Shown here: positions 1 to 54,988 of the stretch, piece by piece | Layout: each line of letters starts with the position of its first letter | Position numbering within the stretch: the first letter of the stretch is position 1 | The notes under the pieces: model-generated | The model's input: the letters and a program-made list of their open reading frames with translations, nothing else | Databases searched by the model: none | Told to the model about the DNA's origin: nothing | Assembly: GCA_021081985.1 (NCBI GenBank) | Contig: GCA_021081985.1_3639.2 | Direction: 5' to 3' (one strand) | Source: a phage | Length of the DNA stretch: 54,988 bases | Program-made: the position numbers and the translations under genes

Positions 1-1686
1 ATTTAACAACCCTGTATCCGTCTTATCCTCATCCATTGGGTCTAAAACAGATCGCCTGTTACGAAGTGATAGCCACTTAACAATCTGTTTTGCCATATGC
101 ACATCAATTTTCTCCAGATTTGGACACAGATGCCCAAAATTATCTTTTAGTTGAGGAGATGTCGGTAACTGGCGTGCCTTACGCCGAAATTTCTTAAATA
201 TCTCTGAATAACCCCTTTCAGATGCATGGCGATGGTCAAACTTACGCTCTGAAATGTTGAATTTCTCATCTGAATCATTAAGGTAGTCAAGAATAAGAGA
301 TTTATACTCAGACTCTGCCAACTCTTCTATGTACTTCTTAACTAGTACATCAATTTCAGAATCTTCACGAGTCTTTTTAAATTGATCCTTAGTAACATCT
401 TTTACACGCCACAGTGTAGGTTTCCAACCAGCATCTTTGATCAAATATTTTTTAATATCATCTTGATTAGAGATTTTCATTGGAACCATTAAATCTGGCA
501 TTTTTCTGTTTCGAAGGTCTTCTTTAGCCTTCTCTAGAAGATCTGGCGGTAAAGGTTCGAGTGTGTTCTCTTTGGCTCGCTGGGAACGAATGAAATCACC
601 GTATAAAGCCGGATCTTCAATGCCATTCTGGATGCAATATCTCTCCCCTGCTGCACTTACATCCCCATTACTCTTAAAAGCTGTTTTTGGTGGAGCTTTA
701 AAATCCAGAGCTTCTCTGTTAACAGGATAACCAAGTTTATATTCCAACCAATTCCACCCATGATGAGATATATTACCCGCTGTGTCAAAAGGGTTGGCTG
801 GGAATTTTGGTTGTTGGGATTTCGTCATCTCTTTCTTTGGAAGAAGTGGTTCTACCTCTTCTTCAATTTCCCGCATCATCTTATCTATGCGATCTCTTAA
901 TTTTTCTGCCTCCTCCCGATTAAAGTATACGCCTTGTATTTCTTGCTCTATCATCAAATAGTCTGTGAGCATTCTCCTACGTAATGCATTTTTCCAATTA
1001 ATCTGGTGCATCCCGTGAGGTTTATCAGTGTACATAAACTGCTTGTCATCAGGCCATCGCGTACCATTTGACTCATCAATAAGAGCTTTCCACACAAGTT
1101 CGTTAATGATAACGTCTTCCCACACACGGTTTACATATTCCCACAATGGCTGATTACGCCAATCATCAATCTGCACTTTCTTGTTTGCTACACGATAACC
1201 CCATGCCAATAAGCCGTGTGGCCCAACCCTGTCACGTTTTCCTGTTACAGGGTTCAATACAGAATCTGGGCAGCCATTAGGCAATGGGCGATCTGGGTAA
1301 AGAACACGACTCATTGAAAGAGTGTCGTAAAGATTTACCTGTTTATTACCTATCGTCCCCATACATTTTGGGTCTTTGAACATGTCATATTCAATCCCAG
1401 AAAGTTTTTTCCACAGACGTAAATCATAGCCGAACAGGTTATGTATTGCTATCCCTCTTGGCTCGGTCTGCAACCAAGAGTAAAAATCATCATAAGAAAG
1501 GATACGTAAATTAACACCTTCTTTGCTGCGTGCAAAATTAACTGCACTCTGGTATTCCTTGTGAGCAGGATCGAGAAACAATACCCAGTTATTTACAGCA
1601 TATTCTTTAAAAAGTGTGCAGTGATATTTAGTTGCCTCTTCTAATAATCCGTCAGCTTCGTTATCTCCGACAAAAAGCCCTTTCAT
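1..1686 (-). CDS. DNA polymerase, family A (T7 gp5-like), N-terminal exonuclease and part of polymerase domain; 3' end of gene lies beyond window start
   Basis: Continuous minus-strand frame from ATG at 1686 (AGGAGG RBS just upstream) to the window edge. N-terminus MKGLFVGDNEADGLLEEATKYHC and HGLLAWGYRV resemble T7 DNA polymerase exonuclease motifs (recalled, not searched). Confidence 0.75.
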   Translation of the reverse strand, partial: MKGLFVGDNEADGLLEEATKYHCTLFKEYAVNNWVLFLDPAHKEYQSAVNFARSKEGVNLRILSYDDFYSWLQTEPRGIAIHNLFGYDLRLWKKLSGIEYDMFKDPKCMGTIGNKQVNLYDTLSMSRVLYPDRPLPNGCPDSVLNPVTGKRDRVGPHGLLAWGYRVANKKVQIDDWRNQPLWEYVNRVWEDVIINELVWKALIDESNGTRWPDDKQFMYTDKPHGMHQINWKNALRRRMLTDYLMIEQEIQGVYFNREEAEKLRDRIDKMMREIEEEVEPLLPKKEMTKSQQPKFPANPFDTAGNISHHGWNWLEYKLGYPVNREALDFKAPPKTAFKSNGDVSAAGERYCIQNGIEDPALYGDFIRSQRAKENTLEPLPPDLLEKAKEDLRNRKMPDLMVPMKISNQDDIKKYLIKDAGWKPTLWRVKDVTKDQFKKTREDSEIDVLVKKYIEELAESEYKSLILDYLNDSDEKFNISERKFDHRHASERGYSEIFKKFRRKARQLPTSPQLKDNFGHLCPNLEKIDVHMAKQIVKWLSLRNRRSVLDPMDEDKTDTGLLN

Positions 1687-1880
1687 ACTCCTCCTATTCA
1701 AGATGGGCTTGACTGTATCGTCGCCCATCTCTTAGTTGGTTATAGATTATGTGGAAAACTACCTATTTTTGATTTATGTTTCTTTGCCAAAGGGCTTCTC
1801 TTGGCGGGAATGTACCCCTCAAGCCCCTTGGCAACACGAATAGCTAACTCATCATATTTTACACGTATCCTCTTTTTCTC

Positions 1881-3881
1881 TCAAAATGGTGTGTCGTTGT
1901 CCAAATCTTCAGGTTGCTCAATAACAACAGCAGGTTCTTGTTGAGGAACAGAAACAGCAATTTTACCCACAGGTGTTTCAAGCTCTAAACTTTGAACCAT
2001 TGATTTAGGTCTTAGCATTACCTCCCCGTTGAGTTTAAACATATTGTCTTCCCACACCCATCCTGACGCATCAGAAAACTGACCATTATCATCCATAATC
2101 AGGGTATCCGCTATGCCTAATTTTTTGTGTGGACGGTTTTTCAAAACAACACTACGAATACGCCCACGAGATCGGTCAGGGAGTTCTTCAGGCTCGACAC
2201 CTAAGACAACCCACGATAACTGTTCGAGTGCTGCACTTCCCCTTAAAGATTCTTTTCTCACCGGATACCAGAAAGGTAACAAATTACCTTCTTTATCTTT
2301 CGGAATTTGTATATCAACACGCTTCATATGACTGATACTGAGGATAAACACGTCATATTTTTTGCAGAAGGCAGCCAATTCCGTCATGATGTTATCTAAA
2401 TCTCTTCGCTCGTTATCGGATTTTAATCCTGATATCACCATCGATAAGTGATCTAAGATAATCCATCTACACCCATCAAGGAAAACCATCTGTTTCAATT
2501 TTTGTAGTAATTGGTCAGTTGGTATTGAACCAAAGTGATCGAAAATTTTAACCTTATCTTCGGCAATCCATCGTTGGTGTATAGCTAAGTGCTGCTCATC
2601 GGTAAGGAATTGTTCTGGGTCTGCAACAAATGCTTTCGGGTCAATCTTTAGCTCCTCAGCATATAAGCTGTTTACAGACTCCTCCTCATCCTCCTCTAGA
2701 CGAATAATTGCAATTTTCTCGTTCTCTTTCCAACCGTCTAATCGGGGAATATCCATGTTACGGAGGTACTCGATAATTGCATACTCAATCTTTCTTGAGA
2801 AAGTTGATTTCCCAGCTCCAGATGGGCCTGTCAGTGTCCACAATTCTCCTGTTCGTGGGCCTCTTGTTAGTTCATACAAACGAGGAAAGCACGGCAACGG
2901 AACGCCATCTTTTTTCTTTTTACGGAGATTCTCAATAGATATTCTCTCCAACCCAATCAATTTATCAGGAACATATTTGTCCTGCGCTTTAGCAAACATA
3001 TTCCAGATATCCATCCATTTACCTTTTTTGTAAATATCTCGGATATCTTTAACACCATTTGGGTCATTGCGTTCATTTGGGTATCGTGCAACATAGATGT
3101 TGTCAGACAGCAAAAAACTAGCAACATCATCTGTGGCTTCCTTACCTTTCTTAATTCTGTGTTCTTTTTCCCTTGCTGTGGCTTCATCATTGTCTAAACC
3201 AAGGACTATCTTTTCATATTCCCTGATAAACTTTTCGTTGTGGGCAAATGTATCCACAGCATTGGCTGTACCACAGTTCAACCCGATAAAAGGTAATGTC
3301 GGGCAATTAGAAACCTCTTCCCCATCCTGAATTGCTTTGATGCCTTTTAAAGCATTGTTTGCCCACTCACGTACTGAACGTGACGTATTAGGATTACTAT
3401 GAAGAAATTTAATATACTCAAACCCAGCTTGCCAGCCAGCCGTTACATCGCCTTCCCCCTCAACAATAAAGATCTGTTTTTTACCAGATCCCATAGCAGC
3501 TTCATGTTGCCCAAAAAATTGAGAGGAAGCCTTCACTGTGCCAACAACAGAGAAATGCCCCTTTTTCTCTTTCGGGACGGTCCAGTCTCGTTTCTTGTAT
3601 CCTGTCAATTTCCCATATTTATCATAATATGGAAGATATGTTGCCACTACTGTAGTACCGTCTTTCAAATCTGTTGCAGATCTGATCTTGAAGTACTTAG
3701 CTGCATCTAAGCTAATATCCATTTGGGGGACAGCCAAGATCCTTGTACTATCCAAGACAGACTCTACAGTTTCTTCTTCTTTTTTCTGATAATTCACTTT
3801 ACCACCACTTTTTGTAGGCCGGAATGCTTTTGGGTTCTCACCTTCAAAGTATGCACCAGCCCCCCATTTTGTCATCTTCAT
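1881..3881 (-). CDS. Primase-helicase (T7 gp4-like, DnaB-family helicase domain)
   Basis: 666-aa ORF. Walker A LTGPSGAGKST, IILDHLSMV and LRGSAALEQLS motifs parallel T7 gp4 helicase motifs. N-terminal half is consistent with a primase domain. Confidence 0.75.
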   Translation of the reverse strand: MKMTKWGAGAYFEGENPKAFRPTKSGGKVNYQKKEEETVESVLDSTRILAVPQMDISLDAAKYFKIRSATDLKDGTTVVATYLPYYDKYGKLTGYKKRDWTVPKEKKGHFSVVGTVKASSQFFGQHEAAMGSGKKQIFIVEGEGDVTAGWQAGFEYIKFLHSNPNTSRSVREWANNALKGIKAIQDGEEVSNCPTLPFIGLNCGTANAVDTFAHNEKFIREYEKIVLGLDNDEATAREKEHRIKKGKEATDDVASFLLSDNIYVARYPNERNDPNGVKDIRDIYKKGKWMDIWNMFAKAQDKYVPDKLIGLERISIENLRKKKKDGVPLPCFPRLYELTRGPRTGELWTLTGPSGAGKSTFSRKIEYAIIEYLRNMDIPRLDGWKENEKIAIIRLEEDEEESVNSLYAEELKIDPKAFVADPEQFLTDEQHLAIHQRWIAEDKVKIFDHFGSIPTDQLLQKLKQMVFLDGCRWIILDHLSMVISGLKSDNERRDLDNIMTELAAFCKKYDVFILSISHMKRVDIQIPKDKEGNLLPFWYPVRKESLRGSAALEQLSWVVLGVEPEELPDRSRGRIRSVVLKNRPHKKLGIADTLIMDDNGQFSDASGWVWEDNMFKLNGEVMLRPKSMVQSLELETPVGKIAVSVPQQEPAVVIEQPEDLDNDTPF

Positions 3882-3890
3882 CTCTTCTCC

Positions 3891-4082
3891 TTAGAAGGGT
3901 TTGGTAACTACAGCCATATACCAGCCATTACACACAGATATGCCACCTGAAATACAGTAGCCTTTTCTAAACCAAGTGTTTAGTTTTAATTCTAATTCTG
4001 AAATACTAGTTCCTGTGAGAATCTTGACATTTTTATCCACCAACCCTCCTAAAATCATTATATAGGAATACAGCTTTGGCAA
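3891..4082 (-). CDS. Hypothetical small protein
   Basis: 63-aa ORF in the same-strand gene chain; no recognisable motif. Confidence 0.3.
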   Translation of the reverse strand: MPKLYSYIMILGGLVDKNVKILTGTSISELELKLNTWFRKGYCISGGISVCNGWYMAVVTKPF

Positions 4083-4773
4083 ATCCTCTTGGGGTTAACG
4101 ATCTTATAACCTTTGTCTTTTTTGATTTACCACCCAATTTTAGGTGCTGCTCAGAATACCCGCTTACCACGGGAACAGGTAATTTCTCAGGCATCCTAAA
4201 ACCATTTCCTGTCCACAAACAAGTCTTTTTAGGGTAGGCATCTCTGGGTTTTATGTATTCTGGAAAAAATGGATGAACATCATTCTCTGTTAAATATCCA
4301 CCGTACTCATAAGGATGAAATGAATGATCTGGTTTACGCCACAGAGAAGATAGAACACTAACTGGATTTTCTATCATGTAAGGGCAGCCGTATTCATCTG
4401 CCAACCTTGCTGCCACTTTTGCTGTATTTACAGCCTTTATCTGGAATAAAGGGTCTTTTGCAGCTTTTCTTGCGAAATGCGCTGCACCACTAACAGCCAT
4501 ATCTGTGCATGGTGGGAATGCGAATATAATACTTGGCTTACAAATCCCTACCTCTGCTGGGTTAAATTGGTCATCTATCCAAACATTAATGTATTCTATA
4601 TTTTTGTGTTTTATTCTGATACTTTCATAACCGCCGTGATCAGCGCCATCATAATTAAGGCATATTACTTTGTACCCATTTTTTGCCCATTCGTAACCCA
4701 TGATACCTGATCCGTCAAACATGCACAAAACTGTATCACTCAACACACCTCCTATACCAGAAAACAGGCCCAT
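4033..4773 (-). CDS. DNA (cytosine-5)-methyltransferase-like protein
   Basis: N-terminal MGLFSGIGG (motif I FxGxGG), FPPCTDMAVSG (PC motif IV) and MIENPVS (ENV-like motif VI) in canonical order. Confidence 0.55.
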   Translation of the reverse strand: MGLFSGIGGVLSDTVLCMFDGSGIMGYEWAKNGYKVICLNYDGADHGGYESIRIKHKNIEYINVWIDDQFNPAEVGICKPSIIFAFPPCTDMAVSGAAHFARKAAKDPLFQIKAVNTAKVAARLADEYGCPYMIENPVSVLSSLWRKPDHSFHPYEYGGYLTENDVHPFFPEYIKPRDAYPKKTCLWTGNGFRMPEKLPVPVVSGYSEQHLKLGGKSKKTKVIRSLTPRGFAKAVFLYNDFRRVGG

Positions 4774-4801
4774 AGTGTGGGCCTTTTAAGTTACGCTAAA
4801 A

Positions 4802-5023
4802 TCAGTGCAACACTGCATGAACGGGGCTTCCATCAGCACCGTAAGGAATGTCTTGTACCTGGGCCACCCTTTTCACTAAAGTATACACCAGCCAACCTTC
4901 AGCTTCATGTTGTCCTGCAATATCATAACCATCATCAAGAAGTTCAGCCAGTTTGTTCTCTACTTCTTCTCTTTTTGTTTTGCTAATTTTGAACTCAATG
5001 AGTTTAACAGTGTTTTTAACCAT
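4802..5023 (-). CDS. Hypothetical protein
   Basis: 73-aa ORF tiling the minus-strand chain. Confidence 0.3.
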   Translation of the reverse strand: MVKNTVKLIEFKISKTKREEVENKLAELLDDGYDIAGQHEAEGWLVYTLVKRVAQVQDIPYGADGSPVHAVLH

Positions 5024-5027
5024 AATT

Positions 5028-5312
5028 CTAGAAACCTTCTTCTCTATTGTAACACCCGTTTATCTCTAGATCTCTCAGGTATTCTCTTAAATGATGGTAT
5101 AGCACATCATCTGGAATGTCAAGATAGATTTGCTTACCGTTTTTGAATACAGCGCAATATTCCAGTTCCTGAAAGCCGTTGTAATCCCAGTCGCTTTCTT
5201 TACTGAAGAAGTCAGGTTTTTGAACAGAAAATAGAGCTTCGACAACCACCAATCCGCAATCCTCATGGTCGTATTCGAACTCAATGTCTACCATAGGGGA
5301 TTTGCTATTCAT
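5028..5312 (-). CDS. Hypothetical protein
   Basis: 94-aa ORF; stop adjoins the next gene start. Confidence 0.35.
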   Translation of the reverse strand: MNSKSPMVDIEFEYDHEDCGLVVVEALFSVQKPDFFSKESDWDYNGFQELEYCAVFKNGKQIYLDIPDDVLYHHLREYLRDLEINGCYNREEGF

Positions 5313-5778
5313 ACTCCCCCAACTCTTGTTTTAACTCAATATTTTCTTTTAACAGGGCATTCACAAAAGCTAATATGTGAACAAGGGAACTCTGACAACC
5401 ATTAGCATATAGTTCAGCTTCTACACGCTTTTTCAATTCTGCGCCATAGCCGTCTAAGCTGTCGAGATGCTCTTTAATTTTATCATAAGCATCTCGTTTT
5501 CCTCTTAGCTCATTAATAATGTACAGAACATTATCTGGGCTTGCGGTGGCAATGTAACTGGCATCGTAGTCATTTTGCCAGTGAGATAAATTCCCTGTTC
5601 CCTCATGTCTCTTTGCCGGACCCATTTTAGGATCTGTGATGAAAACAGTTTCTATTTTATTATCATTTTGGAATGCTACCATTGCATGTCCATGGCTATC
5701 TATCCACCAGTGCCCTCTGGTGGCTTTCTTTGCCAGTTTCTCAATATCTCCGATTAAGATATCAGCTTTTGTCTGCAT
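5305..5778 (-). CDS. Hypothetical protein
   Basis: 157-aa ORF with protein-like composition; no confident motif. Confidence 0.4.
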   Translation of the reverse strand: MQTKADILIGDIEKLAKKATRGHWWIDSHGHAMVAFQNDNKIETVFITDPKMGPAKRHEGTGNLSHWQNDYDASYIATASPDNVLYIINELRGKRDAYDKIKEHLDSLDGYGAELKKRVEAELYANGCQSSLVHILAFVNALLKENIELKQELGEYE

Positions 5779-6088
5779 TGATATCCTCCTTCTTCAAGAC
5801 TAAACTTGCTCTTGAGATCTCAGAAGAAACATACTCTATGTGACTAATCACATATGTCGTCACTCCGCTTCCATCGCCAAAAATATTATCAAGATCTACG
5901 ATAACAAGATCACCATCTTCCGGTTTTTCTACATCATCGGATAAGATAATCACAGCTTCTGCAACCTCCCCAGATTGGTTGAGACGCAGTGTAATATCAT
6001 GACCATTACCCCTATACTCAGTAAAATCAAAAACTTTTTCTGCTTTTTGGTGTGGTGGGAAAAACCACTTAAAGAGCTTCTTCAACAT
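5762..6088 (-). CDS. Hypothetical protein
   Basis: 108-aa ORF, tightly packed with neighbours. Confidence 0.35.
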   Translation of the reverse strand: MLKKLFKWFFPPHQKAEKVFDFTEYRGNGHDITLRLNQSGEVAEAVIILSDDVEKPEDGDLVIVDLDNIFGDGSGVTTYVISHIEYVSSEISRASLVLKKEDINADKS

Positions 6089-6251
6089 TCATTCGCTCCT
6101 TAATTTCATTTAGGATGTCTTCGTATCGCTGCCACGACTCTTCGGCAGACAACTTTGCTTCAAGAAAGTTGTCTCGTGCAACATCTCGTAATTTCAACAA
6201 TTTTTCAGTTGAAACTTGACTCAAATCTGTAAAGTCTTCGACTTTAAACAT
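6069..6251 (-). CDS. Hypothetical small protein (start trimmed to internal Met MFKVEDF)
   Basis: The upstream part of the 132-aa ORF overlaps the 6244..6615 gene in another frame and looks non-coding; the C-terminal 60 aa look genuine. Confidence 0.3.
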   Translation of the reverse strand: MFKVEDFTDLSQVSTEKLLKLRDVARDNFLEAKLSAEESWQRYEDILNEIKERMNVEEAL

Positions 6252-6615
6252 CTTTATTTTCCTTGAAGTAATTAAACAGATCAGTGATTTTCTCTTCCAC
6301 ACCTTTATAGAAGAGATACTTTGTGTCTGCCATACGAGAATTATATGCGTCCTGACCTTTTTCCTGCAACCAGAAGAACGCTTGTGCAAACTCACCCTCT
6401 TTGAGGGTCGGGTCATATTCAAAACCAATTCTTTTACAGGCTTGCAAAGACTGATGGATAAGAACATCCAAGGAGTTTATTACATGTGCAGCATTCTCAA
6501 CATCGCACGCCATACGATGCTCACCTTTTGCAGAGAGTTCTTTAGAAATCTCCATAAGTCGACGGAAAGTTTCTTCTGCCACTGTTCTTGTACCTTTACT
6601 TGTAGATATTTTCAT
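6244..6615 (-). CDS. Hypothetical protein
   Basis: 123-aa ORF with balanced composition. Confidence 0.4.
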   Translation of the reverse strand: MKISTSKGTRTVAEETFRRLMEISKELSAKGEHRMACDVENAAHVINSLDVLIHQSLQACKRIGFEYDPTLKEGEFAQAFFWLQEKGQDAYNSRMADTKYLFYKGVEEKITDLFNYFKENKDV

Positions 6616-6617
6616 AA

Positions 6618-7043
6618 TCAGTCCTCGAATTTAATCCAACGCTTCTGGGATTTGATCTGACCTTTCTCACCTTTACCTTTCAAACGCTGGACAGCCACCT
6701 GTTGTACAATTTTACTCCGTAAAGCAAAGCTGATAGCGTCAGGAGCTAAAACACGAGCTTTACAAACACAATTATTATGAAGTGATACAGCATCTTCAAA
6801 AGACAGGTTTAAAGGGTGTTTTTCAGAACCCCAAACACGATAATATCCAAAACGCCCATCCTTAACATCTGGGTAGTTAGGCAGTAAACGAGGTGCATAT
6901 CCTAATGCAGCCATCATTTCATCAACCGATGCCATCTGGATATGTGTGGTGTCTTTACCATGATGAGATTCTTTATTATCCCACCAACCCTTTAATTCAG
7001 CTTTAAATTTCTTTAAAAGTTCACTTTTTGAATATGAGGTCAT
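6618..7043 (-). CDS. Hypothetical protein
   Basis: 141-aa ORF abutting the helicase gene. Confidence 0.4.
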   Translation of the reverse strand: MTSYSKSELLKKFKAELKGWWDNKESHHGKDTTHIQMASVDEMMAALGYAPRLLPNYPDVKDGRFGYYRVWGSEKHPLNLSFEDAVSLHNNCVCKARVLAPDAISFALRSKIVQQVAVQRLKGKGEKGQIKSQKRWIKFED

Positions 7044-7053
7044 CAGCTATCTC

Positions 7054-8358
7054 CTACTTACCAGGGAAAGTCTCTTCATAAAACTTAACAAGACGTTGAT
7101 CAACGATAATATCTTTATCCCTGATCCTACGTAATAACCTTAATCCTTTTGCACTTGTTGCTCTGCTAAAAGCCACGTATGCCATGCCTGGTGCAAAAGT
7201 CCCATTGCCAAAGTCAACATTAACTTCCGGTAATGTTAATCCTTGTGCTTTGTGTATTGTAACAGCCCACCCAAGACGAATCGGCAAAGCCCTGTACTCA
7301 CCAATGATAATCTTCTCAATTTCTTCAGTTATTGTACCATCTGGGTTTTTCACCTTTATGGGGTTATACTCAACATTTTCCCACACATAAGGTTCTACGT
7401 CAACAATATCCCCATTTTCAAGACGGACTCTAACACTGTATCTACGTAGTTCAACAATCTCTCCACGGGAACCATTCACATAACTTGGTTCCTCCAGTCC
7501 TTTAGGGTCATTGACAGTAATCATCACCTGCGCCCCCTCTTTCAGGTACAACTCTTCCGGCACAGGTGTCTGGTTAAATTGCCCTGTCTTTTTTGCCTTG
7601 TAAACTGTTGGGATTCCAGGTATTGCATCAAAACGTTTTTTGTTTATTTTGTCTGCTGCTGCGTTTGTTGAGGTTATTGTTATAGCATCCAATGGTTTTC
7701 CCATGTTGTAGCAATAAGTATTCATAAACTCAACAATCTCTGGAATACGCTCTCCCTTGCGAAGGCAATTAAGAAGTGTTGAAAAATGAACACTACTTTG
7801 CCTGTAGATTTTATCAAGAAATACAGGATATGGGTTCAATTCTTTCCATGTTTTAGAAAAGCAACAAAGTTCTGTGTCGTGGAACTGGTAGTATATCTCT
7901 TTTTCTTCACTTTTTAAAACAGGTGGATTCTGTAAGAAATCCCCGAACATACACACCTGCAAACCACCGAAAGGCTCTTTGGGTTTTTTACGTGCCAGAC
8001 GACATTTCATGTCCATTTCCCAGAGTTTGTCTGCCCTGAACATACTTATCTCTTCAATAATAAGAATCTTCAGTGCTTTACTTTTAAGCAACTTCTTAGC
8101 CTTTGCCTTTATTTCCTCTGCATCTTTTTTAGTGGACACGCCTAATGAAAGTCCGAAAGCTCTGTGTGCTGTCATACCATCCACATTAATGGCAGCAGCC
8201 CCTGTAGGGGCCACTGTCAAAACTGAGCCTGCGTATAAGGATTGGATAGTTTTTATAGTATGACTCTTTCCAGCACCTGCATAACCACTGATAAACACAT
8301 TCTCACCTGACATTATAGCGCCGAGAGCATCTTCAACGCCAACCCCGTATTGAGACAT
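7054..8358 (-). CDS. dda: Dda-like SF1B DNA helicase (RecD/Pif1 family)
   Basis: 434 aa; Walker A GYAGAGKSH near the N-terminus, Walker-B-like LIIEEISM, C-terminal GWAVTIHKAQGLT and AYVAFSRAT motifs typical of Dda/RecD helicases. Confidence 0.7.
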   Translation of the reverse strand: MSQYGVGVEDALGAIMSGENVFISGYAGAGKSHTIKTIQSLYAGSVLTVAPTGAAAINVDGMTAHRAFGLSLGVSTKKDAEEIKAKAKKLLKSKALKILIIEEISMFRADKLWEMDMKCRLARKKPKEPFGGLQVCMFGDFLQNPPVLKSEEKEIYYQFHDTELCCFSKTWKELNPYPVFLDKIYRQSSVHFSTLLNCLRKGERIPEIVEFMNTYCYNMGKPLDAITITSTNAAADKINKKRFDAIPGIPTVYKAKKTGQFNQTPVPEELYLKEGAQVMITVNDPKGLEEPSYVNGSRGEIVELRRYSVRVRLENGDIVDVEPYVWENVEYNPIKVKNPDGTITEEIEKIIIGEYRALPIRLGWAVTIHKAQGLTLPEVNVDFGNGTFAPGMAYVAFSRATSAKGLRLLRRIRDKDIIVDQRLVKFYEETFPGK

Positions 8359-9371
8359 CAGTCCTCCTTAGATTCTTGTAGATAAATCTCTTCAAGAATT
8401 TTACCCTGTACCCCAATGACAATAATATCTGGTGCACCTGCTGGTTTTGGTGTTCCTGTCAGAACTTCATAACGACAGCAACGGCATTTTTTCTGGTTAT
8501 AGTCATAAGGGACACTGACAATATCTGCCGGATCCACAGATACTTCTATAAGTACCCTTGAAGTCTTCTCAAAGGTAGCGGCATAGTCAATAGATGCAAC
8601 ATGCAAACCTTGGCTACATGTTCTATTGGGATTATCCTCAACCATATTACGTGGCATGGAAATAACTTGCCCTTTATAATTAGGAACTTTACCTGTATGG
8701 CAATCTCGTGGACCATCTACAGTTATCTTAATTTTCTTGTATGCCTTAATATTTCCGTTTTCAAGGATCTCAAGATCATTATGTTTTACAAAATCATAAA
8801 GCATTTTAACAGAAGCATACGACGGGTTGTGTAGCAACTTCTGCATGAATTTGACATATCGTTCGTCAAAGCAATCATTCTCAATATCTTTAATGATTCG
8901 TTTAGCAATACTGCTTTCCTGTTTTTGACCGTGCCAATACAAAACACTATCTATCAATACTAAATTATCACCAAAATCAATGGTCTTTTTCTTTTCTGCT
9001 TCTTTCTCTTCTAAAATACGTTGTACAGCAGCATCTATTCCTCCTGTCCAAAGGATAACACCAACTTCTTTGAAGATGGGGCTGCTACTATTTAGAGTAT
9101 ATTGTTCACCATTTAACAAAGTGATATGGATATTATCTTGGGTAACAAGGACAATTGGTTGTGCAAGAGTATGCACGGGCTTCATAATATCTACAGGATC
9201 TTCCTTAGCCTTTTTGGTTGTCGGCATTCCTTTTTTGGGTGCAACTGTCCAGCGTTTAAGAACATTTAGACCACGATCAACAACCACCATATTATTTTTC
9301 TTAGCGTATTCACGAGCTTCACGACGTGACATGAATAAAGGATTACTCACCTTTTTCTCCTTTGTTGTCAA
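8358..9371 (-). CDS. rIIB: rIIB-like protein
   Basis: 337-aa ORF immediately downstream of and overlapping the rIIA-like gene, the conserved rIIA-rIIB order. Assignment is by synteny and size, not a verified alignment. Confidence 0.45.
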   Translation of the reverse strand: MTTKEKKVSNPLFMSRREAREYAKKNNMVVVDRGLNVLKRWTVAPKKGMPTTKKAKEDPVDIMKPVHTLAQPIVLVTQDNIHITLLNGEQYTLNSSSPIFKEVGVILWTGGIDAAVQRILEEKEAEKKKTIDFGDNLVLIDSVLYWHGQKQESSIAKRIIKDIENDCFDERYVKFMQKLLHNPSYASVKMLYDFVKHNDLEILENGNIKAYKKIKITVDGPRDCHTGKVPNYKGQVISMPRNMVEDNPNRTCSQGLHVASIDYAATFEKTSRVLIEVSVDPADIVSVPYDYNQKKCRCCRYEVLTGTPKPAGAPDIIVIGVQGKILEEIYLQESKED

Positions 9372-11343
9372 TAAATTTACGATACTCTAGCATCTCTGGA
9401 GTATTGAAATGCCTAATATTAATGTATTTTAACAATGGGTAGCGATCTTTCTTAATTTGTAGCAGCTTTTTACCAATTCTCTTCTTGGCCTCTATCATCC
9501 ATAATGCTTTCTCACGGCTATCTTCGTAGCCAGGAACTGAACAATAACTGGGCATGTTTACCTTCATCTCCCATTTTGGGAAACTGGCTACCATCACGCC
9601 GAAGTAGCTAAGTTCTTTAACAATGTTATGATACTCATGGTCTTTCCCTACTTCTTGGTATAAATGATATTCAAGAAGGTTAGTTTTTGCAAGAGCATGA
9701 ATATCCTCCTCAGTTATAACCCGTGCCTCATCTGGCAGCCAACTTGATCTGTTTAAAGGCACAATATATAACTTACCAACCACACCGAGATTCTTGAGAA
9801 ATGTTGGTGGTTGCTTTCTCCAAGATGTTCTAAGATTGGAAACGTATCCTAACGGGCATAATCCTTTCACCTGCCCACCCCAGTATACCATAGCCGCCTC
9901 AATATCTTCAAATTGAGCACGGGAAATACGGGTTACATCTACGGAGCCATCTTGGTTGATTATCCAAACTTTATGACCTGGTTCGTAATAACCATAGCCA
10001 CCATACTTTTTATCTGCTTTTTGCACTGGTCGTTTTTCAAGTTCAGATAACTTGAAAATCATCCCTTCAAAGAATTTATCACTGTATAAGGACAGAGCGT
10101 AATCAGCATCGGTTATAAATGATCTCTTACCAAACTTCTCTGCGAGCCAGTTACATTTAGAGCGCACATACTTGTGATCATCATTGTAAACCAGTGGATG
10201 ACCATTCATCAACTCTGCGTATGAATATCTCTCATCCTTACCACGGCGTGAGCCTTCGCCACCATATGTTTCACAGTAATCTATGTAAGAACCATCAGTA
10301 TAATTCTTGAACTTATTTGCAATAAAAGCAGCACCATATTTTGTAGCGAAATAACCACCAACATATTTCATATGTTCAAGAACTGCTTTTAAAGTTGGCA
10401 GATCGCTTAATTCTTTTGTAATTTCTTCTCCACGAAGTCGGATAGCTTTCGTCACAAAACTTTCAAGTTTATCACGGAATCCTCCGTCATTCTTTCCTTC
10501 TACTGTCCATTCTCGGCCTGGGTCTACATTACAATCCCCAATAGGGATAGATACCGTCATCATGGGCAGTTCTTTACGAGTCGAGAGATAATCAGAGAGA
10601 TATGGTTGTTGCCCCATGATGACAACACTATCAGCGTTTCTCGACATGCTACTATACATCTCAAGAACCCAGCCAGTCTCCTCATCCTCATAACGATACT
10701 GAACAGGATAAGTACGATCTTCAATCTGCGTTTTAACAAAAGGATCATTAATGATATATGGAAATTTAGCATAGCGAAGGCATTTTACAATAGCCAGACG
10801 ATAAGCTCCTGTTTCCCAAGTGTTTACGTTAAATTTAACCTCTACACCATTCTCCTCTGTTGTTTCACAAGAAAATAAAGGCACAACCTCTGGTATTCCG
10901 CTGTTTTTGTGAACAGAGTATGTTGTTTTCACTCCATCTTTAACAGAAACAACTGTGAACATATCTGTTACTGCAAGAGGTGCTTTTGACCCAATACCTT
11001 TCGCGCCAATCAGATCATTACTGTTTCTTTTTGTGGACTCACCAATCATCATGAATGTACGTGTTACCATCTCATGATCCATACCTAACCCTGTATCCTT
11101 AACAGAATACCAAGGTTCCAAGTCTGTTGGTGAGTGGATGATGATGGGTTTATCAGAACACCCTGCCTCTGTATGAGCATCTACAGCGTTGAAGAGAGGC
11201 TCTCGTACTGCTGCTAAAGTTTTATCTTTATAAATTCCATCGATAAGAATACTGAAAGTCTCAGGATTCATTGCAATTGATGCTTGGTATCTTTCTACGT
11301 TCCCAGTTACCTGGACTTTGTTGTCAGATCTTTGAATAATCAT
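9343..11343 (-). CDS. rIIA: rIIA-like protein with GHKL/HATPase_c ATP-binding domain
   Basis: 666 aa; N-box REPLFNAVDA, G1 box DTGLGMD and G2 box GAKGIGSKA of the GHKL ATPase fold, as in phage rIIA; followed by the rIIB-like gene. Confidence 0.6.
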   Translation of the reverse strand: MIIQRSDNKVQVTGNVERYQASIAMNPETFSILIDGIYKDKTLAAVREPLFNAVDAHTEAGCSDKPIIIHSPTDLEPWYSVKDTGLGMDHEMVTRTFMMIGESTKRNSNDLIGAKGIGSKAPLAVTDMFTVVSVKDGVKTTYSVHKNSGIPEVVPLFSCETTEENGVEVKFNVNTWETGAYRLAIVKCLRYAKFPYIINDPFVKTQIEDRTYPVQYRYEDEETGWVLEMYSSMSRNADSVVIMGQQPYLSDYLSTRKELPMMTVSIPIGDCNVDPGREWTVEGKNDGGFRDKLESFVTKAIRLRGEEITKELSDLPTLKAVLEHMKYVGGYFATKYGAAFIANKFKNYTDGSYIDYCETYGGEGSRRGKDERYSYAELMNGHPLVYNDDHKYVRSKCNWLAEKFGKRSFITDADYALSLYSDKFFEGMIFKLSELEKRPVQKADKKYGGYGYYEPGHKVWIINQDGSVDVTRISRAQFEDIEAAMVYWGGQVKGLCPLGYVSNLRTSWRKQPPTFLKNLGVVGKLYIVPLNRSSWLPDEARVITEEDIHALAKTNLLEYHLYQEVGKDHEYHNIVKELSYFGVMVASFPKWEMKVNMPSYCSVPGYEDSREKALWMIEAKKRIGKKLLQIKKDRYPLLKYINIRHFNTPEMLEYRKFIDNKGEKGE

Positions 11344-11363
11344 TCAATACCTCTATGAACTAA

Positions 11364-11882
11364 TTATGCGTCAGGATGCTTGTAAAAAATATGATTCCCA
11401 ACCTTCACTGTTTTCACCATAACTTTTGCCCAAGATGGCCTAACAGTAGTTGCATGATAGTACGTTGCTGATTTTGTGTAGTCAAGAGCTTTGTATAAAC
11501 TTTTGTGGTCTTTATGCAATCTTATCAATATTTTAGCATAAAATTTAGCTCTTAACCATCTATCCTTTTCATAGACTTTAAAGGATTGCCCACCGAATGT
11601 CCAAGAGAATTGCCCTCGCTGATAAACTATTTTCTTGATAGTATGCGGGAAATTCTTGTCATCTTTTCTATTCAATGTGACAAAAGCGACACCCATCATT
11701 CCATAATCACCTTCTCCTCTTCCCTCTTTATACAAGTTACAGGCAAGAATATTAAGCTCTGTATCATTCTTCTTGCAAATGTGAAGAACTTGGGGCTTCT
11801 TTGCACTTTCTTTGGCTAGAACAGGGGTAATAGACAGAGAAAGTGCACAGCAAACTGCAAATAATAAAGATCTTATTTTCAA
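11364..11882 (-). CDS. Cell wall hydrolase, SleB/CwlJ (Hydrolase_2) family, with N-terminal signal peptide; proposed TTG start
   Basis: LYKEGRGEG, GVAFVTLNR and RGQFSW motifs match the SleB-family signature. With a TTG start the N-terminus is MKIRSLLFAVCCALSLSITPVLA, preceded by GGAG; the ORF-track start at 11987 would run through the upstream intergenic hairpin. Confidence 0.6.
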   Translation of the reverse strand: MKIRSLLFAVCCALSLSITPVLAKESAKKPQVLHICKKNDTELNILACNLYKEGRGEGDYGMMGVAFVTLNRKDDKNFPHTIKKIVYQRGQFSWTFGGQSFKVYEKDRWLRAKFYAKILIRLHKDHKSLYKALDYTKSATYYHATTVRPSWAKVMVKTVKVGNHIFYKHPDA

Positions 11883-11923
11883 AACTAACTCCAGACAAAT
11901 AAGCCCCATAAAGGGGCTTTCTG

Positions 11924-12268
11924 TTAGCGATGGAAACGAATATCTCCAGACACTGTGTTTACACTTCCATGGATTGTATTTGCGCAAACATCACCAGACA
12001 CCGAAGATACATTGCCTAAGATATCTTTCTCAACATTAATATCCCCAGATGTTGAGATCACACCATTAGAGACATTTCCATAAACATTGATACCACCTGA
12101 TGTTGTACGTACCTCTTTAGCATCACCTTTGATAATAACTGTAATGTTTTTATCGTTTGTGGTATGAACTAAATCACCATTGATATAGACATTATCACCC
12201 TTAGTGGTGATAGAGATACTACCATTGGTATAGTTTCCAGAAATTGTATTACCATTAATCGTAATCAT
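11924..12268 (-). CDS. Beta-solenoid repeat protein (bactofilin-like), start trimmed to MITINGNT
   Basis: Repeating G-x-V/I-S-G-D-I/V units (GNVSNGVISTSGDINV, GNVSSVSGDV, GSVNTVSGDI); the N-terminal 36 aa of the ORF-track call look like out-of-frame readthrough. Confidence 0.4.
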   Translation of the reverse strand: MITINGNTISGNYTNGSISITTKGDNVYINGDLVHTTNDKNITVIIKGDAKEVRTTSGGINVYGNVSNGVISTSGDINVEKDILGNVSSVSGDVCANTIHGSVNTVSGDIRFHR

Positions 12269-12443
12269 TGTTTTGTTTCTCTTTAACAATAGGTGCTTTC
12301 TGAACAGAGTATACAAATGTTTTATTGTCTTCAATAAACTTTCTGCCCTGTTCTTCATCTTCAAAAATAATTGTGTCACACTTTGCCTTTAACATACCAC
12401 GTTCTACAGTTGTGTGTGTCGTAGAAACAATTAAAGCCATCAA
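12255..12443 (-). CDS. Hypothetical small protein
   Basis: 62-aa ORF between the RNA ligase and repeat-protein genes. Confidence 0.3.
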   Translation of the reverse strand: MMALIVSTTHTTVERGMLKAKCDTIIFEDEEQGRKFIEDNKTFVYSVQKAPIVKEKQNNDYD

Positions 12444-13474
12444 AACACCTCGTTAAGTTGTTCCATGTACCAACTACGGGCTTTATTTGTTGTAAATTTT
12501 GCCACGTCTTTCATAGAAAGAGAATTGGCTTCTAACACATCTGCTTCTTCTTTGTTGATATCGCGGTTAACCCATGCGATAAATGCCCCCAGAGATGCGA
12601 TGTCCAATCCAATTTCTTGCAACCCTTGTCGTAAACGGTTCTCAGTAACTGCATACTCCACAAAATCTTTGATAGATTGCAGTTTCACAGGATCAACGGC
12701 AGCCAGTGTTTTCACTTTAGAGACAGAATGTTTTTGCCCTTTCACTTTAAACCAAAGTGCAGAAACATGTGCCAAGTGGCGATCTTTAGGTGTCCATACC
12801 ACACCCTCACCAACACCAGATACGCCAAAATATTTACCTACTGGGCACTCTTTTTCTACACCTTCGGTAATCTGTGCAATTTCTGATTGCACTGTCTCTG
12901 GCATGTTAAAAGGAATATCCAGTTCCCACTTACCAAAAGTTAAAATATTATAAATACGTTGTTCTGGTAATCCAATGCCAAGAATATCGTCTAAGGCTAA
13001 CCATTTTCGATGGTCATTCTCTTTTCCTACTGCCACACGGAAAATAGTAAAGAAAGGCATGATTTCAGATACCGCAACACCTTTCTGGATACCTTTTCCT
13101 GAAAATTCCCCAGCAATTTCTACTGGGAACTTAAATTCAATACCCCGATCTTCGCAGATCTGCTTGACTTGCTCCAACAGGGGTTTATGGTCTTTTTCAA
13201 CCATAAAGGCCATAAACCCATAATTATCTTCTTCCAAAGACAAAACGCGTTCTTTGGACTGGTACACAACCTCATCTTCAGAATTAAAGACTACACGGCA
13301 ATTAGTCCCGTGAATTTTAACTGTTCCTACATAAGAAATGAGATATTGATCTGGAGAGGCAACCTTACGCTTTATATTGCCATTCTCATCACGACCATCA
13401 TAAGTCAGACGGTCATTAACCGCTCGGATAACGTTGCGAAATTGACTAGTGCTTGGGTACTTAGTTGCTTGCAT
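12440..13474 (-). CDS. RNA ligase, Rnl2-like (ATP-dependent nucleotidyltransferase)
   Basis: 344 aa; motif I lysine in VKIHGTN (the KxHGxN adenylylation motif of T4 Rnl2); size matches the Rnl2 family. Confidence 0.65.
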   Translation of the reverse strand: MQATKYPSTSQFRNVIRAVNDRLTYDGRDENGNIKRKVASPDQYLISYVGTVKIHGTNCRVVFNSEDEVVYQSKERVLSLEEDNYGFMAFMVEKDHKPLLEQVKQICEDRGIEFKFPVEIAGEFSGKGIQKGVAVSEIMPFFTIFRVAVGKENDHRKWLALDDILGIGLPEQRIYNILTFGKWELDIPFNMPETVQSEIAQITEGVEKECPVGKYFGVSGVGEGVVWTPKDRHLAHVSALWFKVKGQKHSVSKVKTLAAVDPVKLQSIKDFVEYAVTENRLRQGLQEIGLDIASLGAFIAWVNRDINKEEADVLEANSLSMKDVAKFTTNKARSWYMEQLNEVF

Positions 13475-13847
13475 TACTATCTTCCTTATTAATAAAGGTC
13501 ACACCAAGAGTGGCCTGGGCAAGAAGTTTCGTGATCTCCTGGCTCCATACAGGACTGGAGATAAAATGTTGTAATTGGAGGCTACCTAAGCGATAGGCGC
13601 TGTTCATCGTAATAGCATAGATTTCTCCATCGTGCATAATCATGCTTTCGACAACAGAAGTCCTGATATTAGAACCACTAAATCCACGCTTTTTGAGGTC
13701 ATCTGCTAAGTATCCGCAGATACAACGCACATCTTTTGTATAACCAAAACCGAAATAGGGTTCAGCACCAAACAGGATACCAGCGTATCTCTTCCCACAG
13801 ACATAGGTATCTTTAGATACGCCTGTTACAGATTTACTTTCCATCAT
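13461..13847 (-). CDS. Hypothetical protein
   Basis: 128-aa ORF; no motif recognised. Confidence 0.35.
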   Translation of the reverse strand: MMESKSVTGVSKDTYVCGKRYAGILFGAEPYFGFGYTKDVRCICGYLADDLKKRGFSGSNIRTSVVESMIMHDGEIYAITMNSAYRLGSLQLQHFISSPVWSQEITKLLAQATLGVTFINKEDSNASN

Positions 13848-14029
13848 TGTCCCTCCACATCGTCAATATCTTCCATACCATCTTGCCACAGAACTTCATA
13901 GCAAGCGTCATAAATTGCGCTCATAGCATCTTTACGATCTAACACATCTACAATTTTTGGATCAATACTTTTAATTGCTTCCGCAATTTTATCGTAAGCA
14001 ATATCAGGATGCATGTTCTTTTTTGCCAT
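13844..14029 (-). CDS. Hypothetical small protein
   Basis: 61-aa acidic ORF, translationally coupled to neighbours. Confidence 0.3.
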   Translation of the reverse strand: MAKKNMHPDIAYDKIAEAIKSIDPKIVDVLDRKDAMSAIYDACYEVLWQDGMEDIDDVEGQ

Positions 14030-14525
14030 CTGGGATCTCCTCTTCGTTTAAGACATAAATTGTCACATCACAATCATGGAGAACAGATTCTATCATAGTT
14101 TCTATGATTTTCCAATCCCCACCTGCTAGTCCAGCACCTATTTTTGGCAGCCCGATCTTATAATCAGACATAAAGCCATCTGTGTGCCTTTGCAAACAAT
14201 CTCGCATTGCTGCTAAAGAATCGTAAAGGGCGTTATAATTCAGATCCCTCACACCCATTCTACGCCCATTATAGCCGTATTGTGTGTACAGATTAAAACC
14301 CGCCAGCTTACCTTCGTTCATGACAGCCCAAGTATAACTGCCCAGTTTTGTTCGATCACCTTTCTCTGTCTTTAAATCTTCAGCATACATTTTTGGGAAT
14401 GTATTCTTTATTTCTTTAGCAATTCCAGACCCCATGGTGCAAAATGTATTACAACCATGAGCTATCACATTAACATCCCTTTTAAGTGCTGCCTCTATTA
14501 AGCAACCAACTTTATACTTAAGCAT
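14004..14525 (-). CDS. Macro-domain protein (ADP-ribose binding/processing), start trimmed to MLKYKV
   Basis: VIAHGCNTFCTMGSGIAKEIK glycine-rich ADP-ribose-binding signature and C-terminal GLPKIGAGLAGGDW match macro-domain proteins. Confidence 0.55.
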   Translation of the reverse strand: MLKYKVGCLIEAALKRDVNVIAHGCNTFCTMGSGIAKEIKNTFPKMYAEDLKTEKGDRTKLGSYTWAVMNEGKLAGFNLYTQYGYNGRRMGVRDLNYNALYDSLAAMRDCLQRHTDGFMSDYKIGLPKIGAGLAGGDWKIIETMIESVLHDCDVTIYVLNEEEIPDGKKEHAS

Positions 14526-14700
14526 TGTCTGATACCTCTTCGCATTCGTATGGATAGATATCCAGTCTTTTCCCATTCCATTCGCAAGAGTAACACTCAA
14601 GAAAACTACCATTAAATATTTCTTCTCTTACTTCAAGAATATCTCCTGTTTTTGGATATCCATCAACATCCGAAAAATCAGAAATCATTTTAACCTTCAT
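14518..14700 (-). CDS. Hypothetical small protein
   Basis: 60-aa ORF; its ATG overlaps the upstream stop as ATGA. Confidence 0.3.
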   Translation of the reverse strand: MKVKMISDFSDVDGYPKTGDILEVREEIFNGSFLECYSCEWNGKRLDIYPYECEEVSDNA

Positions 14701-14873
14701 TCACAACTCCTTTCAAGGAAGGCATTCATACTTTCCAATGCCTCGCTTTTATTTTTAGCACAAACAACAAACACACGCTTATTTTTATAGGTGTACCCAG
14801 CCATAACCATATCGGATCTTTCAATCCACCATTTCTCATGTAGCTGGTCTTTCTTAAATTTATGTTTTGCCAT
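14697..14873 (-). CDS. Hypothetical small protein (58 aa, not in the ORF track)
   Basis: Translated by hand as MAKHKFKKDQLHEKWWIERSDMVMAGYTYKNKRVFVVCAKNKSEALESMNAFLERSCE; ATGA overlaps at both ends. Confidence 0.3.
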   Translation of the reverse strand: MAKHKFKKDQLHEKWWIERSDMVMAGYTYKNKRVFVVCAKNKSEALESMNAFLERSCE

Positions 14874-15289
14874 CAACGATTATACCATACCACATGTGTG
14901 GCCCAGTCTGGCTTTTTATCCCATACTGAAACGTCAGATTCATAGCTATCGTTAGGACACCAGTATCCATTCCCATCTTCAGGGCTAAAAATCGCCGCTT
15001 GGACACCGAAATTCCAATCATCAAGATCCATCACCTTAGCTCCAGCGGTCTTAAAATTAGCATCTGTTTTAAAATGCTCTTTCAGAAGATTACTGACAGA
15101 TGGCATAGGCATATAAGCAATGACAGGCTCACAATCAAAGTAGAAAGACCCATTGATAACATGAACAATACTGTTAAATCCTTGATAGGATTCACAAATA
15201 CCGATCTCACCATCTGCCAAAACGACAAGCCATCTACCAACATCAAGATCTTTAACACCATTTGGTGTTTTTATCCACATATCATTCAT
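14873..15289 (-). CDS. Hypothetical protein, possibly DUF551-like
   Basis: 138 aa; W-I-K-T-P and VIAYMPMPS resemble the DUF551 pattern. Weak. Confidence 0.35.
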   Translation of the reverse strand: MNDMWIKTPNGVKDLDVGRWLVVLADGEIGICESYQGFNSIVHVINGSFYFDCEPVIAYMPMPSVSNLLKEHFKTDANFKTAGAKVMDLDDWNFGVQAAIFSPEDGNGYWCPNDSYESDVSVWDKKPDWATHVVWYNR

Positions 15290-15329
15290 TCAGGTATTCC
15301 TGGGAAAAGCAGCCATTAGGCTGCTGCTA

Positions 15330-16538
15330 TTAATTTAAAATTGCATCTACATCTTTTGCAAAGTTCTTGTGATATTCAGTAATAATCTGCATGACGACAG
15401 GATACTTCTTAAGTAACTTCGCTGGCAGTCTGTCACGAAGGCCATCTAACAAAATACCCTTCCCTGTGGAACTGTCATTAATAAACGTCATGAAGACAGA
15501 TGATACAAAATCGCGGTTGGAATGAGCATCATCTTTACCAAAGTTATCATACAGATATTGCAAGAAATTGGCTGAGAAGTCAATAACCTGATCATCTGTG
15601 TAGTTGGTATTCTTCATAGCCTTACGTAGCCAGATGCAACCTTGTGATCCTAGCGTCCACAATACATCAGAGCTATCAGAGCCAGTGTGTTCCTTAATTG
15701 AACCATCCATTACTTTCTCAATGGGGACCATATCAGCAACGCGAGTATGGTAATACCATAACTCTTTCATTAACGGCCCACCAATACACCCTTGCAAAGC
15801 AGCCATTGCAAGACGGGAAGTAAGATCACCATCCTCATACGCATACAGAATATCACTTGCAGTAACCCAAGTTCGTGGTGTGGCATATGCAGGACTGTTA
15901 ATCTCATACATGGCCTCGAAGTTTTCCAGTTTATCGGGATTGGCTTGGATAAAACCAATTACTGATGGATGCACATTTTTACGCAACGCATAATCCTGCA
16001 TCCACACAGAGGCATCGTAATCAAGTTCCACAACAATAAAACGGTTAGCCAAAGGAGCTTCCATCATGGTAACTGCTGTACCATCACCAGGACGGTTCCC
16101 TGCCGCTGCAAAAACTGCACCTTTTGGAAAGGTGTACTTACCAATTTTATGATCCAAAACAATCTGGAAAGCTACTTTCTGTAAGTAGTTATCAGCATGT
16201 AAAAGTTCATCAAGGAAAATAATACCTTCCCAATCTGGGTCTTCTGGCCAGAAATCTGGTAGCGCATAGACTGTACGTGTTTTTCCATTGTCGTCTGTTA
16301 CAGGAATCTGTACACCTACTACGTCTGTCGGATCTTTATCCGCAAGACGAAAATCAACGAGATTATCATCTCGTTCACCAAACATCTCATTGGCAACTTG
16401 CTTCATGACTTGACTCTTACCAAGCCCAGCACCACCAAACATCATAAGTGCTTTGTTTGCCTTCTTACAAAATTTCATGAGGCTTGGAATATCACGAAGT
16501 GTAACACGATGATCTTCAAAAATATTTCTACTAGACAT
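15330..16538 (-). CDS. AAA+ ATPase, MoxR/AAA_5-like
   Basis: 402 aa; Walker A GGAGLGKS, Walker B IIFLDELLHA, sensor AAAGNRPGDG; the architecture usually partnered with VWA proteins. Confidence 0.7.
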   Translation of the reverse strand: MSSRNIFEDHRVTLRDIPSLMKFCKKANKALMMFGGAGLGKSQVMKQVANEMFGERDDNLVDFRLADKDPTDVVGVQIPVTDDNGKTRTVYALPDFWPEDPDWEGIIFLDELLHADNYLQKVAFQIVLDHKIGKYTFPKGAVFAAAGNRPGDGTAVTMMEAPLANRFIVVELDYDASVWMQDYALRKNVHPSVIGFIQANPDKLENFEAMYEINSPAYATPRTWVTASDILYAYEDGDLTSRLAMAALQGCIGGPLMKELWYYHTRVADMVPIEKVMDGSIKEHTGSDSSDVLWTLGSQGCIWLRKAMKNTNYTDDQVIDFSANFLQYLYDNFGKDDAHSNRDFVSSVFMTFINDSSTGKGILLDGLRDRLPAKLLKKYPVVMQIITEYHKNFAKDVDAILN

Positions 16539-16773
16539 TCGTCTCGTTCCTTAAATCGTTCTTCTGCTCAAGATAACTTTCAATGATACTGTCTATATCT
16601 GCTGATTCAATATCAGCATACAGATTTGTAATACTTGATGCAAGGTCTTTGGCAGAAAAATTGTCTACTCTTTCTGCACCAAAAACTAAAAACCATTGTC
16701 GTCGTGTCATCCTCGCTCTAACAACGGTTTTTAAATACTCCGCTCTCTCTGAAAAATCAAGAGGTTTTACCAC
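16531..16773 (-). CDS. Hypothetical protein
   Basis: 80-aa ORF. Confidence 0.3.
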   Translation of the reverse strand: MVKPLDFSERAEYLKTVVRARMTRRQWFLVFGAERVDNFSAKDLASSITNLYADIESADIDSIIESYLEQKNDLRNETNV

Positions 16774-17123
16774 TTATCCACCCAAACTCTGTTCTCATCA
16801 CACCAGTCGTAGAACTCGTTCAAAGCTAGATTGAACTGCTGTAGAGGACTCACGATAAGGTTGGGGTTATCTTCTTTGCTACAGATTTCCAAGTATTCTT
16901 CATATGTGAGAATATGCTGCATTTCTTCAAGAATATCATACAACCACCCATCGAAGTCAGCATTCTCTTCATCAGTTTGCTTTGGTAAAAGTCGTTTTAC
17001 TCTTTTTACAAGCATGTCCACAAACAGGTGAATATTATCATCTGCCCAAGGCTCTACCTTACCTTCTACGGGATTACCTTTCCAGATATCACGTAAATCA
17101 AGTCGATGTTTCCACTGTGCCAT
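16767..17123 (-). CDS. Hypothetical protein
   Basis: 118-aa ORF, Trp-rich. Confidence 0.35.
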   Translation of the reverse strand: MAQWKHRLDLRDIWKGNPVEGKVEPWADDNIHLFVDMLVKRVKRLLPKQTDEENADFDGWLYDILEEMQHILTYEEYLEICSKEDNPNLIVSPLQQFNLALNEFYDWCDENRVWVDKW

Positions 17124-17124
17124 T

Positions 17125-17319
17125 TTATAACTCCTTAACAGATTCTAAATCAAGATATTCATCACCACCCACTCGTTTACCGTCTTTCTTACGGTATTTT
17201 GCCTTGCTTTCAAATGCTACCCAATAAGCACCTTCATCTTTTAACTTGTCTTCCCATACCCAACCGAACTGCTTTTTCCTAATGGTTCCTTTGTGGGTAT
17301 ATTGTTGTTTACAATACAT
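17125..17319 (-). CDS. Hypothetical small protein
   Basis: 64-aa basic ORF. Confidence 0.3.
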   Translation of the reverse strand: MYCKQQYTHKGTIRKKQFGWVWEDKLKDEGAYWVAFESKAKYRKKDGKRVGGDEYLDLESVKEL

Positions 17320-17320
17320 C

Positions 17321-17536
17321 CTAATCCTCCCATTTTATCCATAAAGGGTATTCTGCAACATGCACTTTCTTACCCTTTTTGTTAATAAAAGTATACTCAA
17401 CAAACTTTGCTATGTAAAACCTATTGTAATCCTCTGTACCTTTAACAGGACAGTCTGTTTTCCTTATCTCCACCCATTCTCTGTGGATCACCGCTTTGTT
17501 CTTTGGATCAAATGGATGTGGTTGATAAACATTCAT
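17321..17536 (-). CDS. Hypothetical small protein
   Basis: 71-aa ORF. Confidence 0.3.
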   Translation of the reverse strand: MNVYQPHPFDPKNKAVIHREWVEIRKTDCPVKGTEDYNRFYIAKFVEYTFINKKGKKVHVAEYPLWIKWED

Positions 17537-18033
17537 TATTTCCCCTCGAATCTTTTTCTTGCATCAGCAAGTTTAAGATGCATTTCATGGTATTTCTTTA
17601 ACCTTGCCAAATCCTTATCTGATAAGGATTTAAGACGTTTTACGTCCATATTGTCTTTTAAATCAGCGAGTTTTACACGAATCGCATCATAATTAGTACA
17701 GATGCCCTCAATGTACTCTTCTTCAGTCAGGCTCTGTTTCTTTGTTAGCAGAAGAACTGCATCTTTTACTCTGTTAGTGAACCCTAACATTACCAAATCG
17801 TAAGCTGTAACTTTAGTATCCTCAAGGATATCGTGAAGGACACCGATTGCCATTAGCTGTAAGTCATCATTACCAAGTTCATGCATCACCCTTAATGGGT
17901 GAAGAATGTAGGGCATTCCACCACGATCTTTTTGCTTAAGATGGTTTTCAGAGGCCAATTTTATAGCTAAAGCCAACTCCTGATGGGGTCTTAAATCTTG
18001 CATGTTACTGGGGACAGACTTCGATTGTGCCAT
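17536..18033 (-). CDS. HD-domain hydrolase, Mesh1/SpoT-like small alarmone hydrolase
   Basis: 165 aa; PYILHPLRV, VLHDILEDT and VKLADLKDN are arranged like the His/Asp metal ligands of the RelA/SpoT hydrolase domain. Confidence 0.65.
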   Translation of the reverse strand: MAQSKSVPSNMQDLRPHQELALAIKLASENHLKQKDRGGMPYILHPLRVMHELGNDDLQLMAIGVLHDILEDTKVTAYDLVMLGFTNRVKDAVLLLTKKQSLTEEEYIEGICTNYDAIRVKLADLKDNMDVKRLKSLSDKDLARLKKYHEMHLKLADARKRFEGK

Positions 18034-18851
18034 TCATATGCCTCTTGCATGTTAAAGGGTTTTATACCAATATTATCAAAATCTACAAGAGAATCAAGAA
18101 AAAATTCTCCTTTGTACCCAGCCATTTCTATCATTAAGCGTTCCTCTTGGGTAGGGATCTCCCCCAAAATAAGCTCTTTTAGCTCTTTTTCTACAACACG
18201 ATGATACATTACTTCCTGGGTATTACACACCAAGTAGTAGTGCGACTTCTTATTCTCTGCGTTTGGCGTGTTGGTTATCTTAATTCCAGCATGGTCTACA
18301 TAATCATACATCTTTGTTTGGTAACGCATTCCATAACAACCTACCAGGGAAAAGGGTCCACAACTGGAATTAATCTCCCTGATGTGGAGAATATCTGGGT
18401 TTGTTCTGACATAGGAAGCCTTTATGGAAAACATATTACCATCCCAATGCCCCAATTGGGACAAAACAGACAGGAATTTTTGTGTTCGTGCAGACAATGA
18501 TCTTGCTAAACACATTCCATAATTAAAGCCTTGGAAAGAGATTGTTATTTGCCCACAAGTAATATCATAGCTTGAAAACTCATGCGTTAAGTTTACGCTT
18601 GCCATGTAAGCACGCTCGTCAGCTTCAACATAATATTTCCAGTAGCATTTCCTATCCCGAGTATCAAAACACATAAGCACAGCATGTTTTATGAGTTCTA
18701 TTAAAGGGTTTGGTTCATGGTGGCGACTTTCAACTTCCCTTATAATGGCTTCACGGAGTACATTAAAATCTATTTTCATAGATTTTGTGTGATGCAGGTA
18801 GGCATCAAAGTAAGAAGAAATGTTTTCGTCAGGTATCTTTGCCATGGTCAA
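17991..18851 (-). CDS. Hypothetical protein
   Basis: 286-aa ORF upstream of the HD hydrolase; no motif recognised. Confidence 0.4.
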   Translation of the reverse strand: MTMAKIPDENISSYFDAYLHHTKSMKIDFNVLREAIIREVESRHHEPNPLIELIKHAVLMCFDTRDRKCYWKYYVEADERAYMASVNLTHEFSSYDITCGQITISFQGFNYGMCLARSLSARTQKFLSVLSQLGHWDGNMFSIKASYVRTNPDILHIREINSSCGPFSLVGCYGMRYQTKMYDYVDHAGIKITNTPNAENKKSHYYLVCNTQEVMYHRVVEKELKELILGEIPTQEERLMIEMAGYKGEFFLDSLVDFDNIGIKPFNMQEAYEWHNRSLSPVTCKI

Positions 18852-18917
18852 ACTCCAAAAATATTTTCATTGGTTATGAGGAATGTACAGAACTAAAAAA
18901 CAAAAGTCAACACTTGA

Positions 18918-18947
18918 CAAACTGAAAATTTGTGAGATACTACGAAT
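18918..18947 (+). promoter_or_regulatory. Putative promoter TTGACA-17-GATACT in the divergent intergenic region
   Basis: Lies between the minus-strand block ending at 18851 and the plus-strand gene starting at 18975. Confidence 0.35.
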
Positions 18948-18974
18948 ACAAGTTAAGCGACAGAGATATTCTGT

Positions 18975-19772
18975 ATGGACTGGAATAAAGAGTTTACAAC
19001 CAAAGAGATAAGGTATCTCAAAACACGACTCTTTTTCAAAAAGAGGAATACCAAAGCGAGAGGTATAGAGTTCAATCTGACAGAAGATGACTGGTTTATG
19101 ATGGGCAACGGATTACTTGGGAAAGGTGTTTGTGATTACACAGGCCTACCTTTTTCTGCGACACCTAATGACCCCCTCTACCCGTCTGTTGAACGAATAG
19201 ATGACAAAAAAGGGTATGTTCGTGGAAACGTTTGTGTAGTCGGTAAGAGAGCAAACCAGTTAAAAGATTTTCTTGTAGACAAAAAGAAAGCTCTAACGAT
19301 TGTAGATCCACTCGACATGGATATCGTCCAAGGAATGATGTTAAATATGTCAAAGGATCACTTGGAAAAGTTAAAACTTAAATACATACCTACGGAAACA
19401 GATATGAAAGAGACAGAGAACGTAATTATTGATGAGCAGGTTGAAGAGATGAAAGAAAAATCTCTTCCTGACGATGTTGAAATTGCACTTGCATACGCAA
19501 ACTACTGTAAAACATTTGCGGAAGCAGGTATGAATGTTAGCGTTACGTATGCACAATTTAAGGCTAAATATTCAAGAAACACCTGTTCTCTAACAGGGGA
19601 GAAGTTAACAAAAACACCAAAACCTATTCTCATTATGGATTTAGATCTTGGGTTCGCAAAAGACAACTTTATTATTGTTTCTGAAAAGATGGAAACAGCA
19701 TTAACACAACTCATGATCAATACGAAAATGAGTTTACCAAAAATCACAGCTATGCTGAATAAGGTGGTTTAA
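18975..19772 (+). CDS. HNH/AP2-like putative homing endonuclease with a duplicated module
   Basis: 265 aa; two copies of a C-x2-TG ... ID ... G-Y/F ... N module (CDYTGLPF...ERIDDKKGYVRGNV and CSLTGEKL...MDLDLGFAKDNF). Residues are degenerate relative to canonical HNH. Confidence 0.4.
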   Translation: MDWNKEFTTKEIRYLKTRLFFKKRNTKARGIEFNLTEDDWFMMGNGLLGKGVCDYTGLPFSATPNDPLYPSVERIDDKKGYVRGNVCVVGKRANQLKDFLVDKKKALTIVDPLDMDIVQGMMLNMSKDHLEKLKLKYIPTETDMKETENVIIDEQVEEMKEKSLPDDVEIALAYANYCKTFAEAGMNVSVTYAQFKAKYSRNTCSLTGEKLTKTPKPILIMDLDLGFAKDNFIIVSEKMETALTQLMINTKMSLPKITAMLNKVV

Positions 19773-19960
19773 TGAAAGATTTTCTACCAAAACCGTGTCC
19801 ATTTTGTAAAAATGATGCACTTTTGCTTAAACAGAAACGCTCTGGGCAAACAATATTTCACTACATTTACTGCCAGAAATGTGGAACATCTGGGCCACAG
19901 GCTCTGAGTGAGCCTACTGCTGTAAGTTGGTGGAATGTCGGTAATAAAGAGGTAAAATAA
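19772..19960 (+). CDS. Lar-family restriction alleviation protein (zinc ribbon)
   Basis: 62 aa; PCPFCKND ... CQKCG zinc ribbon and C-terminal AVSWWN fit the Lar family pattern. Confidence 0.55.
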   Translation: MKDFLPKPCPFCKNDALLLKQKRSGQTIFHYIYCQKCGTSGPQALSEPTAVSWWNVGNKEVK

Positions 19961-19961
19961 T

Positions 19962-20141
19962 ATGTTTGAAGAGATTCTTGGAAGGCCAGCTACCGATCAA
20001 GAAGCCCAGATGATTGAATCTGGAAAGAAACCAAATTTTAAAGTTGGTGATAGGGTTCGTTATAAAAATGCCAGAAACGTTATAACTTCTGTAGAGGCTA
20101 TAGTATTATTTATGTTCCCACACCAACCAACTGGAGGATAA
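19962..20141 (+). CDS. Hypothetical small protein (59 aa, not in the ORF track)
   Basis: ATG at 19962 preceded by AAAGAGGTAAAATAAT; translated as MFEEILGRPATDQEAQMIESGKKPNFKVGDRVRYKNARN... Confidence 0.3.
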   Translation: MFEEILGRPATDQEAQMIESGKKPNFKVGDRVRYKNARNVITSVEAIVLFMFPHQPTGG

Positions 20142-20276
20142 GTTCCGGTATGGGGAGCCAGATTAACTGGCGGTAATAATTTTATGCCGCTTGATACCAT
20201 AGAATTATTTACAAGTAAAAAATAACAAGTATAATAGGTTGTCGAAAGATAGCCTATTTTTGTATGGAGCATAATT

Positions 20277-21713
20277 ATGCAAAAAGACGAATATGAAATG
20301 ATTGCCAAGTTAGAGAAGGATGCTGTAAAAGTTATCCAATCGGCACGAATAGCTCTTTTAAAGTACAGACCATTTTACGGGACTTTGTTAAGTTCTCTAC
20401 CCTTAGTTGCTAACTGGAAATGGTTGCCAACAGCAGCGACTGATCACAAAAACCTCTACTTCAACCCTGAGTTTATTATGGGTATGCCTGAAGAAAGGAA
20501 GAAGAAGGTTTTTGAGCGTGTGGATAATCACCCCACAATGACACAACAAGAAAAAGATGACTATAAAGACTATGTGAACGTATTTTATCGTAAGAAAACA
20601 CCCAAAGAGGTTGTTGTTATTCTTATGCACGAGCTACGTCATATTACTAACGATCATTTATCCCGTGGAAAAGCATTTGATTCTAAAACCTACAACACAG
20701 CAGCAGATCATTATATTAACACGGATTTAGTGGTGTCTGATCTTGGGCCACGCTCCAGCCAGATGTGTTTCTTCCCAATGGGGAAACAGACAACCTTTGA
20801 CAAAGGTAAAGAGTTTGGGTTTATGGCTTATTGCTACTGTGATTTTAATTTCCACGGTAAGACAGCGGAGGAGATTTACAGTCTCATAAACAAAGGCCAA
20901 CCGTCTGTTGGTAAACCTATGGGCACACACATAGGTGATTATGATCAAGACAGCAATATCCTAGGATATGAAGATCCTCACCCAGTGCCAAGCCAAGCAG
21001 AAAAAGATGATAATATGTCGTGGTCATCTGGTCTTATCGAGGCAGCGATGGAAGCAGCGGGAGGAGAGGGGCCGAAAGAGGTGCGTGACGTTATTGCAAG
21101 AATGCGTAAACCACACATAAATTATCTTCAGATAATCAAACAGCGTATGCTTTCTCGGATCAAGTCTAACCTGACATACAGGAAACCATCTCGTAGGTCT
21201 GGATCTATGACACAGGCACTTCGGCAGTATGGAGCTATTGAAAAAAAACAGCATATTGTTTTACCAGGAAGGGAGTACGATAATACTATAGATATAGTTA
21301 TTGGCTTCGATGTGTCTGGATCAATTTCGAAGGCGAATTTAGACAAAATCTTCGGAGAAATTGTAGGATTATGCCAGCTTTACCGCGTTTTTCGCGTGAC
21401 ATTGTTCTGTTGGTCAACAAAAGTCGGAGAGGTTAAAGTTTATACACATGATAATATCAAGGAAATGCTTGATTATAAAGTAAATTCTACGGGTGGGACA
21501 CTTGCAGCATCGGCTTTTGAGTATATTGAAAATAACATTTTTGATGCAAAAGACGTTATTATTTTTACAGACGGGTATATAGAGGATTTAAGCCACAAGA
21601 AAAAAGATTGGGGACGCAAGTGGGATATTCTTTGGGTTATTTGTGGTCGCGGAAATAATAAATTTGTACCACCTTTCGGAAGGGCTGTAAATTTAGATGA
21701 ACACGCAAAATAA
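20277..21713 (+). CDS. VWA-domain protein with N-terminal putative HExxH metallopeptidase domain (DUF2201-like)
   Basis: 478 aa; HELRH zinc-binding-like motif in the N-terminal half; MIDAS motif D-x-S-G-S in VIGFDVSGSIS in the C-terminal half. Confidence 0.65.
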   Translation: MQKDEYEMIAKLEKDAVKVIQSARIALLKYRPFYGTLLSSLPLVANWKWLPTAATDHKNLYFNPEFIMGMPEERKKKVFERVDNHPTMTQQEKDDYKDYVNVFYRKKTPKEVVVILMHELRHITNDHLSRGKAFDSKTYNTAADHYINTDLVVSDLGPRSSQMCFFPMGKQTTFDKGKEFGFMAYCYCDFNFHGKTAEEIYSLINKGQPSVGKPMGTHIGDYDQDSNILGYEDPHPVPSQAEKDDNMSWSSGLIEAAMEAAGGEGPKEVRDVIARMRKPHINYLQIIKQRMLSRIKSNLTYRKPSRRSGSMTQALRQYGAIEKKQHIVLPGREYDNTIDIVIGFDVSGSISKANLDKIFGEIVGLCQLYRVFRVTLFCWSTKVGEVKVYTHDNIKEMLDYKVNSTGGTLAASAFEYIENNIFDAKDVIIFTDGYIEDLSHKKKDWGRKWDILWVICGRGNNKFVPPFGRAVNLDEHAK

Positions 21714-22131
21714 ATTAAAAGTTTTCGACATGTTAGTGGATATTCACTTTCTATCTTTAGGGTGTGCAATAGATATATCATGGAAGAGTTGGAACGGTGG
21801 CAAATTTATTTTTGGATCGCTTAGACAAGATACCACAAAATATTTTGTAAGTTGCACAAGGAAATCTCTTGAAATACAGAAATTTTCTGGGTCTGGTTGG
21901 AAAACATTAATTGACCCCAGCATGACACTTGACCCACAAAATATATCAGAGAGTGAAAAACTCTTGGTAAATATTCTCCCAGGACTCACAGATTTTGAGA
22001 GGGAACTCTACGAAGTGGCTGGGAATGTGGCTAAAATGTGGGCAGATGACCACACACAAGAAACGGATGCAAGGGAGTACGTGAGGAAGTTTCTCCATAG
22101 TCATCTCGATTGGGATACACCAGAAGAGTAA
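21697..22131 (+). CDS. Hypothetical protein
   Basis: 144-aa ORF overlapping the VWA gene end by 17 nt. Confidence 0.4.
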   Translation: MNTQNKLKVFDMLVDIHFLSLGCAIDISWKSWNGGKFIFGSLRQDTTKYFVSCTRKSLEIQKFSGSGWKTLIDPSMTLDPQNISESEKLLVNILPGLTDFERELYEVAGNVAKMWADDHTQETDAREYVRKFLHSHLDWDTPEE

Positions 22132-22239
22132 AATTTAACCACACAGGGAGGCTAACGCACGTAGTCTCCCATATGTCCCCATTTCAGGGACATGGGTATG
22201 TCCCCGTTTTGGGGACACAATACTAACTGATCAAATTAA

Positions 22240-22440
22240 ACTAACTTATAAGATCTATTAAATATAATACTACGTATTATAATACTATGATCTATTTAAT
22301 ATGATCTAATATAATATAAATTATATAATATAATATAATTTAATATAATACTACGTATTATATATAATATATATATATATATATATTATATAAAATTTAT
22401 TTAAAATACATTAAGTCTTGAAGAATGTCAAGACTTGATT
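22240..22440. repeat. A/T-rich low-complexity tract with TATAATA-type repeats and a (TA)n run
   Basis: Repeated TATAATACTACGTATTATA, AATATAATATAAT and ATATATATATATATAT in a non-coding interval. Confidence 0.6.
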
Positions 22441-22625
22441 TTAAATATTTTTGTTGATATGATTCGATTGAGTCGAATCGTATGGTTCGATGATTTCGAA
22501 TCATAGAGTTCATAGTGTTTTGCCTGAAAGCATGAGTCGATGAGACTCTTCAGGCAATACGTGAGTGTGTAAGATGCTCACTGCGCTGATAGCTTGTGAT
22601 CATCTAACCCTCATGAGCCATTCTG

Positions 22626-22678
22626 AGATAAACACACAGAGACAAACCCTACAGGTTTGTCTCTGTGTGTTTATCTCA
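22626..22678. repeat. Perfect 24-bp inverted repeat with 5-nt loop
   Basis: GAGATAAACACACAGAGACAAACC - CTACA - GGTTTGTCTCTGTGTGTTTATCTC; no flanking T-run. Confidence 0.7.
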
Positions 22679-22843
22679 ATCATGGATTCGGGTTGTCACA
22701 AGTCACTATGTGACTCTGTGTGGGGATCTTGAATGTGTACCGGAGCATGGCGCACAGGACTGGTTCATCTGTCCGTCTCAACTGGGGCGCGGTGGGTGTC
22801 AAGGTTTAGTTTTACGTTTTGTGTGGGTGTGGAGGAGAGTCTT

Positions 22844-23155
22844 ATGGCCTACGATGAAAATTCTATCCGTGTGCTGTCACCTGATGATATCAAACAGCGA
22901 TTTGACTGGGTACGCATCGGGGATTTGGTTCACGAATATAACTTACCTGTGGATTGGGTCAGACGTGGCTTTGAAGCGTGCTGGAGGTTAGGCATCGAGC
23001 CTGATTATTTTATCAACAAGTACATCCTCAAGCATGGTGTTGATCCTGTACCTGATTTCGAGGCTGTTTTTAAAGAGATTATTATGGAATCTCGATTCAG
23101 GGATCAGGTATGCACTCGGCAGTCTCAAAAACGCATCTGCGAATCAGATTTGTAA
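22844..23155 (+). CDS. Hypothetical protein (start trimmed to ATG after GGAGGAGAG)
   Basis: The ORF-track start at 22733 lies inside the structured intergenic region; the ATG at 22844 has a strong RBS. Confidence 0.4.
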   Translation: MAYDENSIRVLSPDDIKQRFDWVRIGDLVHEYNLPVDWVRRGFEACWRLGIEPDYFINKYILKHGVDPVPDFEAVFKEIIMESRFRDQVCTRQSQKRICESDL

Positions 23156-23241
23156 ATGTGGTCCACAGATAGGTAAAAACATCAACGCGCAAACGATCGC
23201 GCGTGGCATCTGTAGAGCAAATTTTCAATTTTAGGAGAAAA

Positions 23242-23604
23242 ATGATGAATCGTACCATTACAGAAAAAGATCGTGAAATTGCTAAACAAAAACGAGAGCA
23301 ACAAAAGCGAGAATGGACTGCCTTGGCAGAAGCGGGAAAAATACGCCAACATTTCGCTGACGCTAATCACTGGGCAAGGCTCCGTAGTCAATACGGGATT
23401 ACATCCCCGAATAAGCTAGCACCAGCCGAAAGTAAGTATGGTTTGAAAATCCTTCGAAAGACGGTTAAGCTAACCGGAGGGTTCGAGTGGTTCAATGAGT
23501 CTTTCGGTATGGACATCAAGCAGTTTGTCAGAATGAACCCTTCATGGCCTGCATACGCTATTCAAGGGATCATCCTTGAAGAGTGGGATGATTATCAGAA
23601 TTGA
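23242..23604 (+). CDS. Hypothetical protein
   Basis: RBS TAGGAGAAAA then ATG at 23242; charged N-terminal helix. Confidence 0.4.
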   Translation: MMNRTITEKDREIAKQKREQQKREWTALAEAGKIRQHFADANHWARLRSQYGITSPNKLAPAESKYGLKILRKTVKLTGGFEWFNESFGMDIKQFVRMNPSWPAYAIQGIILEEWDDYQN

Positions 23605-23697
23605 TTTTTGTTGTGTTTCTGATAGCCAACTGGTATGTTTATTACAGGGAGTGATAACCACCCCTGTGTTACTTGTTTTATACAGGAGAGTTGATAT

Positions 23698-24321
23698 ATG
23701 TCTTGGCCTTTTTTGATTTATCTTATTGATGTTCTTAGTACTGATGGGAAGTATGATGGCTGGGGATTCTTGTTGTTTCTGTGTGTTATTGTATACATGC
23801 TGATGCGTCTTCTTCCAAAGATCCTCGAAGAACCTAAGCTGGATATCTATCCAGGACAAAATCTTGTTTTAGCACAAGATTGGTCACGATTTAAAGCCGG
23901 AGATGTTCTTGTTGTGAAGGATACTGCTGGTGGTGATGTTCTTCTTCGCCACGGGGAGGAATCCCTTGGTTCTTGGGTGAGCAAGAGCATTTTACGAAAA
24001 GTGTGCAAACTTGATGAAAAACAAGGATATATCCCACAGCAAGATGCGATGGAAACACCGCGAAAGTTAACTGTGATTGCTATGGTTGTCTGTGTGATGG
24101 GTATTCTATATGCCAACTTCATGCCGCAGAAAGAGACTTCTTACAAGATGCTTGCTGCGTATGTGGGTCAAAACATTGTTGAATCTCCAAGGACTCAACA
24201 ACTTGCGGATAGCACAATCAAGTATCTAGATGCCCAAATCAAGAAGTACACTCAAGAATTAGGTGACTCTTCAGAAGTGGCGAGTAAGGATTCTAAGCCT
24301 GGTGAGAAGGTGAAAGAGTGA
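23698..24321 (+). CDS. Putative membrane protein
   Basis: 207 aa with two hydrophobic stretches (GFLLFLCVIVYMLMRLL and LTVIAMVVCVMGILYANF). Confidence 0.4.
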   Translation: MSWPFLIYLIDVLSTDGKYDGWGFLLFLCVIVYMLMRLLPKILEEPKLDIYPGQNLVLAQDWSRFKAGDVLVVKDTAGGDVLLRHGEESLGSWVSKSILRKVCKLDEKQGYIPQQDAMETPRKLTVIAMVVCVMGILYANFMPQKETSYKMLAAYVGQNIVESPRTQQLADSTIKYLDAQIKKYTQELGDSSEVASKDSKPGEKVKE

Positions 24322-24683
24322 TGGGAAAGCCATTTGAAACAAAACGCATAGCGTTGGACTTTGATGATACTTTCACGCTAGAGCCTGAGAGATGGTCACA
24401 ATTTGTTTCTCTATTTGCAGCAAAGGGTTCAGGTTGGTGTGTTAAATTTGTTACTTATCGCTTCGATTCAGATGATAACTCTGATATCCAGTTTTGGGCT
24501 GAAAAACTAGGTATCGAAATAATTTATTGCAATGGTATCCAGAAAGCACAAGTTTGTGCAGAACTTGGTTGGATCCCAGATGTGTGGATAGACGATTTTC
24601 CTGTTCTCATTCCTGTGAAACAACAACTACAGGGTATGCTTTTAGGAATAGAAAATAACGAAGAAAAACATAATGCTAAGTAG
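24318..24683 (+). CDS. Hypothetical protein, possibly HAD-like phosphatase
   Basis: 121 aa; IALDFDDTF resembles HAD motif I DxDxT. Weak. Confidence 0.3.
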   Translation: MMGKPFETKRIALDFDDTFTLEPERWSQFVSLFAAKGSGWCVKFVTYRFDSDDNSDIQFWAEKLGIEIIYCNGIQKAQVCAELGWIPDVWIDDFPVLIPVKQQLQGMLLGIENNEEKHNAK

Positions 24684-24920
24684 TTTAAGGGGGAGTGTTG
24701 AGAAGCATTGCGTATTACAAATTCAAATGTTGGGAGAAACTCTATGATTTGAGCTACCTTATTTTTGGGAATCTCCCTGTCACTGAAGACATTAAACACA
24801 AAATGTATCTTGCATACATGAAATACCGTCTCCACGAAAGAAAGAGTGGTTGATGAGAATGTTATGATGCCCTGTAGATACTCTCTACAGGGCTTGAATG
24901 CTTAATCACAGGACTTACCA

Positions 24921-25745
24921 ATGACAAGTATTTTACACACGACAGGTATTTTACCACACTATCAGAAGGACTATTCTTTCCCTGATTTATCTGGGGATAT
25001 GTTGCAAATATACGACAAAGTGCAAGGCGAAGTGTCGGAGCTACAGTTTAGTTCAGACCCTGATGATGAGCAAGAGTTTGATAAACAGATTTGTCGTGTA
25101 GAAAACGAGCTTATAGAGCTACAATCATTAGCCAAATCAACAGATATCGAAGACTTAAGGCGATACGTTGAGAATCTTGAAAATTTAGTGTTCGGGCTTT
25201 CGCAAGCTATTATAAACATTGGTGAAATTGCTAAAATTGCCTCTGACAAGTTGCCAGACAACGCAGAAGATATTGAAGAAGCGTTGCAGAATATCTGCTA
25301 TGAAGGAAGTTCTGCTCTCGGTTGTGAATGTAATCTAGGAAATGCTCTTGAAGAACGTGGGTGGAGCCTGTTCCAAAAAACTTTTGTTTATCGTGTTATT
25401 GGTGGTGAGTTCCCACGACTCTTACAACTTAATACCCTTTTTGGAAACAGTCAGAGTGATAATATTGCATTAGGTATTGATGGCTGGTTCTGCTTAAGAG
25501 GTAAAGAATTAACATTTTGTCGTGGCGATGATGTGTTAATTCTCAATGCTTCTAAACCTGGTGTTGGAATAACAGTGAGACTTAATGGTAAGTCCGCTAA
25601 TTTCCACACCACAGAATTGGCAGATATTTTTATGGACATATTAGATCCTACAGAAGACGAAATTCTTATGTATGAAATGACCAGTGGAAAAAGATATGAT
25701 ATTTTGTCGTGGAGAAATATTTTCGGTAAGAAGAAAAGTTTATAG
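24921..25745 (+). CDS. Hypothetical protein
   Basis: 274-aa acidic ORF followed by a hairpin at 25776-25798. Confidence 0.45.
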   Translation: MTSILHTTGILPHYQKDYSFPDLSGDMLQIYDKVQGEVSELQFSSDPDDEQEFDKQICRVENELIELQSLAKSTDIEDLRRYVENLENLVFGLSQAIINIGEIAKIASDKLPDNAEDIEEALQNICYEGSSALGCECNLGNALEERGWSLFQKTFVYRVIGGEFPRLLQLNTLFGNSQSDNIALGIDGWFCLRGKELTFCRGDDVLILNASKPGVGITVRLNGKSANFHTTELADIFMDILDPTEDEILMYEMTSGKRYDILSWRNIFGKKKSL

Positions 25746-26010
25746 TATGATATTTTATCGCTGATATTTGTTTTCCCTGTGATATTTTGTCACAGGGAGA
25801 AGTTTCAACAACAGATATTTTCTTGATACTTTAAAATTCTACCAGAATTTTAAATTCTGTAAATTTAGAAAACTATTACTTATAAGCGTTTCGACACAAT
25901 TTTGTTATGAAAGCCTTGTTTTTATATAAAAACCTGTTTTAGCATGAGTGGTAGGATCACACTCCATACTACCTTTATTCCTACAGATGAGCACCTCCAT
26001 GTCCGAAAAC

Positions 26011-26200
26011 TCGGTTCTCGATCGAAAATTCATTTTCTAAATCGTATTTGCTCCTTACGGAGAAAATTTTTTAGGGCTACAAATTTCAGTTCTCGATCGG
26101 TTTTTCGATTTCAAAATCGTATTTGTTTTTTCTTGCGAAATTTTTCGCACGCTCAGTTCTCGATCGAGTTTTCAAAATCGAAATCGTATTTGCTCTATAG
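26011..26200. repeat. Three imperfect direct repeats (GTTCTCGATCG ... AAATCGTATTTG), 67-75 bp period, with flanking A/T palindromes
   Basis: GTTCTCGATCG at 26014, 26089 and 26156; AAATCGTATTTG at 26039, 26114 and 26181. Confidence 0.6.
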
Positions 26201-26601
26201 CGCGAAAAAATTTTTATGGGTATCATAATTCTATCACACACTTAAACGCAAAGCAACATAAAAATTTTTGTTGAATGATAATCATTCTCATTTGCAGAAT
26301 GACAGGTAGGATTGGTGTCTTATCCTCCCCCGTTGACCATCGTCGCCGTAGTTTGAAGTTTATAGCCGTTCTCGGCTTATCTCTTTGTTAGATAGAGATT
26401 AACATAGTTGCCAAAGGAATCAAGCGTTAATTGTAATCTTTACGTTTCTTTACAAATTTATTTTGGACGAGTTACCGGCGATCGACCTTACAACCAGCGC
26501 CATGGTATGTTAGCCCCGCCTTTACGCCGTGGGGATGGCGTTTCCTCTTTTGTATGTTAGTCATAATAAGCCCAATCCCTGGGCTTGTCAAACATTTTTA
26601 T

Positions 26602-26865
26602 CTATTTATTTTCTTGCCAGGTTAGGACACCTAACCAGAAATGGCAATCACCTTTCGCCCATTGTGGTATATTGCTTTCTTTCCCACCTTCTCGCGCCCA
26701 GGAATAACCGCCCGTGTAACTTTGCAATTGATAACTATCCTCGACCTTATAATCTGACAGGTTGAGAACTGTTTCTACCTTTAAGCCCGTTGCGCTCGCT
26801 ACCTGGTGGATAGTTCCCCCTTGCCAGCCTAACGCGTACATAAGGTGCATTGTGGTAGTGGTCAT
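26602..26865 (-). CDS. Hypothetical protein, divergent from the early cluster
   Basis: 87-aa ORF; GAGGAA upstream of ATG on the minus strand. Confidence 0.35.
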   Translation of the reverse strand: MTTTTMHLMYALGWQGGTIHQVASATGLKVETVLNLSDYKVEDSYQLQSYTGGYSWAREGGKESNIPQWAKGDCHFWLGVLTWQENK

Positions 26866-26950
26866 TTTTCCTATTCCTCTGTTAGTTGGTTAGTTGTTAA
26901 AATTGTATCTATAATCAGCCAGGTTTGCAAGGCAAATAAAAGAGAAAAAT

Positions 26951-26996
26951 TTTTTAAAAATAGTATTGACAGCGGGGGGTAGTATAGATCTACTAT
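26951..26996 (+). promoter_or_regulatory. Putative sigma70-type early promoter with A/T-rich upstream element
   Basis: AAAAATAGTATTGACA with TTGACA at 26966-26971; the -10 is ambiguous (TATAGAT or TACTAT). The same AAAAATAGTATTGACA element recurs at 32021-32037. Confidence 0.4.
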
Positions 26997-27050
26997 GTGC
27001 ACATCAAGGCGATACACCGCCACCAACCAACCTAAAAGGGGTAAATTAAT

Positions 27051-27674
27051 ATGAAAACCATCGTTAACGCTGAGAATGTATCTTTCGATAAGTTGAACGA
27101 CGAACAAAAAGAAAAAGCCATTGATCTTATTCGTGAGCGTGAAAGAGAAAGCGCCGATAATTTCTTTGCGGATAGTGTCATTGAAGACTATAAGAATGAC
27201 ATTTTACCAGAGTACGGGATCGATGACGCGGTTATCTATTGGTCAGGATTCTGGTCGCAAGGCGACGGCGCATCAATCAGCACTGACAGCGTGGATATTG
27301 AAAAATTTTTAAGAAAAGTTAAATCTTTAACAAAATTTAGAGGTATCCGCAAACTATTTGATCTCGGTGAATATAGCCAGTTATATGCAAGCATTGAGCG
27401 GGATAACTACAGCCGTTACCATCATGAAAATACTGTATCAGGTTACGTTGAGACTATGTATTGCGGTGATTTAACGGCAAAACAGGAAGATCTGATCAAT
27501 CAGCTTGAAAACTTGTTAACTGAAACGATCCGCGATCTGTCTTGTAAACTTTACAGAGATTTAGAATCAGCCTACGATGACCAGTTTACAGATGAAGCCA
27601 TCACCGAGTCAATTGAAGCCAATGATTATCGTTTTGATATTGATGAAGATGGAAAAGTTTACGCTATCGCTTAA
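27051..27674 (+). CDS. Acidic hypothetical protein (first gene of the early cluster)
   Basis: 207 aa, Asp/Glu-rich; RBS AAAAGGGGTAAATTAAT before ATG. Confidence 0.5.
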   Translation: MKTIVNAENVSFDKLNDEQKEKAIDLIRERERESADNFFADSVIEDYKNDILPEYGIDDAVIYWSGFWSQGDGASISTDSVDIEKFLRKVKSLTKFRGIRKLFDLGEYSQLYASIERDNYSRYHHENTVSGYVETMYCGDLTAKQEDLINQLENLLTETIRDLSCKLYRDLESAYDDQFTDEAITESIEANDYRFDIDEDGKVYAIA

Positions 27675-27680
27675 AAGTAC

Positions 27681-27710
27681 TTGCATTCAGTTTTAAAATA
27701 GTATTATACT
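27681..27710 (+). promoter_or_regulatory. Putative promoter TTGCAT-17-TTATAC
   Basis: Precedes the 5' stem-loop at 27721-27740 and the gene at 27762. Confidence 0.35.
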
Positions 27711-27761
27711 ACTATCACAAAGCGGGGAATCTCTCCCCGCGACATTCAGGAGATCATCAAA

Positions 27762-27974
27762 ATGGCTAATATCCGCACCTTGTTAAAAAATGCAAAGCAA
27801 GTTTTATTTTCCGATCACGATTATTTAAATAAAGACATTACAGGCGTAAAGAATATCAAAGACGTAAAAAATGTCATGGGTATCTATTGCAATATGAAGC
27901 GAGTAGGCACATTTGGTAATAAAGTATTATATCAGGCAGGTGACTACAATTTTACTTTGACAATTATTTCATAA
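27762..27974 (+). CDS. Hypothetical small protein
   Basis: 70 aa; RBS CAGGAGATCATCAAA before ATG. Confidence 0.45.
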   Translation: MANIRTLLKNAKQVLFSDHDYLNKDITGVKNIKDVKNVMGIYCNMKRVGTFGNKVLYQAGDYNFTLTIIS

Positions 27975-27980
27975 AACCAC

Positions 27981-28008
27981 TTGCAAAGTTATATAGTCCT
28001 GTTATACT
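27981..28008 (+). promoter_or_regulatory. Putative promoter TTGCAA-16-TATACT
   Basis: Hexamers at 27981-27986 and 28003-28008. Confidence 0.45.
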
Positions 28009-28041
28009 ACCAACATTGACAAACGAGAGGTAAATAAAAAA

Positions 28042-28398
28042 ATGGCAATCCAGGCAATCCTGTTAGAACTTACAGACTTCCGTAATACTGTAAAAAATTT
28101 AACCAAAAAACAGGTTGATAATATTATCAACGGATACCGTAGCAAGATTAAAGATCTTCCGCTTAAACGCGATCAACATGCGGCTAATATGATGCTTGAC
28201 GCTATGATCAAAAAGATGATTCAGTGCGATCTTACTCTGGCTTATGAATACGCTGGCGATCTCTTTGTAACGTATAATAAGCCAGTGCCAGGCATGTGCA
28301 CCACGGAAGAATTGCACGCCCTGAATCTAAAACAAGATGCATGGGATAATATGCGCCGCGTTATGGTGTGGGCAGAAAGCGGTAAAATTTATCAATAA
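28042..28398 (+). CDS. Hypothetical protein
   Basis: 118 aa; RBS GAGAGGTAAATAAAAAA before ATG. Confidence 0.45.
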   Translation: MAIQAILLELTDFRNTVKNLTKKQVDNIINGYRSKIKDLPLKRDQHAANMMLDAMIKKMIQCDLTLAYEYAGDLFVTYNKPVPGMCTTEELHALNLKQDAWDNMRRVMVWAESGKIYQ

Positions 28399-28404
28399 AG
28401 ATAG

Positions 28405-28442
28405 TTGTCTTTTAGTTATGCCGTGGTAGAATACACGGCATA
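28405..28442 (+). promoter_or_regulatory. Promoter TTGTCT-16-TAGAAT with a 9-bp inverted repeat (TATGCCGTG / CACGGCATA) bracketing the -10
   Basis: Arms at 28417-28425 and 28434-28442; near-identical copy at 32649-32686. Confidence 0.5.
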
Positions 28443-28474
28443 GATAAGAGAAACTACTTATCAGAGTTTAAAAG

Positions 28475-28693
28475 ATGAAAAATATTACTGGTAAAACCGA
28501 GCTATTAAAGGCGCTTTCTGTCGGTGAGTCAGCTTTATGGGTATGTGAAAAAGATCGCCTACCGTCGCGTGAGATGGCCTTGTTTAAGGCTTTATCTCTG
28601 AAGCTGAAAATTAAATTATCCCAAAAATTAGCGGTTGTTGCCGCACCTGGGGAAACTGCTTTCAGTGTTGTAATGGTTAAAAGGTTGGAGTAG
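28475..28693 (+). CDS. Hypothetical small protein
   Basis: 72-aa ORF. Confidence 0.4.
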   Translation: MKNITGKTELLKALSVGESALWVCEKDRLPSREMALFKALSLKLKIKLSQKLAVVAAPGETAFSVVMVKRLE

Positions 28694-28713
28694 AAAAAAA
28701 ATTAAAAATTATA

Positions 28714-28742
28714 TTGACAAGCAAAACAGCAAAAATTAAACT
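28714..28742 (+). promoter_or_regulatory. Putative promoter TTGACA-17-TAAACT
   Basis: A-rich upstream tract; precedes the gene at 28781. Confidence 0.35.
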
Positions 28743-28780
28743 TACACACAGTTAAACAAATAATATTAACGAGGTAAATC

Positions 28781-29152
28781 ATGAAACAGTTAACCGCTTC
28801 CCAAAAAGCAATGATCCGCAAGTATGTTTTAAACTCTCTTTCTTTCGATATTGAATCGGGTAGCGAGCAAGATCAGATCAAAGAATTAAAAAACCGATTT
28901 GAATCTGAATACTGGTACGATAGCAACAAGAAACGCTATCAAAATGATAAAGTACAAGGCCTCAAAAATTGGTTGCAAGGTTTGCCGAGTGGTGTTAATA
29001 TCGATTTCACTTATTACGATATTGAGCAACGCCTTAAAGATCTTGGAATCATTACCGAGACGACCAGAGAAAGCACTATTGAAAAATATGTATCTGAGTG
29101 GTGGGATCTGATAGCGCCGTTTTATGCTGGGCTAATCGTCAACTTAAAATAA
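28781..29152 (+). CDS. Hypothetical protein
   Basis: 123 aa; RBS ACGAGGTAAATC before ATG. Confidence 0.45.
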   Translation: MKQLTASQKAMIRKYVLNSLSFDIESGSEQDQIKELKNRFESEYWYDSNKKRYQNDKVQGLKNWLQGLPSGVNIDFTYYDIEQRLKDLGIITETTRESTIEKYVSEWWDLIAPFYAGLIVNLK

Positions 29153-29230
29153 TTATTGTAAACTGTCTGAAACTGGTTTAAATTAAAGGGAGTGAGTTTA
29201 ATCACTCCCAACATGAAAGAGGTTAATCAA

Positions 29231-29542
29231 ATGAATACTTATTTTTCTACTCGTTCACTTGCACGCATTGCAGCGAAAGAAACAGGCGGTAAAGTTTTAG
29301 ATAATGGAAAAGATGCGCCGATCGGTAAACGTTGGCAAGTTATCCCTGGCTATGTTATTGAAGCCGTCCAGGATACAGCGAAACAACGCGCTGAGATGGA
29401 AAATAAACCAGTAGTCACCTTGTCCATTGGTAAGCGTAGCAATGTAGCGAATCAAGCCCGTAAGGCGCTTTATTACGCCATCAATTACGCAAAAAATAAT
29501 AAAACTGTTCCGGTTTATCATAAGCGTTCATTTAAAAAATAA
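29231..29542 (+). CDS. Hypothetical protein (start trimmed to MNTYFST)
   Basis: RBS AAAGAGGTTAATCAA before ATG at 29231; basic C-terminus. Confidence 0.4.
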   Translation: MNTYFSTRSLARIAAKETGGKVLDNGKDAPIGKRWQVIPGYVIEAVQDTAKQRAEMENKPVVTLSIGKRSNVANQARKALYYAINYAKNNKTVPVYHKRSFKK

Positions 29543-29559
29543 TTTTTAATTAGATAAAA

Positions 29560-29583
29560 AAGCGCCCATCTCTTAGGGCGCTT
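29560..29583 (-). terminator. Stem-loop AAGCGCCC/GGGCGCTT with the T-run on the minus strand
   Basis: On the plus strand an A-run precedes the hairpin, so it is oriented to terminate minus-strand transcription inside a plus-strand gene block. Confidence 0.35.
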
Positions 29584-29620
29584 AACCAAAACACCAAAAC
29601 ACTTAAAGAGGTAAATTATT

Positions 29621-29971
29621 ATGAATAATATTGTAGAAGTTTTCAAAAAAGCCGTAGAAAATAAAAACGCTGAATTGTCTTTAGTATCTCTAGATTTCAC
29701 TGATGTTTACGGTAACACTTATTTTGTTTATGAGCTTAGTTTTACTTGTCCTGAGTTAAAAACATGGGAGACGTTGCATAAATCTCGCGATCTGCAATAT
29801 GGATATGGTGATCACGTTTTAACTGTTGCAATGAAAGACCTTTCAACTATCACCGGGGTAAAATCTGAGGCCGCATATATTACCCGTTGGGCGCATGACA
29901 ACGGTTTAAAAATTAGTGTCAACAAGCGCACCAATTGCCGGAAAAAAGATTTAAAACAGTTTATCGCTTGA
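29621..29971 (+). CDS. Hypothetical protein
   Basis: 116 aa; RBS AAAGAGGTAAATTATT before ATG. Confidence 0.45.
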
Positions 29972-29996
29972 TCCTGTTAATCATCTTGGTGGTTGT

Positions 29997-30347
29997 ATGA
30001 TTCAGTTTTATATAATCATCGCGGCGCTTGCAATTTACTTAGGATTGCACAAAAAAGTATTCAGGGTGATTATCTGGTTTTATTACGAGTACAGGATCAA
30101 AATGGTTTTCCATTATATTGAATACTCTTTCCACGGTGAGAGATACCACACAAGAAGATCCGGCCCATTAAATGATCTTGAGGGCAACGGTTTAATCTGT
30201 GAGATTAAAAAGCGTGGCGGTAAAATTCTTTACCACAAAGAGGGTACTTTTGATTATATTGATGAGGTGATTAATTTTAGGCAACAAGCCGTAAAAGATC
30301 ACGCCAGCAAAATAATCAACGGCAGCTATAAACGCAAAGCGGGGTAA
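29997..30347 (+). CDS. Hypothetical protein with N-terminal transmembrane segment
   Basis: 116 aa; N-terminus MIQFYIIIAALAIYLGL is hydrophobic. Confidence 0.4.
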   Translation: MIQFYIIIAALAIYLGLHKKVFRVIIWFYYEYRIKMVFHYIEYSFHGERYHTRRSGPLNDLEGNGLICEIKKRGGKILYHKEGTFDYIDEVINFRQQAVKDHASKIINGSYKRKAG

Positions 30348-30348
30348 T

Positions 30349-30531
30349 ATGCGGAATTTTGAAAAAATTGTTAAAGCTAATCGCCTGGAATACGGGGAAA
30401 CAGACGAAAAACGGGAACGGGTAGGCAAACGCCACAAACCTAAAAAGGTTCCTAAGTTGTGGTGTCCTGATAAATACGATCACAAATTAAAACAGCGTAT
30501 CGCTGAAAAACAGCGACTTAATGCAAGATAA
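30349..30531 (+). CDS. Hypothetical small basic protein
   Basis: 60 aa, Lys/Arg-rich; followed by a terminator. Confidence 0.4.
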   Translation: MRNFEKIVKANRLEYGETDEKRERVGKRHKPKKVPKLWCPDKYDHKLKQRIAEKQRLNAR

Positions 30532-30536
30532 CAGAC

Positions 30537-30561
30537 AAGGCCGGATAGTTCCGGCCTTTTT
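30537..30561 (+). terminator. Rho-independent terminator
   Basis: AAGGCCGGA-TAGT-TCCGGCCTT followed by TTTTT. Confidence 0.6.
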
Positions 30562-30749
30562 AATGCCTGGTGGCGTTCAGAACGATTAAAACTCTTAAAG
30601 ATGGTCCAATGTACCACAAAATAAAATAGCTCGTTAGAGAGTGTTTTAGAGGCCTTAAAATCGATCCGAAAATATCTATAAAAATGCTTGCAATGCTTTC
30701 CCGCTATCGTTATAGTGTTCCCAACAAGCAAGCAAACGAGGTAACGGCA

Positions 30750-30887
30750 ATGATTGAGATTCTTAAAAATCCTATTTTGTGTGGTATGGTTGTTTCTGTG
30801 TCACTTCCGATCGTGCTGTTAGTCGTTGGCGAGATAGATGATCTTATTTTCAATAAAAGACTTGCCAACAAGTCAAAAACAAATTAA
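30750..30887 (+). CDS. Small membrane protein (start trimmed to MIEILKNPIL)
   Basis: RBS ACGAGGTAACGGCA before ATG at 30750; hydrophobic core CGMVVSVSLPIVLLVVG. Confidence 0.35.
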   Translation: MIEILKNPILCGMVVSVSLPIVLLVVGEIDDLIFNKRLANKSKTN

Positions 30888-30924
30888 CATAGTATCAACA
30901 TACTAACTGACGAGGTGATTTAAT

Positions 30925-31143
30925 ATGTTTGGTTTTATTGTTCTATCTTGTTCTCTTTCTGTCACTGCTGCAAAGGTAGAATGTAACTACACTGTAAAAG
31001 AGACTTTTAATGATGAAAATTCTTGCAATGTATACGAAAATAATTATAAACTAGGAGACGGGGAGCAGTTCGGGATCTGTGATGAATTAAAGGACGGTAT
31101 CAAGAAAGGCGATAAGCGCCCGATCCTGGTCCTGAAAAAATAA
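30925..31143 (+). CDS. Small secreted protein (signal peptide-like N-terminus)
   Basis: 72 aa; N-terminus MFGFIVLSCSLSVTAAKV; RBS GACGAGGTGATTTAAT. Confidence 0.4.
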   Translation: MFGFIVLSCSLSVTAAKVECNYTVKETFNDENSCNVYENNYKLGDGEQFGICDELKDGIKKGDKRPILVLKK

Positions 31144-31175
31144 TTTTTCTAATCATGTTGATCAATTTTTAAGAG

Positions 31176-31472
31176 GTGAATAAAATGTTTGAAGTTTTCG
31201 CGGGTATGTGCTTTTATACAGCTTTGGCAGTTCGCCAGTGTGATGATTATATCGTTGAATCATACGATGATCAGTTGACTTGCGAAATAGTCGCTAATGA
31301 CTACGGCAAAAAAGATCGCTGGATTAATCCGGCTTGCATACCATCCCCAGAGGTTGAAGCCATGCCGGAAGGGGAAGAGGTATCAGATCCAGTTGTAGCA
31401 GTATCCTCCTTTTTCGTTGACAACCTGGACGCCCAAGAATTGATCAACATGTATGTAAAAAATCAAAAATAA
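31176..31472 (+). CDS. Hypothetical protein
   Basis: 98 aa; RBS TAAGAGGTGAATAAA before ATG. Confidence 0.45.
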   Translation: MNKMFEVFAGMCFYTALAVRQCDDYIVESYDDQLTCEIVANDYGKKDRWINPACIPSPEVEAMPEGEEVSDPVVAVSSFFVDNLDAQELINMYVKNQK

Positions 31473-31475
31473 CGC

Positions 31476-31510
31476 TTGACGTTGATTTGTGCCACCTTAT
31501 AATAGGTGGC
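31476..31510 (+). promoter_or_regulatory. Promoter TTGACG-16-TATAAT with the -10 inside the inverted repeat GCCACCT/AGGTGGC
   Basis: TTGACG at 31476-31481, TATAAT at 31498-31503; palindrome arms at 31491-31497 and 31504-31510. Confidence 0.5.
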
Positions 31511-31562
31511 ATAGGTAAGCGAAAGCGGATCTAAGTCTTAAACAAGTTAAGAGAGGTAAATC

Positions 31563-31697
31563 ATGGAACAAGCTAATAAATTTTTCTTTCTGGCTGGGAT
31601 CGTGGATAATGTGAAATATGATTTCAAGCGTGAAAATGATAAGACGTTACTCACTTTCTGCGATATGCTTGATCATGAGAATGCCGACAAGTTATGA
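31563..31697 (+). CDS. Hypothetical small protein (44 aa, not in the ORF track)
   Basis: RBS AAGAGAGGTAAATC before ATG; translated MEQANKFFFLAGIVDNVKYDFKRENDKTLLTFCDMLDHENADKL. Confidence 0.3.
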   Translation: MEQANKFFFLAGIVDNVKYDFKRENDKTLLTFCDMLDHENADKL

Positions 31698-32031
31698 ATC
31701 GAGATCCGCACGATAACCAATATCGACAATTCAAGCCGTTTAATTTATAAATCTCATTCGATAGCTTACAGCTTGGAAACATCAACAAGCTGCATACAAC
31801 AAGGTGAGAGCTTGCCCATTCTAAATAGTGCCGATGTATTTGGCGCGGTTGTTGCAATTGTAAATGATGTTTTTTCTCGTTGATTGGTGTTAATATTATG
31901 TTAGAGAATATCGTGTTTTGGTGTGGTGTCGTTATCGCTGTTATGGTTGGCATCCTGGCGACGATGGCGAACATTGTGATCTCAAACAACCTGGCAGGGT
32001 AAAAATTTTTTAAAAATAGTATTGACATACT

Positions 32032-32059
32032 GGCGGCATATGGTATCATTTACCACATG
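32032..32059 (+). promoter_or_regulatory. Promoter TTGACA-16-TATCAT with extended -10 TG and upstream AAAAATAGTA element
   Basis: TTGACA at 32032-32037; TGGTATCAT at 32051-32059. Confidence 0.45.
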
Positions 32060-32100
32060 AAGGGGCGAGATTGACTTGCCTCACTAACGAAAGGTAAATA

Positions 32101-32370
32101 ATGATGAACATTTCTAAAACTACTTTTAACTTTGCTAAAAAGCGTGGAATTGAGCTTGAGCTAGTCGAAGCAGATGATCGCTTGCTCCTGGCTTTTTATG
32201 AAGCTAAAAACGAATGTGAGTGGATGTTCTCTTATAATGTTAATCATGATTGCCTAACCTGGCGCGGAAATATCTATCTTTCAAACGAAGTGAAAGAGGA
32301 ATTACCCGCCACGATCACGACTGAGAAAAAACTACGTGAGGTTATTGACTTCATCTCTAAAAGTATCTAA
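32101..32370 (+). CDS. Hypothetical protein
   Basis: 89 aa; RBS ACGAAAGGTAAATA before ATG. Confidence 0.45.
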   Translation: MMNISKTTFNFAKKRGIELELVEADDRLLLAFYEAKNECEWMFSYNVNHDCLTWRGNIYLSNEVKEELPATITTEKKLREVIDFISKSI

Positions 32371-32417
32371 GATTACAGGGAAAGGGGCAAAAGCCCCCTA
32401 CCGCAGAAGGTATAAAA

Positions 32418-32642
32418 ATGGATAAATTAACAAAGATTGAACATGAAGTTATGGATCTTGCACGGGCTAATAAGCCATTTGACAAGATTTACTCTAAGGA
32501 GAATAAAGAGATCTTGAAAGATCTAACGCAAGGCCAAAAAGACGGCTTGCGCCGCTTATATCGTGAGGCGTATGACTATTTTCGCTGGTGGGAAATAGAA
32601 GAGGCTAACGCGAAAATAGAAGGCTTAGAAAATTTAGTATAA
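32418..32642 (+). CDS. Hypothetical small protein
   Basis: 74 aa; RBS CAGAAGGTATAAAA before ATG. Confidence 0.4.
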   Translation: MDKLTKIEHEVMDLARANKPFDKIYSKENKEILKDLTQGQKDGLRRLYREAYDYFRWWEIEEANAKIEGLENLV

Positions 32643-32648
32643 AAGTAG

Positions 32649-32686
32649 TTGACTTTTAGTTATGCCGTGATAGAATGCACGGCATA
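32649..32686 (+). promoter_or_regulatory. Promoter TTGACT-16-TAGAAT with the same 9-bp inverted repeat (TATGCCGTG / CACGGCATA) as at 28405-28442
   Basis: The two copies share about 40 nt including both palindrome arms. Confidence 0.5.
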
Positions 32687-32737
32687 GATAAGAGAGACGG
32701 CATAAGCCATTAATTAAACTTAAAGAGGTGAATTATC

Positions 32738-33139
32738 ATGAATACTTATGGTACTGTTTTTAATTTCGACAACTTCAAAGCTATCTGTGACGATCAGATC
32801 GGTAAGTGCCGTAAAGAAAAAGGATTCTATAAATCTTATAAATTGATTGCGGTTGTTGATGAAGAGATCACCGAAGTGGCGACGCTCAACCTGTACCACA
32901 CCAACGCTACTAATTACGCTTGCTTATGGATGCACTGGACCAATATTAAAGGTTGGGATCATGGCTATGTTGGCGGGAAAGCAAGCGGATACGGTTACAA
33001 CAGGGAAGAGGCCGCGATCCATGTTGCAGCTAATAAACTCGGTATTACCGGCAACTGGTTTAACGGTGAACAATTGTTAGATGCAATGGCACGTCATTTT
33101 GATATGAAAGGCGCGAAGGTTATCTGCTGCAACGCGTGA
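32738..33139 (+). CDS. Hypothetical protein
   Basis: 133 aa; RBS AAAGAGGTGAATTATC before ATG. Confidence 0.45.
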   Translation: MNTYGTVFNFDNFKAICDDQIGKCRKEKGFYKSYKLIAVVDEEITEVATLNLYHTNATNYACLWMHWTNIKGWDHGYVGGKASGYGYNREEAAIHVAANKLGITGNWFNGEQLLDAMARHFDMKGAKVICCNA

Positions 33140-33186
33140 TCACTCAATAGCGGGGAATATTCCCCGCTTATAGATAGGGCATAATC

Positions 33187-33570
33187 ATGATTTACGATCT
33201 TAAATATTACGACGAATTGAGCATTGCAGCACAATTAACCGCCCGTGTCAATATTATAGCAGACCTGGAGAATCACCACAGAAAGCGCATAGCTCAGACT
33301 ATCGCCAGTTTTAAAAATGATCCCCATAAAGTGATTAATGACACGAAGCACATTCAACGCCTGATAAACGGCGCAAAGGCGCTTTATAGTGTACGCCATT
33401 ACGTGGATGATTACCTTATAAAGTTTATTCGTGATAATCGTTTGATCTTTACCCCTGGGGGCAGCTATATAACCTATAGCGACGGCTTTATGATGATTAT
33501 TGGAGGTAAGGAATACACCCCCCACGGCCTCACAACAAAAAGCATTGAGGGAGCTTTACATAGCCATTAA
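33187..33570 (+). CDS. Hypothetical protein
   Basis: 127-aa ORF preceded by the stem-loop at 33149-33168. Confidence 0.4.
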   Translation: MIYDLKYYDELSIAAQLTARVNIIADLENHHRKRIAQTIASFKNDPHKVINDTKHIQRLINGAKALYSVRHYVDDYLIKFIRDNRLIFTPGGSYITYSDGFMMIIGGKEYTPHGLTTKSIEGALHSH

Positions 33571-33642
33571 TGAACGCGGTCCGTCATATCATGATTGGTT
33601 ATATAGAATACACCACAAGATAAAAATTTTTATGATTCCCGC

Positions 33643-33671
33643 TTGACACCCTCATAAAAACGCCTTATTAT
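33643..33671 (+). promoter_or_regulatory. Promoter TTGACA-17-TATTAT
   Basis: Followed by the 5' stem-loop GGCGGGGAGCGGTTCCCCGCC (33683-33703) and the gene at 33725. Confidence 0.45.
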
Positions 33672-33724
33672 CTATCTCATAAGGCGGGGAGCGGTTCCCC
33701 GCCACACTTAAGAGGTAAATAATC

Positions 33725-34090
33725 ATGCGTAACCTGGTTCATGTTTCCAACGTTGAAAAATTCCAATCTTTACAGGCTATCGTAAACGATACAGCGCTTT
33801 TTATCGTTAAAGGCTTGATCGCAAGAATGCAACAGAAAAAACCTGAAATCTGGGCTAATTATTGCCTTGATAATGATGATCAGGCCGCCGCTTTCATGGT
33901 TGGCGAACTGCTGGGAAGTGTAGGGAACATGTTACCGGAAAACATCGCAGAAGAGATCGCCTACCGTTACAATATGGCGATAACTTATCAGGAAGTCGCA
34001 CAATTTAACCTGATGGATGACGACGAACAACAGGACAGGAAATTTTCTGGGAGTATGCCGACCGCCAAGCCGTTTTTGATGAGCGGTTAG
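33725..34090 (+). CDS. Hypothetical protein
   Basis: 121 aa; RBS TAAGAGGTAAATAATC before ATG. Confidence 0.45.
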   Translation: MRNLVHVSNVEKFQSLQAIVNDTALFIVKGLIARMQQKKPEIWANYCLDNDDQAAAFMVGELLGSVGNMLPENIAEEIAYRYNMAITYQEVAQFNLMDDDEQQDRKFSGSMPTAKPFLMSG

Positions 34091-34118
34091 AGATGTACTA
34101 TAATGAATGGTAATGAAC

Positions 34119-34147
34119 AGGCCGCATATTAGCGGCCTTTAATTTTT
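34119..34147 (+). terminator. Putative rho-independent terminator
   Basis: AGGCCGC-ATATTA-GCGGCCT followed by TTTAATTTTT. Confidence 0.5.
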
Positions 34148-34150
34148 CTA

Positions 34151-34178
34151 TTGACAATATTACACTAACCTTTAAAAT
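34151..34178 (+). promoter_or_regulatory. Putative promoter TTGACA-16-TAAAAT
   Basis: Precedes the small gene at 34210. Confidence 0.4.
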
Positions 34179-34209
34179 GTTCTCTGTTAAGTATCTTTAA
34201 AGGTGTAAC

Positions 34210-34389
34210 ATGTTTCAATCAATCATTGATGTTCTATCAGTCGCTAACAACGTGATGAATGTAATTACAATGATTAAACTTGTTGCGTGGTTTGTTTCTG
34301 GGGATTATCGCTATATCAAATGGCGCAAGCCAACCATAAAAGACGTAGCGAAGATCTCATTTGAAGCAATGACAGAATATTATCTATAA
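34210..34389 (+). CDS. Hypothetical small protein (59 aa, not in the ORF track)
   Basis: RBS AAAGGTGTAAC before ATG; translated MFQSIIDVLSVANNVMNVITMIKLVAWFVSGDYRYIKWRK... Confidence 0.3.
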   Translation: MFQSIIDVLSVANNVMNVITMIKLVAWFVSGDYRYIKWRKPTIKDVAKISFEAMTEYYL

Positions 34390-34401
34390 CGATTATTTTT
34401 G

Positions 34402-34430
34402 TTGACATCCTGGGATTACTCTTTTACTAT
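34402..34430 (+). promoter_or_regulatory. Putative promoter TTGACA-17-TACTAT
   Basis: Precedes the gene at 34485. Confidence 0.4.
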
Positions 34431-34484
34431 TAACGTGACTGGAAGGCCGTAACTGGTACGACCTGATTTGAAAGGTGAATTAAT

Positions 34485-34685
34485 ATGAAACGTTTTACTT
34501 ATGGTGTTGTCGGTGGTTCTGTTTCTAATCGGTTTTACAATACCGAGCGTGGTGCTAAAAATGCGGCTACCCGTGAACATGGCAATAGTGTGAATTTACA
34601 AGTTGGCTATATTAGCAAAATTAGCGGCATGTTTATTCCGGTTGCTCAACGCGGCATGTATTGCATAAACTGGATGCCAATGTAA
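34485..34685 (+). CDS. Hypothetical small protein
   Basis: 66 aa; RBS AAAGGTGAATTAAT before ATG. Confidence 0.45.
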   Translation: MKRFTYGVVGGSVSNRFYNTERGAKNAATREHGNSVNLQVGYISKISGMFIPVAQRGMYCINWMPM

Positions 34686-34700
34686 AAAGGAGTAATAAAA

Positions 34701-34892
34701 ATGGATGTACCACAAGTTAGAAAGGTATTAGCAGCGTTACGCTATCACAATTATAGCAAGGTGAAGAATGATCCTGATTATGTTGATTCAAGCCTGGAGG
34801 AAGACACATTGCAAGCTATAAGCCATATGCAGAAATTGCTTAAACGTATGACAGAGAAGAACAGATCTGATTATATAGGTGAAGAGATTTAA
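34701..34892 (+). CDS. Hypothetical small protein
   Basis: 63 aa; RBS AAAAGGAGTAATAAAA before ATG; last gene before the gene-poor region. Confidence 0.45.
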   Translation: MDVPQVRKVLAALRYHNYSKVKNDPDYVDSSLEEDTLQAISHMQKLLKRMTEKNRSDYIGEEI

Positions 34893-34923
34893 TCTCTTAC
34901 AACCGCACAAAGTAAAATTGTAC

Positions 34924-34952
34924 AAAGGGCGCTTAATGCGCCCTTTCTTTTT
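34924..34952 (+). terminator. Rho-independent terminator ending the plus-strand early cluster
   Basis: GGGCGC-TTAAT-GCGCCC followed by TTTCTTTTT. Confidence 0.6.
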
Positions 34953-35429
34953 GCTCTAATAAACATGATAAGTTTTATCTATCAAAACACCACACAGAAC
35001 AAAAATGAATAAAACGCGGTATCGAGCTAAACGAGGATAGGCAATACAACGGCAAGGCTAAACACTTAAGGCCGTTACAACGCGATTTAGGCCGCTTAAA
35101 ATCGATCCCCACCACAAACAACCCCCACAAAATGACCAAAACGACACAACATTACTTAAATGATAACCATTATCAATAACATAAGCATTTTTATGCGTTT
35201 TTAGTGAATATCTATTTAAATGATAATGACTCTCAACAACAAAATAACACGACCGAAGCGATTTAATCGCCTATCACAAAATAAATCAATTGTAAAGAAC
35301 AATTTAAAAGCTGCATAGGTGGCGCGACCGTAGGGAGCGACACAATAACGCAGTAGTAACCCCTCCCCCTCACTCCTTACAGTCGCCCGGTATCGGGCTA
35401 GCGTTATTATGTCGCTACGCGCCAACGCG

Positions 35430-35720
35430 TTAACAATTTTGCAAAGAAGCCTGCTTTGCAGGTTAAGCGCAATGCGCTTAATCGCGTAGCGACTATGTGA
35501 AATTATAACAGTTAAATTATTAATAAAATCTTGCAAAATTGTTAACCTCCTGCGTTATTGTGTCCATGAATGGATGAGGAATAATATTCCTCCCAGCTAC
35601 CGCTGCAAAATTGTGTCCTGTACGGATTAGTTACGTATGTAACTAACAACTAACGTTGCAAAATTGTGTCACGTAGTGATTAGCTGAGAATCAGCTAACC
35701 CGTAAAACGGGCTAAATTAT
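35430..35720. repeat. Cluster of TTGCAAAATTGT-type repeats, each followed by a short palindrome
   Basis: TTGCAAAG/TTGCAAAATTGT occurs near 35444, 35531, 35609 and 35661; palindromes include GTTACGTATGTAAC, TAGCTGAGAATCAGCTA and AAGCGCAATGCGCTT. Confidence 0.5.
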
Positions 35721-37482
35721 TCCCATTAATCCCCCGATTATTACGCAGTAAATCACTTGCTTATTACGTTTAATTAGCCTGTTAAACAGGCTAGTAATGT
35801 GATGACCATTAACCACGATTATTGTTTGGATTATCCAGCCTAAACCGCTTATCATGCTGTTAAATTCTGTTAAGTGCCTGAAATGCCAGATCAATTTGGT
35901 CACTGCGTGATTATGATTGCGACAATAATTTGCTTATGATTGTTTATGTGCTGTTTATAATTGCTTATGTTTTGTTATAGTTTGCTATTTATTTGTTATG
36001 TTTTGTTTGTGATTTGTTAAACACCCTTTTATCTTTCCTCTTACATTTTCGTTATATTTGATTTGTTATCGTTTTCCCTCATTTCGCTTCGTTATTGAAA
36101 ACAAGAATTATTATCATTGATACGCCTTAACAGGCTGGCAGGTCTGTTAGTGGTCTGGTTCTCTGTGTGGTCATGTGATGGTTGGTTGTAGTAGCCTGGT
36201 TTTATGGTCTGGCCTGTTATTGTTAGCTTGCTTATTGTTGTGTGGTGTATGTATCAGTTAGCTAGTGCATTAGCTGGTGCGCATAACGTGTATTATGTTA
36301 AATCACTAAGCCCACAAATAAGGTGGCTTGTCAATAACAATAAGTGCTGTGTGCGGTAGTCTGGCCCATCAGTGTGCCCTTTTGTTGTGTGGTGTCCGAT
36401 GACAAGGCGGGACTATCCACCCGACATCGTGAAAACTCGATGGATTCTCGATCACAATAGCTGTAAGATATTTTGTAAAGATTCGTAGTTTTTCTTGACA
36501 CCCACAATCATCCGTCTAACCCTTCAGAGATAAATACATGACAAATTCGCACAAATTCACCACCTGCCGTGCCACGTCACTAATCTCGCAAGGATATTTC
36601 TGGAAGTGAACCTGCACGCAATGCAGCACGCGTCTTGTTGTGTGGGGAGGGTGGGGTAACAATCAGGAAGTGGTGTGGCTGTGATAACGTATTGGATAAA
36701 AACTCTGGCTGGCTTGTCGATGATATTTGTGTGGGGAAATGCTGATGGGTAAGAGATAAGACACTTGTCTCCGGCAGGGGTGGGGTGTGGAAAAGAAATG
36801 GGTCGGACAGACCCATTGTGATATAGAAATGAAATGGCCATCTCACCATTGACCAGGTAAGCCAATATCAAGGCCAAATTCGTGGCACTCATCCCAGTCA
36901 AGACTTTGATTCCAGTTTGTAACTGTCCTCTCTGTGTGGTGGGTGTATGATGCTCTCTGTGACTGCTTTGGCATCTTTTTTGTCTGAGATTTCCCGAAAA
37001 GAGGTGTGTTGTCATTGAGTCTTCCGGCAGCCTTTTCACCCTTTTTGACTTGTCTCCCACGGGCATTCCACTGCTCCAGTGTCCTGTAACACATAAAATC
37101 ATTCTCCTGTAATATCTGGTGTGGGGAATGGTAGTGGAGAATATCAACCGTGTCAAGTAGGTTTGCTTAGAGGCGTTATTATAAAAATTTTTTGGTGGGC
37201 TTTCTGGGGCTGGCTGTCGGGCTGTAAACAAGCTGTGAAGCCAGATGTGACGGGGCTTTCAGCTATGTTGTGTGTTGATCGCAAATAAGGATAAAATAAT
37301 CAATATAAATGCAGATAAATGTTGTTTTATTGAGTTTGTGTAATAGGTGTGTCATGTCTTGATAGGTTATGACCTGTACATATTTTGTACAATTGTGTGG
37401 TGTGCAGAGTTTGGGTGGCAATTCCCCAGACGGGGCAGGGTAGGTTATGGTGGAGAGCAGGGGCATGGTTAGCCCCATATGA

Positions 37483-37806
37483 TCAGGGTTGTGCGTCTGT
37501 TTGTTTGAACTGGTCTTTTGAACGTATTACATAACCACAACCATATTTTCTCAGCCAGACCAGTTCCCATGGACTATCACTCAGGTTTTTCCTGTTTATC
37601 TCTTTTAGCTGGGCAACCGCATCGTCCCATGATGTGACTTCGAGATAACCGATGAGACTGTCCTCTCCAAAATCTCCGTAATCAAATGTGCATCTGACCT
37701 TGGCGATAAACTCTGTCTGTGGATTTTCGGGTTTTACAAAAGCCCAGTGAAAGATTTGTTCTGTGCAATGCTCATTAACCCACCTTATTTGTGTGGTCAT
37801 AATCAC
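37483..37806 (-). CDS. Hypothetical protein
   Basis: 107 aa; first gene of the minus-strand block after the gene-poor region. Confidence 0.4.
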   Translation of the reverse strand: MIMTTQIRWVNEHCTEQIFHWAFVKPENPQTEFIAKVRCTFDYGDFGEDSLIGYLEVTSWDDAVAQLKEINRKNLSDSPWELVWLRKYGCGYVIRSKDQFKQTDAQP

Positions 37807-37809
37807 CTC

Positions 37810-38433
37810 TTATCGTATAATCTCGCCTCGGAAAACTGTCTCTTGCTCCTGAAGATGCCTTGTTATGTAGTCTTTAATCCGATCATCAACCCATTTAATA
37901 CGTTCTGGGTTGGTGTGACATTTATCATTGAGGCTTTCCAACCAGTAAGCCGCTTGGTCAGCGGTGAATGGAAAATTCAATGGGCGACCCGCAGCTACGA
38001 ATTGTGCTTGCATCTCCCGAAGTAAGTTATCCCTTTCTCGCCATGACCAGCGCCATTCTGCATAAGCCTTCAGATTGTTTTTCAGACCTGTTTGTTTTGA
38101 AAATTTATACCCTAAATATTTGTCAGGGTCATTAAGCCATTTCTGGTAAGCCGTGTAAAACTCATATAGTTTTTCACTTGAAACTTTTACCTTTGTTGTC
38201 TGCATTGGTGGCAGAGGCAGATATGCCCAGTGTGTTGGTTCACACACAATACGTGTATCATCGTGGTAAGCATACTGGAATACACCTTGCCCAATATGAG
38301 CACCAACAAACATTTCTTTAGTGTCTGAGCAGAACACCAGAACATCTACAAAATCTGGTGGTAACTTATCGGAGCACATTACCCATGTATCTGTGTGATT
38401 GGTTTTTAATTCCGCAAAAAATTTATTGTTCAT
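37810..38433 (-). CDS. DUF551-domain protein (start trimmed to MNNKFFAELK)
   Basis: WVMCSDKLPPDFVDVLVF ... THWAYLPLPP matches the DUF551 signature; RBS AAGGGTG before the internal ATG. Confidence 0.5.
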   Translation of the reverse strand: MNNKFFAELKTNHTDTWVMCSDKLPPDFVDVLVFCSDTKEMFVGAHIGQGVFQYAYHDDTRIVCEPTHWAYLPLPPMQTTKVKVSSEKLYEFYTAYQKWLNDPDKYLGYKFSKQTGLKNNLKAYAEWRWSWRERDNLLREMQAQFVAAGRPLNFPFTADQAAYWLESLNDKCHTNPERIKWVDDRIKDYITRHLQEQETVFRGEIIR

Positions 38434-38626
38434 ACTTACACCCTTAAAAATAAGGAAAACAGACAGGCGACCCCACCAAATACATTGACACAACTTAGAA
38501 GAATACTCCACAATCTTTTCCAGCCTTTAACAGCAGCACTTTCCGAGAATCCGCAGAGTGCCAATATGAAATTGGAAATTCCAAGAAAGGCCAGTAGTAA
38601 ATTTAATAGTATATCTATCATCGGCA

Positions 38627-38983
38627 TCACCCAAACCACATTACTATCCCTAATACTACGAAAAGAAACCCAAGTAGGCAAAAGGAGGTTATTCTCTCTT
38701 TCTTTTTAAACTCTTTTGTTGGGTTGTAATTTTCCTGTTTTAATACAAGGTTCTCATCATACCAAGTAATCCGTTGCCCGTTCAGGTTATGATACCGCTT
38801 ATGAAGCTGCACAGCTTTTTTGGCAATATCTCCTGTTGGGTATGGGTTTGAGTACATGGCCTCGCCATCATCTGAAACTACTGTTTGGTTTATCGCATTA
38901 CCATCGTAGTACACTTCCCAGCAGGATTTAGTTATAACCCCATCAACCATGTCTTCTATGTGGTATATATTGTACTTGCTCAT
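38627..38983 (-). CDS. Hypothetical protein with C-terminal hydrophobic segment
   Basis: 118-aa ORF. Confidence 0.35.
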   Translation of the reverse strand: MSKYNIYHIEDMVDGVITKSCWEVYYDGNAINQTVVSDDGEAMYSNPYPTGDIAKKAVQLHKRYHNLNGQRITWYDENLVLKQENYNPTKEFKKKERITSFCLLGFLFVVLGIVMWFG

Positions 38984-39351
38984 GCGTACTCTTTTATCTC
39001 CTGGATTGCATCTTTCGATAGCCAGCTATCAACAGGAATACTACTGAAATCTTTGTGCCAACGATGCGGTTTGTGTCCCTCCCTATGATCAAGGGTACAT
39101 ATATCCTCTGGCACTTTAAAGTGAATGCCTTCGATATCGTAATAGTTTCCGTCTATAAGGGTATAGACGTGCCCTTGTATCCTGCTATAGCATATCTGCG
39201 CCTGTGGGAAAATGTGTTTAAGTACTAATGCCACTTGGTAGCACTTTCCATTCTGACCAATCCACACACTATCTACTTGTGGTGGGAAAATATCTCTGAT
39301 TTTTCTTATCAGAGATGTTATATGGTTCTCTACACAACCTGCCATACTCAT
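38980..39351 (-). CDS. Hypothetical protein
   Basis: 123 aa; ATGA overlap with the downstream gene. Confidence 0.4.
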   Translation of the reverse strand: MSMAGCVENHITSLIRKIRDIFPPQVDSVWIGQNGKCYQVALVLKHIFPQAQICYSRIQGHVYTLIDGNYYDIEGIHFKVPEDICTLDHREGHKPHRWHKDFSSIPVDSWLSKDAIQEIKEYA

Positions 39352-39626
39352 CGCCTTGTTTTTAGCAGTGCCTTGAAAAATTTTCTCGCTGCTTTTTCTG
39401 CTTGCCCCTTACGAGAAAACTCGTTCTCTCTGAATCTCCATTTCCCAGTGTCTTCGTCCTTCCAGACTTCTGTACTAAGGAAATCAAGAATATTATCTGT
39501 AATCAATTCAATATCCTCATCTGTAAACCAATATTTTATGGCCCCGCTATAGACCTCTCGGAGGTACTCTCTACGGTCATCACCAGAAATCATATTTTTC
39601 CCTGATGGCTGCTCCCAACCCAACAC
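39348..39626 (-). CDS. Hypothetical protein
   Basis: 92-aa ORF. Confidence 0.35.
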   Translation of the reverse strand: MLGWEQPSGKNMISGDDRREYLREVYSGAIKYWFTDEDIELITDNILDFLSTEVWKDEDTGKWRFRENEFSRKGQAEKAARKFFKALLKTRR

Positions 39627-39767
39627 CTATAACTAGTAGTACTGCCACGAATACCAACCAAAAGAGATAAGCATTGCCAAAAATGGTTGTTGGAAACACA
39701 ACAATAAACAAAACAATCAGTACGACAGGAACCCCGATACACAAATTCTTCAGCACTTCCTTCATAA

Positions 39768-40088
39768 TTACAAACTGACCTCTTTCTTTGGTAAAGGTTT
39801 AAAGCATGGCGGTAATTCACCACCTAGCGACCAACGTAGAAGATAATTATACCCTGGGAGTCTCTTGATACCGCCTTCTCCTTTATACATCCACGGAACA
39901 AGCGTAGATTCAAATTTTCTCTTGCCTGTCTTTGACTCGTACAATAGCCACATACCTTGGGTATTGGTTCCTGTATCCTTCCAGTTTATCTGCCAATCTG
40001 ATGTTCCCACTAATTCGAAATTGTCTGTTTCTTTCTTTTTCTTAAACCATCCAAACATTACTCTATCCTCACTGATACGTAGCGCCAT
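39768..40088 (-). CDS. Hypothetical protein
   Basis: 106-aa ORF. Confidence 0.35.
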   Translation of the reverse strand: MALRISEDRVMFGWFKKKKETDNFELVGTSDWQINWKDTGTNTQGMWLLYESKTGKRKFESTLVPWMYKGEGGIKRLPGYNYLLRWSLGGELPPCFKPLPKKEVSL

Positions 40089-40215
40089 GTTCTTTTGTAA
40101 TATTCCACAGTTTCCTCCAGTTTGTCAAGAGGAACTCTAGTTTTCAATACCCACCAGTTCCCTAGATATTCGGCAGAACATGCACTCATCCTGCCACATA
40201 TGGTATACGTTGCCA

Positions 40216-40416
40216 CTACATCCTCCACGTTAGTTTCTGAGCGATCTCCAACAAGGCATCTATCTTATGCATATACTCTTTCCTTTTCTCACTGCCAGGA
40301 GGGAATTGGTCTCTCGTTTGCATCAAGGTTTTTATCTCTTCGGACAGATGATTAAGGATTTCAACGCGCTCTCGTTTCCGACCTAGTTGTTCAATTTCTT
40401 TGTCACGACAATTCAT
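40216..40416 (-). CDS. Hypothetical small protein
   Basis: 66-aa helical, charged ORF. Confidence 0.3.
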   Translation of the reverse strand: MNCRDKEIEQLGRKRERVEILNHLSEEIKTLMQTRDQFPPGSEKRKEYMHKIDALLEIAQKLTWRM

Positions 40417-40496
40417 AATGTACCTTACAGTGTTGTCAAACTATGAGAGTATGATAATATACGGTACAACTATTTACAATAGTAGGAGACGATCTA

Positions 40497-40777
40497 TGAC
40501 TGTAAAAATCCCAAGAGGCGGTAAACCAGACAGAAATGAATGTGATAAGCGTGTAAGGGTAGGGAGAATGTGTCTGATTTATGGAATAACCTATCCACCA
40601 ATGGTGCGACTTAATGGTAAAATATGTAAGGTCATCGACATACCAAAAGATAACACAACACGCTTCTTGTGCAAGGTCAAAGGTGAAGAGAAGGTTTTTA
40701 ACATCCCACACAAAAACCTAACAGTTTTGGATCTTAATGACAACATTGTTATCTCCAAATACCGTTGTATAAACTAA
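40497..40777 (+). CDS. Hypothetical protein (plus-strand gene inside the minus block; start trimmed to MTVKIPRGG)
   Basis: Promoter-like TTGTCA ... TGATAATAT upstream, RBS TAGGAGACG, and a bidirectional terminator just downstream. Confidence 0.4.
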
Positions 40778-40782
40778 AATAA

Positions 40783-40810
40783 AAGCCCCACATGGGGCTT
40801 TTATTTTTAT
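40783..40810. terminator. Bidirectional rho-independent terminator between convergent genes
   Basis: AAGCCCC-ACAT-GGGGCTT flanked by an A-run upstream and a T-run downstream. Confidence 0.6.
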
Positions 40811-41547
40811 TCAAAATCATCAACACCGCTATCGGTAAGGTTTTCTCTGCTCGAAGGTTTTGTCGAAAGAACTTGCTCAAGCAGAGAGGAAAATTTCTGC
40901 AAATTACTTACAGAAGAAGCCCCTGCTGCCATGGCAAGCATATCCACTTCTTTTTCGGTAGGTTGCGTCCAGTCTAGAAACATCTCTTTCATGTACAACG
41001 TTGATGTCCCTATTGGTGTGGCGTGGTCAACCCTATCAGCATAGACCCAGAAAAGAACTTCTTTCTCTATACATACACACAAAGCAGCACCCAACGAGTA
41101 TCCTGCAACGAGGGATGGATATCTTGCAACGAGGATCTCGACATTCAGGTCATCCCAGTGAAATACAACACCCAAACACTTCATATCCACAATGTCTTCC
41201 ACTGCGGGTCTTAGCTCCTCATGGGAAGAAAAGGAGTCATAGTTGATATTCTTTATGAATTTAAGAACGTCTTGGCGGTTGTAGGCACAATCGTTATCAC
41301 CTTGCTTCCAGTAACCCCAAAATGAAGTCGATAAATTCAACCAAAAACTTGCAGTTGTCCCTAATGTCTCAGCCAGTTTTTCAGCCACATCCTCTGATAC
41401 CTCTTCCATGTTATAAAGGATGGTTCTCAACTTATTTACCGGTATACCAGATCTGTCAGCAAGATCATCCACACACCAACCTAATGGATCCAGATATTCG
41501 TGGATAATAACCTCCCCTGGTGACACTGGTGCTCTTTCTTTCTGCAT
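40807..41547 (-). CDS. HTH (XRE/HigA-like) DNA-binding protein with a C-terminal domain of unknown function
   Basis: N-terminus after the internal Met: PVSPGEVIIHEYLDPLGWCVDDLADRSGIPVNKLRTIL ... ASFWLNL resembles HigA-type HTH antitoxins; RBS AAAGGAGAA precedes that ATG. Confidence 0.5.
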   Translation of the reverse strand: MQKERAPVSPGEVIIHEYLDPLGWCVDDLADRSGIPVNKLRTILYNMEEVSEDVAEKLAETLGTTASFWLNLSTSFWGYWKQGDNDCAYNRQDVLKFIKNINYDSFSSHEELRPAVEDIVDMKCLGVVFHWDDLNVEILVARYPSLVAGYSLGAALCVCIEKEVLFWVYADRVDHATPIGTSTLYMKEMFLDWTQPTEKEVDMLAMAAGASSVSNLQKFSSLLEQVLSTKPSSRENLTDSGVDDFE

Positions 41548-41600
41548 TCTTTCTCCTTTCTCTCTACCAGAAAACCCTGCTTTGCAGGGTTTTGTTACTA

Positions 41601-41804
41601 TCAGCATTTAGGCGAGCATTTATCGCACGGGCATGAAATTCCGTGGAAACACAAACCTGTTCCGTCTTTCTTGACCCCTGTTCCACCACATTGGGGACAA
41701 CTATCGTGTAAGCATTTTGTTTTTGTTGTCTCCTCTTTATCTTTATTAAAGAAGTTTTTCATAATCATTTTCTGTTGTTCAATCGTAAACATTTGCGTCC
41801 CCAA
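41601..41804 (-). CDS. Small Cys-rich zinc-binding protein
   Basis: 67 aa with C-x2-C and C-x-C clusters (CPQCGGTG, CPCDKCSPKC). Confidence 0.35.
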   Translation of the reverse strand: MGTQMFTIEQQKMIMKNFFNKDKEETTKTKCLHDSCPQCGGTGVKKDGTGLCFHGISCPCDKCSPKC

Positions 41805-42085
41805 AATCTTTCAAGTGCTTCTACCTCTTCCATGTTTGGGAAGATACCATAGAAACAGAACTTACCTTTAGAGAAGTACGGAATAAATACCCGTCCATCA
41901 GATGTTTGAAACATCTTGTCAAAATTTGGTAGCTTCAGGTGGGATTTTATAGCCTCTTTAATACTTTTATCCCATTGATGCTGCCATTTACAGGCTTTTA
42001 GGTACTCACTAATATTGTAAGAACCTACTCTCCCCAAGATACTGGTGAGAAACTTTTTGTTTTTACTAATAATCTTCTTTTTCAC
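41765..42085 (-). CDS. Hypothetical protein
   Basis: 106-aa ORF. Confidence 0.35.
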   Translation of the reverse strand: MKKKIISKNKKFLTSILGRVGSYNISEYLKACKWQHQWDKSIKEAIKSHLKLPNFDKMFQTSDGRVFIPYFSKGKFCFYGIFPNMEEVEALERFWGRKCLRLNNRK

Positions 42086-42314
42086 TCAAAAACCTCGTTT
42101 CTTCAAACTGCTCTGGTGTCAATAAACTTGTTCCTACACGACTGCCATTGCCACACATAATGGGCACGGCAATCATGTGGCTATCCTTTTCTGCATTACC
42201 TAAATCAAGGTACTGCCCATAACGTTTGATAAGTCGGATACTCATTTTTGAATTAGCTAAAGCCCTTGTATTATAGAGATAATCCTCAAGGTACAAATGT
42301 AGAGCGTTTGCCAC
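42066..42314 (-). CDS. Hypothetical protein
   Basis: 82-aa ORF. Confidence 0.3.
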   Translation of the reverse strand: MANALHLYLEDYLYNTRALANSKMSIRLIKRYGQYLDLGNAEKDSHMIAVPIMCGNGSRVGTSLLTPEQFEETRFLSEKEDY

Positions 42315-42316
42315 CT

Positions 42317-42565
42317 TTAAAGATTTTGATAAGAATAATTTATTACGCCGGACCAGTTTTTTTTTTCTTCATGCAACCCTCGCTTGTGCCTGTACATTGC
42401 TAAAGGCCATACAGAACTCACTATAAAGCATTTCCATGCCCAACCCCATGGAGTCTTTGGTGCATAAGCTCGTTCAAGCCATTTACTCTTTTCCATCTCT
42501 GCCGTATGTACAAACCATACGGCAATATACAGTGCAACTATAATGTAGATAAAGCCATTAATCAT
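42317..42565 (-). CDS. Small membrane protein
   Basis: 82 aa; hydrophobic N-terminus MINGFIYIIVALYIAVWFV. Confidence 0.3.
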   Translation of the reverse strand: MINGFIYIIVALYIAVWFVHTAEMEKSKWLERAYAPKTPWGWAWKCFIVSSVWPLAMYRHKRGLHEEKKNWSGVINYSYQNL

Positions 42566-43619
42566 TCATCTTATCCCAACACATTTGTTGTGCTGTCATC
42601 AAAACATCGGCAGCAAAGTTAAGATCTGTTGTCTTCGGTAAATGCGTGTTCTTGTACAGAGTGTTACGAATATAATCATCCTTCTCTTCTGCCCAAGCCA
42701 AGAGCTTCTCCAAAGACCATGCACCATTTCTGATTGCAAGAAGCTCCTGAGCATCAGGTCTTTTTACAAGAACTTTCCCTTCCGTCAGGATTTCTTCTGC
42801 TTGTCGCATCAACCTAACCAAGTGCATACCATGCTTTGAATCGAAGCCATACTTTTCTTCTAACTCATGACGTGCTGGGTTTCTGTTTTCAACCCATGTC
42901 CAGTAGTTCTTATGCTTTTCCTTTGCTTGTTTATGGTCATCTGCTAGATACTTAACGATTAAAATTGGTTTACGTTTCTTATCCTCGCCAGAGAACTGTT
43001 CGTATGGGACTTTACGAATAGAGCCGTCAGAGTTAAACAAGCCAGCATTGTCGTGTGTTCCGATCACGCCATAGATATTATCACCCATTGGTAAAAAGAC
43101 ACACAACTTGTTAAGGTCATCCAGCATTTTCTGGAAGTCTTTGTGTTTTGTAAGATTATCATCCATCCACGAGTGTGTCAAGCGCATGAACTCTTTTTGT
43201 GTTGGTTGCTCTTTAGGCTGCGGGTTATTAATCCATTTATTATGGCCTTTGATACGCTTCAGTTGCGCCATCGCGTACCCAGAAAATGTAAAAGCAACTT
43301 TGCTGGATAGGAGTTTTGGCGCTTGCTCGCGTAGGTACTCGTAAACATCTGAAGTTTGCAGAATGTCACCTCTATCAACAAACATAAGCTCGATGATGTT
43401 TGGGTTCATATCAACGAACAACTTCATGTAGTTTGTTAGCTCATACAGCTTACCATCCTCTTCATCAATAAGAGTCATTTCTCTGTCAACGAAAAATGGG
43501 GTAAGAATGCTTTTAGGCTCTGCACAATAAATTCCGCGAATATCCACATCGGATGTTGGTAAGTTAGTTCCATAGGCAATACTACCGGAGTAACAACGCA
43601 TTAGTTCTAGTTTCTTCAT
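42558..43619 (-). CDS. Pol-beta superfamily nucleotidyltransferase
   Basis: 353 aa; N-terminal G-S-x4-G-T-x4-S-D-V-D-I (GSIAYGTNLPTSDVDI), the minimal NTase signature shared by OAS/CD-NTase-like and RNA-modifying NTases. Confidence 0.55.
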   Translation of the reverse strand: MKKLELMRCYSGSIAYGTNLPTSDVDIRGIYCAEPKSILTPFFVDREMTLIDEEDGKLYELTNYMKLFVDMNPNIIELMFVDRGDILQTSDVYEYLREQAPKLLSSKVAFTFSGYAMAQLKRIKGHNKWINNPQPKEQPTQKEFMRLTHSWMDDNLTKHKDFQKMLDDLNKLCVFLPMGDNIYGVIGTHDNAGLFNSDGSIRKVPYEQFSGEDKKRKPILIVKYLADDHKQAKEKHKNYWTWVENRNPARHELEEKYGFDSKHGMHLVRLMRQAEEILTEGKVLVKRPDAQELLAIRNGAWSLEKLLAWAEEKDDYIRNTLYKNTHLPKTTDLNFAADVLMTAQQMCWDKMND

Positions 43620-43996
43620 TGTTGTACCTTTTTGTCTTTTCTTGCATTATCCCAAAAATTAAGGATATTTTGGTATCGGATCTTGTCTTCCATATATTCA
43701 GCTTCATCCCGAAGATCGCATACATGATCTATTAAGGCACATACCTCATTATGGTATTCTGTATTACTGGTGATGTGCTTAATCATACAAGATCCTGCTT
43801 TCCATTTCGAGAGGGAGTATCTCAGATTATCATCTTTTTCTGTGGGGGAAGCATCAACTAGCACCTTTGCCCTGTTCCCTTGTATCGTTTGTATTGTTCC
43901 TTGGCGCAGTTCGTTATTACCCCAATAGATAAATACTGTATCGCCAACAAATAATCTTGTTCCGCTTGCATCCCTCATTTTATGCCCCCAACACAA
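43616..43996 (-). CDS. Hypothetical protein
   Basis: 126-aa ORF. Confidence 0.35.
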   Translation of the reverse strand: MCWGHKMRDASGTRLFVGDTVFIYWGNNELRQGTIQTIQGNRAKVLVDASPTEKDDNLRYSLSKWKAGSCMIKHITSNTEYHNEVCALIDHVCDLRDEAEYMEDKIRYQNILNFWDNARKDKKVQQ

Positions 43997-44363
43997 AGAA
44001 ATAGTGAACTGTTACCGCTGCGAAGTAAAGCGTTTTGTAAATCAATTGTAACCAGCAATCTCTGTTTGTATACACTTTTCCTGCTAAGATATAGCTACCT
44101 GTTACGAAATGCTCACACACCCAGATCCCCATCAGGAAACCACTAAGCAAGCCTCCTGTTGGTGGTGTTAGTGTGGTAATCATTGCAATTCCTTCGAGGA
44201 AAGTGAATATGAAGAAATATGAGAATCCTTCTCTTGCACATTTTATTCCTCTGCCAGTAACACAGGTATGAACTAAACCTATGAGACAAAAGATCGTCCA
44301 AAGTACATACAATGTATAAACCATAAACCACTTAACCCAAAAAAAAAATGTTAACCTCTCCAA
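43980..44363 (-). CDS. Putative membrane protein
   Basis: 127 aa with several hydrophobic stretches. Confidence 0.35.
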   Translation of the reverse strand: MERLTFFFWVKWFMVYTLYVLWTIFCLIGLVHTCVTGRGIKCAREGFSYFFIFTFLEGIAMITTLTPPTGGLLSGFLMGIWVCEHFVTGSYILAGKVYTNRDCWLQLIYKTLYFAAVTVHYFFVLGA

Positions 44364-44393
44364 CCCTATCAGAGAGGTTTCAGAAATGATTTG

Positions 44394-44891
44394 TTACTCA
44401 CCTTTCAGCTTAAAACTTTTCAATGTTTTGATAAAGTTTTTCTCTGCTGGTGTGTAAGTGTGAACGAAACCTGTTTCTTCACAGGTGTAGGTATCATTAA
44501 TCTCCATCGCATGTTGAGGGATAAATGCACCTTCAGGAGCAGGTTTATATTCTGGGTTGTAGATAAACTCCGGCAGCACAACAGCTACAGCAGTCATTGC
44601 TCCGTTCAAGGCTTTCTTTTCTTCACGCCACCACGCTACTGGGTAAGTCTCTAAAGACATTGCCTGGTCAAGAAAATCTTCAAGCACGGACTGATAACCG
44701 CCATTCAAAACAATAATGGTCTTATCTTCTTCTTTCCAGCATTTCAGCCAATAGTGTGCAGTGATCTGCTCTGGTGTATATGCTTCACCACTATGCAAAA
44801 CCATAAGCTCTGCAATGGCGTGTGCTGATTGGATACCAGCATGGATACCGGAGATATACTGATTAACAATACAATACATTCTTGTTTTCAT
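44394..44891 (-). CDS. Hypothetical protein, possibly PTH2-like peptidyl-tRNA hydrolase fold
   Basis: 165 aa; spacing of AGIQSAHAIAEL, a conserved W, IVLNGG and MTAVAVVLP resembles the PTH2 core. Tentative. Confidence 0.3.
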   Translation of the reverse strand: MKTRMYCIVNQYISGIHAGIQSAHAIAELMVLHSGEAYTPEQITAHYWLKCWKEEDKTIIVLNGGYQSVLEDFLDQAMSLETYPVAWWREEKKALNGAMTAVAVVLPEFIYNPEYKPAPEGAFIPQHAMEINDTYTCEETGFVHTYTPAEKNFIKTLKSFKLKGE

Positions 44892-45106
44892 TTTTGTTTT
44901 TTCCTCAGAATTATTCTATCTTCACTAAAAATTTCCTGTAACCCAGCAGCTATCAGTGCAAATATTGCTACCCACCATACAACTAACAGGAGTACCCCAA
45001 CAAGCAAATCTCTACCTGTGATCTGTTGCTCAATCCTGTAGGTAAAAATAAAGAAAGCTACGGATACTAAAGCACCAACAAAGAAGTAGATAAACACTTC
45101 AGTCAT
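44888..45106 (-). CDS. Small membrane protein
   Basis: 72 aa, two hydrophobic helices. Confidence 0.3.
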   Translation of the reverse strand: MTEVFIYFFVGALVSVAFFIFTYRIEQQITGRDLLVGVLLLVVWWVAIFALIAAGLQEIFSEDRIILRKKQK

Positions 45107-45434
45107 TATCTCTTTTCTCCAAATCCCGTTTCTCCAAGTATCCTTTTACCATAAGTGCTACAGCGTAAATTCCCACAAGACAAATACAAAATGTAAAAAT
45201 AATAGGTAAAACCATTACCGCAAACATCATAAATAGCGGTCCCGCAACAGTAATGAATGCTGTTCCAAGCAACAATAGAAATACTACATATTTATCTGCC
45301 GTCTCATCCACCTTCTTAAGATACACACCTAAACACACAGAAGACAATAGGAATGATAGAATGGACAGCAACAGATACCAATTATCAATAAAGATGATAA
45401 TTGGACCAGCAACATTTTCTAACCACCACATCAT
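45099..45434 (-). CDS. Membrane protein
   Basis: 111 aa, three hydrophobic segments. Confidence 0.35.
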   Translation of the reverse strand: MMWWLENVAGPIIIFIDNWYLLLSILSFLLSSVCLGVYLKKVDETADKYVVFLLLLGTAFITVAGPLFMMFAVMVLPIIFTFCICLVGIYAVALMVKGYLEKRDLEKRDND

Positions 45435-45448
45435 ATATACTTACCTCT

Positions 45449-46693
45449 TTAGAATAACATATCCCTGCTGATTGCTTTACGAATAGCATCAATACGGGCT
45501 ACTCGCACAGCTTCACCAATCTCTTTACCATTCTTACCCTTTTCCAGAAGGGGTTTTGTTATAGCTTTAGAATCAACTTTTGTCATAGCGTCGTAGGCTT
45601 CCAGCAAAATATGACCTTGAAGATAAGGCTTATGCCTAAAATCACCACCTCTTCCTTTAGCATCACAATAACACGCATCTGCAAGTGTGTAAACCTTCAT
45701 TTTCTGATCCGCTTGTCCAGCAGCTTCAAATATTTTCATGATGCTTTTTGGTTTCAAACCGTTGTTACCATCTCTGGGAGAGATGGCGTGCACTTTTGTG
45801 TGATTTTCTGCAACATATTTTGCCGTGTCACGATAGATATTATAAATCTTCAACCTTTCACACAAGGATTGGATAACATCTACACCAGCTTTCTCATGAC
45901 CATGAAGATTACCATTGTCCTTGTAAGTTATAGCTTTGCCAAAATCATGGCACAGCACAGCAAACTTGGTCAGTGGATCAGCTTCTAATTCATCAGCAAC
46001 CCTTAACGCTAGAATTGTATGGGTGTAAGCATCCCCTTCTGGGTGATGTTCTTTAGGTTGTTGCACACCACGTAGGGCTTCCAGTTCAGGAAGTTCGCCA
46101 ATACGTCCCATATTGACAGCAAAAGATCTGAAATAACTACTCTTTAAGGCTTTCAACATTTCCTTCCATTTACGCTCGGCGCTTATTTCTGCCAAAGAGT
46201 GTCGGTTGTCATAAGCCAGTTTAAAAGTTTCTGGATGGATATGCCATTCTTCCCCAAGCTGGGCTTTAAATCTAAACAGGCGTAGAATACGTAATGGATC
46301 TTCAATAAACGCCTCTGATGTATGACGTAATGTTTTAAGTCCTAAGTCAACCTGACCGCCAAAAGGATCAATAATCTCACCACTATCAACATCCATCGCC
46401 ATGGAGTTGATGGTAAGATCTCTACGTGCCAAATCCTCTTCCAGTGTTACATCTGGACTAAAGCATACCTCAAATCCTTTATGGCCTTCGCCTGTTTTTC
46501 TTTCTGTGCGTGCAAGAGCGTACTCTTCTCTTGTTTCTGGGTGAAGATAAACTGGAAAAGATGCGCCAACTTGTGTGAACCCTCTTTTCAGCATCTCTTC
46601 ATGCGTAGCACCAACAACCACATAATCACGGTCTGATATTTCACGACCTAACAATTTATCTCTTACTGCGCCACCTACCAAGTATACCTTCAT
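45449..46693 (-). CDS. cca: CCA-adding enzyme (tRNA nucleotidyltransferase) with C-terminal HD domain
   Basis: MKVYLVGGAVRDKLLG, RDYVVVG, EEYALARTERK, RRDLTINS, GEIIDPFGG and EDPLRILRLFRF closely parallel the E. coli Cca head domain (recalled); C-terminal HDFGKA ... HGHEKAG gives the HD motif. Confidence 0.8.
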   Translation of the reverse strand: MKVYLVGGAVRDKLLGREISDRDYVVVGATHEEMLKRGFTQVGASFPVYLHPETREEYALARTERKTGEGHKGFEVCFSPDVTLEEDLARRDLTINSMAMDVDSGEIIDPFGGQVDLGLKTLRHTSEAFIEDPLRILRLFRFKAQLGEEWHIHPETFKLAYDNRHSLAEISAERKWKEMLKALKSSYFRSFAVNMGRIGELPELEALRGVQQPKEHHPEGDAYTHTILALRVADELEADPLTKFAVLCHDFGKAITYKDNGNLHGHEKAGVDVIQSLCERLKIYNIYRDTAKYVAENHTKVHAISPRDGNNGLKPKSIMKIFEAAGQADQKMKVYTLADACYCDAKGRGGDFRHKPYLQGHILLEAYDAMTKVDSKAITKPLLEKGKNGKEIGEAVRVARIDAIRKAISRDMLF

Positions 46694-47016
46694 TTCTTCG
46701 CCCACGTATTCATATAATTAACAATATCTTTTACGGTTCTCTTTCCGTCCAGTGGATAAACCATGTCATCGCTCATCCCACCGTGTTTTAGCATTGCTAC
46801 CAGTCTAGTATATACCTCTTTTGGTCTTTTGCAAGTTCTTTTCTTCCATTTATGACCGTCTGGGGAGTACTCCTTATCTTCAAGAGAGATATGAAGGATG
46901 TCTCCTATAAACTCTTTTGCCTGTGTGCTGTAAAGCGGACGGTGGAATATATAGAATTTCATTGCTTGCTCCTTTATTGTAATAACAATATCAGTGCAAG
47001 CTACATGTGTCAACAC
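46690..47016 (-). CDS. Hypothetical protein
   Basis: 108-aa ORF. Confidence 0.35.
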   Translation of the reverse strand: MLTHVACTDIVITIKEQAMKFYIFHRPLYSTQAKEFIGDILHISLEDKEYSPDGHKWKKRTCKRPKEVYTRLVAMLKHGGMSDDMVYPLDGKRTVKDIVNYMNTWAKK

Positions 47017-47044
47017 ATAAAGAAAAACCCGCTAAAAAGCGGGT
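47017..47044 (-). terminator. Putative rho-independent terminator (minus strand)
   Basis: On the minus strand AACCCGC-TTTTTA-GCGGGTT is followed by TTTCTTT. Confidence 0.45.
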
Positions 47045-47052
47045 TATCTCTC

Positions 47053-47334
47053 TTACCATGTTACAAATATGTTTATAGATGTGCCTTGTTTTGTTGGCTG
47101 ATAGCTAATAATATCTACCGTGAAACCACCACCACGAAGATCGCCAACAATATGAGGCAGGTAATCACCCATTTCCTCCGGGAACTGTAGTGACATACCC
47201 ATTCCAAATAGACCTTTCTTTGCACATTGGCTGATCCCGTTTACTATCTGGTCGTACAGTTCCACCAGAGATTTTGGGGTGTCCTTTTTCGACTTGTTCG
47301 CTATCTCTCTCATTTTGCTGGCGACATTTGCCAT
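47053..47334 (-). CDS. Hypothetical protein; overlaps the 3' end of the Dam-like gene in another frame
   Basis: 93-aa ORF with protein-like composition; about 170 nt overlap with 47165..47845. Confidence 0.35.
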   Translation of the reverse strand: MANVASKMREIANKSKKDTPKSLVELYDQIVNGISQCAKKGLFGMGMSLQFPEEMGDYLPHIVGDLRGGGFTVDIISYQPTKQGTSINIFVTW

Positions 47335-47845
47335 CTTTACCTCTTAAAAAATAGAAAGGCTTCAAATTAAGGGTGTTCTTTTTGTCCCACACATACCATG
47401 CATACCCGCTTCCATCTGTCTTACCATCCTCTGTAAAAGATGGTCTTTGAGAAAGTACAAGCAGAGATGTTGGGGGATTATCTTGCCACCACTCCCACCT
47501 TTTCATACTTTCAAGAAAACCAAGACGTAGAAGCATGATAACGACATCAGCGTCACGCAGAGCTTTCTCAACAAATTCTTGAGCCAGTGAGTATGGAGGA
47601 TTAGAGATTATGATGTCTGTGTGATTATACTCTGTTGCCAGATAATCAACACCTTGACGTATTTCTCCCCAAGCACTTCCGATTGGTAGAAAATTATAAA
47701 TCCTACCGGAAGCTCTGCACGGCTCCATATATTTCTTTTTCATATCTATGGGGATGACTTCCAACAGGGCTTCAACAGCCCATACTGGGGTTTCATACGT
47801 GTCGTATTCTCTCCGATCACCCTTCCTTTTCAGGGGTGCTACCAT
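47165..47845 (-). CDS. DNA N6-adenine methyltransferase, phage Dam-like (true 3' end uncertain)
   Basis: YETPVWAVEALL near the N-terminus, DIIISNPPYS (NPPY catalytic motif), VVIMLLRLGFLES and YAWYVWDKK; the last 55 aa of the ORF look like readthrough. Confidence 0.6.
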   Translation of the reverse strand: MVAPLKRKGDRREYDTYETPVWAVEALLEVIPIDMKKKYMEPCRASGRIYNFLPIGSAWGEIRQGVDYLATEYNHTDIIISNPPYSLAQEFVEKALRDADVVIMLLRLGFLESMKRWEWWQDNPPTSLLVLSQRPSFTEDGKTDGSGYAWYVWDKKNTLNLKPFYFLRGKDGKCRQQNERDSEQVEKGHPKISGGTVRPDSKRDQPMCKERSIWNGYVTTVPGGNG

Positions 47846-48792
47846 CAGTTACCAACCTTTTCGATAGTTTCTTTCAGAATATCTTCGGAAACACTAAGAA
47901 TTTGATTCAGTAGAATGTCTCTTTTGTGTGGTATTACTCTGGCTTCATTCTCACCATATTGCATGTTGTTTAATTGTACAAGAATTTCTTTTAGCTCGTC
48001 AACATTAAAACCATCAAAATCACGTTCGTTCAAAGTTGACATATTGAAACTAAAATTCTCGCCACCAACCGCAATGTTCATAAGCATTTCTTGTACCTCA
48101 CCTTTAGGAACAGCATCTATGTTTTGGGGTGTGACATTCTTAACCACTGTTGTTTTTGTGGTTTTTGAGCCTGTTACATACTTCAGCCCTTGTTGCTCTC
48201 TTCGGATATTCTCTTTATCCAGTAAAGCGGCTTCTGTGCGTGCCAAAATATCTTCTTCTGTCAACCAAACTTCCCCACCACCTTTAATGGTTTCCATTTC
48301 TTCAGGTGTTAGCACATCTTTATAGAAATAATCGAAGACACGATCAAAGTAGTCTTTTTGGAACACAGCTTGGCGGTAAATGTTGGATCCGTCTCCACCT
48401 ATCCAACCCTGATAGTTATGGAACATAAAAATTGTCAATGGTGAAACAGTTCTACGCTCACATGCCAACCATAATACTGTTCCTGCTGAACACACTTGGC
48501 CTTCTGCATGAACAATAACCATGGCCTGACTTTCTCGGATGGCGCTAACGTATGCCATAGCAATAGCAACATCTCCACCCAATGTATTTATAATAATGCG
48601 TACCGTATCCTCTGGATTGGCTGCACGAATTGTTTGTAACCGCTCTTGGTGATCTTCCAACCAATGCATCTCATTAACGTAAATGACATGATTATTAGCA
48701 TGAGCACGATATGTAAAAACATTAGCAGTCTCTACACGGTTAACGTTAAAATCATTACTCAGTTTTTGCATTACAACCTTCTCCGTTTTCAA
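47845..48792 (-). CDS. ClpP-like serine peptidase (S14 family)
   Basis: INTLGGDVAIAMAYVSAI ... VHAEGQVCSAGTVLWLAC parallels the ClpP active-site region INSPGG ... GQAASMG. Confidence 0.55.
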   Translation of the reverse strand: MKTEKVVMQKLSNDFNVNRVETANVFTYRAHANNHVIYVNEMHWLEDHQERLQTIRAANPEDTVRIIINTLGGDVAIAMAYVSAIRESQAMVIVHAEGQVCSAGTVLWLACERRTVSPLTIFMFHNYQGWIGGDGSNIYRQAVFQKDYFDRVFDYFYKDVLTPEEMETIKGGGEVWLTEEDILARTEAALLDKENIRREQQGLKYVTGSKTTKTTVVKNVTPQNIDAVPKGEVQEMLMNIAVGGENFSFNMSTLNERDFDGFNVDELKEILVQLNNMQYGENEARVIPHKRDILLNQILSVSEDILKETIEKVGN

Positions 48793-49252
48793 TGAGGATA
48801 CCCATCAAAATATGGCTATTACTCAAAAGCCAATCTATGTTTATGCCGCACTCCTCATCAACAATAACTTTGTCGCTATATCTGGAGCACCGGATAACTC
48901 TACGAGCATATTCAGCCGCTATAGCTGCTTGGTGTATAATTGTAAACCTATCAAGTTCATCTTTAGTAAGATGAATGAACTTAGATTTACCATTCATACA
49001 GATGAGATGCTCCAGCAACTCAATTCTGTTAGAGAACATCAATTCAGCATCCTTCTTAGCAGCACTTTCAGAATAAAACATACTAGCTAAGAGGCTTTTA
49101 TTAACAATTCTTAAAGAATTAGCCACCGTGGTCATATATCTGTTATAAAGCTCAGTAGCCATCTCTTCAAACACGTCAGGCTCTACAACACCACAATTCT
49201 GTAACTTTACCAAGGTATCGTTTGTTAAGACACTACAGACAGTATTTTTCAT
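48755..49252 (-). CDS. Hypothetical protein
   Basis: 165-aa ORF. Confidence 0.4.
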   Translation of the reverse strand: MKNTVCSVLTNDTLVKLQNCGVVEPDVFEEMATELYNRYMTTVANSLRIVNKSLLASMFYSESAAKKDAELMFSNRIELLEHLICMNGKSKFIHLTKDELDRFTIIHQAAIAAEYARRVIRCSRYSDKVIVDEECGINIDWLLSNSHILMGILIENGEGCNAKTE

Positions 49253-49258
49253 TGTCCC

Positions 49259-49567
49259 CTACCTAGCAATTAGATATTGTATCTTTCCGTCATCTTCCTG
49301 ATACCCAACATCTACAACATAGTATTCTCCAACATCAGGAATCAACAACTTATCCCCAACCTCGTACTCTTTTGGGGTATGGTATACCATTGATTCTGTA
49401 AAATATTTGTACTTATCCGTATCGTTAATGTTGCATGAAATTTCCATTTCTCCGTTGTTGTTGGGTATGAGAATATCCTCACCATTCTTTTTCCCAACCA
49501 CATAACCACCTACCAATGTTTTAACTAAGCACAGTGTTTTATTGAGTTTGTCTTGGAACTTTGGCAA
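49259..49567 (-). CDS. Hypothetical protein
   Basis: 102-aa ORF. Confidence 0.35.
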   Translation of the reverse strand: MPKFQDKLNKTLCLVKTLVGGYVVGKKNGEDILIPNNNGEMEISCNINDTDKYKYFTESMVYHTPKEYEVGDKLLIPDVGEYYVVDVGYQEDDGKIQYLIAR

Positions 49568-50183
49568 AAGAATCCTCCATTTTGTCCAGGAATGTTTCCA
49601 GGAGTTTTATTCTTTCTGGTGTGTTAAGATTAAGTGTTTTAATCCCTTTCATCTTAGCAAGATTGACAGCAGTAGCCGTGCCGCCTCTTGGATTACCATT
49701 CTTATCTTCTTTTGCGAAGTAGAGCACAAAGGAAGATGGCTTTGGGTTGTTAATATTCACTCCCAACACTTGATGCACATTCCTAGAATGTAACGCAAAT
49801 GCTGCTCTGTTTCTCAACAATGCTTGTGGGTTTGGATGCACCTTTTGCACCAACTCATCTCGGTATTCTATTTGATCGATATATAGATGGTTAATATATT
49901 GTAAGCCATAATCCCAGTTATCGTACAAATCCACTTCTTTATCGCCAAAACCTTTCCATGGTATGTAAATTTCTGCGAGTCTGTTACCATACAATATTTT
50001 GGTTTTATCGTCAAGGCTATCGAAATATCGCTGCATCCCTCTCTGGAACGCCGCATCAGCCCCTTCTGCCTTACCGCTCCGCAATGTAAACCCTAACCCA
50101 GCCAGTCTAAAAGCAGCGTCTTCCATGACGCTGATAACTTCTGGGGGTGTTTCACGAGAACCTACCCCAGTATAATAACGCAT
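49539..50183 (-). CDS. Hypothetical protein, possibly SLOG/DprA-like Rossmann fold
   Basis: 214 aa; N-terminal YTGVGSRETP and C-terminal GGTATAV are reminiscent of SLOG-family nucleotide-binding proteins. Weak. Confidence 0.3.
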   Translation of the reverse strand: MRYYTGVGSRETPPEVISVMEDAAFRLAGLGFTLRSGKAEGADAAFQRGMQRYFDSLDDKTKILYGNRLAEIYIPWKGFGDKEVDLYDNWDYGLQYINHLYIDQIEYRDELVQKVHPNPQALLRNRAAFALHSRNVHQVLGVNINNPKPSSFVLYFAKEDKNGNPRGGTATAVNLAKMKGIKTLNLNTPERIKLLETFLDKMEDSFAKVPRQTQ

Positions 50184-50191
50184 AAACCCCC

Positions 50192-50980
50192 TTATGATGC
50201 CATTGGTGTGTAAATACCTTTATCTCTGTCTTTCAACAATCCCTTGGCGATTTCCTTGACAACACCACCACGGACTACATCCTGTAGTTGATTAAATTGA
50301 ACAATACCCACACCAGAAATATTATGTCTGTGGAGAAAATCTTCAACCCATTCCAAACCAGAGACACCACGTATATCTTTTTGACTTTCATCCCCCATGA
50401 TGACAAGAGTGCAATTATCTGAAATACGAGTTACAATACTCAGCATTTCTTCTGGAGTGCTTTGTTGTGCCTCGTCAATCAGTAGAAAGCTGTTTTCATC
50501 AAACGATCTTCCTCTAATACTCTCCAACTCTTGCACCTCGATACGTCCATGCAGTCCATCTTTCAATGAATTATAATACGCCCCATCACCCATTCTTTTA
50601 CGAATTGTATCGAGCATATTCCTTACGTAAGGATATAGTTTCTCCAGAGTAGAACCAGGTTTGAATCCAGAGGTCTTTCCCGTTTGCACATATGGCCTTG
50701 CTACAATGATTTTATCTATCTCATTTTTCCTGAGAAGATCAGCAGCATATGCAGAGGCGAGATATGTCTTTCCTGTTCCAAAGATCCCTTTTGCTATAAT
50801 GATGTTACAGGTCTTAAGTTTTTGGAGGTAATCTTGTTGCTTTCTATTCATGGCAACAAGTGTTGGGGCACTATTTCTCTCTTCCTCAAACTTAGGCTTG
50901 TATTTCATCTTTCTTTCATCGCGTGCTTTCTTCCTTGCAGCAAGTTTCAAAGCACGCGTCTCTTTACTTCTTCCCATCAA
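50192..50980 (-). CDS. phoH: PhoH-like ATPase
   Basis: 262 aa; Walker A GIFGTGKTYLA, then RGRSFDENSFLLIDEAQ and the VIMGD region, typical of PhoH. Confidence 0.75.
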   Translation of the reverse strand: MMGRSKETRALKLAARKKARDERKMKYKPKFEEERNSAPTLVAMNRKQQDYLQKLKTCNIIIAKGIFGTGKTYLASAYAADLLRKNEIDKIIVARPYVQTGKTSGFKPGSTLEKLYPYVRNMLDTIRKRMGDGAYYNSLKDGLHGRIEVQELESIRGRSFDENSFLLIDEAQQSTPEEMLSIVTRISDNCTLVIMGDESQKDIRGVSGLEWVEDFLHRHNISGVGIVQFNQLQDVVRGGVVKEIAKGLLKDRDKGIYTPMAS

Positions 50981-50989
50981 AGGATCTCC

Positions 50990-51694
50990 TTAAGAGTTCA
51001 GAACAGATTTGGCTTTATTATAGTATGCAGTTCTTTCAGACAGATGATTTGTCCCACCATTCACAAGTTTTGTTATTTTTACAATATCGTCAGCATCACA
51101 GGCTGCATTAATATCCCGAGATTGCCAGTACCAACCAGCACTTAACACAGCATACTCCGGCTGCTCAAGAAGCTCTGGGTGATTAATCAAATCTATACCT
51201 AGAGCTTTGCCACAATCTCTATAATTGGCATAACCTGTAATCTGGATAAGGCCTCTTCCTTTATACTTTGCCCCATCACCATCTTTTTCCGGTGTATTGC
51301 CGAGTTTTTTTGCTAGGCTACCTGTGTCATACTTATCAAAGTATGCATCATTACCAAGCTCTCTGACATATTTAAACTCAGCAGACTCAACACCTATCTG
51401 GGATAGAAAACCAGCTATCCTGTTTGTGGTGTTAATATCTGTTTTCAAGAAAAGATTGTTTAGGGGTTCAAGGAATTTAGAATTTCTGTTTGCTTTTGCT
51501 CCGATAGGAAATATCTTGTCCAATTGCGCTTGTGTAAGTAGTGTATTCCCCCCGTTTGTCGAGTTAGCTTTTTGTATGCATTTTTCCAATGCGGATTTAG
51601 TGGCGGGGCCATAGATACCATCAGCCCCAGATTTTCCTACACTAAAACCACCATTTATCAGCATACGTTGAATTTCGGCTATCGCAGAGTTCAT
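50990..51694 (-). CDS. Endolysin: N-terminal peptidoglycan-binding domain plus glycoside hydrolase family 19 catalytic domain
   Basis: N-terminal GADGIYGPATKSALE (PG_binding_1-like); catalytic AGFLSQIGVESAEF, KYKGRGLIQITGYANY and SAGWYWQ are GH19 hallmarks. Confidence 0.7.
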   Translation of the reverse strand: MNSAIAEIQRMLINGGFSVGKSGADGIYGPATKSALEKCIQKANSTNGGNTLLTQAQLDKIFPIGAKANRNSKFLEPLNNLFLKTDINTTNRIAGFLSQIGVESAEFKYVRELGNDAYFDKYDTGSLAKKLGNTPEKDGDGAKYKGRGLIQITGYANYRDCGKALGIDLINHPELLEQPEYAVLSAGWYWQSRDINAACDADDIVKITKLVNGGTNHLSERTAYYNKAKSVLNS

Positions 51695-51709
51695 TTTCCC
51701 TCTTCTGTG

Positions 51710-52168
51710 TTAGCCCTCTCCAATTGCCTCACTAAAAGCTGTTTGAAAACTGGAAGCGACCCCAGCAAGTTTAATCGTAATTCTTTCTTGGTAAATTGCA
51801 TACGCTAGCTCATCTGGTGAAAGAGCTTCTTTCAGATGACCAGCCATTACACCCATCACTTTCTCAAGTGTGTCTTCAGATAACATCTTCTTGAGCCGTT
51901 TCTGGGCTGTGTTTAACTCTTTCTCAAGGGTTGGGTTAGAGTCTTTCTTGGCTTGCGCTTTCATCCTCTTCATGGAATCAATCATTAACTGAGTATCCTC
52001 AGTCACCTGATTAATCAATCTTGGAAAGATCAATTCTGCAAAAATATAGGCCAACTCTTCATGAGTTTTAAGAAGTAAGCTATCAATCGTTAATTTTGGT
52101 GCGTACAAGTTTTCTTCATTAATGATATCTGCCATGATATTATCCTCTACGGGTTGCCCGTGCTGCAT
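51710..52168 (-). CDS. Hypothetical protein
   Basis: 152-aa helical, charged ORF. Confidence 0.4.
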   Translation of the reverse strand: MQHGQPVEDNIMADIINEENLYAPKLTIDSLLLKTHEELAYIFAELIFPRLINQVTEDTQLMIDSMKRMKAQAKKDSNPTLEKELNTAQKRLKKMLSEDTLEKVMGVMAGHLKEALSPDELAYAIYQERITIKLAGVASSFQTAFSEAIGEG

Positions 52169-52286
52169 TATCTGCCATTACCTGAAACAATTCCTCTTCG
52201 GTAATCTTTCTTTTCTTGCGTTTTCCACTACGCAGTGCCAGCGCAAGCTCTTTTTCATATGCCTTTCGTAGAGTTTTCTTACTCAT

Positions 52287-52760
52287 TTAAATCCCCTCTT
52301 TCCACAAACCATCTTTTTTAACCCACATTTTTTGGTTATCAGAACCCCTGAACCTTTTGGTTGTAGGCTTAGTCATATCATACTTACCATCTATAACAAT
52401 GTCAACAAGATTCTTAATTCTTTCAGGTATTTCTTCAAATAAATACCCTGTCCACAGCCAAATGTTTTTATCATCTCCGTAAACTGACCGTACCTTTAAA
52501 ATAATCTTTATAACACCATCAATATTTTGCGGATCAAGTGGTTCCCCACCTAAAATTGAGAGTCCTTTTATTTGCTTACGTGCCAAATCCTTTATGATTC
52601 TATCTAAATGTTCATCTGTAAACACTTCGCCATAACTGTATGACCAAGCTCTTTGGTTAAAACAGCCGCGACAACCATGACCACAACCGCTAACCCAGAG
52701 GGAGCATCGCACTCCCTCCCCGTTGATCATATCTGTTGGTTCATAACCGCAGAAATTCAT
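52287..52760 (-). CDS. nrdG: Anaerobic ribonucleotide reductase activating protein NrdG (radical SAM)
   Basis: 157 aa; GVRCSLWVSGCGHGCRGCFN carries the CxxxCxxC radical-SAM cluster motif; sits directly downstream of the NrdD C-terminal exon. Confidence 0.8.
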   Translation of the reverse strand: MNFCGYEPTDMINGEGVRCSLWVSGCGHGCRGCFNQRAWSYSYGEVFTDEHLDRIIKDLARKQIKGLSILGGEPLDPQNIDGVIKIILKVRSVYGDDKNIWLWTGYLFEEIPERIKNLVDIVIDGKYDMTKPTTKRFRGSDNQKMWVKKDGLWKEGI

Positions 52761-53241
52761 GTATGTTTCACTCTCTCAATAACCTCTTGCATCTTACCTT
52801 TGTTGTAAGGACGGCTGTTTGGAGCAGACAAATATCCAGACACACGTCTAATCACACTTATTGTTTCTTCATCATGATTGCCACAAGAAGGACACTCGAA
52901 CCCCTTGGCTGTGGCCTTAAACTCACCAGAGAAGCCACACTCGTGACATCTATCTACAGGTTGATTTATACCAAAATAAGGGATGTATTCATATCCATAA
53001 TCCACTAAGGCTTCCAATGCTTGCATGTTGTTTTTTAGATTAGGAACTTCCACATAACCTATGTTGCCACCATTACTTATCTCAGCAAACCCACATTCAT
53101 AATCCCATTTGAAGAATGGATCAGACGTTTTCCACACTGGTTGATGGAACGAGTTTGTCAAATAATCTCTTTCAATTAACCCAGGATATGCTTCTTTAAG
53201 TTTTGTGGCAAATTTATAACACAGAGATTCTGCCGATGTAC
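52757..53241 (-). CDS. nrdD: NrdD (anaerobic ribonucleoside-triphosphate reductase) 3'-terminal exon; upstream boundary approximate
   Basis: C-terminal zinc ribbon CHECGF ... CPSCGN followed by glycyl-radical motif RRVSGYL and ERVKH tail. The frame stays open upstream of the annotated TTG start (...SAESLCYKFATKLKEAYPGLIERDYLTNSFH) up to an in-frame TAA inside the intron. Confidence 0.75.
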
Positions 53242-53514
53242 CGCTGCTTTCGCAGTATTTTTACGGACTAGACTATATCACGATCTTGTGACCACTCACA
53301 AGACCCTCCACATTTCGCCATTCAAGGCTACTCTACTCGCTTCTTCACATCAGGTGAGGCTGATGCTATGCTTTCGATAGTCGTTAGAGACAATTTCTTG
53401 CCTACGGGGTTAGCTCTGCCCCCAGCGGGGTTTAGCCTTTCTTACCAGCTTATTGTTTATTCAGCTATGCCCGTTTAGTGGAGTTATTCGACAACCATCA
53501 CTGGTTGAAGGCCC
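53242..53514 (-). other. Group I intron (ORF-less, about 270 nt) within nrdD; boundaries approximate (about +/-20 nt)
   Basis: Minus strand carries CUAAACGGG, R-like AACGACUAUC, S-like GAUAUAGUC (P7 pairing GACUA/UAGUC), a GNRA-capped hairpin CUGCGAAAGCAG before the 3' junction, and a possible P1 between exon ACAACU and internal guide GGUUGU. Confidence 0.65.
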
Positions 53515-54019
53515 AGTTGTGTCTAGGCGTGCCATATAAGCTAAATGCTAAACCACTTCGCTCTTTAAAATCAGCACAAATATCCTTCATATATTTCAGG
53601 ATATTCATTGCCATCTCTTTACGAACTGGCTCACCATGCAAAATTTCAACTGCTTCATAAAGACCTACATAACCAATACTGATTGATGCGTAGCCATTAA
53701 AGAAGAGTTTACTAATCTTCTCATCAGGTCCGAGCCGTGCAATAGCCCCCTCCATAAACATTGTAGGGTTCTGGGATGCTTTTACATCCATCAATCTACC
53801 GACTCTAACCATATGCGCTTTATATGCCATTTCCATGTGCTTTTCAAGCAATTCGGTAAACAGAGTTTTCTTAGATTTTGCTTCTGCTGCAATCATAGGT
53901 AAGTTTAGAGAGACAACACCAAGATTGAATCTACCATCATATTTCTCACCATGCTCTGTTGCATAATAAGATAAGAAACTTCTACACATTATGTTCGAAG
54001 TGGTTCGCAAGGTCACTCC
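53515..54019 (-). CDS. nrdD: NrdD internal exon; boundaries approximate
   Basis: Open frame (ORF 53498..54016 plus upstream codons) with NLGVVSLNLP, IMCRSFL and GYASISIGYVGLYEAV; ends near ...SLYGTP before the intron. Confidence 0.6.
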
Positions 54020-54238
54020 CGCACCATTACGTGCTGCTGCATGTCACCATGCAGATCAGACCATATCTTCATGCTTAAAGCATGTCTGCCGTTTGGGGTG
54101 TCATCAGCTTACACTCTACATCCTTACATTCATCAGGATTGGTCGTTAGGCATTTACGGTTGATACCGATTTAGCACGGGATTCCCTCCATAGAGGATTC
54201 CCCCGTTTAGGCAGATTTTACATGAGCAGTTATAGTTT
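54020..54238 (-). other. Group I intron (ORF-less, about 220 nt) within nrdD; boundaries approximate
   Basis: Minus strand CUAAACGGGGGAAUCCUCUAUGGAGGGAAUCCCGUGCUAAAUCGG closely resembles the T4 td intron core as recalled; R-like AACGACCA and S-like GAUAUGGUC show a compensatory P7 change (GACCA/UGGUC); GNRA hairpin CUGCAUG-GUGA-CAUGCAG near the 3' end; P1 candidate exon CAUGGGU with guide GCUCAUG. Confidence 0.7.
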
Positions 54239-54544
54239 ACCCATGCTTGTAACACGCCCGTCTGAAGAACCTGTTACCTTTTTATTCAACGGTACAGATA
54301 TGAAATCTGGATAAATCCTTTCAACACAACACTCCATGGCTAATTGCTTTAAGTCGTAGTTTGGATCGCCAGGCTTCATGTTTACACCATCTTCCAAGAA
54401 GAAGATAACTTTTGGAAAAACAGGTGTGACTTTATCTTTGCCAAGTCCGTTTTTGTGAACAAGAAAATAATTCTTTGTAATCATTCTCCCAAAATAGGAA
54501 GTATCAAGCCCAAGGCTCAAGGTGATAAATGGGCATTGCATTGC
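54239..54544 (-). CDS. nrdD: NrdD internal exon; boundaries approximate
   Basis: ORF 54230..54541 (MQCPFITLSLGLDTS ... RVTSMG); the in-frame stop lies just inside the following intron. Confidence 0.55.
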
Positions 54545-54817
54545 CCACTTTATGTTTCCATAAAGACAGACTATCTCTTAGCATCTCCTAGATGCTCTCT
54601 CCGTTTCGGAGTTGGTATTTCAACCAACCACTACACTACTGGGTTGTGCTTCACAAAATCCATTTCGCACCTTTTCGTTAGTCGTTACAACCGCCAAGCC
54701 AGATGCCTGACTGGTCACGGGATTAGCATAGCTCTATGCCTTAGCGTTCCCCGTTAGCCAGAATATATCTGACCCCACTTGTGTGGTTAGGAGAGTTTTA
54801 TAACGGCCATTGTGTTA
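54545..54817 (-). other. Group I intron (ORF-less, about 270 nt) within nrdD; boundaries approximate
   Basis: Begins UAACACAAUGGCC (compare the td intron start UAAUUGAGGCC, recalled) right after exon codon GGU; contains CUAACGGGGAACG, AAUCCCGUG, R-like AACGACUAACG, S-like GAUAGUC and a GNRA hairpin CUUUAUG-GAAA-CAUAAAG before the 3' junction. Confidence 0.6.
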
Positions 54818-54988
54818 ACCGTTAGCACTCATCAAGGTATTTACCTGATAAAGCAATGTCTGCATGGCATCGTAAACATCTTTTTCCGTCATCTGCATAG
54901 CTACACCTTCTGGATCTGGCAGCCATTGCTCCTGACAAAATTTTAGATTTTTATCGTAACTTGCCTTGGCATATTGTTTTAATCCTTC
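54818..54988 (-). CDS. nrdD: NrdD upstream exon, partial (gene continues beyond window end)
   Basis: Minus-strand frame from the window edge reads EGLKQYAKASYDKNLKFCQEQWLPDPEGVAMQMTEKDVYDAMQTLLYQVNTLMSANG, then a stop at the proposed intron start. Confidence 0.45.

Follow-up and report, generated by a model that had tools for sequence, protein, structure and literature searches.

The first 11,343 nucleotides of the window (the whole 54,988-nucleotide stretch of phage DNA that was analyzed) very probably come from a Vequintavirinae (rV5-like) myovirus, where they form a conserved early/middle "replication plus rII" block inherited as a single module. T7-like and T4-like genes do stand side by side in this block, yet the combination was previously described, in a known group of E. 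coli phages, and is passed on as one unit. The two flavors would reflect the old shared ancestry of widespread phage gene families and not a recent recombination mosaic. This lineage reading is based on protein and DNA identities and a comparison of synteny. The features of the block and of the flanking and distant regions are as follows.

1-1686, minus strand: family A DNA polymerase, T7 gp5-like, N-terminal 562 aa (PHROG 17 "DNA polymerase", E 5.7e-47)
1856-1884, minus strand: weak promoter-like site, TTGAGA-17-TAAAAT, from a consensus scan, in the 194 bp that separate primase-helicase from polymerase
1881-3881, minus strand: T7 gp4-like bifunctional primase-helicase (PHROG 239, E 5.5e-157; Pfam DnaB_C)
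3891-4040, minus strand: conserved 49-aa ORF (PHROG 17689, E 7e-30)
4033-4773, minus strand: short C5-cytosine methyltransferase-like protein (PHROG 757 "DNA methyltransferase", E 8.7e-88)
4802-7043, minus strand: seven small conserved ORFs (PHROGs 10384, 4240, 5585, 10936, 5932, 2686), at 4802-5023, 5028-5312, 5305-5778, 5762-6088, the 3' part of 6069-6467, 6244-6615 and 6618-7043
7054-8358, minus strand: Pif1-family SF1B DNA helicase (Pfam PIF1, 90.9 bits; cutoff 25.9)
8358-9350, minus strand: rIIB homolog (PHROG 609, E 4e-67)
9343-11343, minus strand: rIIA homolog with an N-terminal GHKL (HATPase_c_3) ATPase domain (PHROG 612, E 1.6e-125; Pfam 35.6 bits)
11364-11987, minus strand: SleB-type cell wall hydrolase (Pfam Hydrolase_2, 72.6 bits)
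12440-13474, minus strand: RNA ligase, distant member of the Rnl2 type (PF09414, 38.9 bits; PHROG 548, E 7.5e-73)
52287-52760, minus strand: nrdG (Fer4_12, Radical_SAM)
52757-54988, minus strand: nrdD, cut by the contig end (consecutive exon ORFs match Pfam NRDD)

The original prediction, that a T7-like polymerase and gp4-like primase-helicase lie next to rIIA/rIIB and a helicase, is confirmed with support far above chance, and all five genes are on the minus strand. It was also correct in placing the phage outside the T7 group (Autographiviridae) and the T4 group (Straboviridae), the phage being kin to Av-05 in the Vequintavirinae. Its interpretation is partly supported: the taxonomic placement stands, and the mosaic framing and the implied novelty do not. 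By marker identities, synteny and GC content, all modules fall within one well-described lineage.

Escherichia phage Av-05 matches the block at 97.2% DNA identity over 100% of the block. Mydovirus KB57 and Vequintavirus RudolfGeigy have the same gene order (rIIA-rIIB-helicase-small ORFs-primase/helicase-polymerase), and all five markers give one common ranking of falling identity (Av-05 > KB57 > RudolfGeigy > T7 or T4). These three observations together point to an old, co-inherited module. The identities to the window proteins, in the order polymerase / primase-helicase / Pif1 / rIIB / rIIA, are listed below.

Av-05: 98 / 99 / 99.5 / 98 / 98%
KB57: 86 / 76 / 67 / 50 / 62%
RudolfGeigy: 55 / 54 / 52 / 36 / 39%
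T7 or T4: 23-35%

A true recent mosaic, in which T7-like replication and T4-like rII/helicase cassettes recombined in this phage or its immediate ancestor, would explain why the nearest experimentally studied homologs come from different model phages (T7 gp4/gp5 and T4 rIIA/rIIB). It is nevertheless very improbable. The identity to T7 and T4 proteins is only 23-35%, against 36-86%, varying by gene and genus, for other Vequintavirinae genera. Every marker ranks the relatives alike, gene order is kept in three genera, and the GC content of the block is flat (0.39-0.41), with no break. Homologs of the polymerase and the primase-helicase also occur in Felixounavirus and ICP1 myoviruses. Nor does rIIA serve as a T4 marker, since a tblastn search found homologs in 2823 phage records from many lineages, including Felixounavirus, N4-like podoviruses, and Streptomyces and Caulobacter phages. 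The rIIAB genes are present in many large myoviruses and N4-like phages (Maffei et al. 2021, PMC8594841).

The block matches only seven phage records at the nucleotide level, and about 4.9 kb of the window (50096-54988, carrying PhoH, a GH19 lysin and nrdG/nrdD) has no counterpart in the Av-05 record. Both facts would suit a new lineage of genus rank, so far undescribed, that lies apart from every known group. However, six of the seven records are 95.6-97.2% identical over 100% of the block, with vB_EcoM_TH18 (TH18), 18-1-2, 19-1-2 and 24-2-1 at 95.6%, and the same four phages cover the rest of the window at 93% identity and 98% coverage. Av-05 (Vequintavirinae, species Avunavirus Av05) is already the exemplar of the ICTV genus Avunavirus, and a new lineage is extremely unlikely. 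Against Av-05, the whole window forms two collinear blocks of 49,497 of 54,988 bases at 94.8% identity, that is, about 95% over 90% of its length. The window phage would belong to the same species as Av-05, or borderline so, judging from these identities over the contig; the Av-05 record departs from the window's order at a junction near 22.2 kb and has no equivalent of 50096-54988. A prophage or bacterial chromosomal island is scarcely credible, even though a protein 100% identical to P0001, on a contig of 54,988 bp, is labeled "AAA family ATPase [Escherichia coli]" by NCBI, because that contig is exactly as long as the window, all examined window blocks match virulent Vequintavirinae phages, bacterial flanks and tRNAs were not found in the window, and no integrase was seen in the ORFs scanned, which include part of the small ones. 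The most plausible reading is a phage contig that was included in a bacterial assembly.

Within the co-inherited block, the polymerase gene runs off the contig end, which leaves motifs A-C outside the window; the part inside comprises a long insert in addition to the 3'-5' exonuclease domain. The 174-aa exonuclease domain is 27% identical to that of T7 gp5 (E 1e-10), with a readable Exo I motif (VGDNEADG; VSDIEAN in T7). T7 gp5 chains were the sole matches in a PDB search, at a weak E of 5e-4, and a Pfam profile search with this ORF gave no match. The polymerase is 98.4% identical to that of Av-05, 86% to KB57, 55% to RudolfGeigy and 49% to ICP1. In Av-05, group I introns with HNH ORFs split the part of the gene that lies beyond the window. 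The total number of promoter-like sites found in the region by the consensus scan is not above the shuffled expectation.

The primase-helicase consists of a TOPRIM/RNA-polymerase domain (about aa 40-300) and an SF4 helicase domain (about aa 330-630). It is 26% identical to T7 gp4 over 529 aa (E 3e-36), and a PDB search recovered T7 gp4 at E 9e-25. Columns invariant with T7 are E157, E159, D161, D207, D209, D237, K318, E343, D424, H465, R522 and F566. With the AF2 model (pLDDT 77.6), Foldseek placed T7 gp4 chains at the top, with E down to 8e-31 and target-normalized TM up to 0.76. The protein ends in an acidic tail (...EDLDNDTPF), and 18 of 22 clade members have such a tail with a terminal F or Y. 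In T7 gp4, the zinc-binding domain is required for template-directed priming. By alignment and clade comparison, the Cys4 zinc finger is absent from the N-terminus here and across the whole clade. The window protein therefore resembles the 56-kDa form of gp4, and its priming activity is putative. It is mildly interesting that a gp4-like protein without this finger has lost none of the T7 primase catalytic residues and retains the acidic Phe tail. The window and Av-05 carry an intein-free allele of 666 aa; in TH18 and many metagenomic relatives, a 308-aa intein at LRG/S extends the protein to 974-975 aa.

Between the primase-helicase and the Pif1-family helicase lie small genes. The methyltransferase-like ORF has readable FDGSG, PPC and ENP motifs and had no match in Pfam, NCBIfam or PDB searches; the RudolfGeigy gene in the equivalent position is annotated as a Dcm-like methyltransferase. 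With two Cys only, the 49-aa ORF is no zinc ribbon. ORF 6618-7043 is a DUF7390 protein (Pfam 92.7 bits). Pfam does not back the "DNA ligase" names that PHROG gives to the small ORFs of 73 and 108 aa.

The helicase matched bacterial Pif1 structures over its full length in a PDB search (e.g. 8bns, 6s3e and 5ftb; E 3.5e-68 to 6e-56), and T4 Dda was not found among its PDB matches at E<=0.01. Its PHROG (325, E 9e-103) is named "Dda-like helicase", but pairwise comparison with T4 Dda gave 23% identity over 112 aa (E 9e-4), a likeness at the level of Walker A and motif VI only, and orthology with Dda was rejected. Because the Pif1 matches are strong and that to T4 Dda is weak, the predicted term "Dda-like" is valid at the superfamily and functional level only; the family is Pif1.

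The rIIB homolog is 35% identical to T4 rIIB over 205 aa (E 6e-39), and the rIIA homolog is 28% identical to T4 rIIA over 292 aa (E 4e-21). The Av-05 annotation and the local sequence indicate a probable rIIB start at a GTG at 9350, preceded by AAAGGAG. The helicase start overlaps the rIIB stop (TGATG), with AAGGAGG upstream, and the 1-nt overlap recurs in the KB57 and RudolfGeigy coordinates. Through such stop/start codon overlaps, rIIA, rIIB and the helicase probably form one translation unit. The SleB-type cell wall hydrolase is the upstream neighbor of rIIA in both the window and RudolfGeigy.

Two further predictions concerned genes beyond the block, and both hold. The Rnl2-like ligase is a distant member of its family: it scored 39 bits (E 6e-10) against TIGR02307, far under the cutoff of 197, and its sole PDB match was T4 Rnl2 (E 1.5e-3). 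The nrdDG genes do carry group I introns, in nrdD at 54037-54277, 54548-54827 and possibly 53253-53534; one RF00028 score (80.9 bits) passes the Rfam threshold, while the other two (41.8 and 15.4 bits) fall below it and mark candidates.

Homology to T7, T4 and Pif1 suggests how the parts might work. The block would encode a T7-type replisome core of two proteins: a hexameric gp4-like SF4 helicase, with a predicted catalytically intact TOPRIM primase domain, would drive a family A polymerase that has a proofreading exonuclease. Like T7 gp4, this helicase probably uses its acidic, Phe-ended C-terminal tail to dock on the polymerase. In T4, Dda has an accessory role, which the 5'-3' Pif1-family SF1B helicase may fill here. 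The small putative C5-methyltransferase-like protein and the rIIA (GHKL ATPase)/rIIB pair would be further working parts. The T4 rIIA/rIIB pair protects against Rex-type abortive infection.

Compared with T4, the window has the same adjacent rIIA-then-rIIB pair. For rIIA the homology covers the N-terminal GHKL domain and for rIIB the C-terminal domain, whereas the C-terminal half of the window rIIA and the N-terminal third of rIIB have no detectable T4 similarity. In T4, dda and rIIA are about 7 kb apart, unlike in the window, where the helicase gene is directly coupled to rIIB. Both helicases are SF1B, and a similar accessory replication role is presumed from gene position.

T7 gp4 shares its two-domain architecture and fold with the window primase-helicase, which keeps all the primase acidic residues, Walker A/B, H465, the R522 arginine finger and the acidic tail with its final Phe, and adds an insert of about 40 aa in TOPRIM and, ahead of the tail, some 60 extra aa. 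The polymerase has an exonuclease domain homologous to that of T7 gp5 and exceeds gp5 in length by about 200 aa. In both phages the two genes are neighbors, but the proteins are only 26-27% identical, T7 is a 40-kb podovirus and the window virus a roughly 134-kb myovirus, and neither a thioredoxin-binding domain nor a gp2.5-like SSB was identified here.

Vibrio phage ICP1 (Mohonavirus) has an adjacent primase-helicase and PolA (gp57/gp58), each 49% identical to the window protein. Its primase-helicase likewise has no zinc finger, and its C-terminus reads ...DGDEPF; unlike in the window, rIIA, rIIB and Pif1 do not adjoin this pair.

The rV5-like phages (Vequintavirus rV5/RudolfGeigy, Mydovirus KB57 and the Seunavirus PVP-SE1 group) share the order cell wall hydrolase-rIIA-rIIB-SF1B helicase-small ORFs/methyltransferase-primase/helicase-PolA. 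The products described in rV5 (Kropinski et al. 2013, PMC3606486) include PolA (gp228), a PIF1 helicase (gp237), NrdAB/NrdDG, and gp230, which has a gp4d/DnaB domain and is homologous to the primase/helicases of podoviruses. The window differs from these phages in the small ORFs and methyltransferases that lie between helicase and primase-helicase, and in KB57 one additional ORF separates the primase-helicase from the polymerase. In Av-05, gene content, gene order and strand all match the window.

Judged by gene order and by identity ranking, the replication and rII genes at 1-11343 form one fixed inherited unit of the Vequintavirinae and are not a mosaic in the evolutionary sense. All of the window from 1 to ~18,900 is coded on the minus strand, with negative GC skew throughout and a flat GC content of 0.39-0.41. 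The genes of this unit, and those outside it that bear on the argument, are as follows.

Gene layout of the block and of further genes in the window
1-1686, minus: DNA polymerase, first 562 codons; the gene continues past the contig end
1881-3881, minus: primase-helicase of 666 aa (PHROG 239; Pfam DnaB_C and AAA_25)
3891-4040, minus: 49-aa ORF
4033-4773, minus: 246-aa protein with the C5-methyltransferase motifs FDGSG, PPC and ENP in its sequence
4802-7043, minus: seven small ORFs
7054-8358, minus: helicase of 434 aa (Pfam PIF1)
8358-9350, minus: rIIB (PHROG 609)
9343-11343, minus: rIIA (PHROG 612 over its full length); 11343 is exactly its start codon
11364-11987: Hydrolase_2 (SleB-type cell-wall hydrolase), adjoining rIIA
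12440-13474: Rnl2-type RNA ligase (PF09414)
15330-16538, minus: MoxR-like ATPase
52287-52760, minus: nrdG
52757-54988, minus: nrdD, split

The order of the replication and rII genes is identical in the window and in three compared members of the subfamily, Av-05, KB57 and RudolfGeigy. In Mydovirus KB57 the series runs rIIA, rIIB, helicase, then nine small ORFs, the primase/helicase, a single small ORF and the DNA polymerase. In Vequintavirus RudolfGeigy a MoxR ATPase and a cell wall hydrolase precede rIIA and rIIB, after which come the helicase, methyltransferases, the primase/helicase and the polymerase; this agrees with the window down to the upstream neighbours Hydrolase_2 and MoxR-like ATPase. 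For polymerase, primase-helicase, Pif1-family helicase, rIIB and rIIA, in that order, identity is 98, 99, 99.5, 98 and 98% to Av-05, 86, 76, 67, 50 and 62% to KB57, and 55, 54, 52, 36 and 39% to RudolfGeigy. Identity to Vibrio phage ICP1 is 49 and 49% (polymerase and primase-helicase only). The model phages are far below: 27 and 26% to T7 for the polymerase and primase-helicase, and 23% (Dda), 35% (rIIB) and 28% (rIIA) to T4. All markers give one relative ranking, and the block genes therefore diverged together.

The original prediction had read the same genes as a mosaic of T7-like replisome and T4-like functions, but all modules fall within one well-described lineage by both ranking and synteny, the outcome that the prediction itself had named as refuting it. 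Its placement of the phage outside the T7 and T4 groups holds insofar as the phage belongs to neither; it is nevertheless a member of a well-known subfamily. The pairing of a T7-like replisome with rII in a myovirus is not a signal of recombination between model-phage lineages: families of this kind occur across many groups of phages and, in the Vequintavirinae, are inherited as a fixed block. A tblastn search with rIIA matched 2823 phage records, among them Felixounavirus, N4-like podoviruses, jumbo Vibrio phages and phages of Streptomyces and Caulobacter, so "T4-associated" is too narrow a description of rII. The BASEL paper likewise places rII beyond the T4 group (PMC8594841). Felixounavirus, PAK_P1-like and ICP1 myoviruses likewise encode homologues of the polymerase and primase-helicase. 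In the rV5 genome, Kropinski et al. (2013) identified PolA as gp228, with its closest homologues in FV3, CR3 and ICP1; gp230 has GP4d_helicase and DnaB domains and is homologous to podovirus primase/helicases, gp237 has PIF1 and RecD domains, and NrdAB, NrdDG and a T4-like Srd are also encoded (PMC3606486). The gene mixture is therefore an already published trait of the rV5-like group. The block is textbook material for the subfamily, and the contig, an Avunavirus (rV5-like) phage in an E. coli assembly, has little discovery value. The use of the check lies in correction, including that of two labels: the helicase is of the Pif1 family and not Dda, and the "AAA family ATPase" is a gp4-type primase-helicase.

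When 1-11343 was searched by megablast against 50,697 phage records, six of these covered 100% of the interval, among them Av-05 at 97.2% identity and vB_EcoM_TH18, 18-1-2, 19-1-2 and 24-2-1 at 95.6%. Av-05 is the exemplar of Avunavirus within the Vequintavirinae (rV5-like phages), and its announcement places it among the PVP-SE1/rV5-like phages (PMC4463512). The same announcement gives Av-05 as 97% identical to RB69; this was rejected for 1-11343, where no T4-like record matched at the nucleotide level. Against the full Av-05 record, the window has 94.8% weighted identity over 90% of its 54,988 bp, which is clearly above the ICTV nucleotide threshold for a genus (70%) and borderline for a species (95%). 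Two blocks are collinear, window 1-22194 with Av-05 80633-102827 and window 22166-50095 with Av-05 13595-41739. Only 50096-54988 (PhoH, GH19 endolysin, nrdG, nrdD) lacks a counterpart in Av-05 (NC_025830), and it is covered by the 18-1-2/TH18 group. At 22166-22194 the window joins Av-05 102827 directly to 13595; in Av-05, tail fibre genes directly follow DprA. Misassembly of Av-05 is a likely cause of this non-collinearity, since that record, 13 kb shorter than TH18, was built de novo from reads of 36 bases.

Several database labels also deserve attention. The 133,882 bp of TH18 are the exact sum of the two 18-1-2 contigs (79,447 + 54,435), and TH18 looks like a concatenation of them. NCBI files the protein identical to the window primase-helicase (P0001, on a contig of 54,988 bp), and several close relatives, under Escherichia coli; the window is therefore a complete phage contig within a bacterial assembly. 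A prophage reading prompted by this source label was rejected, as every block examined matches virulent Vequintavirinae phages and the scanned ORFs include no integrase. The label suggests that contigs of a virulent phage entered the assemblies of bacterial isolates, either as contamination or from a carrier state. In the "Campylobacter phage" records MG065645 (A145), MG065658 (C7) and MG065659 (C5), the polymerase and rIIA genes are of rV5-like or phi92-like type (C5 rIIA, 38.9% identity over its full length; C7 polymerase, 55.5%), and their host labels are doubtful.

Among the smaller genes of the block, the ORFs at 4802-5023 (73 aa) and 5762-6088 (108 aa) are called "DNA ligase" by PHROG (10384, 10936) and by RefSeq in Av-05. 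Both are far too short, neither matches a Pfam family, and the name has probably been carried over in error from one annotation to the next. Searches of PDB sequences returned no match for the methyltransferase-like ORF or for rIIA. Within 1-12500, neither predicted promoters (43, versus 33.9±6.6 in shuffled sequence) nor terminators (10, versus 8.2±2.8) exceed expectation, and a tRNA scan of the whole window found none.

The description of nrdDG as carrying group I introns holds. The split nrdD has at least four exon ORFs, which match the consecutive NRDD profile parts 155-263, 263-415 and 440-562. One intron, at 54037-54277, scores 80.9 bits with RF00028 (gathering threshold 50) and is flanked by the ORFs matching 155-263 and 263-415. 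Two candidates are below the Rfam threshold, one at 54548-54827 (41.8 bits) and a weak one at 53253-53534 (15.4 bits). No obvious homing endonuclease ORF of at least 100 aa was found in any of the three. The Rnl2-like ligase is only partly borne out. It matches PF09414 (38.9 bits, threshold 27) and distantly resembles T4 Rnl2 (PDB match, E 1.5e-3), but TIGR02307, at 39 bits, is below its cutoff of 197. These scores make it a remote superfamily member and not an equivalog. It is one of four scattered genes that look like RNA repair functions: the ligase itself, a macro-domain protein (PHROG "phosphatase"; 14004-14612), an RlaP "RNA repair pathway" nucleotidyltransferase (42558-43619) and a CCA-adding tRNA nucleotidyltransferase with an HD domain (45449-46705). 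Such genes may counter host tRNA-cleaving defences.

Two further observations concern genes outside the block. A 478-aa ORF at 20277-21713 on the plus strand combines DUF2201_N (a putative metallopeptidase domain) with a VWA-like domain, and its Av-05 counterpart is named "HNH endonuclease" in RefSeq. In view of these domains, that label looks wrong. Proteins with DUF2201_N and VWA-like domains are the usual partners of MoxR-type AAA+ ATPases, and the MoxR-type ATPase of the window lies ~4 kb away. A second cell-wall hydrolase, unrelated to the SleB-type one, is found at 50990-51694 next to PhoH; it is a GH19 chitinase-like lysin with PG_binding_1.

The presence of rIIA and rIIB was correctly recognized. 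The rIIA protein has an N-terminal GHKL ATPase domain (HATPase_c_3, 35.6 bits, threshold 25) and, across its first 292 aa, shares 28% identity with T4 rIIA (E 4e-21). Its gene adjoins that of rIIB (PHROG 609, E 4e-67), whose last 205 aa are 35% identical to T4 rIIB (E 6e-39). The two proteins would presumably counter abortive-infection systems, as in T4, where the phenotype that defines rII is protection from Rex-type exclusion.

The helicase at 7054-8358 had been called Dda-like, and PHROG 325 bears the name "Dda-like helicase" (E 9e-103). It scores 90.9 bits with Pfam PIF1 (gathering score 25.9) and matches bacterial Pif1 structures in the PDB over its full length at E 3.5e-68 to 6e-56, the best being 8bns (E 3.5e-68, residues 17-427). 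No Dda structure is among its PDB matches at E<=0.01, and BLASTP against T4 Dda aligns only 112 aa at 23% identity (E 9e-4) and a C-terminal stretch of 50 aa (E 0.02). Sequence comparison thus assigns the product to the Pif1 family of SF1B helicases; "Dda-like" is acceptable as a functional analogy only. As a 5'-3' SF1B enzyme, it could plausibly fill the accessory role of T4 Dda, for example in clearing protein blocks and processing forks.

The three genes are closely packed. In the TGATG at 8356-8360, the rIIB stop and the ATG of the Pif1-family helicase share one base, with AAGGAGG upstream, and the same 1-nt overlap is present in the coordinates of KB57 and RudolfGeigy. The rIIA stop and the probable GTG start of rIIB overlap by 8 nt (9343-9350). 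With these overlaps, of which the rIIB/helicase one is common to KB57 and RudolfGeigy, the genes for rIIA, rIIB and the helicase probably form one translational unit. More tentatively, the 1-nt overlap kept in three genera may point to a functional connection of the rII proteins with replication.

The description of the polymerase N-terminus as T7-like is fair. The product of 1-1686 belongs to PHROG 17, "DNA polymerase" (E 5.7e-47). Its 3'-5' exonuclease domain is 27% identical to residues 1-141 of T7 gp5 (E 1e-10), with the Exo I DxE aligned, and T7 gp5 chains are its sole PDB sequence matches, at a weak E of 5e-4. A Pfam search of the part in the window found no match because the catalytic half falls outside the window. 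The positions of motifs A, B and C are beyond the contig end, and the next 117 aa in Av-05 match the T7 motif A region weakly (E 6e-4). POLAc has been reported for the rV5 orthologue (PMC3606486). Just past the position that corresponds to window position 1, at 4830-7646 of Av-05 (L001), the 3' part of the polymerase is broken into three additional segments, and three ORFs for HNH endonucleases lie between and behind these. Group I intron (RF00028) matches fall at L001 6966-7169 (47.5 bits), 6329-6592 (41.1 bits) and 5792-6096 (24.5 bits). The RudolfGeigy polymerase is annotated as two joined pieces.

The gp4-like character of the primase-helicase is well supported. The protein belongs to PHROG 239 (E 5.5e-157), carries DnaB_C (44.7 bits, cutoff 27) and matches T7 gp4 structures at E 9e-25, with 26% identity across 529 aa. 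When the window protein is aligned with T7 gp4 and with the homologues from KB57, RudolfGeigy and ICP1, the T7 primase residues K122, K137, E157, E159, D161, D207, D209 and D237 are invariant. The same is true of the SF4 (DnaB-like) helicase motifs, namely Walker A K318, E343, Walker B D424, H465 and the arginine finger R522. An AlphaFold2 model built from 22 homologues (mean pLDDT 77.6) is confident for a primase domain at ~40-300 (TOPRIM pLDDT ~90) and a helicase domain at ~330-630, and disordered at 1-35 and 637-666. Its best Foldseek matches are the T7 gp4 chains 5ikn, 1q57 and 6n9w (E 8e-31 to 1e-25, target-normalised TM 0.53-0.76), followed by Twinkle.

In both the window and Av-05 the primase-helicase allele lacks an intein (666 aa). 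In TH18 and in dozens of metagenomic relatives, which are 98-99% identical and 974-975 aa long, a 308-aa intein sits at exactly LRG|S, a site that corresponds to window 2237/2238 between codons 548 and 549. The intein begins with Cys and ends ...VTGN, and the next residue is Ser; P0107, which is less closely related, bears intein and LAGLIDADG Pfam domains. The megablast matches H3-H6 are in two pieces because of the intein.

The block would encode a T7-type replisome core, made up of a family A polymerase capable of proofreading and of a hexameric SF4 helicase that carries a TOPRIM primase. In T7, the polymerase-docking element is an acidic C-terminal tail whose last residue is aromatic. Such a tail is kept in the window protein (...EDLDNDTPF, compared with ...WSNDTDF in T7), and its final Phe (F566 in T7) is invariant in the five-sequence alignment. 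This conservation suggests that the primase-helicase may dock on the polymerase as in T7. A gp2.5-like SSB was sought through ORFs with an acidic, aromatic-ending tail; apart from the primase-helicase, a single unrelated ORF of 100 aa fitted.

One element of T7 gp4 is missing. The Cys4 zinc-binding domain (C17, C20, C36 and C39 in T7) is absent from the window protein, which has no Cys in its first 100 aa and a gap in the alignment where T7 gp4 has its zinc finger. No CxxC occurs within the first 110 aa of any of 22 clade members, drawn from Vequintavirinae genera, ICP1 and metagenomic relatives. Residues 1-35 of the window protein are predicted to be disordered, and a short disordered N-terminus may stand in place of the finger throughout the Vequintavirinae and ICP1 clade. 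The protein that RefSeq names only "AAA family ATPase" is therefore a gp4-type primase-helicase without a zinc finger. The 49-aa ORF directly upstream was rejected as a zinc finger acting in trans, having only two Cys and no CxxC. A literature search for gp4-like phage primase-helicases lacking the finger returned T7, Twinkle and plant papers only, and none on rV5-like phages.

The zinc finger of T7 gp4 is needed for template recognition, template-directed primer synthesis and primer hand-off, and the natural 56-kDa form without it cannot prime. The finger is missing throughout the clade, yet the primase catalytic residues are invariant. A tentative and rather unlikely explanation is therefore that the clade primes its lagging strand by zinc-finger-independent template recognition or with a partner in trans, and so has a new variant of the T7-type primosome. 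The clade differs in this respect from metazoan Twinkle: in Twinkle the finger and the catalytic residues are both gone, whereas in the Vequintavirinae and ICP1 the finger alone is gone.

Follow-up and report, generated by a model that had tools for sequence, protein, structure and literature searches.

The window, that is, the whole 54,988-nucleotide stretch of phage DNA analyzed here, carries two DNA methyltransferase genes and a Lar-like gene that are unlinked and known already, and in the account that we consider likely as a whole, the two methylases would copy the Dam and Dcm marks of the host while the loss of restriction sites would protect the genome elsewhere. The source phage is an Avunavirus, an rV5-like myovirus of E. 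coli, the window sharing 95-97% nucleotide identity with Escherichia phages Av-05 and TH18 (Avunavirus, Vequintavirinae). In the RefSeq annotation of these relatives, two genes are named “DNA methyltransferase” and one “Lar-like restriction alleviation protein”, and all three are ordinary genes. Their identities in the window were as follows:

4033..4773, minus strand: compact orphan C5-cytosine DNA methyltransferase of the phage “Dcm-like” family (ORF of 246 aa, stop codon included)
19772..19960, plus strand: Lar/RalR-family zinc-ribbon protein of 62 aa (ORF, stop codon included; PF14354)
47165..47845, minus strand: small NPPY N6-adenine DNA methyltransferase (ORF of 226 aa, stop codon included)

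The original prediction had placed the three ORFs exactly, stop codons included, and its assignment of one C5-cytosine DNA methyltransferase, one N6-adenine DNA methyltransferase and one Lar-family protein was confirmed by PHROG profiles and catalytic motifs. As the genes lie 15 and 27 kb apart and in separate transcription units, the set is a thematic grouping and not a locus.

A compact C5-cytosine methyltransferase

The 4033..4773 ORF lies in the replication module, with a primase/helicase gene just upstream and a helicase gene on the other side. It matched phrog_757 “DNA methyltransferase” among the PHROG profiles (8.7e-88), with homologs numbering 4569 and the enzyme present in 1512 phage genome records. 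The ORF itself gave zero sequence matches in Pfam, NCBIfam or PDB; across its family, PF00145 was the only Pfam family matched by 22 of the 32 aligned members, and two members scored above its gathering score. The catalytic signature comprised:

4705..4719, minus strand: motif I FDGSG (SAM binding), residues 19-23 of the translation; F19, G21, S22 and G23 invariant or nearly so in the family alignment
4507..4515, minus strand: motif IV PPC with catalytic Cys89 (translation), invariant in the family alignment and aligned with C82 of the K42/KarlJaspers Dcm
4363..4371, minus strand: motif VI ENP with Glu135 (translation; ENV in canonical C5 methylases), invariant and aligned with E128 of K42 Dcm
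4225..4230, minus strand: Lys182-Lys183, corresponding by BLASTP to K175/K176 of K42 Dcm (predicted substrate-binding); K182 invariant, K183 nearly so

FDGSG, PPC, ENP and a further stretch, IRSLTPRG, were all invariant across the family. The product is a SAM-dependent C5-cytosine DNA methyltransferase whose recognition region is very small, and by the mechanism established for C5 methylases, Cys89 of PPC would attack C6 of the flipped-out cytosine, Glu135 of ENP would protonate N3 and the methyl group would be added at C5.

The closest characterized relative is the Dcm-like C5-cytosine methyltransferase of the Drexlerviridae phages K42 and KarlJaspers (Bas06), an enzyme of 236 aa that shares the length class and motifs of the window enzyme, with 55% identity over 229 residues to the KarlJaspers protein (BLASTP, E 9e-90) and with C82, E128, K175 and K176 corresponding to C89, E135, K182 and K183. 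The KarlJaspers/K42 enzyme sets off retron Ec86. K42 Dcm produces 5mC at CCWGG, as determined by LC-MS, and its inactive form Dcm-mut has C82 mutated and includes K175/K176 in its definition (10.1101/2023.08.16.553469). By analogy with this relative, CCWGG is probably, but not certainly, the target of the window enzyme; its specificity may differ, since the presumed recognition region carries a six-residue GYSEQH loop in place of the DNPGW of the K42/KarlJaspers Dcm, which also belongs to another phage family and another genomic context. In the AF2 model of the window enzyme (pLDDT 85.9), the top PDB folds were eukaryotic DNMT3A/3B, with a Foldseek E of about 1e-4, a probability of 1.0, a modest TM of ~0.4 and 14-18% identity; DNMT3A is likewise the top model match of the K42/KarlJaspers Dcm. 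The recognition region is unusually small in both the window enzyme and the DNMT3A/3B catalytic domain, but the window enzyme has neither the regulatory domains nor the oligomerization partners of the latter, and the modeled likeness is a structural resemblance and not family membership in a functional sense.

A minimal N6-adenine methyltransferase

The second methylase, found in 563 phage genome records, matched phrog_799 “DNA methyltransferase” (PHROG profiles, 1.8e-80). PHROG matches were thus strong for both enzymes, and Pfam was weaker, with no match for 4033..4773 and sub-threshold matches only for 47165..47845, centered on NPPY (EcoRI_methylase 15.3 bits, Dam 14.7 bits). The gene and its neighbors are laid out as follows:

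47336..47845, minus strand: catalytic core of the adenine methylase, about 170 aa, ortholog of bas51_0176 (phrog_799, family alignment, AF2 folds)
47705..47725, minus strand: motif I EPCRASG (SAM binding; translation); E41 and P42 nearly invariant, G47 invariant
47591..47602, minus strand: motif IV NPPY (catalytic, amino-methyltransferase; translation); N82, P83 and P84 invariant
47165..47335, minus strand: 56-codon C-terminal extension, predicted disordered, which uses the +1 alternative frame of the gene that follows
47053..47334, minus strand: downstream gene of 93 aa, function unknown (phrog_12158, 7e-19; phrog_15143, 1.3e-33; homolog of nimi_35)
47845..48792, minus strand: upstream ClpP-like protease gene, overlapping the methylase by 1 nt (phrog_5410, 7.5e-126)

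YxTP, EPCxxxG and NPPY are conserved in the family alignment, motif I precedes motif IV, and the protein has no recognition domain. The core was modeled with pLDDT above 90, its nearest folds being HsdM, M.TaqI, PacII and CamA, and the product is a minimal N6-adenine DNA methyltransferase of gamma-class motif order. Over this 170-aa core the window enzyme shares 60% identity (E 1e-74) with the enzyme of Vequintavirus nimi/Bas51. In Bas51 (WalterGehring), bas51_0176 (177 aa) is the trigger of retrons Asa1 and Squ1 and, as in the window, sits directly downstream of the ClpP-like protease gene, a neighborhood conserved in nimi, Bas51, PVP-SE1 and KB57. This ortholog, which has the same motifs, makes 6mA at GATC, a modification lost in the T83P mutant of Bas51 (PMC12548924). 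Among three adenine methylases checked, the published escape-mutation residues D69, D79 and T83 were present in bas51_0176 only, and were not found in bas51_0200 (Bas51) or in the 441-aa enzyme of the relative nimi; D69 and D79 correspond to D67 and D77 of the window enzyme, whereas T83 is replaced by Ser81. Vequintavirus genomes also differ in having two additional adenine methylases; neither the matching part of the window's replication module nor the annotation of Av-05 showed any such gene. By orthology, the window enzyme probably makes 6mA at GATC.

The earlier description of this enzyme as “Dam-like” is apt for its probable target, given the Bas51 ortholog (PMC12548924), but not for its family. 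Membership of the Pfam Dam family was rejected, as the score of 14.7 bits falls short of the 28.1 cut-off, motif I precedes motif IV with no recognition domain, and the folds point to HsdM, M.TaqI, PacII and CamA instead; even the best-scoring relative in the enzyme's own family alignment reached only E 4.9e-4 against Dam. NPPY, and probably the product, 6mA at GATC, are shared with E. coli Dam, T4 Dam (alpha class) and phage Dam PF05869, but the fold neighbors of the window enzyme are gamma-class, in contrast to the alpha-class E. coli and T4 enzymes, and alignment to the “Dam-like” methylase of KarlJaspers was limited to the NPPY stretch. The N-terminal YxTP presumably resembles the WxTP of PF05869 members.

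An NPPY enzyme with no recognition domain could also methylate RNA or protein, as do KsgA/Dim1, RsmC/D or HemK, and DIMT1/KsgA, ErmC' and a putative RNA methyltransferase scored similarly in Foldseek, some remote homologs matched the MTS and RrnaAD Pfam families, and 460 nt downstream lies the gene for a CCA-adding tRNA enzyme. We regard such a target as very improbable: most family members matched DNA adenine-methylase families (EcoRI_methylase in 22 of 34 and Dam in 19 of 34), and the 60%-identical ortholog is needed for GATC 6mA in Bas51 virion DNA (PMC12548924).

The 56-residue tail read from the alternative frame of the next gene distinguishes the window enzyme from bas51_0176. From residue 171 the pLDDT falls below 60; the tail also occurs in PVP-SE1 and KB57 and is absent from Vequintavirus, and its frame stays open against the odds, with an amino-acid sequence that is not conserved. 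The 47053..47334 gene, which overlaps the 3' end of the methylase by 170 nt, has an AAGAGG ribosome-binding site before its ATG.

The Lar-like zinc ribbon

The 62-aa ORF matched phrog_599 “Lar-like restriction alleviation protein” (PHROG profiles, 4.9e-11) and passed the gathering score of PF14354 Lar_restr_allev (36.9 bits against 28.6), the only Pfam family above threshold, but narrowly missed the NCBIfam TIGR03655 cut-off (37.0 against 39.6). Its surroundings comprise:

19796..19807, plus strand: CPFC of the Lar-like ORF (translation)
19871..19882, plus strand: CQKC of the Lar-like ORF (translation)
18975..19772, plus strand: upstream gene whose stop overlaps the Lar-like start codon (ATGA) (phrog_3118, 2.5e-94)
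18914..18941, plus strand: candidate sigma-70-like promoter, TTGACA, 16 nt, TG, GATACT (consensus scan), in the divergent intergenic region upstream of the HNH-like/Lar-like pair

The product is a zinc ribbon with four cysteines and belongs to the Lar/RalR family. It resembles Lar (RalR) of the E. coli K-12 Rac prophage in size (64 aa in RalR), Pfam family, CxxC...CxxC zinc-ribbon spacing and the terminal WN, but the two share only 29% identity over 49 residues (E 7e-6), and the window ORF, apart from missing the NCBIfam cut-off, belongs to a lytic phage and lies downstream of an HNH-like gene. The inhibition of host type I systems put forward in the original prediction depends on this identity and could not be upheld: RalR has been characterized as a non-specific DNase toxin (PMC4041452), leaving restriction alleviation and DNase activity as two conflicting, unreconciled reports for RalR/Lar.

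Somewhat short of an even chance is given to the ORF being a small, generic zinc ribbon with a task other than restriction alleviation, such as partnering the HNH-/anti-sigma-like protein encoded next to it, or acting as a RalR-like nuclease. Consistent with this are the overlap of its start codon with the HNH-like gene, the missed NCBIfam cut-off, weak matches to the Elf1, Trm112 and L37Ae zinc ribbons, and the DNase activity of RalR itself. By tblastn the ORF was found in six Avunavirus records only, with 84-87% amino-acid identity against 95-97% nucleotide identity of the surroundings, and this faster divergence also fits a generic ribbon, but counter-defense genes typically diverge fast too, and the sole Pfam family above threshold, the cysteine spacing and the terminal WN speak for Lar/RalR. 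The 18975..19772 gene, named HNH endonuclease, anti-sigma factor or anti-termination protein in GenBank annotations and with weaker matches to Srd/sigma-70-decoy families, is probably co-transcribed with the Lar-like gene. The 18914..18941 site as their promoter is only suggestive, since promoter-like sites in that intergenic region were no more numerous than in shuffles; the Lar-like product may be early, from a host-type promoter.

Site avoidance and the reach of protection

Of all anti-restriction signals in the sequence, the avoidance of restriction sites is the strongest, with 19 of the 64 hexamer palindromes absent from the window. GATC, with 221 sites, was the least depleted of the 4-mer palindromes, and CCWGG was kept (54 sites) against 3 CCSGG observed for 24-31 expected; retention of GATC and CCWGG is explained equally well by host Dam and Dcm. 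Type I sites were not significantly avoided, with three EcoKI sites in 55 kb. This avoidance of palindromes had gone unremarked in the original prediction.

A joint anti-restriction role had been proposed for the three genes, and it finds partial support. In its broadest form, with cytosine and adenine methylation shielding the genome and the Lar-like protein switching off type I systems, we hold it to be unlikely. Both methylases are intact and conserved over hundreds of phage genomes, Pfam places the third protein in the Lar family, its gene is preceded by a possible early promoter, and the EcoKI sites would give an anti-type-I function its targets. Against this, the genes are unlinked, the Lar-like protein has limited identity to Rac Lar, the methylases shield progeny DNA only and only at their own sites, and the massive avoidance of palindromes shows that modification leaves most sites unprotected. 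Bas51 encodes the ortholog of the adenine methylase (the Dcm-like gene of the same genus was seen in phage nimi), yet it plated at about 1e-4 on EcoRI and gave zero plaques on EcoRV or EcoP1, and the BASEL authors described the Vequintavirinae as “exceptionally susceptible” to restriction-modification systems (PMC8594841). Protection by the methylases must therefore be site-specific.

The same susceptibility of relatives to the systems tested would suit methylases serving mainly phage DNA metabolism, full GATC/CCWGG methylation avoiding MutH nicking or Vsr processing or, alternatively, marking DNA for replication, packaging or gene regulation. The location of the cytosine methylase between primase/helicase and helicase genes and the low depletion of GATC agree with this, and in other phages, P1 among them, Dam enzymes have a part in packaging. 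We nevertheless think a mainly metabolic role quite unlikely, as the adenine methylase lies outside the replication module among small genes of unknown function beside the ClpP-like protease, and the Bas51 methylase mutants D69G, D79G and T83P plaque at control levels, which makes the enzyme dispensable under laboratory conditions.

The preferred account, drawn by analogy, is that the three genes probably protect narrowly against host restriction enzymes. Both methylases would most likely reproduce the Dam and Dcm marks of the host on phage DNA as it rapidly replicates; such marks would block only enzymes cutting unmethylated GATC or CCWGG and would create no targets for methylation-dependent nucleases, and against most other type II enzymes protection would come through the loss of their sites.

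Gene content and prior annotation

The original prediction placed two DNA methyltransferases of different classes and a Lar-like restriction alleviation protein in the window, and its coordinates proved exact, as the mechanical ORF lists gave the same three reading frames.

Genes assigned to methylation and putative restriction alleviation (window positions)
4033..4773, minus strand, cytosine methylase ORF1, 246 aa
47165..47845, minus strand, adenine methylase ORF2, 226 aa
19772..19960, plus strand, Lar-like ORF, 62 aa

At the level of gene identity, the three are a cytosine methylase, an adenine methylase and a Lar-like protein. At the nucleotide level the window is 95–97% identical to members of the genus Avunavirus (Vequintavirinae), namely the Escherichia phages Av-05 and vB_EcoM_TH18 plus three sibling isolates. 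RefSeq Av-05 lists both methylase genes as ‘DNA methyltransferase’ and the third gene as ‘Lar-like restriction alleviation protein’. The Av-05 and rV5 genome papers make no mention of methylation or restriction; for a related clade, adenine and cytosine methylation had already been deduced from the same gene pair (PMC11370258). The three-gene finding is already known and ordinary, and carries little weight as a discovery, since the nearest GenBank records already annotate the genes, the deduction has been published for that related clade and relatives of both methylases have been characterized in the laboratory. Distances of 15 and 27 kb separate the three genes, which belong to different transcription units and hence constitute a thematic grouping and not a single locus.

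Another ORF, 13461..13847 (minus strand, 128 aa), located between an RNA ligase gene and a macro-domain gene, carries the label ‘methyltransferase’ both in phrog_16099 and in RefSeq Av-05. It was considered as a third methylase and rejected, because it lacks a Pfam match and any methylase motif and its one PDB match (IcmE) is spurious, and the label looks unreliable. The window also holds other possible host-defence genes, identified by annotation only.

Other possible host-defence genes, by annotation only (window positions)
8358..11343, rIIA/rIIB
12440..13474, RNA ligase
14004..14612, macro-domain protein
45449..46705, CCA-adding tRNA nucleotidyltransferase

The cytosine methylase and its relatives

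The assignment of the two methyltransferases by profile search was upheld with phage protein families, ORF1 matching phrog_757 ‘DNA methyltransferase’ at 8.7e-88 and ORF2 matching phrog_799 at 1.8e-80, but not with Pfam and NCBIfam, where ORF2 gave sub-threshold matches and ORF1 none. ORF1 searched alone had no match in Pfam, NCBIfam or the PDB sequence set and, against PF00145, fell short of the Pfam gathering threshold with nothing even at E ≤ 1. ORF1 had 4569 homologs in a large protein collection, and its family was present in 1512 phage records, among them those of Vequintavirus, Drexlerviridae, Jerseyvirus and Klebsiella Webervirus-like phages. In an alignment of 32 members, the blocks FDGSG, FPPCTDxAVSG, ENPVS and IRSLTPRG were invariant and corresponded to C5-cytosine methylase motifs I, IV, VI and IX. 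Specifically, motif I (FxGxG, SAM binding) is represented by the family-conserved FDGSG at residues 19–23, motif IV (Pro-Cys, whose cysteine is catalytic) by FPPCTD, with Cys89 invariant in 32/32 sequences, and motif VI (ENV, with the N3-protonating glutamate) by ENP, in which a proline takes the place of the valine and E135, N136 and P137 are invariant. When the family members were scanned separately, PF00145 was the essentially sole Pfam match in 22/32, and two ORF1 homologs exceeded the gathering score of 22, P0011 with 25.4 bits and P0039 with 24.7 bits, over a span covering motifs I–IV only. Membership of ORF1 in PF00145 is therefore transitive and at superfamily level.

The best PDB folds for the AlphaFold model of ORF1 (mean pLDDT 85.9) were the catalytic domains of DNMT3A and DNMT3B (E about 1e-4, TM about 0.4). 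Of all C5 methylases, these have the smallest recognition region, as befits an enzyme of 230 aa. Searches of the PDB with the ORF1-family profile or with either methylase sequence returned nothing useful, and in hhalign of the ORF1 family against the single E. coli Dcm sequence only the PC motif was aligned (PCQ of Dcm; E 0.14, not significant), a result given no weight here.

Phage K42, which is 95.4% identical to the BASEL phage KarlJaspers, carries a 711-bp ‘dcm’ gene that triggers retron Ec86. In that study, the K42 Dcm was shown by LC-MS to deposit 5mC on the retron msDNA, its effect was tied to CCTGG (CCWGG) by mutating the motif in the msDNA, and C82A/E128A/K175A/K176A Dcm, with residues picked via a model superposed on DNMT3A, was inactive (10.1101/2023.08.16.553469). 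The 711-bp ‘Dcm-like C5 cytosine methyltransferase’ of KarlJaspers shared 55% aa identity with ORF1 over 229 residues (E 9e-90), and C82, E128, K175 and K176 of the K42/KarlJaspers enzyme correspond to identical residues in ORF1 (C89, E135, K182 and K183). ORF1 is of the K42/KarlJaspers type in showing both full-length homology and all four functional residues, and by analogy with the LC-MS evidence for the 55%-identical K42 Dcm we infer that it forms 5-methylcytosine in DNA. In the presumed recognition-region loop, taken as a proxy for CCWGG recognition, ORF1 has GYSEQH whereas KarlJaspers has DNPGW. The family as a whole comprises two loop subtypes, GYSxQH (the window, Vequintavirus nimi and SSE121) and DNPGW (KarlJaspers). 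With a loop unlike that of KarlJaspers, ORF1 is likely but not certain to target CCWGG.

The adenine methylase and its overlapping tail

The Pfam and NCBIfam matches of ORF2, centred on its NPPY motif, were EcoRI_methylase (15.3 bits), PF05869 (14.7 against a required 28.1) and TIGR01712 (14 against 97), and the alpha-class Dam family was absent among its Pfam matches at E ≤ 0.1. Across the whole family alignment, PF05869 reached a best E-value of 4.9e-4, and the commonest Pfam matches of individual members were EcoRI_methylase (22/34), Dam (19/34, never near threshold) and Eco57I (8/34). YxTP, EPCxxxG and NPPY were invariant in this alignment. Motifs I (residues 41–47) and IV (residues 82–85) of ORF2 are separated by 35 residues with no recognition domain inserted between them, an arrangement other than that of the alpha-class Dam enzymes. 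The modelled core (pLDDT above 90) had type I HsdM, M.TaqI, PacII, CamA and M.BseCI as fold neighbours, and KsgA/Dim1-type RNA methylases resembled it about equally well. ORF2 is thus an NPPY DNA adenine methylase outside every curated family.

In Bas51 (phage WalterGehring, MZ501111), native nanopore sequencing revealed 6mA at GATC, which was nearly gone in a T83P mutant of its N6 adenine methyltransferase, and retrons Asa1 and Squ1 were no longer triggered with the escape mutations D69G, D79G and T83P in this enzyme (PMC12548924). The Bas51 enzyme was toxic on expression. Two ‘putative N6 adenine methyltransferases’ are annotated in the stretch of Bas51 examined, and bas51_0176 (177 aa, beside a ClpP-like protease gene) alone carries Asp69, Asp79 and Thr83; placing the published mutations in the 272-aa bas51_0200 or in the 441-aa enzyme seen in the relative nimi was rejected, as residues 69, 79 and 83 do not fit. 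bas51_0176 is the ortholog of ORF2. Identity is 60% at the aa level throughout the core (E 1e-74; the comparison was made with the nimi protein, which is nearly identical to bas51_0176), and D69, D79 and T83 correspond to D67, D77 and S81 of ORF2. Both genes directly follow a ClpP-like gene (47845..48792, minus strand, in the window), a neighbourhood kept in four genera. ORF2 shares with the Bas51 type (phrog_799) full-core homology, NPPY and EPCxxxG, and this synteny, and by analogy with the 60%-identical ortholog its product is probably 6mA at GATC. The term ‘Dam-like’ was misplaced as a family name, in view of the PF05869 score and the lack of alpha-class architecture, and is probably apt for the product. 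Non-specific adenine methylation was considered because ORF2 is small and has no recognition domain, and was rejected given that the Bas51 ortholog is GATC-specific and that Bas51 is fully restricted by EcoRI, EcoRV and EcoP1.

Further adenine methylases occur in Vequintavirus, namely a 441-aa beta-class DPPF enzyme (nimi, 38319..39644) and a 272-aa NPPF enzyme (Bas51, 34069..34887). The Av-05 annotation and the matching part of the window's replication module contained neither type, so that methylase content, like site avoidance, differs between the genera.

The one unexpected feature, beyond the scope of the original prediction, is that past its conserved core ORF2 has a 56-codon tail (47165..47335) that lies wholly within the next gene, a 93-aa gene at 47053..47334 (minus strand), in another frame, the two genes overlapping by 170 nt (47165..47334, minus strand). 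The overlap was also seen in Seunavirus PVP-SE1 and Mydovirus KB57 besides Avunavirus; some lineages have shorter tails, and in Vequintavirus, where the enzyme ends after 177 residues and functions without a tail, there is none. The tail frame is open in Avunavirus, Seunavirus and Mydovirus despite 41–73% identity of the overlapped protein. With free choice of synonymous codons in the overlapped gene it would be open 0.06–0.3% of the time, and among comparable windows in the phage's long ORFs just 1.2% have the corresponding frame open; a stop-making T occurred at 0/19 at-risk codon boundaries in the overlap versus 33% genome-wide. The odds of the frame being open come to roughly 1e-3 to 1e-2, and its openness seems to be maintained. 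The aa sequence of the tail, which is predicted to be disordered, is conserved at just 29–41%, and every conserved residue has an identical codon, indicating that this conservation is imposed by the other frame. Conservation only where the overlapped gene forces it, with shorter or absent tails elsewhere, argues against a sequence-specific role, and we consider it unlikely that the tail is a real dual-coding region kept by selection. If it has a function, the tail could add a DNA contact to a methylase devoid of a recognition domain; alternatively, ribosomes reading through the start site of the next gene could control translation of that gene.

A hairpin followed by a T-run, read by eye from the sequence, was seen immediately 3' of the stop codon of the 93-aa gene (AACCCGCTTTTTAGCGGGTTTTTCTT, 47027..47052, minus strand), and is likely to be an intrinsic terminator closing the unit of ClpP-like, methylase and 93-aa genes.

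The Lar-like protein, site avoidance and restriction

The Lar-like ORF passed Pfam PF14354 (Lar_restr_allev) with 36.9 bits against a gathering score of 28.6, over residues 7–57 of 62, and narrowly missed NCBIfam TIGR03655 (37.0 bits against 39.6). It contains the four cysteines of a zinc ribbon (CPFC and CQKC) and a terminal WN. Alignment with the K-12 Rac Lar/RalR gave 29% aa identity over 49 residues (E 7e-6), CPFC matching the first RalR pair exactly and CQKC falling at RalR CNGC with a one-residue offset in BLASTP. Rac Lar was described as alleviating EcoKI restriction (King & Murray 1995, cited in PMC4041452), and alleviation of type IA (EcoKI) restriction with enhanced modification is known for Rac Lar alone; the same protein, under the name RalR, was later shown to be the toxin of a type I toxin-antitoxin pair, acting as a non-specific DNase (PMC4041452).

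At tblastn sensitivity the Lar-like ORF was confined to the six Avunavirus records, and this very short query found a single 90% cluster in the big protein collection; its aa identity of 84–87% indicates divergence faster than in the flanking sequence. An HNH-like / ‘anti-sigma’ gene (18975..19772, plus strand) lies upstream, its stop codon overlapping the start codon of the Lar-like ORF, and the divergent intergenic region upstream of this pair contains a promoter-like site (TTGACA-16-TG-GATACT), the number of such sites there being no higher than in shuffles. Relative to Av-05, there is a 6-nt deletion near the 3' end of the Lar-like gene, and in the following gene (19962..20141, plus strand, phrog_10489 ‘tail protein’) a TAA in place of the Av-05 CAA leaves 59 aa instead of 87 aa.

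The grouping of the three genes as anti-restriction features holds in a narrow sense but not as general protection. Bas51, which has an active adenine methylase, plated with an efficiency of 0.1–0.6 on EcoKI and about 1e-4 on EcoRI, and formed no plaques on EcoRV or EcoP1 (PMC8594841 raw data). As such a phage is still restricted, the methylases give no general protection, and at most they would block enzymes needing unmethylated GATC or CCWGG.

Site avoidance in the window was extensive for hexamer palindromes, 19/64 being absent from its 55 kb. These include AAGCTT (16–27 expected), GAATTC (10–20 expected), CAGCTG, CTGCAG, GCATGC, GGTACC, GAGCTC and CACGTG, the sites of HindIII, EcoRI, PvuII, PstI, SphI, KpnI, SacI and PmlI, each with 7–27 copies expected. 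For hexamers expected at least 6 times, zero copies were found in the case of 8/44 palindromes versus 4/3243 non-palindromes. No copy was present of GAGACC, which is cut by Eco31I, or of any of the four GGYRCC variants, and two pentamers were depleted, CCSGG (3 copies versus 24–31 expected) and GGWCC (14 versus 43–55 expected). GATC, with 221 copies, was the least depleted 4-mer palindrome, and CCWGG, with 54 copies, showed a mild reduction only. Type I sites were at about half of expectation but within 1–2 SD, that is, with no significant avoidance. Vequintavirus nimi, over a stretch of 50 kb, avoids far less, with 1/45 palindromes absent and 6 EcoRI and 19 HindIII sites versus none of either in the window.

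This pattern fits escape from most type II enzymes by site loss, with the two sites under Dam/Dcm-type methylation kept. It is circumstantial, because host Dam and Dcm would give the same pattern; likewise, the fact that CCWGG persists where CCSGG is lost agrees with CCWGG being the site of ORF1 and is equally explained by host Dcm. The chemistry of both enzymes would follow the established C5 and NPPY methylase mechanisms, with site specificities taken from relatives at 55–60% identity, and both would copy host-type marks onto fast-replicating phage DNA, conferring narrow protection together with a retron liability. Each methylase is a documented retron trigger and so carries a cost as well.

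For the practical use of rV5-like phages in biocontrol or therapy, protection by the methylases is probably limited to GATC- and CCWGG-type sites, and as known triggers of retrons (Ec86; Asa1 and Squ1) these enzymes count as liabilities and not only as assets. With regard to restriction systems, host range would be set mostly by site loss, in which this Avunavirus is much further along than Vequintavirus.

What the first reader, a model, noticed from the sequence alone, without database searches (positions are those of the whole stretch)
11364..11882. SleB-family cell wall hydrolase with a signal peptide and a probable TTG start
The SleB/CwlJ signature is clear, and a TTG start gives a canonical signal peptide (MKIRSLLFAVCCALSLSITPVLA) preceded by GGAG, whereas the ATG-based ORF call runs through an upstream intergenic hairpin. 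The phage also encodes a GH19 endolysin with a peptidoglycan-binding domain (50990..51694). A secreted second peptidoglycan hydrolase could be a signal-peptide-dependent lysis enzyme or a virion-associated entry enzyme. No holin was identified next to either.
Basis: partly seen in the sequence, partly recalled or inferred. Interest (0 to 1): 0.45.

Follow-up and report, generated by a model that had tools for sequence, protein, structure and literature searches.

The report
Exported SleB-like phage wall hydrolase

Summary
On the minus strand, 11364..11882 encodes a 172-aa protein. It starts at TTG, 6 nt after GGAG and just after an intrinsic-terminator hairpin (11919..11901). It matches Pfam Hydrolase_2/SleB (73 bits). 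An AlphaFold model (pLDDT 90) matches only the SleB catalytic-domain structures, and the invariant Glu53 aligns with SleB's catalytic Glu.

The window is about 96% identical to Escherichia phage Av-05 (Vequintavirinae). Orthologues in four genera share the layout: terminator, GGAG, a TTG or GTG start, then a leader ending PV[LVI]A. The in-frame ATG (11909) lies in the hairpin loop, has no ribosome-binding site, and is in frame only in the Av-05 group.

Best reading: a Sec-exported, signal-peptidase-cleaved periplasmic wall-cutting enzyme, probably made in small amounts. It is accessory to the GH19 endolysin (50990..51694) and not part of the virion.

None of this is new. The rV5, Ro1 and TH18 records already use this start. 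Buttimer et al. 2020 reported the signal peptide, toxicity in E. coli and conservation across Vequintavirinae. Hydrophobic leaders are the norm in the family (134 of 150 nearest cluster representatives). The function remains untested. Interest is low.

The parts
11364..11882 (-). Coding sequence of the SleB-like preprotein, 172 aa, from the TTG start to the TAA stop (11366-11364).
   Evidence: Searches give the sequence and ORF. One search gives Pfam PF07486 at 73.3 bits. The same 519-nt ORF is annotated in phage TH18. It is 95% identical to Av-05 'cell wall hydrolase SleB'.
11880..11882 (-). TTG initiation codon.
   Evidence: Read from the sequence. The homologous position is TTG in Av-05, TH18, SPLA5a and Ro1, and GTG in rV5. 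It is annotated as the start in Ro1, rV5 and TH18.
11889..11892 (-). GGAG Shine-Dalgarno sequence, 6 nt before the TTG.
   Evidence: Read from the sequence. The motif TGGAG is conserved at the same distance in rV5, SPLA5a and Ro1.
11893..11919 (-). Intrinsic-terminator-like hairpin: a 7-bp stem with 5 G-C pairs and a 5-nt loop (11919-11901), then the tail ATTTGTCT.
   Evidence: Found by the terminator scan and supported by folding. A hairpin with a different stem sequence sits at the same place in rV5, where it is published as terminator t003 with dG -16.0. SPLA5a, Ro1 and CR9 also have one.
11907..11909 (-). In-frame ATG inside the hairpin loop. This is the Av-05 annotated start (181 aa) and is probably not used.
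   Evidence: There is no Shine-Dalgarno sequence before it. Ro1 has a loop ATG that is out of frame, and SPLA5a and rV5 have none.
11985..11987 (-). TTG that opens the mechanical 207-aa ORF. It is not a start.
   Evidence: It lies inside the upstream gene, before the terminator, and reads CTG in TH18.
11814..11882 (-). Signal peptide, codons 1-23. The n-region is MKIR (+2 charge), the h-region is SLLFAVCCALSLSI, and the c-region is TPVLA, with predicted cleavage at VLA|KE.
   Evidence: Rule-based analysis. The same layout, ending in PV[LVI]A, occurs in orthologues. The AlphaFold model shows a low-confidence N-terminal helix at residues 1-30.
11367..11813 (-). Predicted mature periplasmic enzyme, 149 aa. 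The Pfam Hydrolase_2 match covers aa 56-167, which is 11382-11717.
11724..11726 (-). Codon for Glu53, in the motif YKEGRGEG. This is the presumed catalytic glutamate.
   Evidence: It is the only invariant acidic column in the 26-sequence alignment. It aligns with the first Glu of YGESRGE in 4F55 and 4FET. The equivalence with B. anthracis SleB Glu151 is my own inference from the chain offset and prior knowledge.
11739..11777 (-). Cys36 (11777-11775) and Cys48 (11741-11739). This pair is conserved in the Vequintavirinae clade and may form a periplasmic disulfide.
   Evidence: Conservation is seen. Other clades carry a different pair (xCLAxN plus ICxVVYQ).
11924..12265 (-). Upstream gene (context): PHROG 3163, a repeat-rich protein of unknown function. 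The terminator follows it.
9343..11343 (-). Downstream gene (context): rIIA, starting 20 nt after the SleB-like stop codon. rIIB follows in Av-05.
   Evidence: The SleB-like/rIIA order is conserved in rV5, SPLA5a and Ro1.
50990..51694 (-). The phage's canonical endolysin candidate (context): an N-terminal PG_binding_1-like region plus a GH19 domain, 234 aa.

Best explanation
The gene encodes a small preprotein that starts at TTG 11882. Its 23-residue N-terminal leader sends it through the Sec translocon, and signal peptidase I cuts it after Val-Leu-Ala23. This releases a soluble, basic, roughly 17-kDa periplasmic enzyme with the SleB/CwlJ (Hydrolase_2) fold. With Glu53 as the catalytic acid, the enzyme cleaves glycan strands of the host cell wall, most likely as a lytic transglycosylase like SleB.

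It is a second, accessory wall hydrolase and needs no holin. It acts alongside or ahead of the cytoplasmic GH19 endolysin, and it is not a virion component. Its dose is probably kept low, because the gene can only be transcribed by read-through of the terminator directly in front of it, and it is translated from a weak non-ATG codon.

Shown here: family membership, fold, the conserved Glu, the start-site architecture and its conservation, and the signal-peptide layout.

Inferred: export and cleavage, bond specificity, low dose, timing and physiological role.
For: Family and fold:
- Pfam Hydrolase_2, 73.3 bits against a cut-off of 27.
- A sequence search of PDB hits only SleB catalytic domains, 4F55 and 4FET.
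- The AlphaFold model has pLDDT 90, and Foldseek against PDB gives 4F55/4FET with probability 1.00 and target TM-score 0.75-0.77. The next hit has E > 1.
- Glu53 is invariant in the alignment.

Start site:
- Terminator hairpin, then (T)GGAG, then TTG or GTG at the homologous codon in Avunavirus, Vequintavirus, Seunavirus and Mydovirus.
- rV5's published terminator t003 is the same element.
- The Ro1, rV5 and TH18 records annotate this start.

Leader:
- +2 n-region, a 19-residue uncharged stretch with no Gly, ending exactly at a (-3,-1) site (VLA|KE) that is followed by charged residues.
- The c-region PV[LVI]A is conserved while the h-region sequence diverges.
- Leaders are also present in CR9, VEcB, T5.083 and Goslar, and in 134 of the 150 nearest cluster representatives.

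Activity after export: Buttimer et al. 2020 report that the Certrevirus orthologue CB7_83 has a signal peptide and is toxic when expressed in E. coli (data not shown in that paper).

Accessory role:
- A separate GH19 endolysin is present.
- The canonical lysin differs between genera: GH24 in rV5, GH19 here, an M15 peptidase in CB7. The SleB-like gene is kept in all genera.
- T5-like phages have it besides their own lysin and holin.

Not in the virion.
Against: - No signal-peptide predictor (SignalP, Phobius) could be run here. Cleavage is inferred from rules only.
- There is no biochemical evidence of activity for any phage member of this family in the literature I could search.
- As far as I know, Bacillus SleB needs muramic-delta-lactam, which E. 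coli cell wall lacks. The substrate and the bond cleaved may therefore differ.
- The tail after the hairpin is a weak T-tract (ATTTGTCT), so termination may be inefficient and the 'low dose' idea overstated.
- Phage-specific promoters were not searched for.
- Timing is unknown for this phage. The only transcript data are for a 31%-identical homologue in PAK_P3, whose transcript was present both early and late.
Confidence: 0.75

Rival explanations
1. It is a signal-anchor-release (SAR) type endolysin. The N-terminal segment is not cleaved. It tethers an inactive enzyme to the inner membrane until the membrane is depolarised (for example by a pinholin), which then releases it. On this view it is the phage's real, holin-independent lysis enzyme, possibly with thiol or disulfide control involving the leader Cys11/Cys12 and Cys36/Cys48, as in P1 Lyz.
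For: - The leader contains weakly hydrophobic residues (3 Ser, 3 Ala, 2 Cys, 1 Thr) in a 19-residue uncharged stretch.
- A leader Cys recurs in Seunavirus, Mydovirus and Avunavirus.
- Two conserved Cys residues flank the helix that carries Glu53.
- In most Certrevirus phages a two-transmembrane, holin-like gene overlaps the SleB-like gene.
- Reviews equate predicted signal peptides in lysins of Gram-negative phages with SAR export.
Against: - The uncharged stretch is shorter than in the P1 and R21 SAR domains (19 against 24 residues) and has no Gly, against 5 in each of those.
- It ends in a conserved, canonical signal-peptidase site, PV[LVI]A, followed directly by charged residues.
- The leader Cys is absent in rV5, CR9, VEcB, NDO71 and T5.
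- The window has no holin or pinholin gene next to it.
- The phage has a separate GH19 endolysin.
Confidence: 0.12
2. It is a virion-associated wall hydrolase that helps the tail penetrate the cell wall at entry.
For: Many myoviruses carry virion lysins. No data from this phage's own virions exclude it.
Against: - A Sec leader is incompatible with assembly of virions in the cytoplasm.
- rV5 gp2 is not among the proteins the rV5 paper's proteomics text names as detected in virions.
- The PA5oct SleB-domain protein was not detected in virions.
- The gene lies among RNA ligase, rIIA, rIIB and helicase genes, not structural genes.
- Buttimer et al. assign the virion lysin role to a gp25-like baseplate protein.
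Confidence: 0.03
3. The protein starts at the ATG at 11909, as annotated in Av-05 (181 aa, MGLICLELVLKIR...). The nine extra residues change or abolish export.
For: ATG is the commonest start codon. This start is annotated in both Av-05 records and is the form of cluster P0001. The ATG is conserved in Av-05 and TH18.
Against: - The ATG lies in the loop and 3' stem of the terminator hairpin, with no Shine-Dalgarno sequence before it.
- In other genera the loop has no ATG, or an out-of-frame one. Conservation at the protein level begins at the TTG/GTG codon.
- GGAG sits at the optimal distance from the TTG.
- Even if the ATG were used, the hydrophobic core and the cleavage site would remain.
Confidence: 0.07
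4. It is an exported enzyme whose main job is not lysis. It remodels or turns over the cell wall during the latent period. This could feed muropeptide recycling and precursor pools, pre-weaken the wall, or interfere with superinfecting phages.
For: - The gene is conserved across genera that swap their canonical endolysin.
- It lies in non-late gene neighbourhoods here and in T5-like phages, where it is described as in the 'early-gene region'.
- The PAK_P3 homologue's transcript is present at 3.5 and 13 min, and the authors propose it explains the accumulation of cell-wall precursors.
- The terminator plus weak-start architecture suggests a deliberately low dose.
Against: There is no direct evidence for any such role. 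T5's own lysin and holin are also in the 'early-gene region', so position says little. This rival overlaps with the main explanation and differs only in the physiological purpose.
Confidence: 0.3

Closest known systems
Av-05 gp150 'cell wall hydrolase SleB' (YP_009111224 / AII27693) and the 172-aa ORF of phage vB_EcoM_TH18 (UOX40029)
   Same: These are direct orthologues: about 95% amino-acid identity, the same neighbours (PHROG 3163 gene upstream, rIIA downstream), and the same hairpin, GGAG and TTG.
   Different: Av-05 is annotated from the loop ATG, 9 codons longer. TH18 uses the TTG but is labelled 'hypothetical protein'. There are a few amino-acid substitutions.
rV5 gp2, PVP-SE1 'SleB', Ro1 gp3 and CB7_83/CR3_087: the SleB-like protein conserved across Vequintavirinae
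   Same: They share the same family, a similar size (166-180 aa), a leader ending PV[LVI]A or ALA, the Cys pair and the catalytic motif. The terminator plus non-ATG start is shared with rV5, Seunavirus and Mydovirus. The position before rIIA is shared with rV5, SPLA5a and Ro1. For CB7_83 the signal peptide and toxicity in E. coli are reported.
   Different: Identity is 44-63%. Certrevirus uses ATG, lacks rIIA/rIIB, and most of its members have a holin-like gene downstream.
Bacillus SleB (PDB 4F55, 4FET) and CwlJ, the spore-cortex lytic enzymes
   Same: They share the catalytic-domain fold (target TM-score 0.75-0.77), the YxE(S/A/G)RGE motif with the catalytic Glu, and an N-terminal signal peptide in SleB.
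   Different: Identity is only 24-26%. The phage protein has no N-terminal PG_binding_1 domain. The host makes no spores and no muramic-delta-lactam, so the substrate must differ. The Cys pair is absent from SleB (alignment).
Exported phage endolysins: signal-peptide type (Oenococcus fOg44 Lys44) and SAR type (P1 Lyz, phage 21 R)
   Same: They also have an N-terminal Sec-dependent leader on a phage wall hydrolase, so access to the cell wall does not need a holin. This comparison rests on my own knowledge and on the review statement.
   Different: Their catalytic folds differ (GH24/T4-lysozyme-like or amidase, against SleB-like). Those enzymes are the phage's only endolysin and sit in lysis cassettes. 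This one is a second hydrolase far from any lysis gene. The leader looks cleavable rather than SAR-like.
T5.083 and AKFV33 ORF81 'cell wall hydrolase SleB' of T5-like phages, PAK_P3 gp151 and Goslar gp098
   Same: All are small Hydrolase_2 proteins with N-terminal hydrophobic leaders in large virulent phages of Gram-negative hosts. At least T5, AKFV33 and this phage also carry a separate canonical lysin.
   Different: Identity is 31-39%. They have ATG starts and a different conserved Cys pair (xCLAxN plus ICxVVYQ). PAK_P3's N-terminus is longer and looks like a membrane anchor.

Membership tests
Pfam Hydrolase_2 (PF07486; SleB/CwlJ cell wall hydrolase superfamily) | The profile HMM score is above the gathering threshold over the full domain. 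| tested here: met
   73.3 bits against a cut-off of 27. Profile positions 1-100 of 100 match aa 56-167.
Pfam Hydrolase_2 (PF07486; SleB/CwlJ cell wall hydrolase superfamily) | The SleB catalytic-domain fold. | tested here: met
   The AlphaFold model has pLDDT 90. The top Foldseek hits in PDB are 4F55 and 4FET, with probability 1.00 and target TM-score 0.75-0.77. No other hit has E < 1.
Pfam Hydrolase_2 (PF07486; SleB/CwlJ cell wall hydrolase superfamily) | A conserved catalytic glutamate in the Y-x-E-[SAG]-R-G-E motif. | tested here: met
   Glu53 is invariant in the 26-sequence alignment and aligns with the first Glu of YGESRGE in 4F55 and 4FET. Its catalytic role in SleB is taken from the literature summary and my own knowledge.
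Bacillus-type SleB proper (germination-specific cortex lytic transglycosylase) | An N-terminal PG_binding_1 substrate-binding domain before the catalytic domain. | tested here: not met
   Pfam finds only Hydrolase_2. Residues 24-40 are a short Lys-rich linker.
Bacillus-type SleB proper (germination-specific cortex lytic transglycosylase) | Lytic transglycosylase chemistry that depends on muramic-delta-lactam. | not testable with these tools
   This needs muropeptide analysis of digested sacculi. The host, E. coli, makes no delta-lactam (my own knowledge).
Sec (type I) cleavable signal peptides | A positively charged n-region, a hydrophobic h-region of about 7-15 residues, and a polar c-region with small residues at -3 and -1. 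| tested here: met
   The n-region is MKIR (+2), the h-region is LLFAVCCALSLSI, and the c-region is TPVLA with Val at -3 and Ala at -1. The maximum 11-residue Kyte-Doolittle mean is 2.73. This is a rule-based test only, because SignalP was not available.
Sec (type I) cleavable signal peptides | Actual export and cleavage. | not testable with these tools
   This needs fractionation, N-terminal sequencing or reporter fusions. The only indirect support is the reported toxicity of CB7_83 in E. coli.
Bacterial lipoprotein (type II) signal peptides | A lipobox [LVI][ASTVI][GAS]C with the Cys at about position 15-35. | tested here: not met
   Cys11 and Cys12 are preceded by F-A-V and A-V-C and lie too close to the N-terminus. 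rV5, CR9 and T5 have no Cys in the leader at all.
SAR (signal-anchor-release) endolysins | An uncleaved N-terminal transmembrane domain of about 20 or more residues, rich in Gly/Ala/Ser/Thr, with no signal-peptidase site. | tested here: inconclusive
   The uncharged stretch is 19 residues with no Gly and ends at a conserved (-3,-1) site. This leans against SAR, but composition alone does not separate the two classes.
Canonical holin-dependent endolysin (lysis cassette member) | Encoded next to holin or spanin genes, and cytoplasmic until the holin triggers. | tested here: not met
   The neighbours are a PHROG 3163 gene and rIIA. There is no membrane protein within the flanking genes, and the protein carries an export leader.
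Virion-associated peptidoglycan hydrolases | Present in purified virions, usually fused to or encoded among tail or baseplate genes. | tested here: not met
   The gene context is non-structural. Homologues are not reported in the rV5 or PA5oct virion proteomes. This phage's own virions were not tested.

The most novel reading that the evidence does not exclude
The exported SleB-like enzyme may not be a lysis enzyme at all. It could be a conserved, dose-limited periplasmic wall-remodelling factor of large virulent phages of Gram-negative bacteria. It matched 1265 phage records, including rV5-like, T5-like, phAPEC8-like, PAK_P3-like and jumbo phages. On this reading it acts during the latent period, for example by raising muropeptide turnover and precursor supply or by priming the wall. 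Its level would be set by read-through of a conserved terminator and a conserved non-ATG start.
Probability: 0.25. Interest if true: 0.55.

Novelty: already known. Interest (0 to 1): 0.2.

Why it matters
For this window the practical outcome is a small annotation correction. The Av-05-type record should start at the TTG (172 aa), not at the ATG in the terminator loop. Some relatives (SPLA5a, NDO71) are annotated without the leader and the catalytic Glu.

Biologically, the gene belongs to a very common but uncharacterised class of phage proteins. They are routinely labelled 'endolysin', yet they carry export signals and coexist with a separate canonical endolysin. Knowing what they do would refine models of lysis and host takeover in rV5-, T5- and PAK_P3-like phages, which are used in therapy and biocontrol. 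It would also matter for anyone mining them as enzybiotics. That question is not opened by this window: it has been visible in the literature since at least 2016-2020.

Tried and rejected
- **Long 207-aa ORF from 11987.** Rejected. It is TTG, not ATG. It overlaps the upstream gene and the terminator, and the codon is CTG in TH18.
- **Lipoprotein signal.** Rejected. There is no lipobox.
- **Obligate partner gene.** The upstream PHROG 3163 protein is shared only with Seunavirus and Mydovirus, not with rV5 or CR9. The downstream holin-like gene described for Certrevirus is absent here, where rIIA follows after 20 nt.
- **Holin search.** The hydropathy scan and PHROG search found only small membrane proteins at 38.4-45.4 kb, with no holin family match and none adjacent to either hydrolase.
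- **Sigma-70 promoter between terminator and gene.** There is no room for one, and the scan found no more sites than the shuffled controls (17 against 15.6). No promoter claim is made.
- **Cys36-Cys48 distance in the model.** This could not be measured, because coordinates are not exposed.
- **SleB structure papers (PMC3415495, PMC3621120).** These are not held. The numbering of the catalytic Glu therefore rests on the chain offset and memory.
- **Experimental characterisation of a phage Hydrolase_2 enzyme.** Six literature searches found none. They turned up only annotations, the unpublished toxicity note for CB7_83, and ladybird Hydrolase_2 proteins that limit B. subtilis growth.
Full report
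**What the window is.** The stretch 10500-13500 is 95.8-95.9% identical at the nucleotide level to Escherichia phage Av-05 (Vequintavirinae, genus Avunavirus) and to phages 18-1-2, 19-1-2, 24-2-1 and vB_EcoM_TH18. The gene order on the minus strand matches the annotated Av-05 genome: RNA ligase, two small ORFs, the target gene, then rIIA, rIIB and a helicase.

**Checking the observation.** Reading the minus strand shows these features:
- The upstream gene stops with TAA at 11926-11924.
- A hairpin AAGCCCC-TTTAT-GGGGCTT lies at 11919-11901, followed by ATTTGTCT.
- GGAG lies at 11892-11889, followed by a 6-nt spacer.
- TTG lies at 11882-11880.
- The frame then reads MKIRSLLFAVCCALSLSITPVLAKESAKK... 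for 172 codons, to TAA at 11366-11364.

The terminator scan finds the hairpin (7 pairs, 5 of them G-C), and it folds better than shuffled sequence (z = -2.4). Pfam gives Hydrolase_2 (PF07486) at 73.3 bits against a threshold of 27. PHROGs gives family 938, 'endolysin'.

The ORF at 50990..51694 (-) encodes 234 aa and matches Glyco_hydro_19 and PHROG 181. Its match to PG_binding_1 is weak and falls below the Pfam threshold. A hydropathy scan found no membrane protein next to either gene.

The codon at 11987 is TTG, not ATG, and is only the start of the mechanical longest ORF. The only in-frame ATG upstream of the catalytic motif is at 11909-11907, inside the hairpin loop. That is the start used in both Av-05 records, giving 181 aa.

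**The start codon.** Comparison settles this as far as sequence can.
- In rV5 (Vequintavirus), SPLA5a (Seunavirus) and Ro1 (Mydovirus), the orthologous gene is preceded by a G+C-rich hairpin with a U-tract, then TGGAG, then GTG (rV5) or TTG (SPLA5a, Ro1). Protein-level similarity begins at that codon.
- The rV5 stem has a different sequence (CCCCGC/GCGGGG), so it is the structure, not the sequence, that is kept. It is published as rho-independent terminator t003, dG -16.0 kcal/mol.
- The loop ATG is in frame only in the Av-05 group. In Ro1 a loop ATG is out of frame, and SPLA5a and rV5 have none.
- The 11987 TTG reads CTG in TH18.
- The Ro1, rV5 and TH18 records already annotate the TTG or GTG start.
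- Between 11882 and the catalytic Glu codon there is no other start codon with a Shine-Dalgarno sequence.

I therefore accept TTG 11882.

**The leader.** The n-region MKIR carries +2 charge. Residues 5-23 form an uncharged stretch of 19 residues with no Gly. It ends in T-P-V-L-A, with Val at -3 and Ala at -1, and is followed at once by Lys-Glu. Orthologues keep this layout while the h-region sequence drifts: rV5 ...LSLPVVA|A, Seunavirus and Mydovirus ...TTTPVLA|KE, NDO71 ...TGPVIA|EP, and CR9 ...ATALA|KD. That pattern is how signal peptides typically evolve.

There is no lipobox. I could not run SignalP, so cleavage remains an inference from rules.

Leaders are the norm in this branch of the family. 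T5.083, Goslar gp098 and VEcB gp190 have them, and PAK_P3 gp151 has a longer hydrophobic N-terminus. Of the 150 nearest 50%-identity cluster representatives, 134 have a hydrophobic 11-residue window before the catalytic motif.

**The enzyme.**
- A sequence search of PDB finds only the SleB catalytic domains 4F55 and 4FET.
- An AlphaFold model built on 26 homologues has mean pLDDT 90. Residues 31-170 are above 86, and the leader is at 58-69.
- Foldseek against PDB returns only those SleB structures (probability 1.00, target TM-score 0.75-0.77). Everything else has E > 1.
- The alignment has eleven invariant columns. One is Glu53, in YKEGRGEG, which aligns with the first Glu of SleB's YGESRGE. 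From the 4FET_B chain offset I equate it with B. anthracis Glu151, the catalytic residue as I recall it. The two structure papers were not available, but a 2025 paper confirms that a catalytic glutamate is essential for SleB's lytic transglycosylase activity.
- The protein lacks SleB's N-terminal peptidoglycan-binding domain.
- Cys36 and Cys48 are conserved in the Vequintavirinae clade. Other clades carry a different pair (xCLAxN plus ICxVVYQ). This fits disulfide formation in the periplasm, but I could not measure the distance between them.

**How it most likely works.** The sequence shows a SleB-fold enzyme with an intact catalytic motif. It sits behind a cleavable-looking Sec leader, a weak start codon and a terminator.

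I infer that the preprotein is exported by Sec and cut after Ala23. The mature, basic enzyme of about 17 kDa would then cut glycan strands of the E. coli cell wall without needing a holin.

Outside support comes from Buttimer et al. 2020. They found the orthologue CB7_83 in all Vequintavirinae genera, predicted its signal peptide, and reported, as data not shown, that it is toxic when expressed in E. coli.

The RBS begins only 9 nt after the hairpin. rV5 has no listed promoter between t003 and gp2. Transcription must therefore come from terminator read-through. Together with a TTG or GTG start conserved in four genera, this suggests selection for a low dose. I hold that as inference only: the T-tract here is weak, and phage-specific promoters were not examined.

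**Role relative to lysis.** The phage has a separate GH19 endolysin. Across Vequintavirinae the canonical lysin is swapped: GH24 in rV5, GH19 here, and an M15 peptidase in CB7. The SleB-like gene stays. T5-like phages also have it besides their own lysin and holin. So it is an accessory hydrolase, not the sole lysin.

I cannot say whether it contributes to lysis or acts earlier. The PAK_P3 homologue (31% identity) has transcripts at both 3.5 and 13 min. Its discoverers proposed that it explains the accumulation of cell-wall precursors during infection.

The virion-entry idea is unlikely, for three reasons:
- An export leader takes the protein out of the compartment where virions assemble.
- Homologues are not reported in rV5 or PA5oct virions.
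- The gene neighbourhood is non-structural.

**Comparison with what is known, and novelty.** This is the direct orthologue (95% identity) of Av-05's annotated 'cell wall hydrolase SleB'. The family has 1265 matching phage records and 9981 cluster representatives at E <= 0.001. The signal peptide, the conservation across the subfamily, the non-ATG start and the upstream terminator are each already in the literature or in deposited annotations. I found no biochemical study of any phage member.

**Verdict.** The only new product is a start-codon correction for Av-05-type records. Interest is 0.2. The open and moderately interesting question is what exported SleB-like enzymes do in large virulent phages. 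It belongs to the family as a whole, not to this window.

Noticed in passing
window 11924-12265 (-): The upstream gene (PHROG 3163, 113 aa as annotated in Av-05) encodes a Gly/Asn/Val-rich protein with repeated G-(D/N)-(I/V)-like units and no Pfam match. Seunavirus and Mydovirus share it at 50-58% identity, but rV5 and CR9 do not. It has a 3-nt indel at its 3' end relative to Av-05 and TH18.
   Followed up: partly
L006 (Klebsiella phage vB_KpnM_NDO71) about 1990-2540: An HNH endonuclease gene sits directly upstream of the orthologue, and the terminator is gone. The leader-encoding frame has no ATG, GTG or TTG after the in-frame TAA: it reads GGGAG, 6 nt, then ATC. The deposit annotates a truncated ORF that lacks the leader and the catalytic Glu. 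SPLA5a is annotated truncated in the same way.
   Followed up: partly
window 38436-45434 (-): This is a run of small predicted membrane proteins: 38436-38681, 39580-39765, 42317-42565, 43980-44363, 44888-45106 and 45099-45434. Two match PHROG 'membrane protein' families and none matches a holin family. They are the only holin-like candidates in the window and are far from both wall hydrolases.
   Followed up: partly
window 11457-11485 (-): A sigma-70-like site (TTGACT, 17 nt, TACTAT) lies inside the 3' part of the SleB-like gene. It could drive rIIA independently. The scan as a whole found no more sites than shuffled controls, so I make no claim.
   Followed up: no
window 50192-53161 (-): The GH19 endolysin gene is flanked by a PhoH-like gene (50192-50980) and a PHROG 7650 hypothetical (51710-52168). 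Related records annotate anaerobic ribonucleotide reductase activase and large-subunit genes beyond these. So this endolysin is not in a lysis cassette either.
   Followed up: partly
L009 (Escherichia phage VEcB) 1410-1476: In this Stephanstirmvirinae phage the SleB-like gene also starts with TTG. However, it is preceded by a good sigma-70-like promoter (TTGCAA, 17 nt, TACAAT) instead of a terminator.
   Followed up: no

What the first reader, a model, noticed from the sequence alone, without database searches (positions are those of the whole stretch)
12440..14525. Rnl2-like RNA ligase close to a macro-domain protein
An RNA ligase with the KIHGTN adenylylation motif lies about 500 nt from a macro-domain protein on the same strand. 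In eukaryotic tRNA splicing, ligation is followed by 2'-phosphate removal that generates ADP-ribose derivatives processed by macro domains. A phage pairing could reflect an RNA repair pathway or an anti-ADP-ribosylation function. No polynucleotide kinase/phosphatase was recognised nearby, so how ligatable ends would be made is open.
Basis: partly seen in the sequence, partly recalled or inferred. Interest (0 to 1): 0.55.

Follow-up and report, generated by a model that had tools for sequence, protein, structure and literature searches.

The report
Phage RNA ligase beside macrodomain gene
An rV5-like E. coli phage carries a T4-Rnl2-type RNA ligase and, two small genes upstream, a macrodomain related to the T4 anti-DarT2 protein; they look like two separate counter-defence genes rather than one RNA-splicing-style pathway.

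Summary
On the minus strand lie an Rnl2-family RNA ligase (12440-13474, KIHGTN at residues 53-58) and a macrodomain protein (14004-14525). The 529 nt between them hold two overlapping small genes.

The window is about 96% identical to Escherichia phage Av-05 (Vequintavirinae), where both genes are already annotated.

The proposed Tpt1-type RNA-splicing link is not supported:
- No Tpt1/KptA, polynucleotide kinase, 2H or metallophosphoesterase was found in the window, and none is annotated in Av-05.
- The ligase is Rnl2-type, not Trl1-type.
- The macrodomain belongs to the SCO6735/BT_1257/T4 Tk.4 subclass. Its tested members remove DarT-made ADP-ribose from DNA thymidine, and T4 Tk.4 is needed against DarTG2. 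SCO6735 is inactive on phosphate-linked ADP-ribosylated RNA.

The adjacency is confined to rV5-like phages, and either gene can be absent without the other.

One new point: the 128-aa gene just upstream of the ligase (13461-13847) matches an N-terminal extension fused to the ligase in other phages. It is probably a split-off ligase module of unknown role.

Most likely these are two independent counter-defence genes. Interest is low to moderate.

The parts
12440..13474 (-). Rnl2-family ATP-dependent RNA ligase, 344 aa. Nucleotidyltransferase domain about residues 45-250 plus an Rnl2-type helical C-terminal domain about residues 255-344.
   Evidence: Pfam PF09414 1.3e-9; phrog_548 7.5e-73. Invariant K53/H55/G56/T57/N58, E123, F145, E223-G224, K243/K245, R280 and D305 in 41 homologs. 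Family profile aligns to T4 Rnl2 2hvq residues 35-332 at 3.8e-10. TIGR02307 6e-10.
13461..13847 (-). 128-aa beta-barrel-plus-helices protein; a probable split-off N-terminal module of the ligase. It overlaps the ligase start by 14 nt.
13844..14029 (-). 61-aa ORF of unknown function between the macrodomain gene and the 128-aa gene.
   Evidence: phrog_35483, unknown function. Found in only 2 of 80 related ligase loci, so it is a variable filler gene.
14004..14525 (-). Stand-alone macrodomain protein, 173 aa, of the ALC1-like class, SCO6735/BT_1257/T4 Tk.4 (AdfM) subclass.
   Evidence: Start codon set from the sequence. phrog_335 3e-62, the same PHROG as T4 Tk.4. Family profile against PDB: BT_1257 1e-21, SCO6735 5e-19, TARG1 2e-15, Poa1p 1e-12, DarG 1e-10. 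35% identity and E 2e-24 to T4 Tk.4. H23, N26, G32-S-G34, Q82 and G130/G132 are conserved.
17536..18033 (-). HD-domain small alarmone hydrolase-like protein. Context gene, not part of the pair.
   Evidence: PDB 7smg (p)ppApp hydrolase 8.5e-26. Its family lies within 10 kb of the ligase in 18 of 80 loci.
42558..43619 (-). RlaP-family (RNA-ligase-associated Pol-beta) nucleotidyltransferase. A distant candidate RNA-repair partner.
   Evidence: Pfam PF10127 7.7e-14. RlaP adds 1-2 nucleotides to the 3'-OH of damaged RNA (PMC12776372).
45449..46705 (-). CCA-adding enzyme (PolyA_pol head domain) with an HD phosphohydrolase domain. A distant candidate for tRNA 3'-end repair or end healing.
   Evidence: Pfam PF01743 9.7e-22, PF01966 HD 1.5e-7, PF12627.

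Best explanation
The ligase and the macrodomain are two separate counter-defence enzymes that sit in the same early, accessory gene string of an rV5-like myovirus.

(1) The ligase is an ATP-dependent Rnl2-family RNA ligase. It forms a Lys53-AMP intermediate and seals 3'-OH/5'-phosphate nicks in base-paired RNA. Its likely use is repair of host or phage RNA, probably tRNA or another structured RNA, cut during infection. The 128-aa protein encoded just upstream is probably a detached N-terminal module of this ligase. It is inferred to bind the ligase or its substrate.

(2) The macrodomain is an ADP-ribosyl hydrolase of the SCO6735/T4 Tk.4 (AdfM) type. Its most likely job is to strip the ADP-ribose that DarT2-type toxins put on thymidines of single-stranded phage DNA, so that replication can continue.

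Shown here: family membership, conserved catalytic-site residues, the split/fused relation between the 128-aa gene and the ligase, the distribution of the gene neighbourhood, and the absence of Tpt1 and known end-healing genes. Inferred: all substrates and the in vivo roles.
For: Ligase:
- Motifs I, III, IIIa, IV and V are invariant in 41 homologs.
- The family profile aligns along the whole of T4 Rnl2, including the C-terminal domain.
- The model of homolog P0056 (47% identical, pLDDT 89) hits T4 Rnl2 first at 2e-10. Rnl5, Rnl3 and REL1 follow, and Trl1 ranks far lower.
- In other phages the family sits beside T4 Rnl1-like ligases (19 of 80 loci), AAA_33 kinases (13) and metallophosphoesterases (10). 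It is fused to a metallophosphoesterase in P0031/P0033. This is an RNA-repair context.

128-aa gene:
- It is homologous to the N-terminal extension of fused ligases.
- The fused form occurs in Salmonella phage SSBI34, Acinetobacter phage ABPH49 and others.

Macrodomain:
- It shares a PHROG with T4 Tk.4 and is 35% identical to it. T4 Tk.4 is required for growth on DarTG2 hosts (preprint 10.1101/2025.11.20.689424).
- SCO6735 (5e-19) removes DarT-made ADP-ribose from thymidine and rescues E. coli from DarT. Its H24, N27, Q85 and G128, which were probed by mutagenesis, are conserved here as H23, N26, Q82 and G130/G132 (PMC9411070).
- A PhiKZ macrodomain, also named AdfM, does the same job (PMC13309987).

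Independence of the two genes:
- The macrodomain lies within 10 kb in only 12 of 80 ligase loci.
- This ligase lies in 7 of 80 macrodomain loci.
- Homologs occur in 3004 phage records for the macrodomain against 269 for the ligase.
- L090/L091 have the macrodomain and the 128-aa homolog but no ligase. L168 has the fused ligase but no macrodomain.
- In L149 the macrodomain sits among Dam, Lar-like and N6/N4 methylase genes and an Rnl1 gene, a mixed counter-defence island.
Against: - No activity was measured, and substrate specificity within macrodomain subclasses is not predictable from sequence.
- The family profile also matches the ADP-ribose-1''-phosphate phosphatase Poa1p (1e-12) and TARG1 (2e-15).
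- The window protein has the long 'mobile loop' of SCO6735/BT_1257, which T4 Tk.4 lacks.
- Within rV5-like phages, from Escherichia to Acinetobacter, the order macrodomain then ligase is kept while the ligases diverge to about 47% identity.
- This macrodomain family lies within 10 kb of some RNA-repair gene in 17 of 54 dereplicated lineages. A functional link is therefore not excluded.
- No enzyme that would make ligatable ends was found, so the ligase's in vivo substrate is unknown. The role of T4 Rnl2 itself is also unknown (PMC3884662).
- The 128-aa homolog persists next to the macrodomain in phages that lack the ligase. This weakens the view that it is purely a ligase module.
Confidence: 0.55

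Rival explanations
1. The macrodomain, the 128-aa protein and the ligase form one RNA-repair module. The macrodomain would remove ADP-ribose from damaged or capped RNA, or clear an ADP-ribose by-product. The 128-aa barrel would target the RNA, and the ligase would reseal it.
For: - Gene order is conserved and the genes overlap across rV5-like phages, including direct abutment of the macrodomain gene with the fused ligase in SSBI34 and ABPH49.
- The 128-aa homolog stays beside the macrodomain even where the ligase is absent.
- Members of this macrodomain family lie within 10 kb of Rnl1, kinase or metallophosphoesterase genes in several other lineages.
- The literature already proposes macro domains as part of KptA-2H RNA repair (PMC9503650).
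Against: - No KptA/Tpt1 or 2H gene is present.
- SCO6735 is inactive on 5'-phospho-ADP-ribosylated RNA and DNA (PMC11833690).
- The adjacency is confined to one syntenic phage group, with independent losses of each gene.
- T4 carries both families far apart in its genome (tk.4 beside vs and tk; rnlB location from general knowledge).
- 68 of 80 ligase loci have no macrodomain nearby.
Confidence: 0.15
2. The macrodomain processes soluble ADP-ribose derivatives rather than modified DNA. Candidates are ADP-ribose-1''-phosphate, O-acetyl-ADP-ribose or signalling molecules. This would blunt NAD-based immunity or feed NAD+ reconstitution. The ligase would be unrelated.
For: - The family profile matches Poa1p at 1e-12.
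- A comparative analysis argues that most phage macro domains act on small ADP-ribose derivatives (PMC9503650).
- Av-05 and a related contig encode an adjacent Nampt-like and Prs-like gene pair. Calling this pair a NAD+ reconstitution pathway is my reading, not tested.
Against: - The closer relatives (SCO6735, T4 Tk.4) have demonstrated DNA or DarT2-related roles.
- The residues that position thymidine-linked ADP-ribose in SCO6735 are conserved.
- The Nampt/Prs pair is not in the window and not near the macrodomain.
Confidence: 0.2
3. The ligase serves phage DNA replication or recombination rather than RNA repair, by sealing nicks whose 3'-OH strand ends in ribonucleotides.
For: - T4 Rnl2 seals hybrid nicks with an RNA 3'-OH strand and DNA 5'-phosphate and template strands (PMC3884662).
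- ATP-dependent DNA ligase is the gene most often near this ligase family, in 23 of 80 loci.
- No full-length DNA ligase was detected in the window.
Against: - The gene is dispensable in many related phages: only 11 Escherichia records hold a match to it, and it is absent from L090/L091.
- Its fusions and neighbours are RNA end-healing enzymes.
Confidence: 0.05

Closest known systems
Bacteriophage T4 RNA ligase 2 (gp24.1, RnlB; PDB 2hvq/2hvr/1s68)
   Same: - Same two-domain plan: a nucleotidyltransferase domain plus a helical C-terminal domain.
- Identical motif I, KIHGTN; motifs III, IV and V are conserved.
- The family profile aligns over T4 residues 35-332, and T4 Rnl2 is the top structural match.
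- The family's invariant R280 and D305 align with R and D in the T4 C-terminal domain (chain positions 267 and 293).
   Different: - Only about 17-18% identity by structure alignment, and about 25% by tblastn to T4-like RnlB.
- It scores far below the TIGR02307 equivalog cut-off, 39 against 197 bits.
- It has about 30 extra N-terminal residues.
- It has a partner or fused N-terminal beta-barrel module that T4 Rnl2 lacks.
- The residue aligned with T4 D120 in motif IIIa is not conserved.
- It has not been characterised biochemically, as far as I found.
T4 Tk.4 (AdfM, anti-DarT factor macrodomain)
   Same: - Same PHROG (335), 35% identity over 159 residues, E 2e-24.
- Shared IAHGCN, MGSG(I/V)A, FNLYTQ and P(K/R)IGAG motifs.
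- Both are stand-alone proteins of about 155-173 aa encoded in an early gene region.
   Different: - T4 Tk.4 lacks the 6-residue longer loop after the conserved Gln.
- It sits beside vs and tk, not beside an RNA ligase.
- The anti-DarTG2 role is shown for T4 only, in a preprint. It has not been shown for this protein.
Streptomyces coelicolor SCO6735 and Bacteroides BT_1257 (ALC1-like macrodomains; PDB 5e3b, 2fg1/2afc)
   Same: - These are the best solved-structure matches (5e-19 and 1e-21).
- Gln occupies the position of the catalytic Lys of TARG1 and DarG.
- The His and Asn of the HxCN motif and the GxGLAGG loop are conserved, and the long mobile loop is present.
   Different: - Cellular rather than phage proteins, about 24-26% identical.
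- SCO6735 is linked to a DNA-damage-type promoter and to antibiotic production, not to phage infection (PMC9411070).
DarG antitoxin macrodomain / PhiKZ gp104 AdfM
   Same: The same macrodomain class and the same proposed job, reversing DarT2 ADP-ribosylation of thymidine (PMC13309987). There is an NCBIfam DarG hit at 1e-9 over the macro part.
   Different: - The catalytic Lys (DarG K80) is replaced by Gln.
- There is no C-terminal DarT-binding domain.
- It scores 38 bits against the DarG cut-off of 250.
- Similarity to PhiKZ gp104 is weak, 17 bits.
Rnl5 ligases (Deinococcus DraRnl, Naegleria NgrRnl) with an N-terminal module
   Same: These are nick-sealing RNA ligases whose distinctive N-terminal module is needed for nick sealing and adenylylation (PMC1807946). 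This is a precedent for an N-terminal accessory domain such as the 128-aa module.
   Different: - Rnl5 enzymes lack the Rnl2 C-terminal domain.
- Here the module is a separate polypeptide.
Yeast Trl1-Tpt1-Poa1p tRNA splicing chain
   Same: An RNA ligase and a Poa1p-related macrodomain are both present; the family profile matches Poa1p at 1e-12.
   Different: - No Tpt1, no cyclic phosphodiesterase and no kinase are present.
- The ligase is not Trl1-type: Trl1 matches are 2e-4 to 1e-3 against 2e-10 for Rnl2.
- Poa1p is a weaker match than SCO6735, BT_1257 and TARG1.

Membership tests
Rnl2 family of RNA ligases (T4 Rnl2 / kinetoplastid REL1) | Motif I KxHGxN with the lysine that becomes adenylylated | tested here: met
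   K53-I-H-G-T-N58 in the window protein. K53, H55, G56, T57 and N58 are invariant in 41 homologs.
Rnl2 family of RNA ligases (T4 Rnl2 / kinetoplastid REL1) | Nucleotidyltransferase motifs III, IIIa, IV and V | tested here: met
   E123 (III), F142/F145 (IIIa), E223-G224 (IV) and K243/K245 (V) are invariant or nearly so. They align with T4 E99, F119, E204 and K225/K227. The Asp that follows the motif IIIa Phe in T4 is not conserved.
Rnl2 family of RNA ligases (T4 Rnl2 / kinetoplastid REL1) | Rnl2-specific helical C-terminal domain, required for step 2 on nicked duplexes (PMC3884662) | tested here: met
   The profile alignment continues to T4 residue 332. The homolog model has four C-terminal helices, and full-length 2hvq/2hvr are the top Foldseek hits.
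Rnl2 family of RNA ligases (T4 Rnl2 / kinetoplastid REL1) | NCBIfam TIGR02307 equivalog score | tested here: not met
   39.1 bits against a cut-off of 197. This is a divergent subfamily, not an equivalog of T4 RnlB.
Rnl2 family of RNA ligases (T4 Rnl2 / kinetoplastid REL1) | Sealing of 3'-OH/5'-PO4 nicks in duplex RNA | not testable with these tools
   Needs an enzyme assay.
Macrodomain, ALC1-like class, SCO6735/BT_1257/T4 Tk.4 subclass | Macro fold recognised by profile | tested here: met
   Pfam alone is borderline, 21.7 against 22 bits. The family profile hits 15 solved macrodomain sequences, the best at 1e-21.
Macrodomain, ALC1-like class, SCO6735/BT_1257/T4 Tk.4 subclass | Active-site residues of SCO6735 (H24, N27, Q85 in place of the catalytic Lys, G126/G128 loop) | tested here: met
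   Window H23, N26, Q82 and G130/G132. They are invariant in 35 homologs (that numbering is one lower). The roles of the SCO6735 residues come from PMC9411070.
Macrodomain, ALC1-like class, SCO6735/BT_1257/T4 Tk.4 subclass | Mobile loop longer than in TARG1 and DarG | tested here: met
   TARG1 needs a 6-residue gap against the family profile after the conserved Gln. The loop QYGYNGRRMGVRD is present in the window protein; T4 Tk.4 has the short form.
Macrodomain, ALC1-like class, SCO6735/BT_1257/T4 Tk.4 subclass | Hydrolysis of thymidine-linked ADP-ribose on DNA; protection from DarT2 | not testable with these tools
   Shown for SCO6735, T4 Tk.4 and PhiKZ gp104 only.
DarG antitoxin | Catalytic lysine (K80), C-terminal DarT-binding domain and the NF048014 score | tested here: not met
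   Gln occupies the Lys position. The protein is 173 aa with no second domain. It scores 38 bits against a cut-off of 250.
Trl1-Tpt1-Poa1p type RNA splicing/repair pathway | A Tpt1/KptA 2'-phosphotransferase encoded with the ligase | tested here: not met
   No such Pfam hit at E<=1e-3 among the window ORFs that were scanned. The two helicase-type ORFs at 1881-3881 and 7054-8358 were not scanned. None is named in the annotated part of Av-05 that was read, bases 1-115930 of 120938.
Trl1-Tpt1-Poa1p type RNA splicing/repair pathway | End-healing kinase and cyclic phosphodiesterase or phosphatase | tested here: not met
   HMMs built from the kinase, metallophosphoesterase, putative 2H and Rnl1 genes of related phages found nothing in the window or in Av-05 bases 1-115930 at E<=1. 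Pfam scans were also negative.
Trl1-Tpt1-Poa1p type RNA splicing/repair pathway | Trl1-type ligase that needs and leaves a 2'-phosphate | tested here: not met
   Trl1 ligase domains rank far below Rnl2, 2e-4 to 1e-3 against 2e-10.
Rnl5 (DraRnl/NgrRnl) ligases | OB-like N-terminal module and no C-terminal domain | tested here: not met

The most novel reading that the evidence does not exclude
The macrodomain, the 128-aa beta-barrel and the Rnl2-type ligase act together as an undescribed nucleic-acid repair module of rV5-like phages. In this reading, removal of ADP-ribose from damaged RNA, or from RNA/DNA hybrid ends, is coupled to resealing, and the barrel acts as a targeting subunit that can be fused to the ligase or stand alone.
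Probability: 0.1. Interest if true: 0.7.

Novelty: new member of a known kind. Interest (0 to 1): 0.3.

Why it matters
Both proteins belong to known families and are already named in the RefSeq record of the closest phage, so the pairing itself is not a discovery.

Three points have modest value.
- The macrodomain can now be filed with T4 Tk.4/AdfM and SCO6735. That gives a concrete, testable prediction: rV5-like phages resist DarTG2 through this gene.
- This divergent Rnl2 subfamily comes with a variable N-terminal partner. It is either the 128-aa barrel (separate or fused) or a metallophosphoesterase (fused). The first is an undescribed accessory module. The second is a direct link between an Rnl2 enzyme and RNA end healing.
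- The biological role of phage Rnl2 enzymes is still unknown (PMC3884662). A phage that has Rnl2 but no Rnl1 and no Pnkp is a cleaner system in which to look for it.

Tried and rejected
- Promoter and terminator consensus scan of 11000-19200: 23 promoter-like sites against 24.3 expected, so it says nothing about operon structure.
- The exhaustive search with the 128-aa protein returned long repeat proteins (decapeptide/pentapeptide repeats, DUF5979). I treat these as compositional artefacts.
- Alignment A5 spread the stand-alone 128-aa homologs across the ligase columns and was discarded. The fused model used A6 instead.
The afdb50 fold library was unavailable.
- PhiKZ AdfM is only remotely similar to this macrodomain (17 bits), so it serves as a functional analogy, not as a close relative.
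- The idea that the macrodomain uncaps ADP-ribosylated RNA 5'-phosphates to make ligatable ends was considered. I marked it down because SCO6735 is inactive on that substrate.
- The cluster I call '2H-like' (two HxS/T motifs) has no Pfam hit, so that label is only my reading of the sequence.
- The linker used to concatenate ORFs for Pfam produced spurious 'Serglycin' hits, which I ignored.
- A literature search to confirm that T4 Rnl2 R266 and D292 are essential found nothing. That point rests on my memory and is not used as evidence.
Full report
**What is there**

The window is phage DNA. Bases 12000-15300 are 96% identical to Escherichia phage Av-05 (Vequintavirinae, Avunavirus) and to a few other Escherichia phages. 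In the RefSeq copy of Av-05 the two genes are already called 'RNA ligase family protein' and 'macro domain-containing protein'.

Everything from about 18.9 kb down to base 1 is transcribed on the minus strand. Read in the direction of transcription, the local gene string is:
- a MoxR-like ATPase (15330-16538);
- three small ORFs;
- the macrodomain (14004-14525);
- a 61-aa ORF (13844-14029);
- a 128-aa ORF (13461-13847);
- the ligase (12440-13474);
- two small ORFs;
- a SleB-type cell-wall hydrolase, then rIIA, rIIB and a PIF1-type helicase.

The four central genes overlap by 4-26 nt. The macrodomain start is the ATG at 14525, preceded by GAGG. The one correction is that the '500 nt' between the genes is coding.

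**The ligase**

- It matches Pfam RNA_ligase and phrog_548.
- There are 2214 relatives in the large protein collection, mostly phage proteins of about 345 aa.
- In an alignment of 41 of them, the signature residues of covalent nucleotidyltransferases are invariant: K53/H55/G56/T57/N58, E123, F145, E223-G224 and K243/K245.
- A profile of that alignment matches only T4 Rnl2 among solved structures. The match runs over T4 residues 35-332, through the Rnl2-specific C-terminal domain (3.8e-10).
- A model of the 47%-identical homolog P0056 (pLDDT 89) retrieves full-length T4 Rnl2 first (2e-10). Rnl5, Rnl3 and REL1 follow. Fungal Trl1 and DNA ligases rank much lower.
- It is not an equivalog of T4 RnlB: 39 bits against the cut-off of 197.

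So it is a divergent member of the Rnl2 family, not a DNA ligase or a capping enzyme. By analogy it should seal 3'-OH/5'-phosphate nicks in base-paired RNA. The biological role of T4 Rnl2 itself is still unknown (PMC3884662).

**A split ligase module**

Some relatives are longer than 345 aa.
- P0031 and P0033 (about 525 aa) carry an N-terminal calcineurin-like metallophosphoesterase.
- P0038, P0050, P0053, P0054 (Acinetobacter phage ABPH49), P0056 (Salmonella phage SSBI34) and P0114 (455-469 aa) carry an N-terminal extension of about 110-150 aa with no Pfam match.
- That extension is homologous to the window's 128-aa ORF, which lies directly upstream of the ligase (1e-11, 37-38% identity; alignment).

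I read it as a detachable N-terminal module of this ligase subfamily. The N-terminal module that Rnl5 ligases need for nick sealing is a precedent (PMC1807946).

Two observations limit this reading.
- Phages L007, L008, L013 and L014 have the ligase without the 128-aa gene.
- Phages L090 and L091 keep a 128-aa homolog right after the macrodomain although they have no ligase.

**The macrodomain**

- Pfam is borderline, but a profile of 35 homologs hits solved macrodomains strongly: BT_1257 1e-21, SCO6735 5e-19, TARG1 2e-15, Poa1p 1e-12 and DarG 1e-10.
- It is in the same PHROG as T4 Tk.4 and is 35% identical to it (E 2e-24).
- A transposon-sequencing preprint shows that tk.4 is the single T4 gene needed on hosts expressing DarTG2, and names it AdfM.
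- SCO6735 removes DarT-made ADP-ribose from thymidine and rescues E. coli from DarT. It uses Gln85 where TARG1 and DarG have the catalytic lysine, together with His24, Asn27 and the Gly126/Gly128 loop. It also has a mobile loop five residues longer (PMC9411070).
- The window protein has all of these features: H23, N26, Q82, G130/G132 and the long loop.
- SCO6735 is inactive on 5'-phospho-ADP-ribosylated RNA and DNA (PMC11833690).
- A PhiKZ macrodomain with the same anti-DarT2 role is only remotely similar.

The most likely function is therefore removal of base-linked ADP-ribose from phage DNA. This is an inference from homology.

**Are the two genes linked?**

- In 80 viral contigs that encode the ligase family, this macrodomain family lies within 10 kb in 12. 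Nine of these are rV5-like contigs with the same order and strand, 0.36-1.4 kb apart. Two are Vibrio Thalassavirus-like contigs at 3.7-4.4 kb. One is 7.5 kb downstream.
- SSBI34 and ABPH49 also have the macrodomain abutting the fused ligase. Both share the downstream hydrolase-helicase backbone, so the adjacency there is inherited synteny.
- In 80 contigs centred on the macrodomain family, this ligase is present in 7.
- After dereplication to 54 lineages, 9 have some RNA ligase within 10 kb and 17 have some RNA-repair-type gene.
- Each gene occurs without the other: L090/L091 lack the ligase, and L168 lacks the macrodomain.
- In the phage genome collection the macrodomain has homologs in 3004 records and the ligase in 269.
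- In contig L149 the macrodomain lies among Dam, Lar-like and N6/N4 methylase genes as well as a metallophosphoesterase and an Rnl1 gene. That is a mixed counter-defence island.
- This matches published surveys. Macro domains occur in about 41% of myoviruses and tend to lie in early regions together with host-manipulation and RNA-repair genes (PMC9503650).

I conclude that the proximity reflects a shared accessory or counter-defence neighbourhood, not a demonstrated pathway. A link is not excluded.

**The missing partners**

What accompanies the ligase family elsewhere is informative: ATP-dependent DNA ligase (23 of 80 loci), T4 Rnl1-like ligase (19), an HD protein (18), an AAA_33 kinase (13), a metallophosphoesterase (10) and a possible 2H-like protein (10). 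Contig L085 has the order cREC, an ORF, metallophosphoesterase::ligase, PrlF-like, Rnl1, kinase, DNA ligase.

- HMMs built from these families find no Rnl1, kinase, metallophosphoesterase or 2H-like gene in the window or in Av-05 bases 1-115930.
- Pfam scans of nearly all window ORFs find no Tpt1/KptA, kinase or phosphoesterase.
- The window does hold other RNA-directed genes at a distance: an RlaP nucleotidyltransferase (42558-43619), a CCA-adding enzyme with an HD domain (45449-46705), a weak PTH2-like protein (44394-44891) and a small alarmone hydrolase-like HD protein (17536-18033).

How ligatable ends arise therefore remains open. Either the target breaks already carry 3'-OH and 5'-phosphate ends, or host enzymes or an HD domain do the healing. 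This is speculation.

**Verdict**

The anti-ADP-ribosylation alternative is favoured. The splicing-like pathway is not supported. The finding is a new member of known kinds. The side result of modest interest is the split or fused N-terminal module, together with the metallophosphoesterase fusions, in a divergent Rnl2 subfamily.

Noticed in passing
L001 37400-41000 (Av-05 110.0-113.6 kb); window about 22100: The Av-05 record carries a T4-like block (endoribonuclease, vs, a second macrodomain 85% identical to T4 Tk.4, tk, rI) in exactly the T4 gene order. The window lacks this block. It leaves Av-05 colinearity near 22.1 kb and continues with Av-05 13.6-26.8 kb. Either the Av-05 record is rearranged or chimeric, or the window's phage has a different layout.
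   Followed up: partly
window 17536-18033 (-): This HD protein resembles a small alarmone hydrolase: PDB 7smg (p)ppApp hydrolase 8.5e-26, plus RelA/SpoT hydrolase domains. Its family lies within 10 kb of the ligase in 18 of 80 loci and of the macrodomain in 13 of 80. It is a plausible counter to toxic alarmone synthetases.
   Followed up: partly
window 42558-43619, 44394-44891, 45449-46705 (-): A loose cluster of RNA-directed genes lies about 30 kb from the ligase: an RlaP nucleotidyltransferase (PF10127 7.7e-14), a weak PTH2-like hydrolase (E 0.004) and a CCA-adding enzyme with an HD domain.
   Followed up: partly
window 15330-16538 (-) and 20277-21713 (+): A MoxR-like ATPase (phrog_1297) and a DUF2201 metallopeptidase/VWA protein flank the divergent promoter region. 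A preprint reports that the MoxR ATPase of the rV5-like phage Bas54 is needed to overcome the predicted defence system DS-28. Homology to that gene was not checked.
   Followed up: no
window 34900-37450: An ORF-poor stretch of about 2.5 kb lies between the convergent plus- and minus-strand gene blocks. GC content rises to 0.44. Several short motifs recur in both orientations, for example TTGCAAAATTGTGTCC and TTGTTGTGTGGTG. There is no tRNA and no credible Rfam match. It may correspond to the roughly 2-kb insertion-free intergenic region reported for Bas54. An origin or a regulatory array is possible.
   Followed up: partly
L085 9263-13224; proteins P0031, P0033: Metagenomic relatives fuse a metallophosphoesterase to this Rnl2 subfamily. 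They place it in a compact cassette with cREC, a PrlF-like protein, Rnl1, an AAA_33 kinase and a DNA ligase, with an Nampt-like/Prs-like pair 5 kb away.
   Followed up: partly
window 49539-50183 (-): This 214-aa protein is annotated in Av-05 as DprA-like. It begins GVGSRETP...GKAEGADAAF and looks like a SLOG/DprA-type Rossmann protein, a class that has been linked to ADP-ribose networks in phages. It has no Pfam or NCBIfam hit at the thresholds used.
   Followed up: no
L090 9941-11469; L091: Two phages of about 142-153 kb have the macrodomain followed directly by a homolog of the 128-aa protein and then the SleB-type hydrolase, with no ligase between them. The 128-aa family is therefore not strictly tied to the ligase.
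   Followed up: partly
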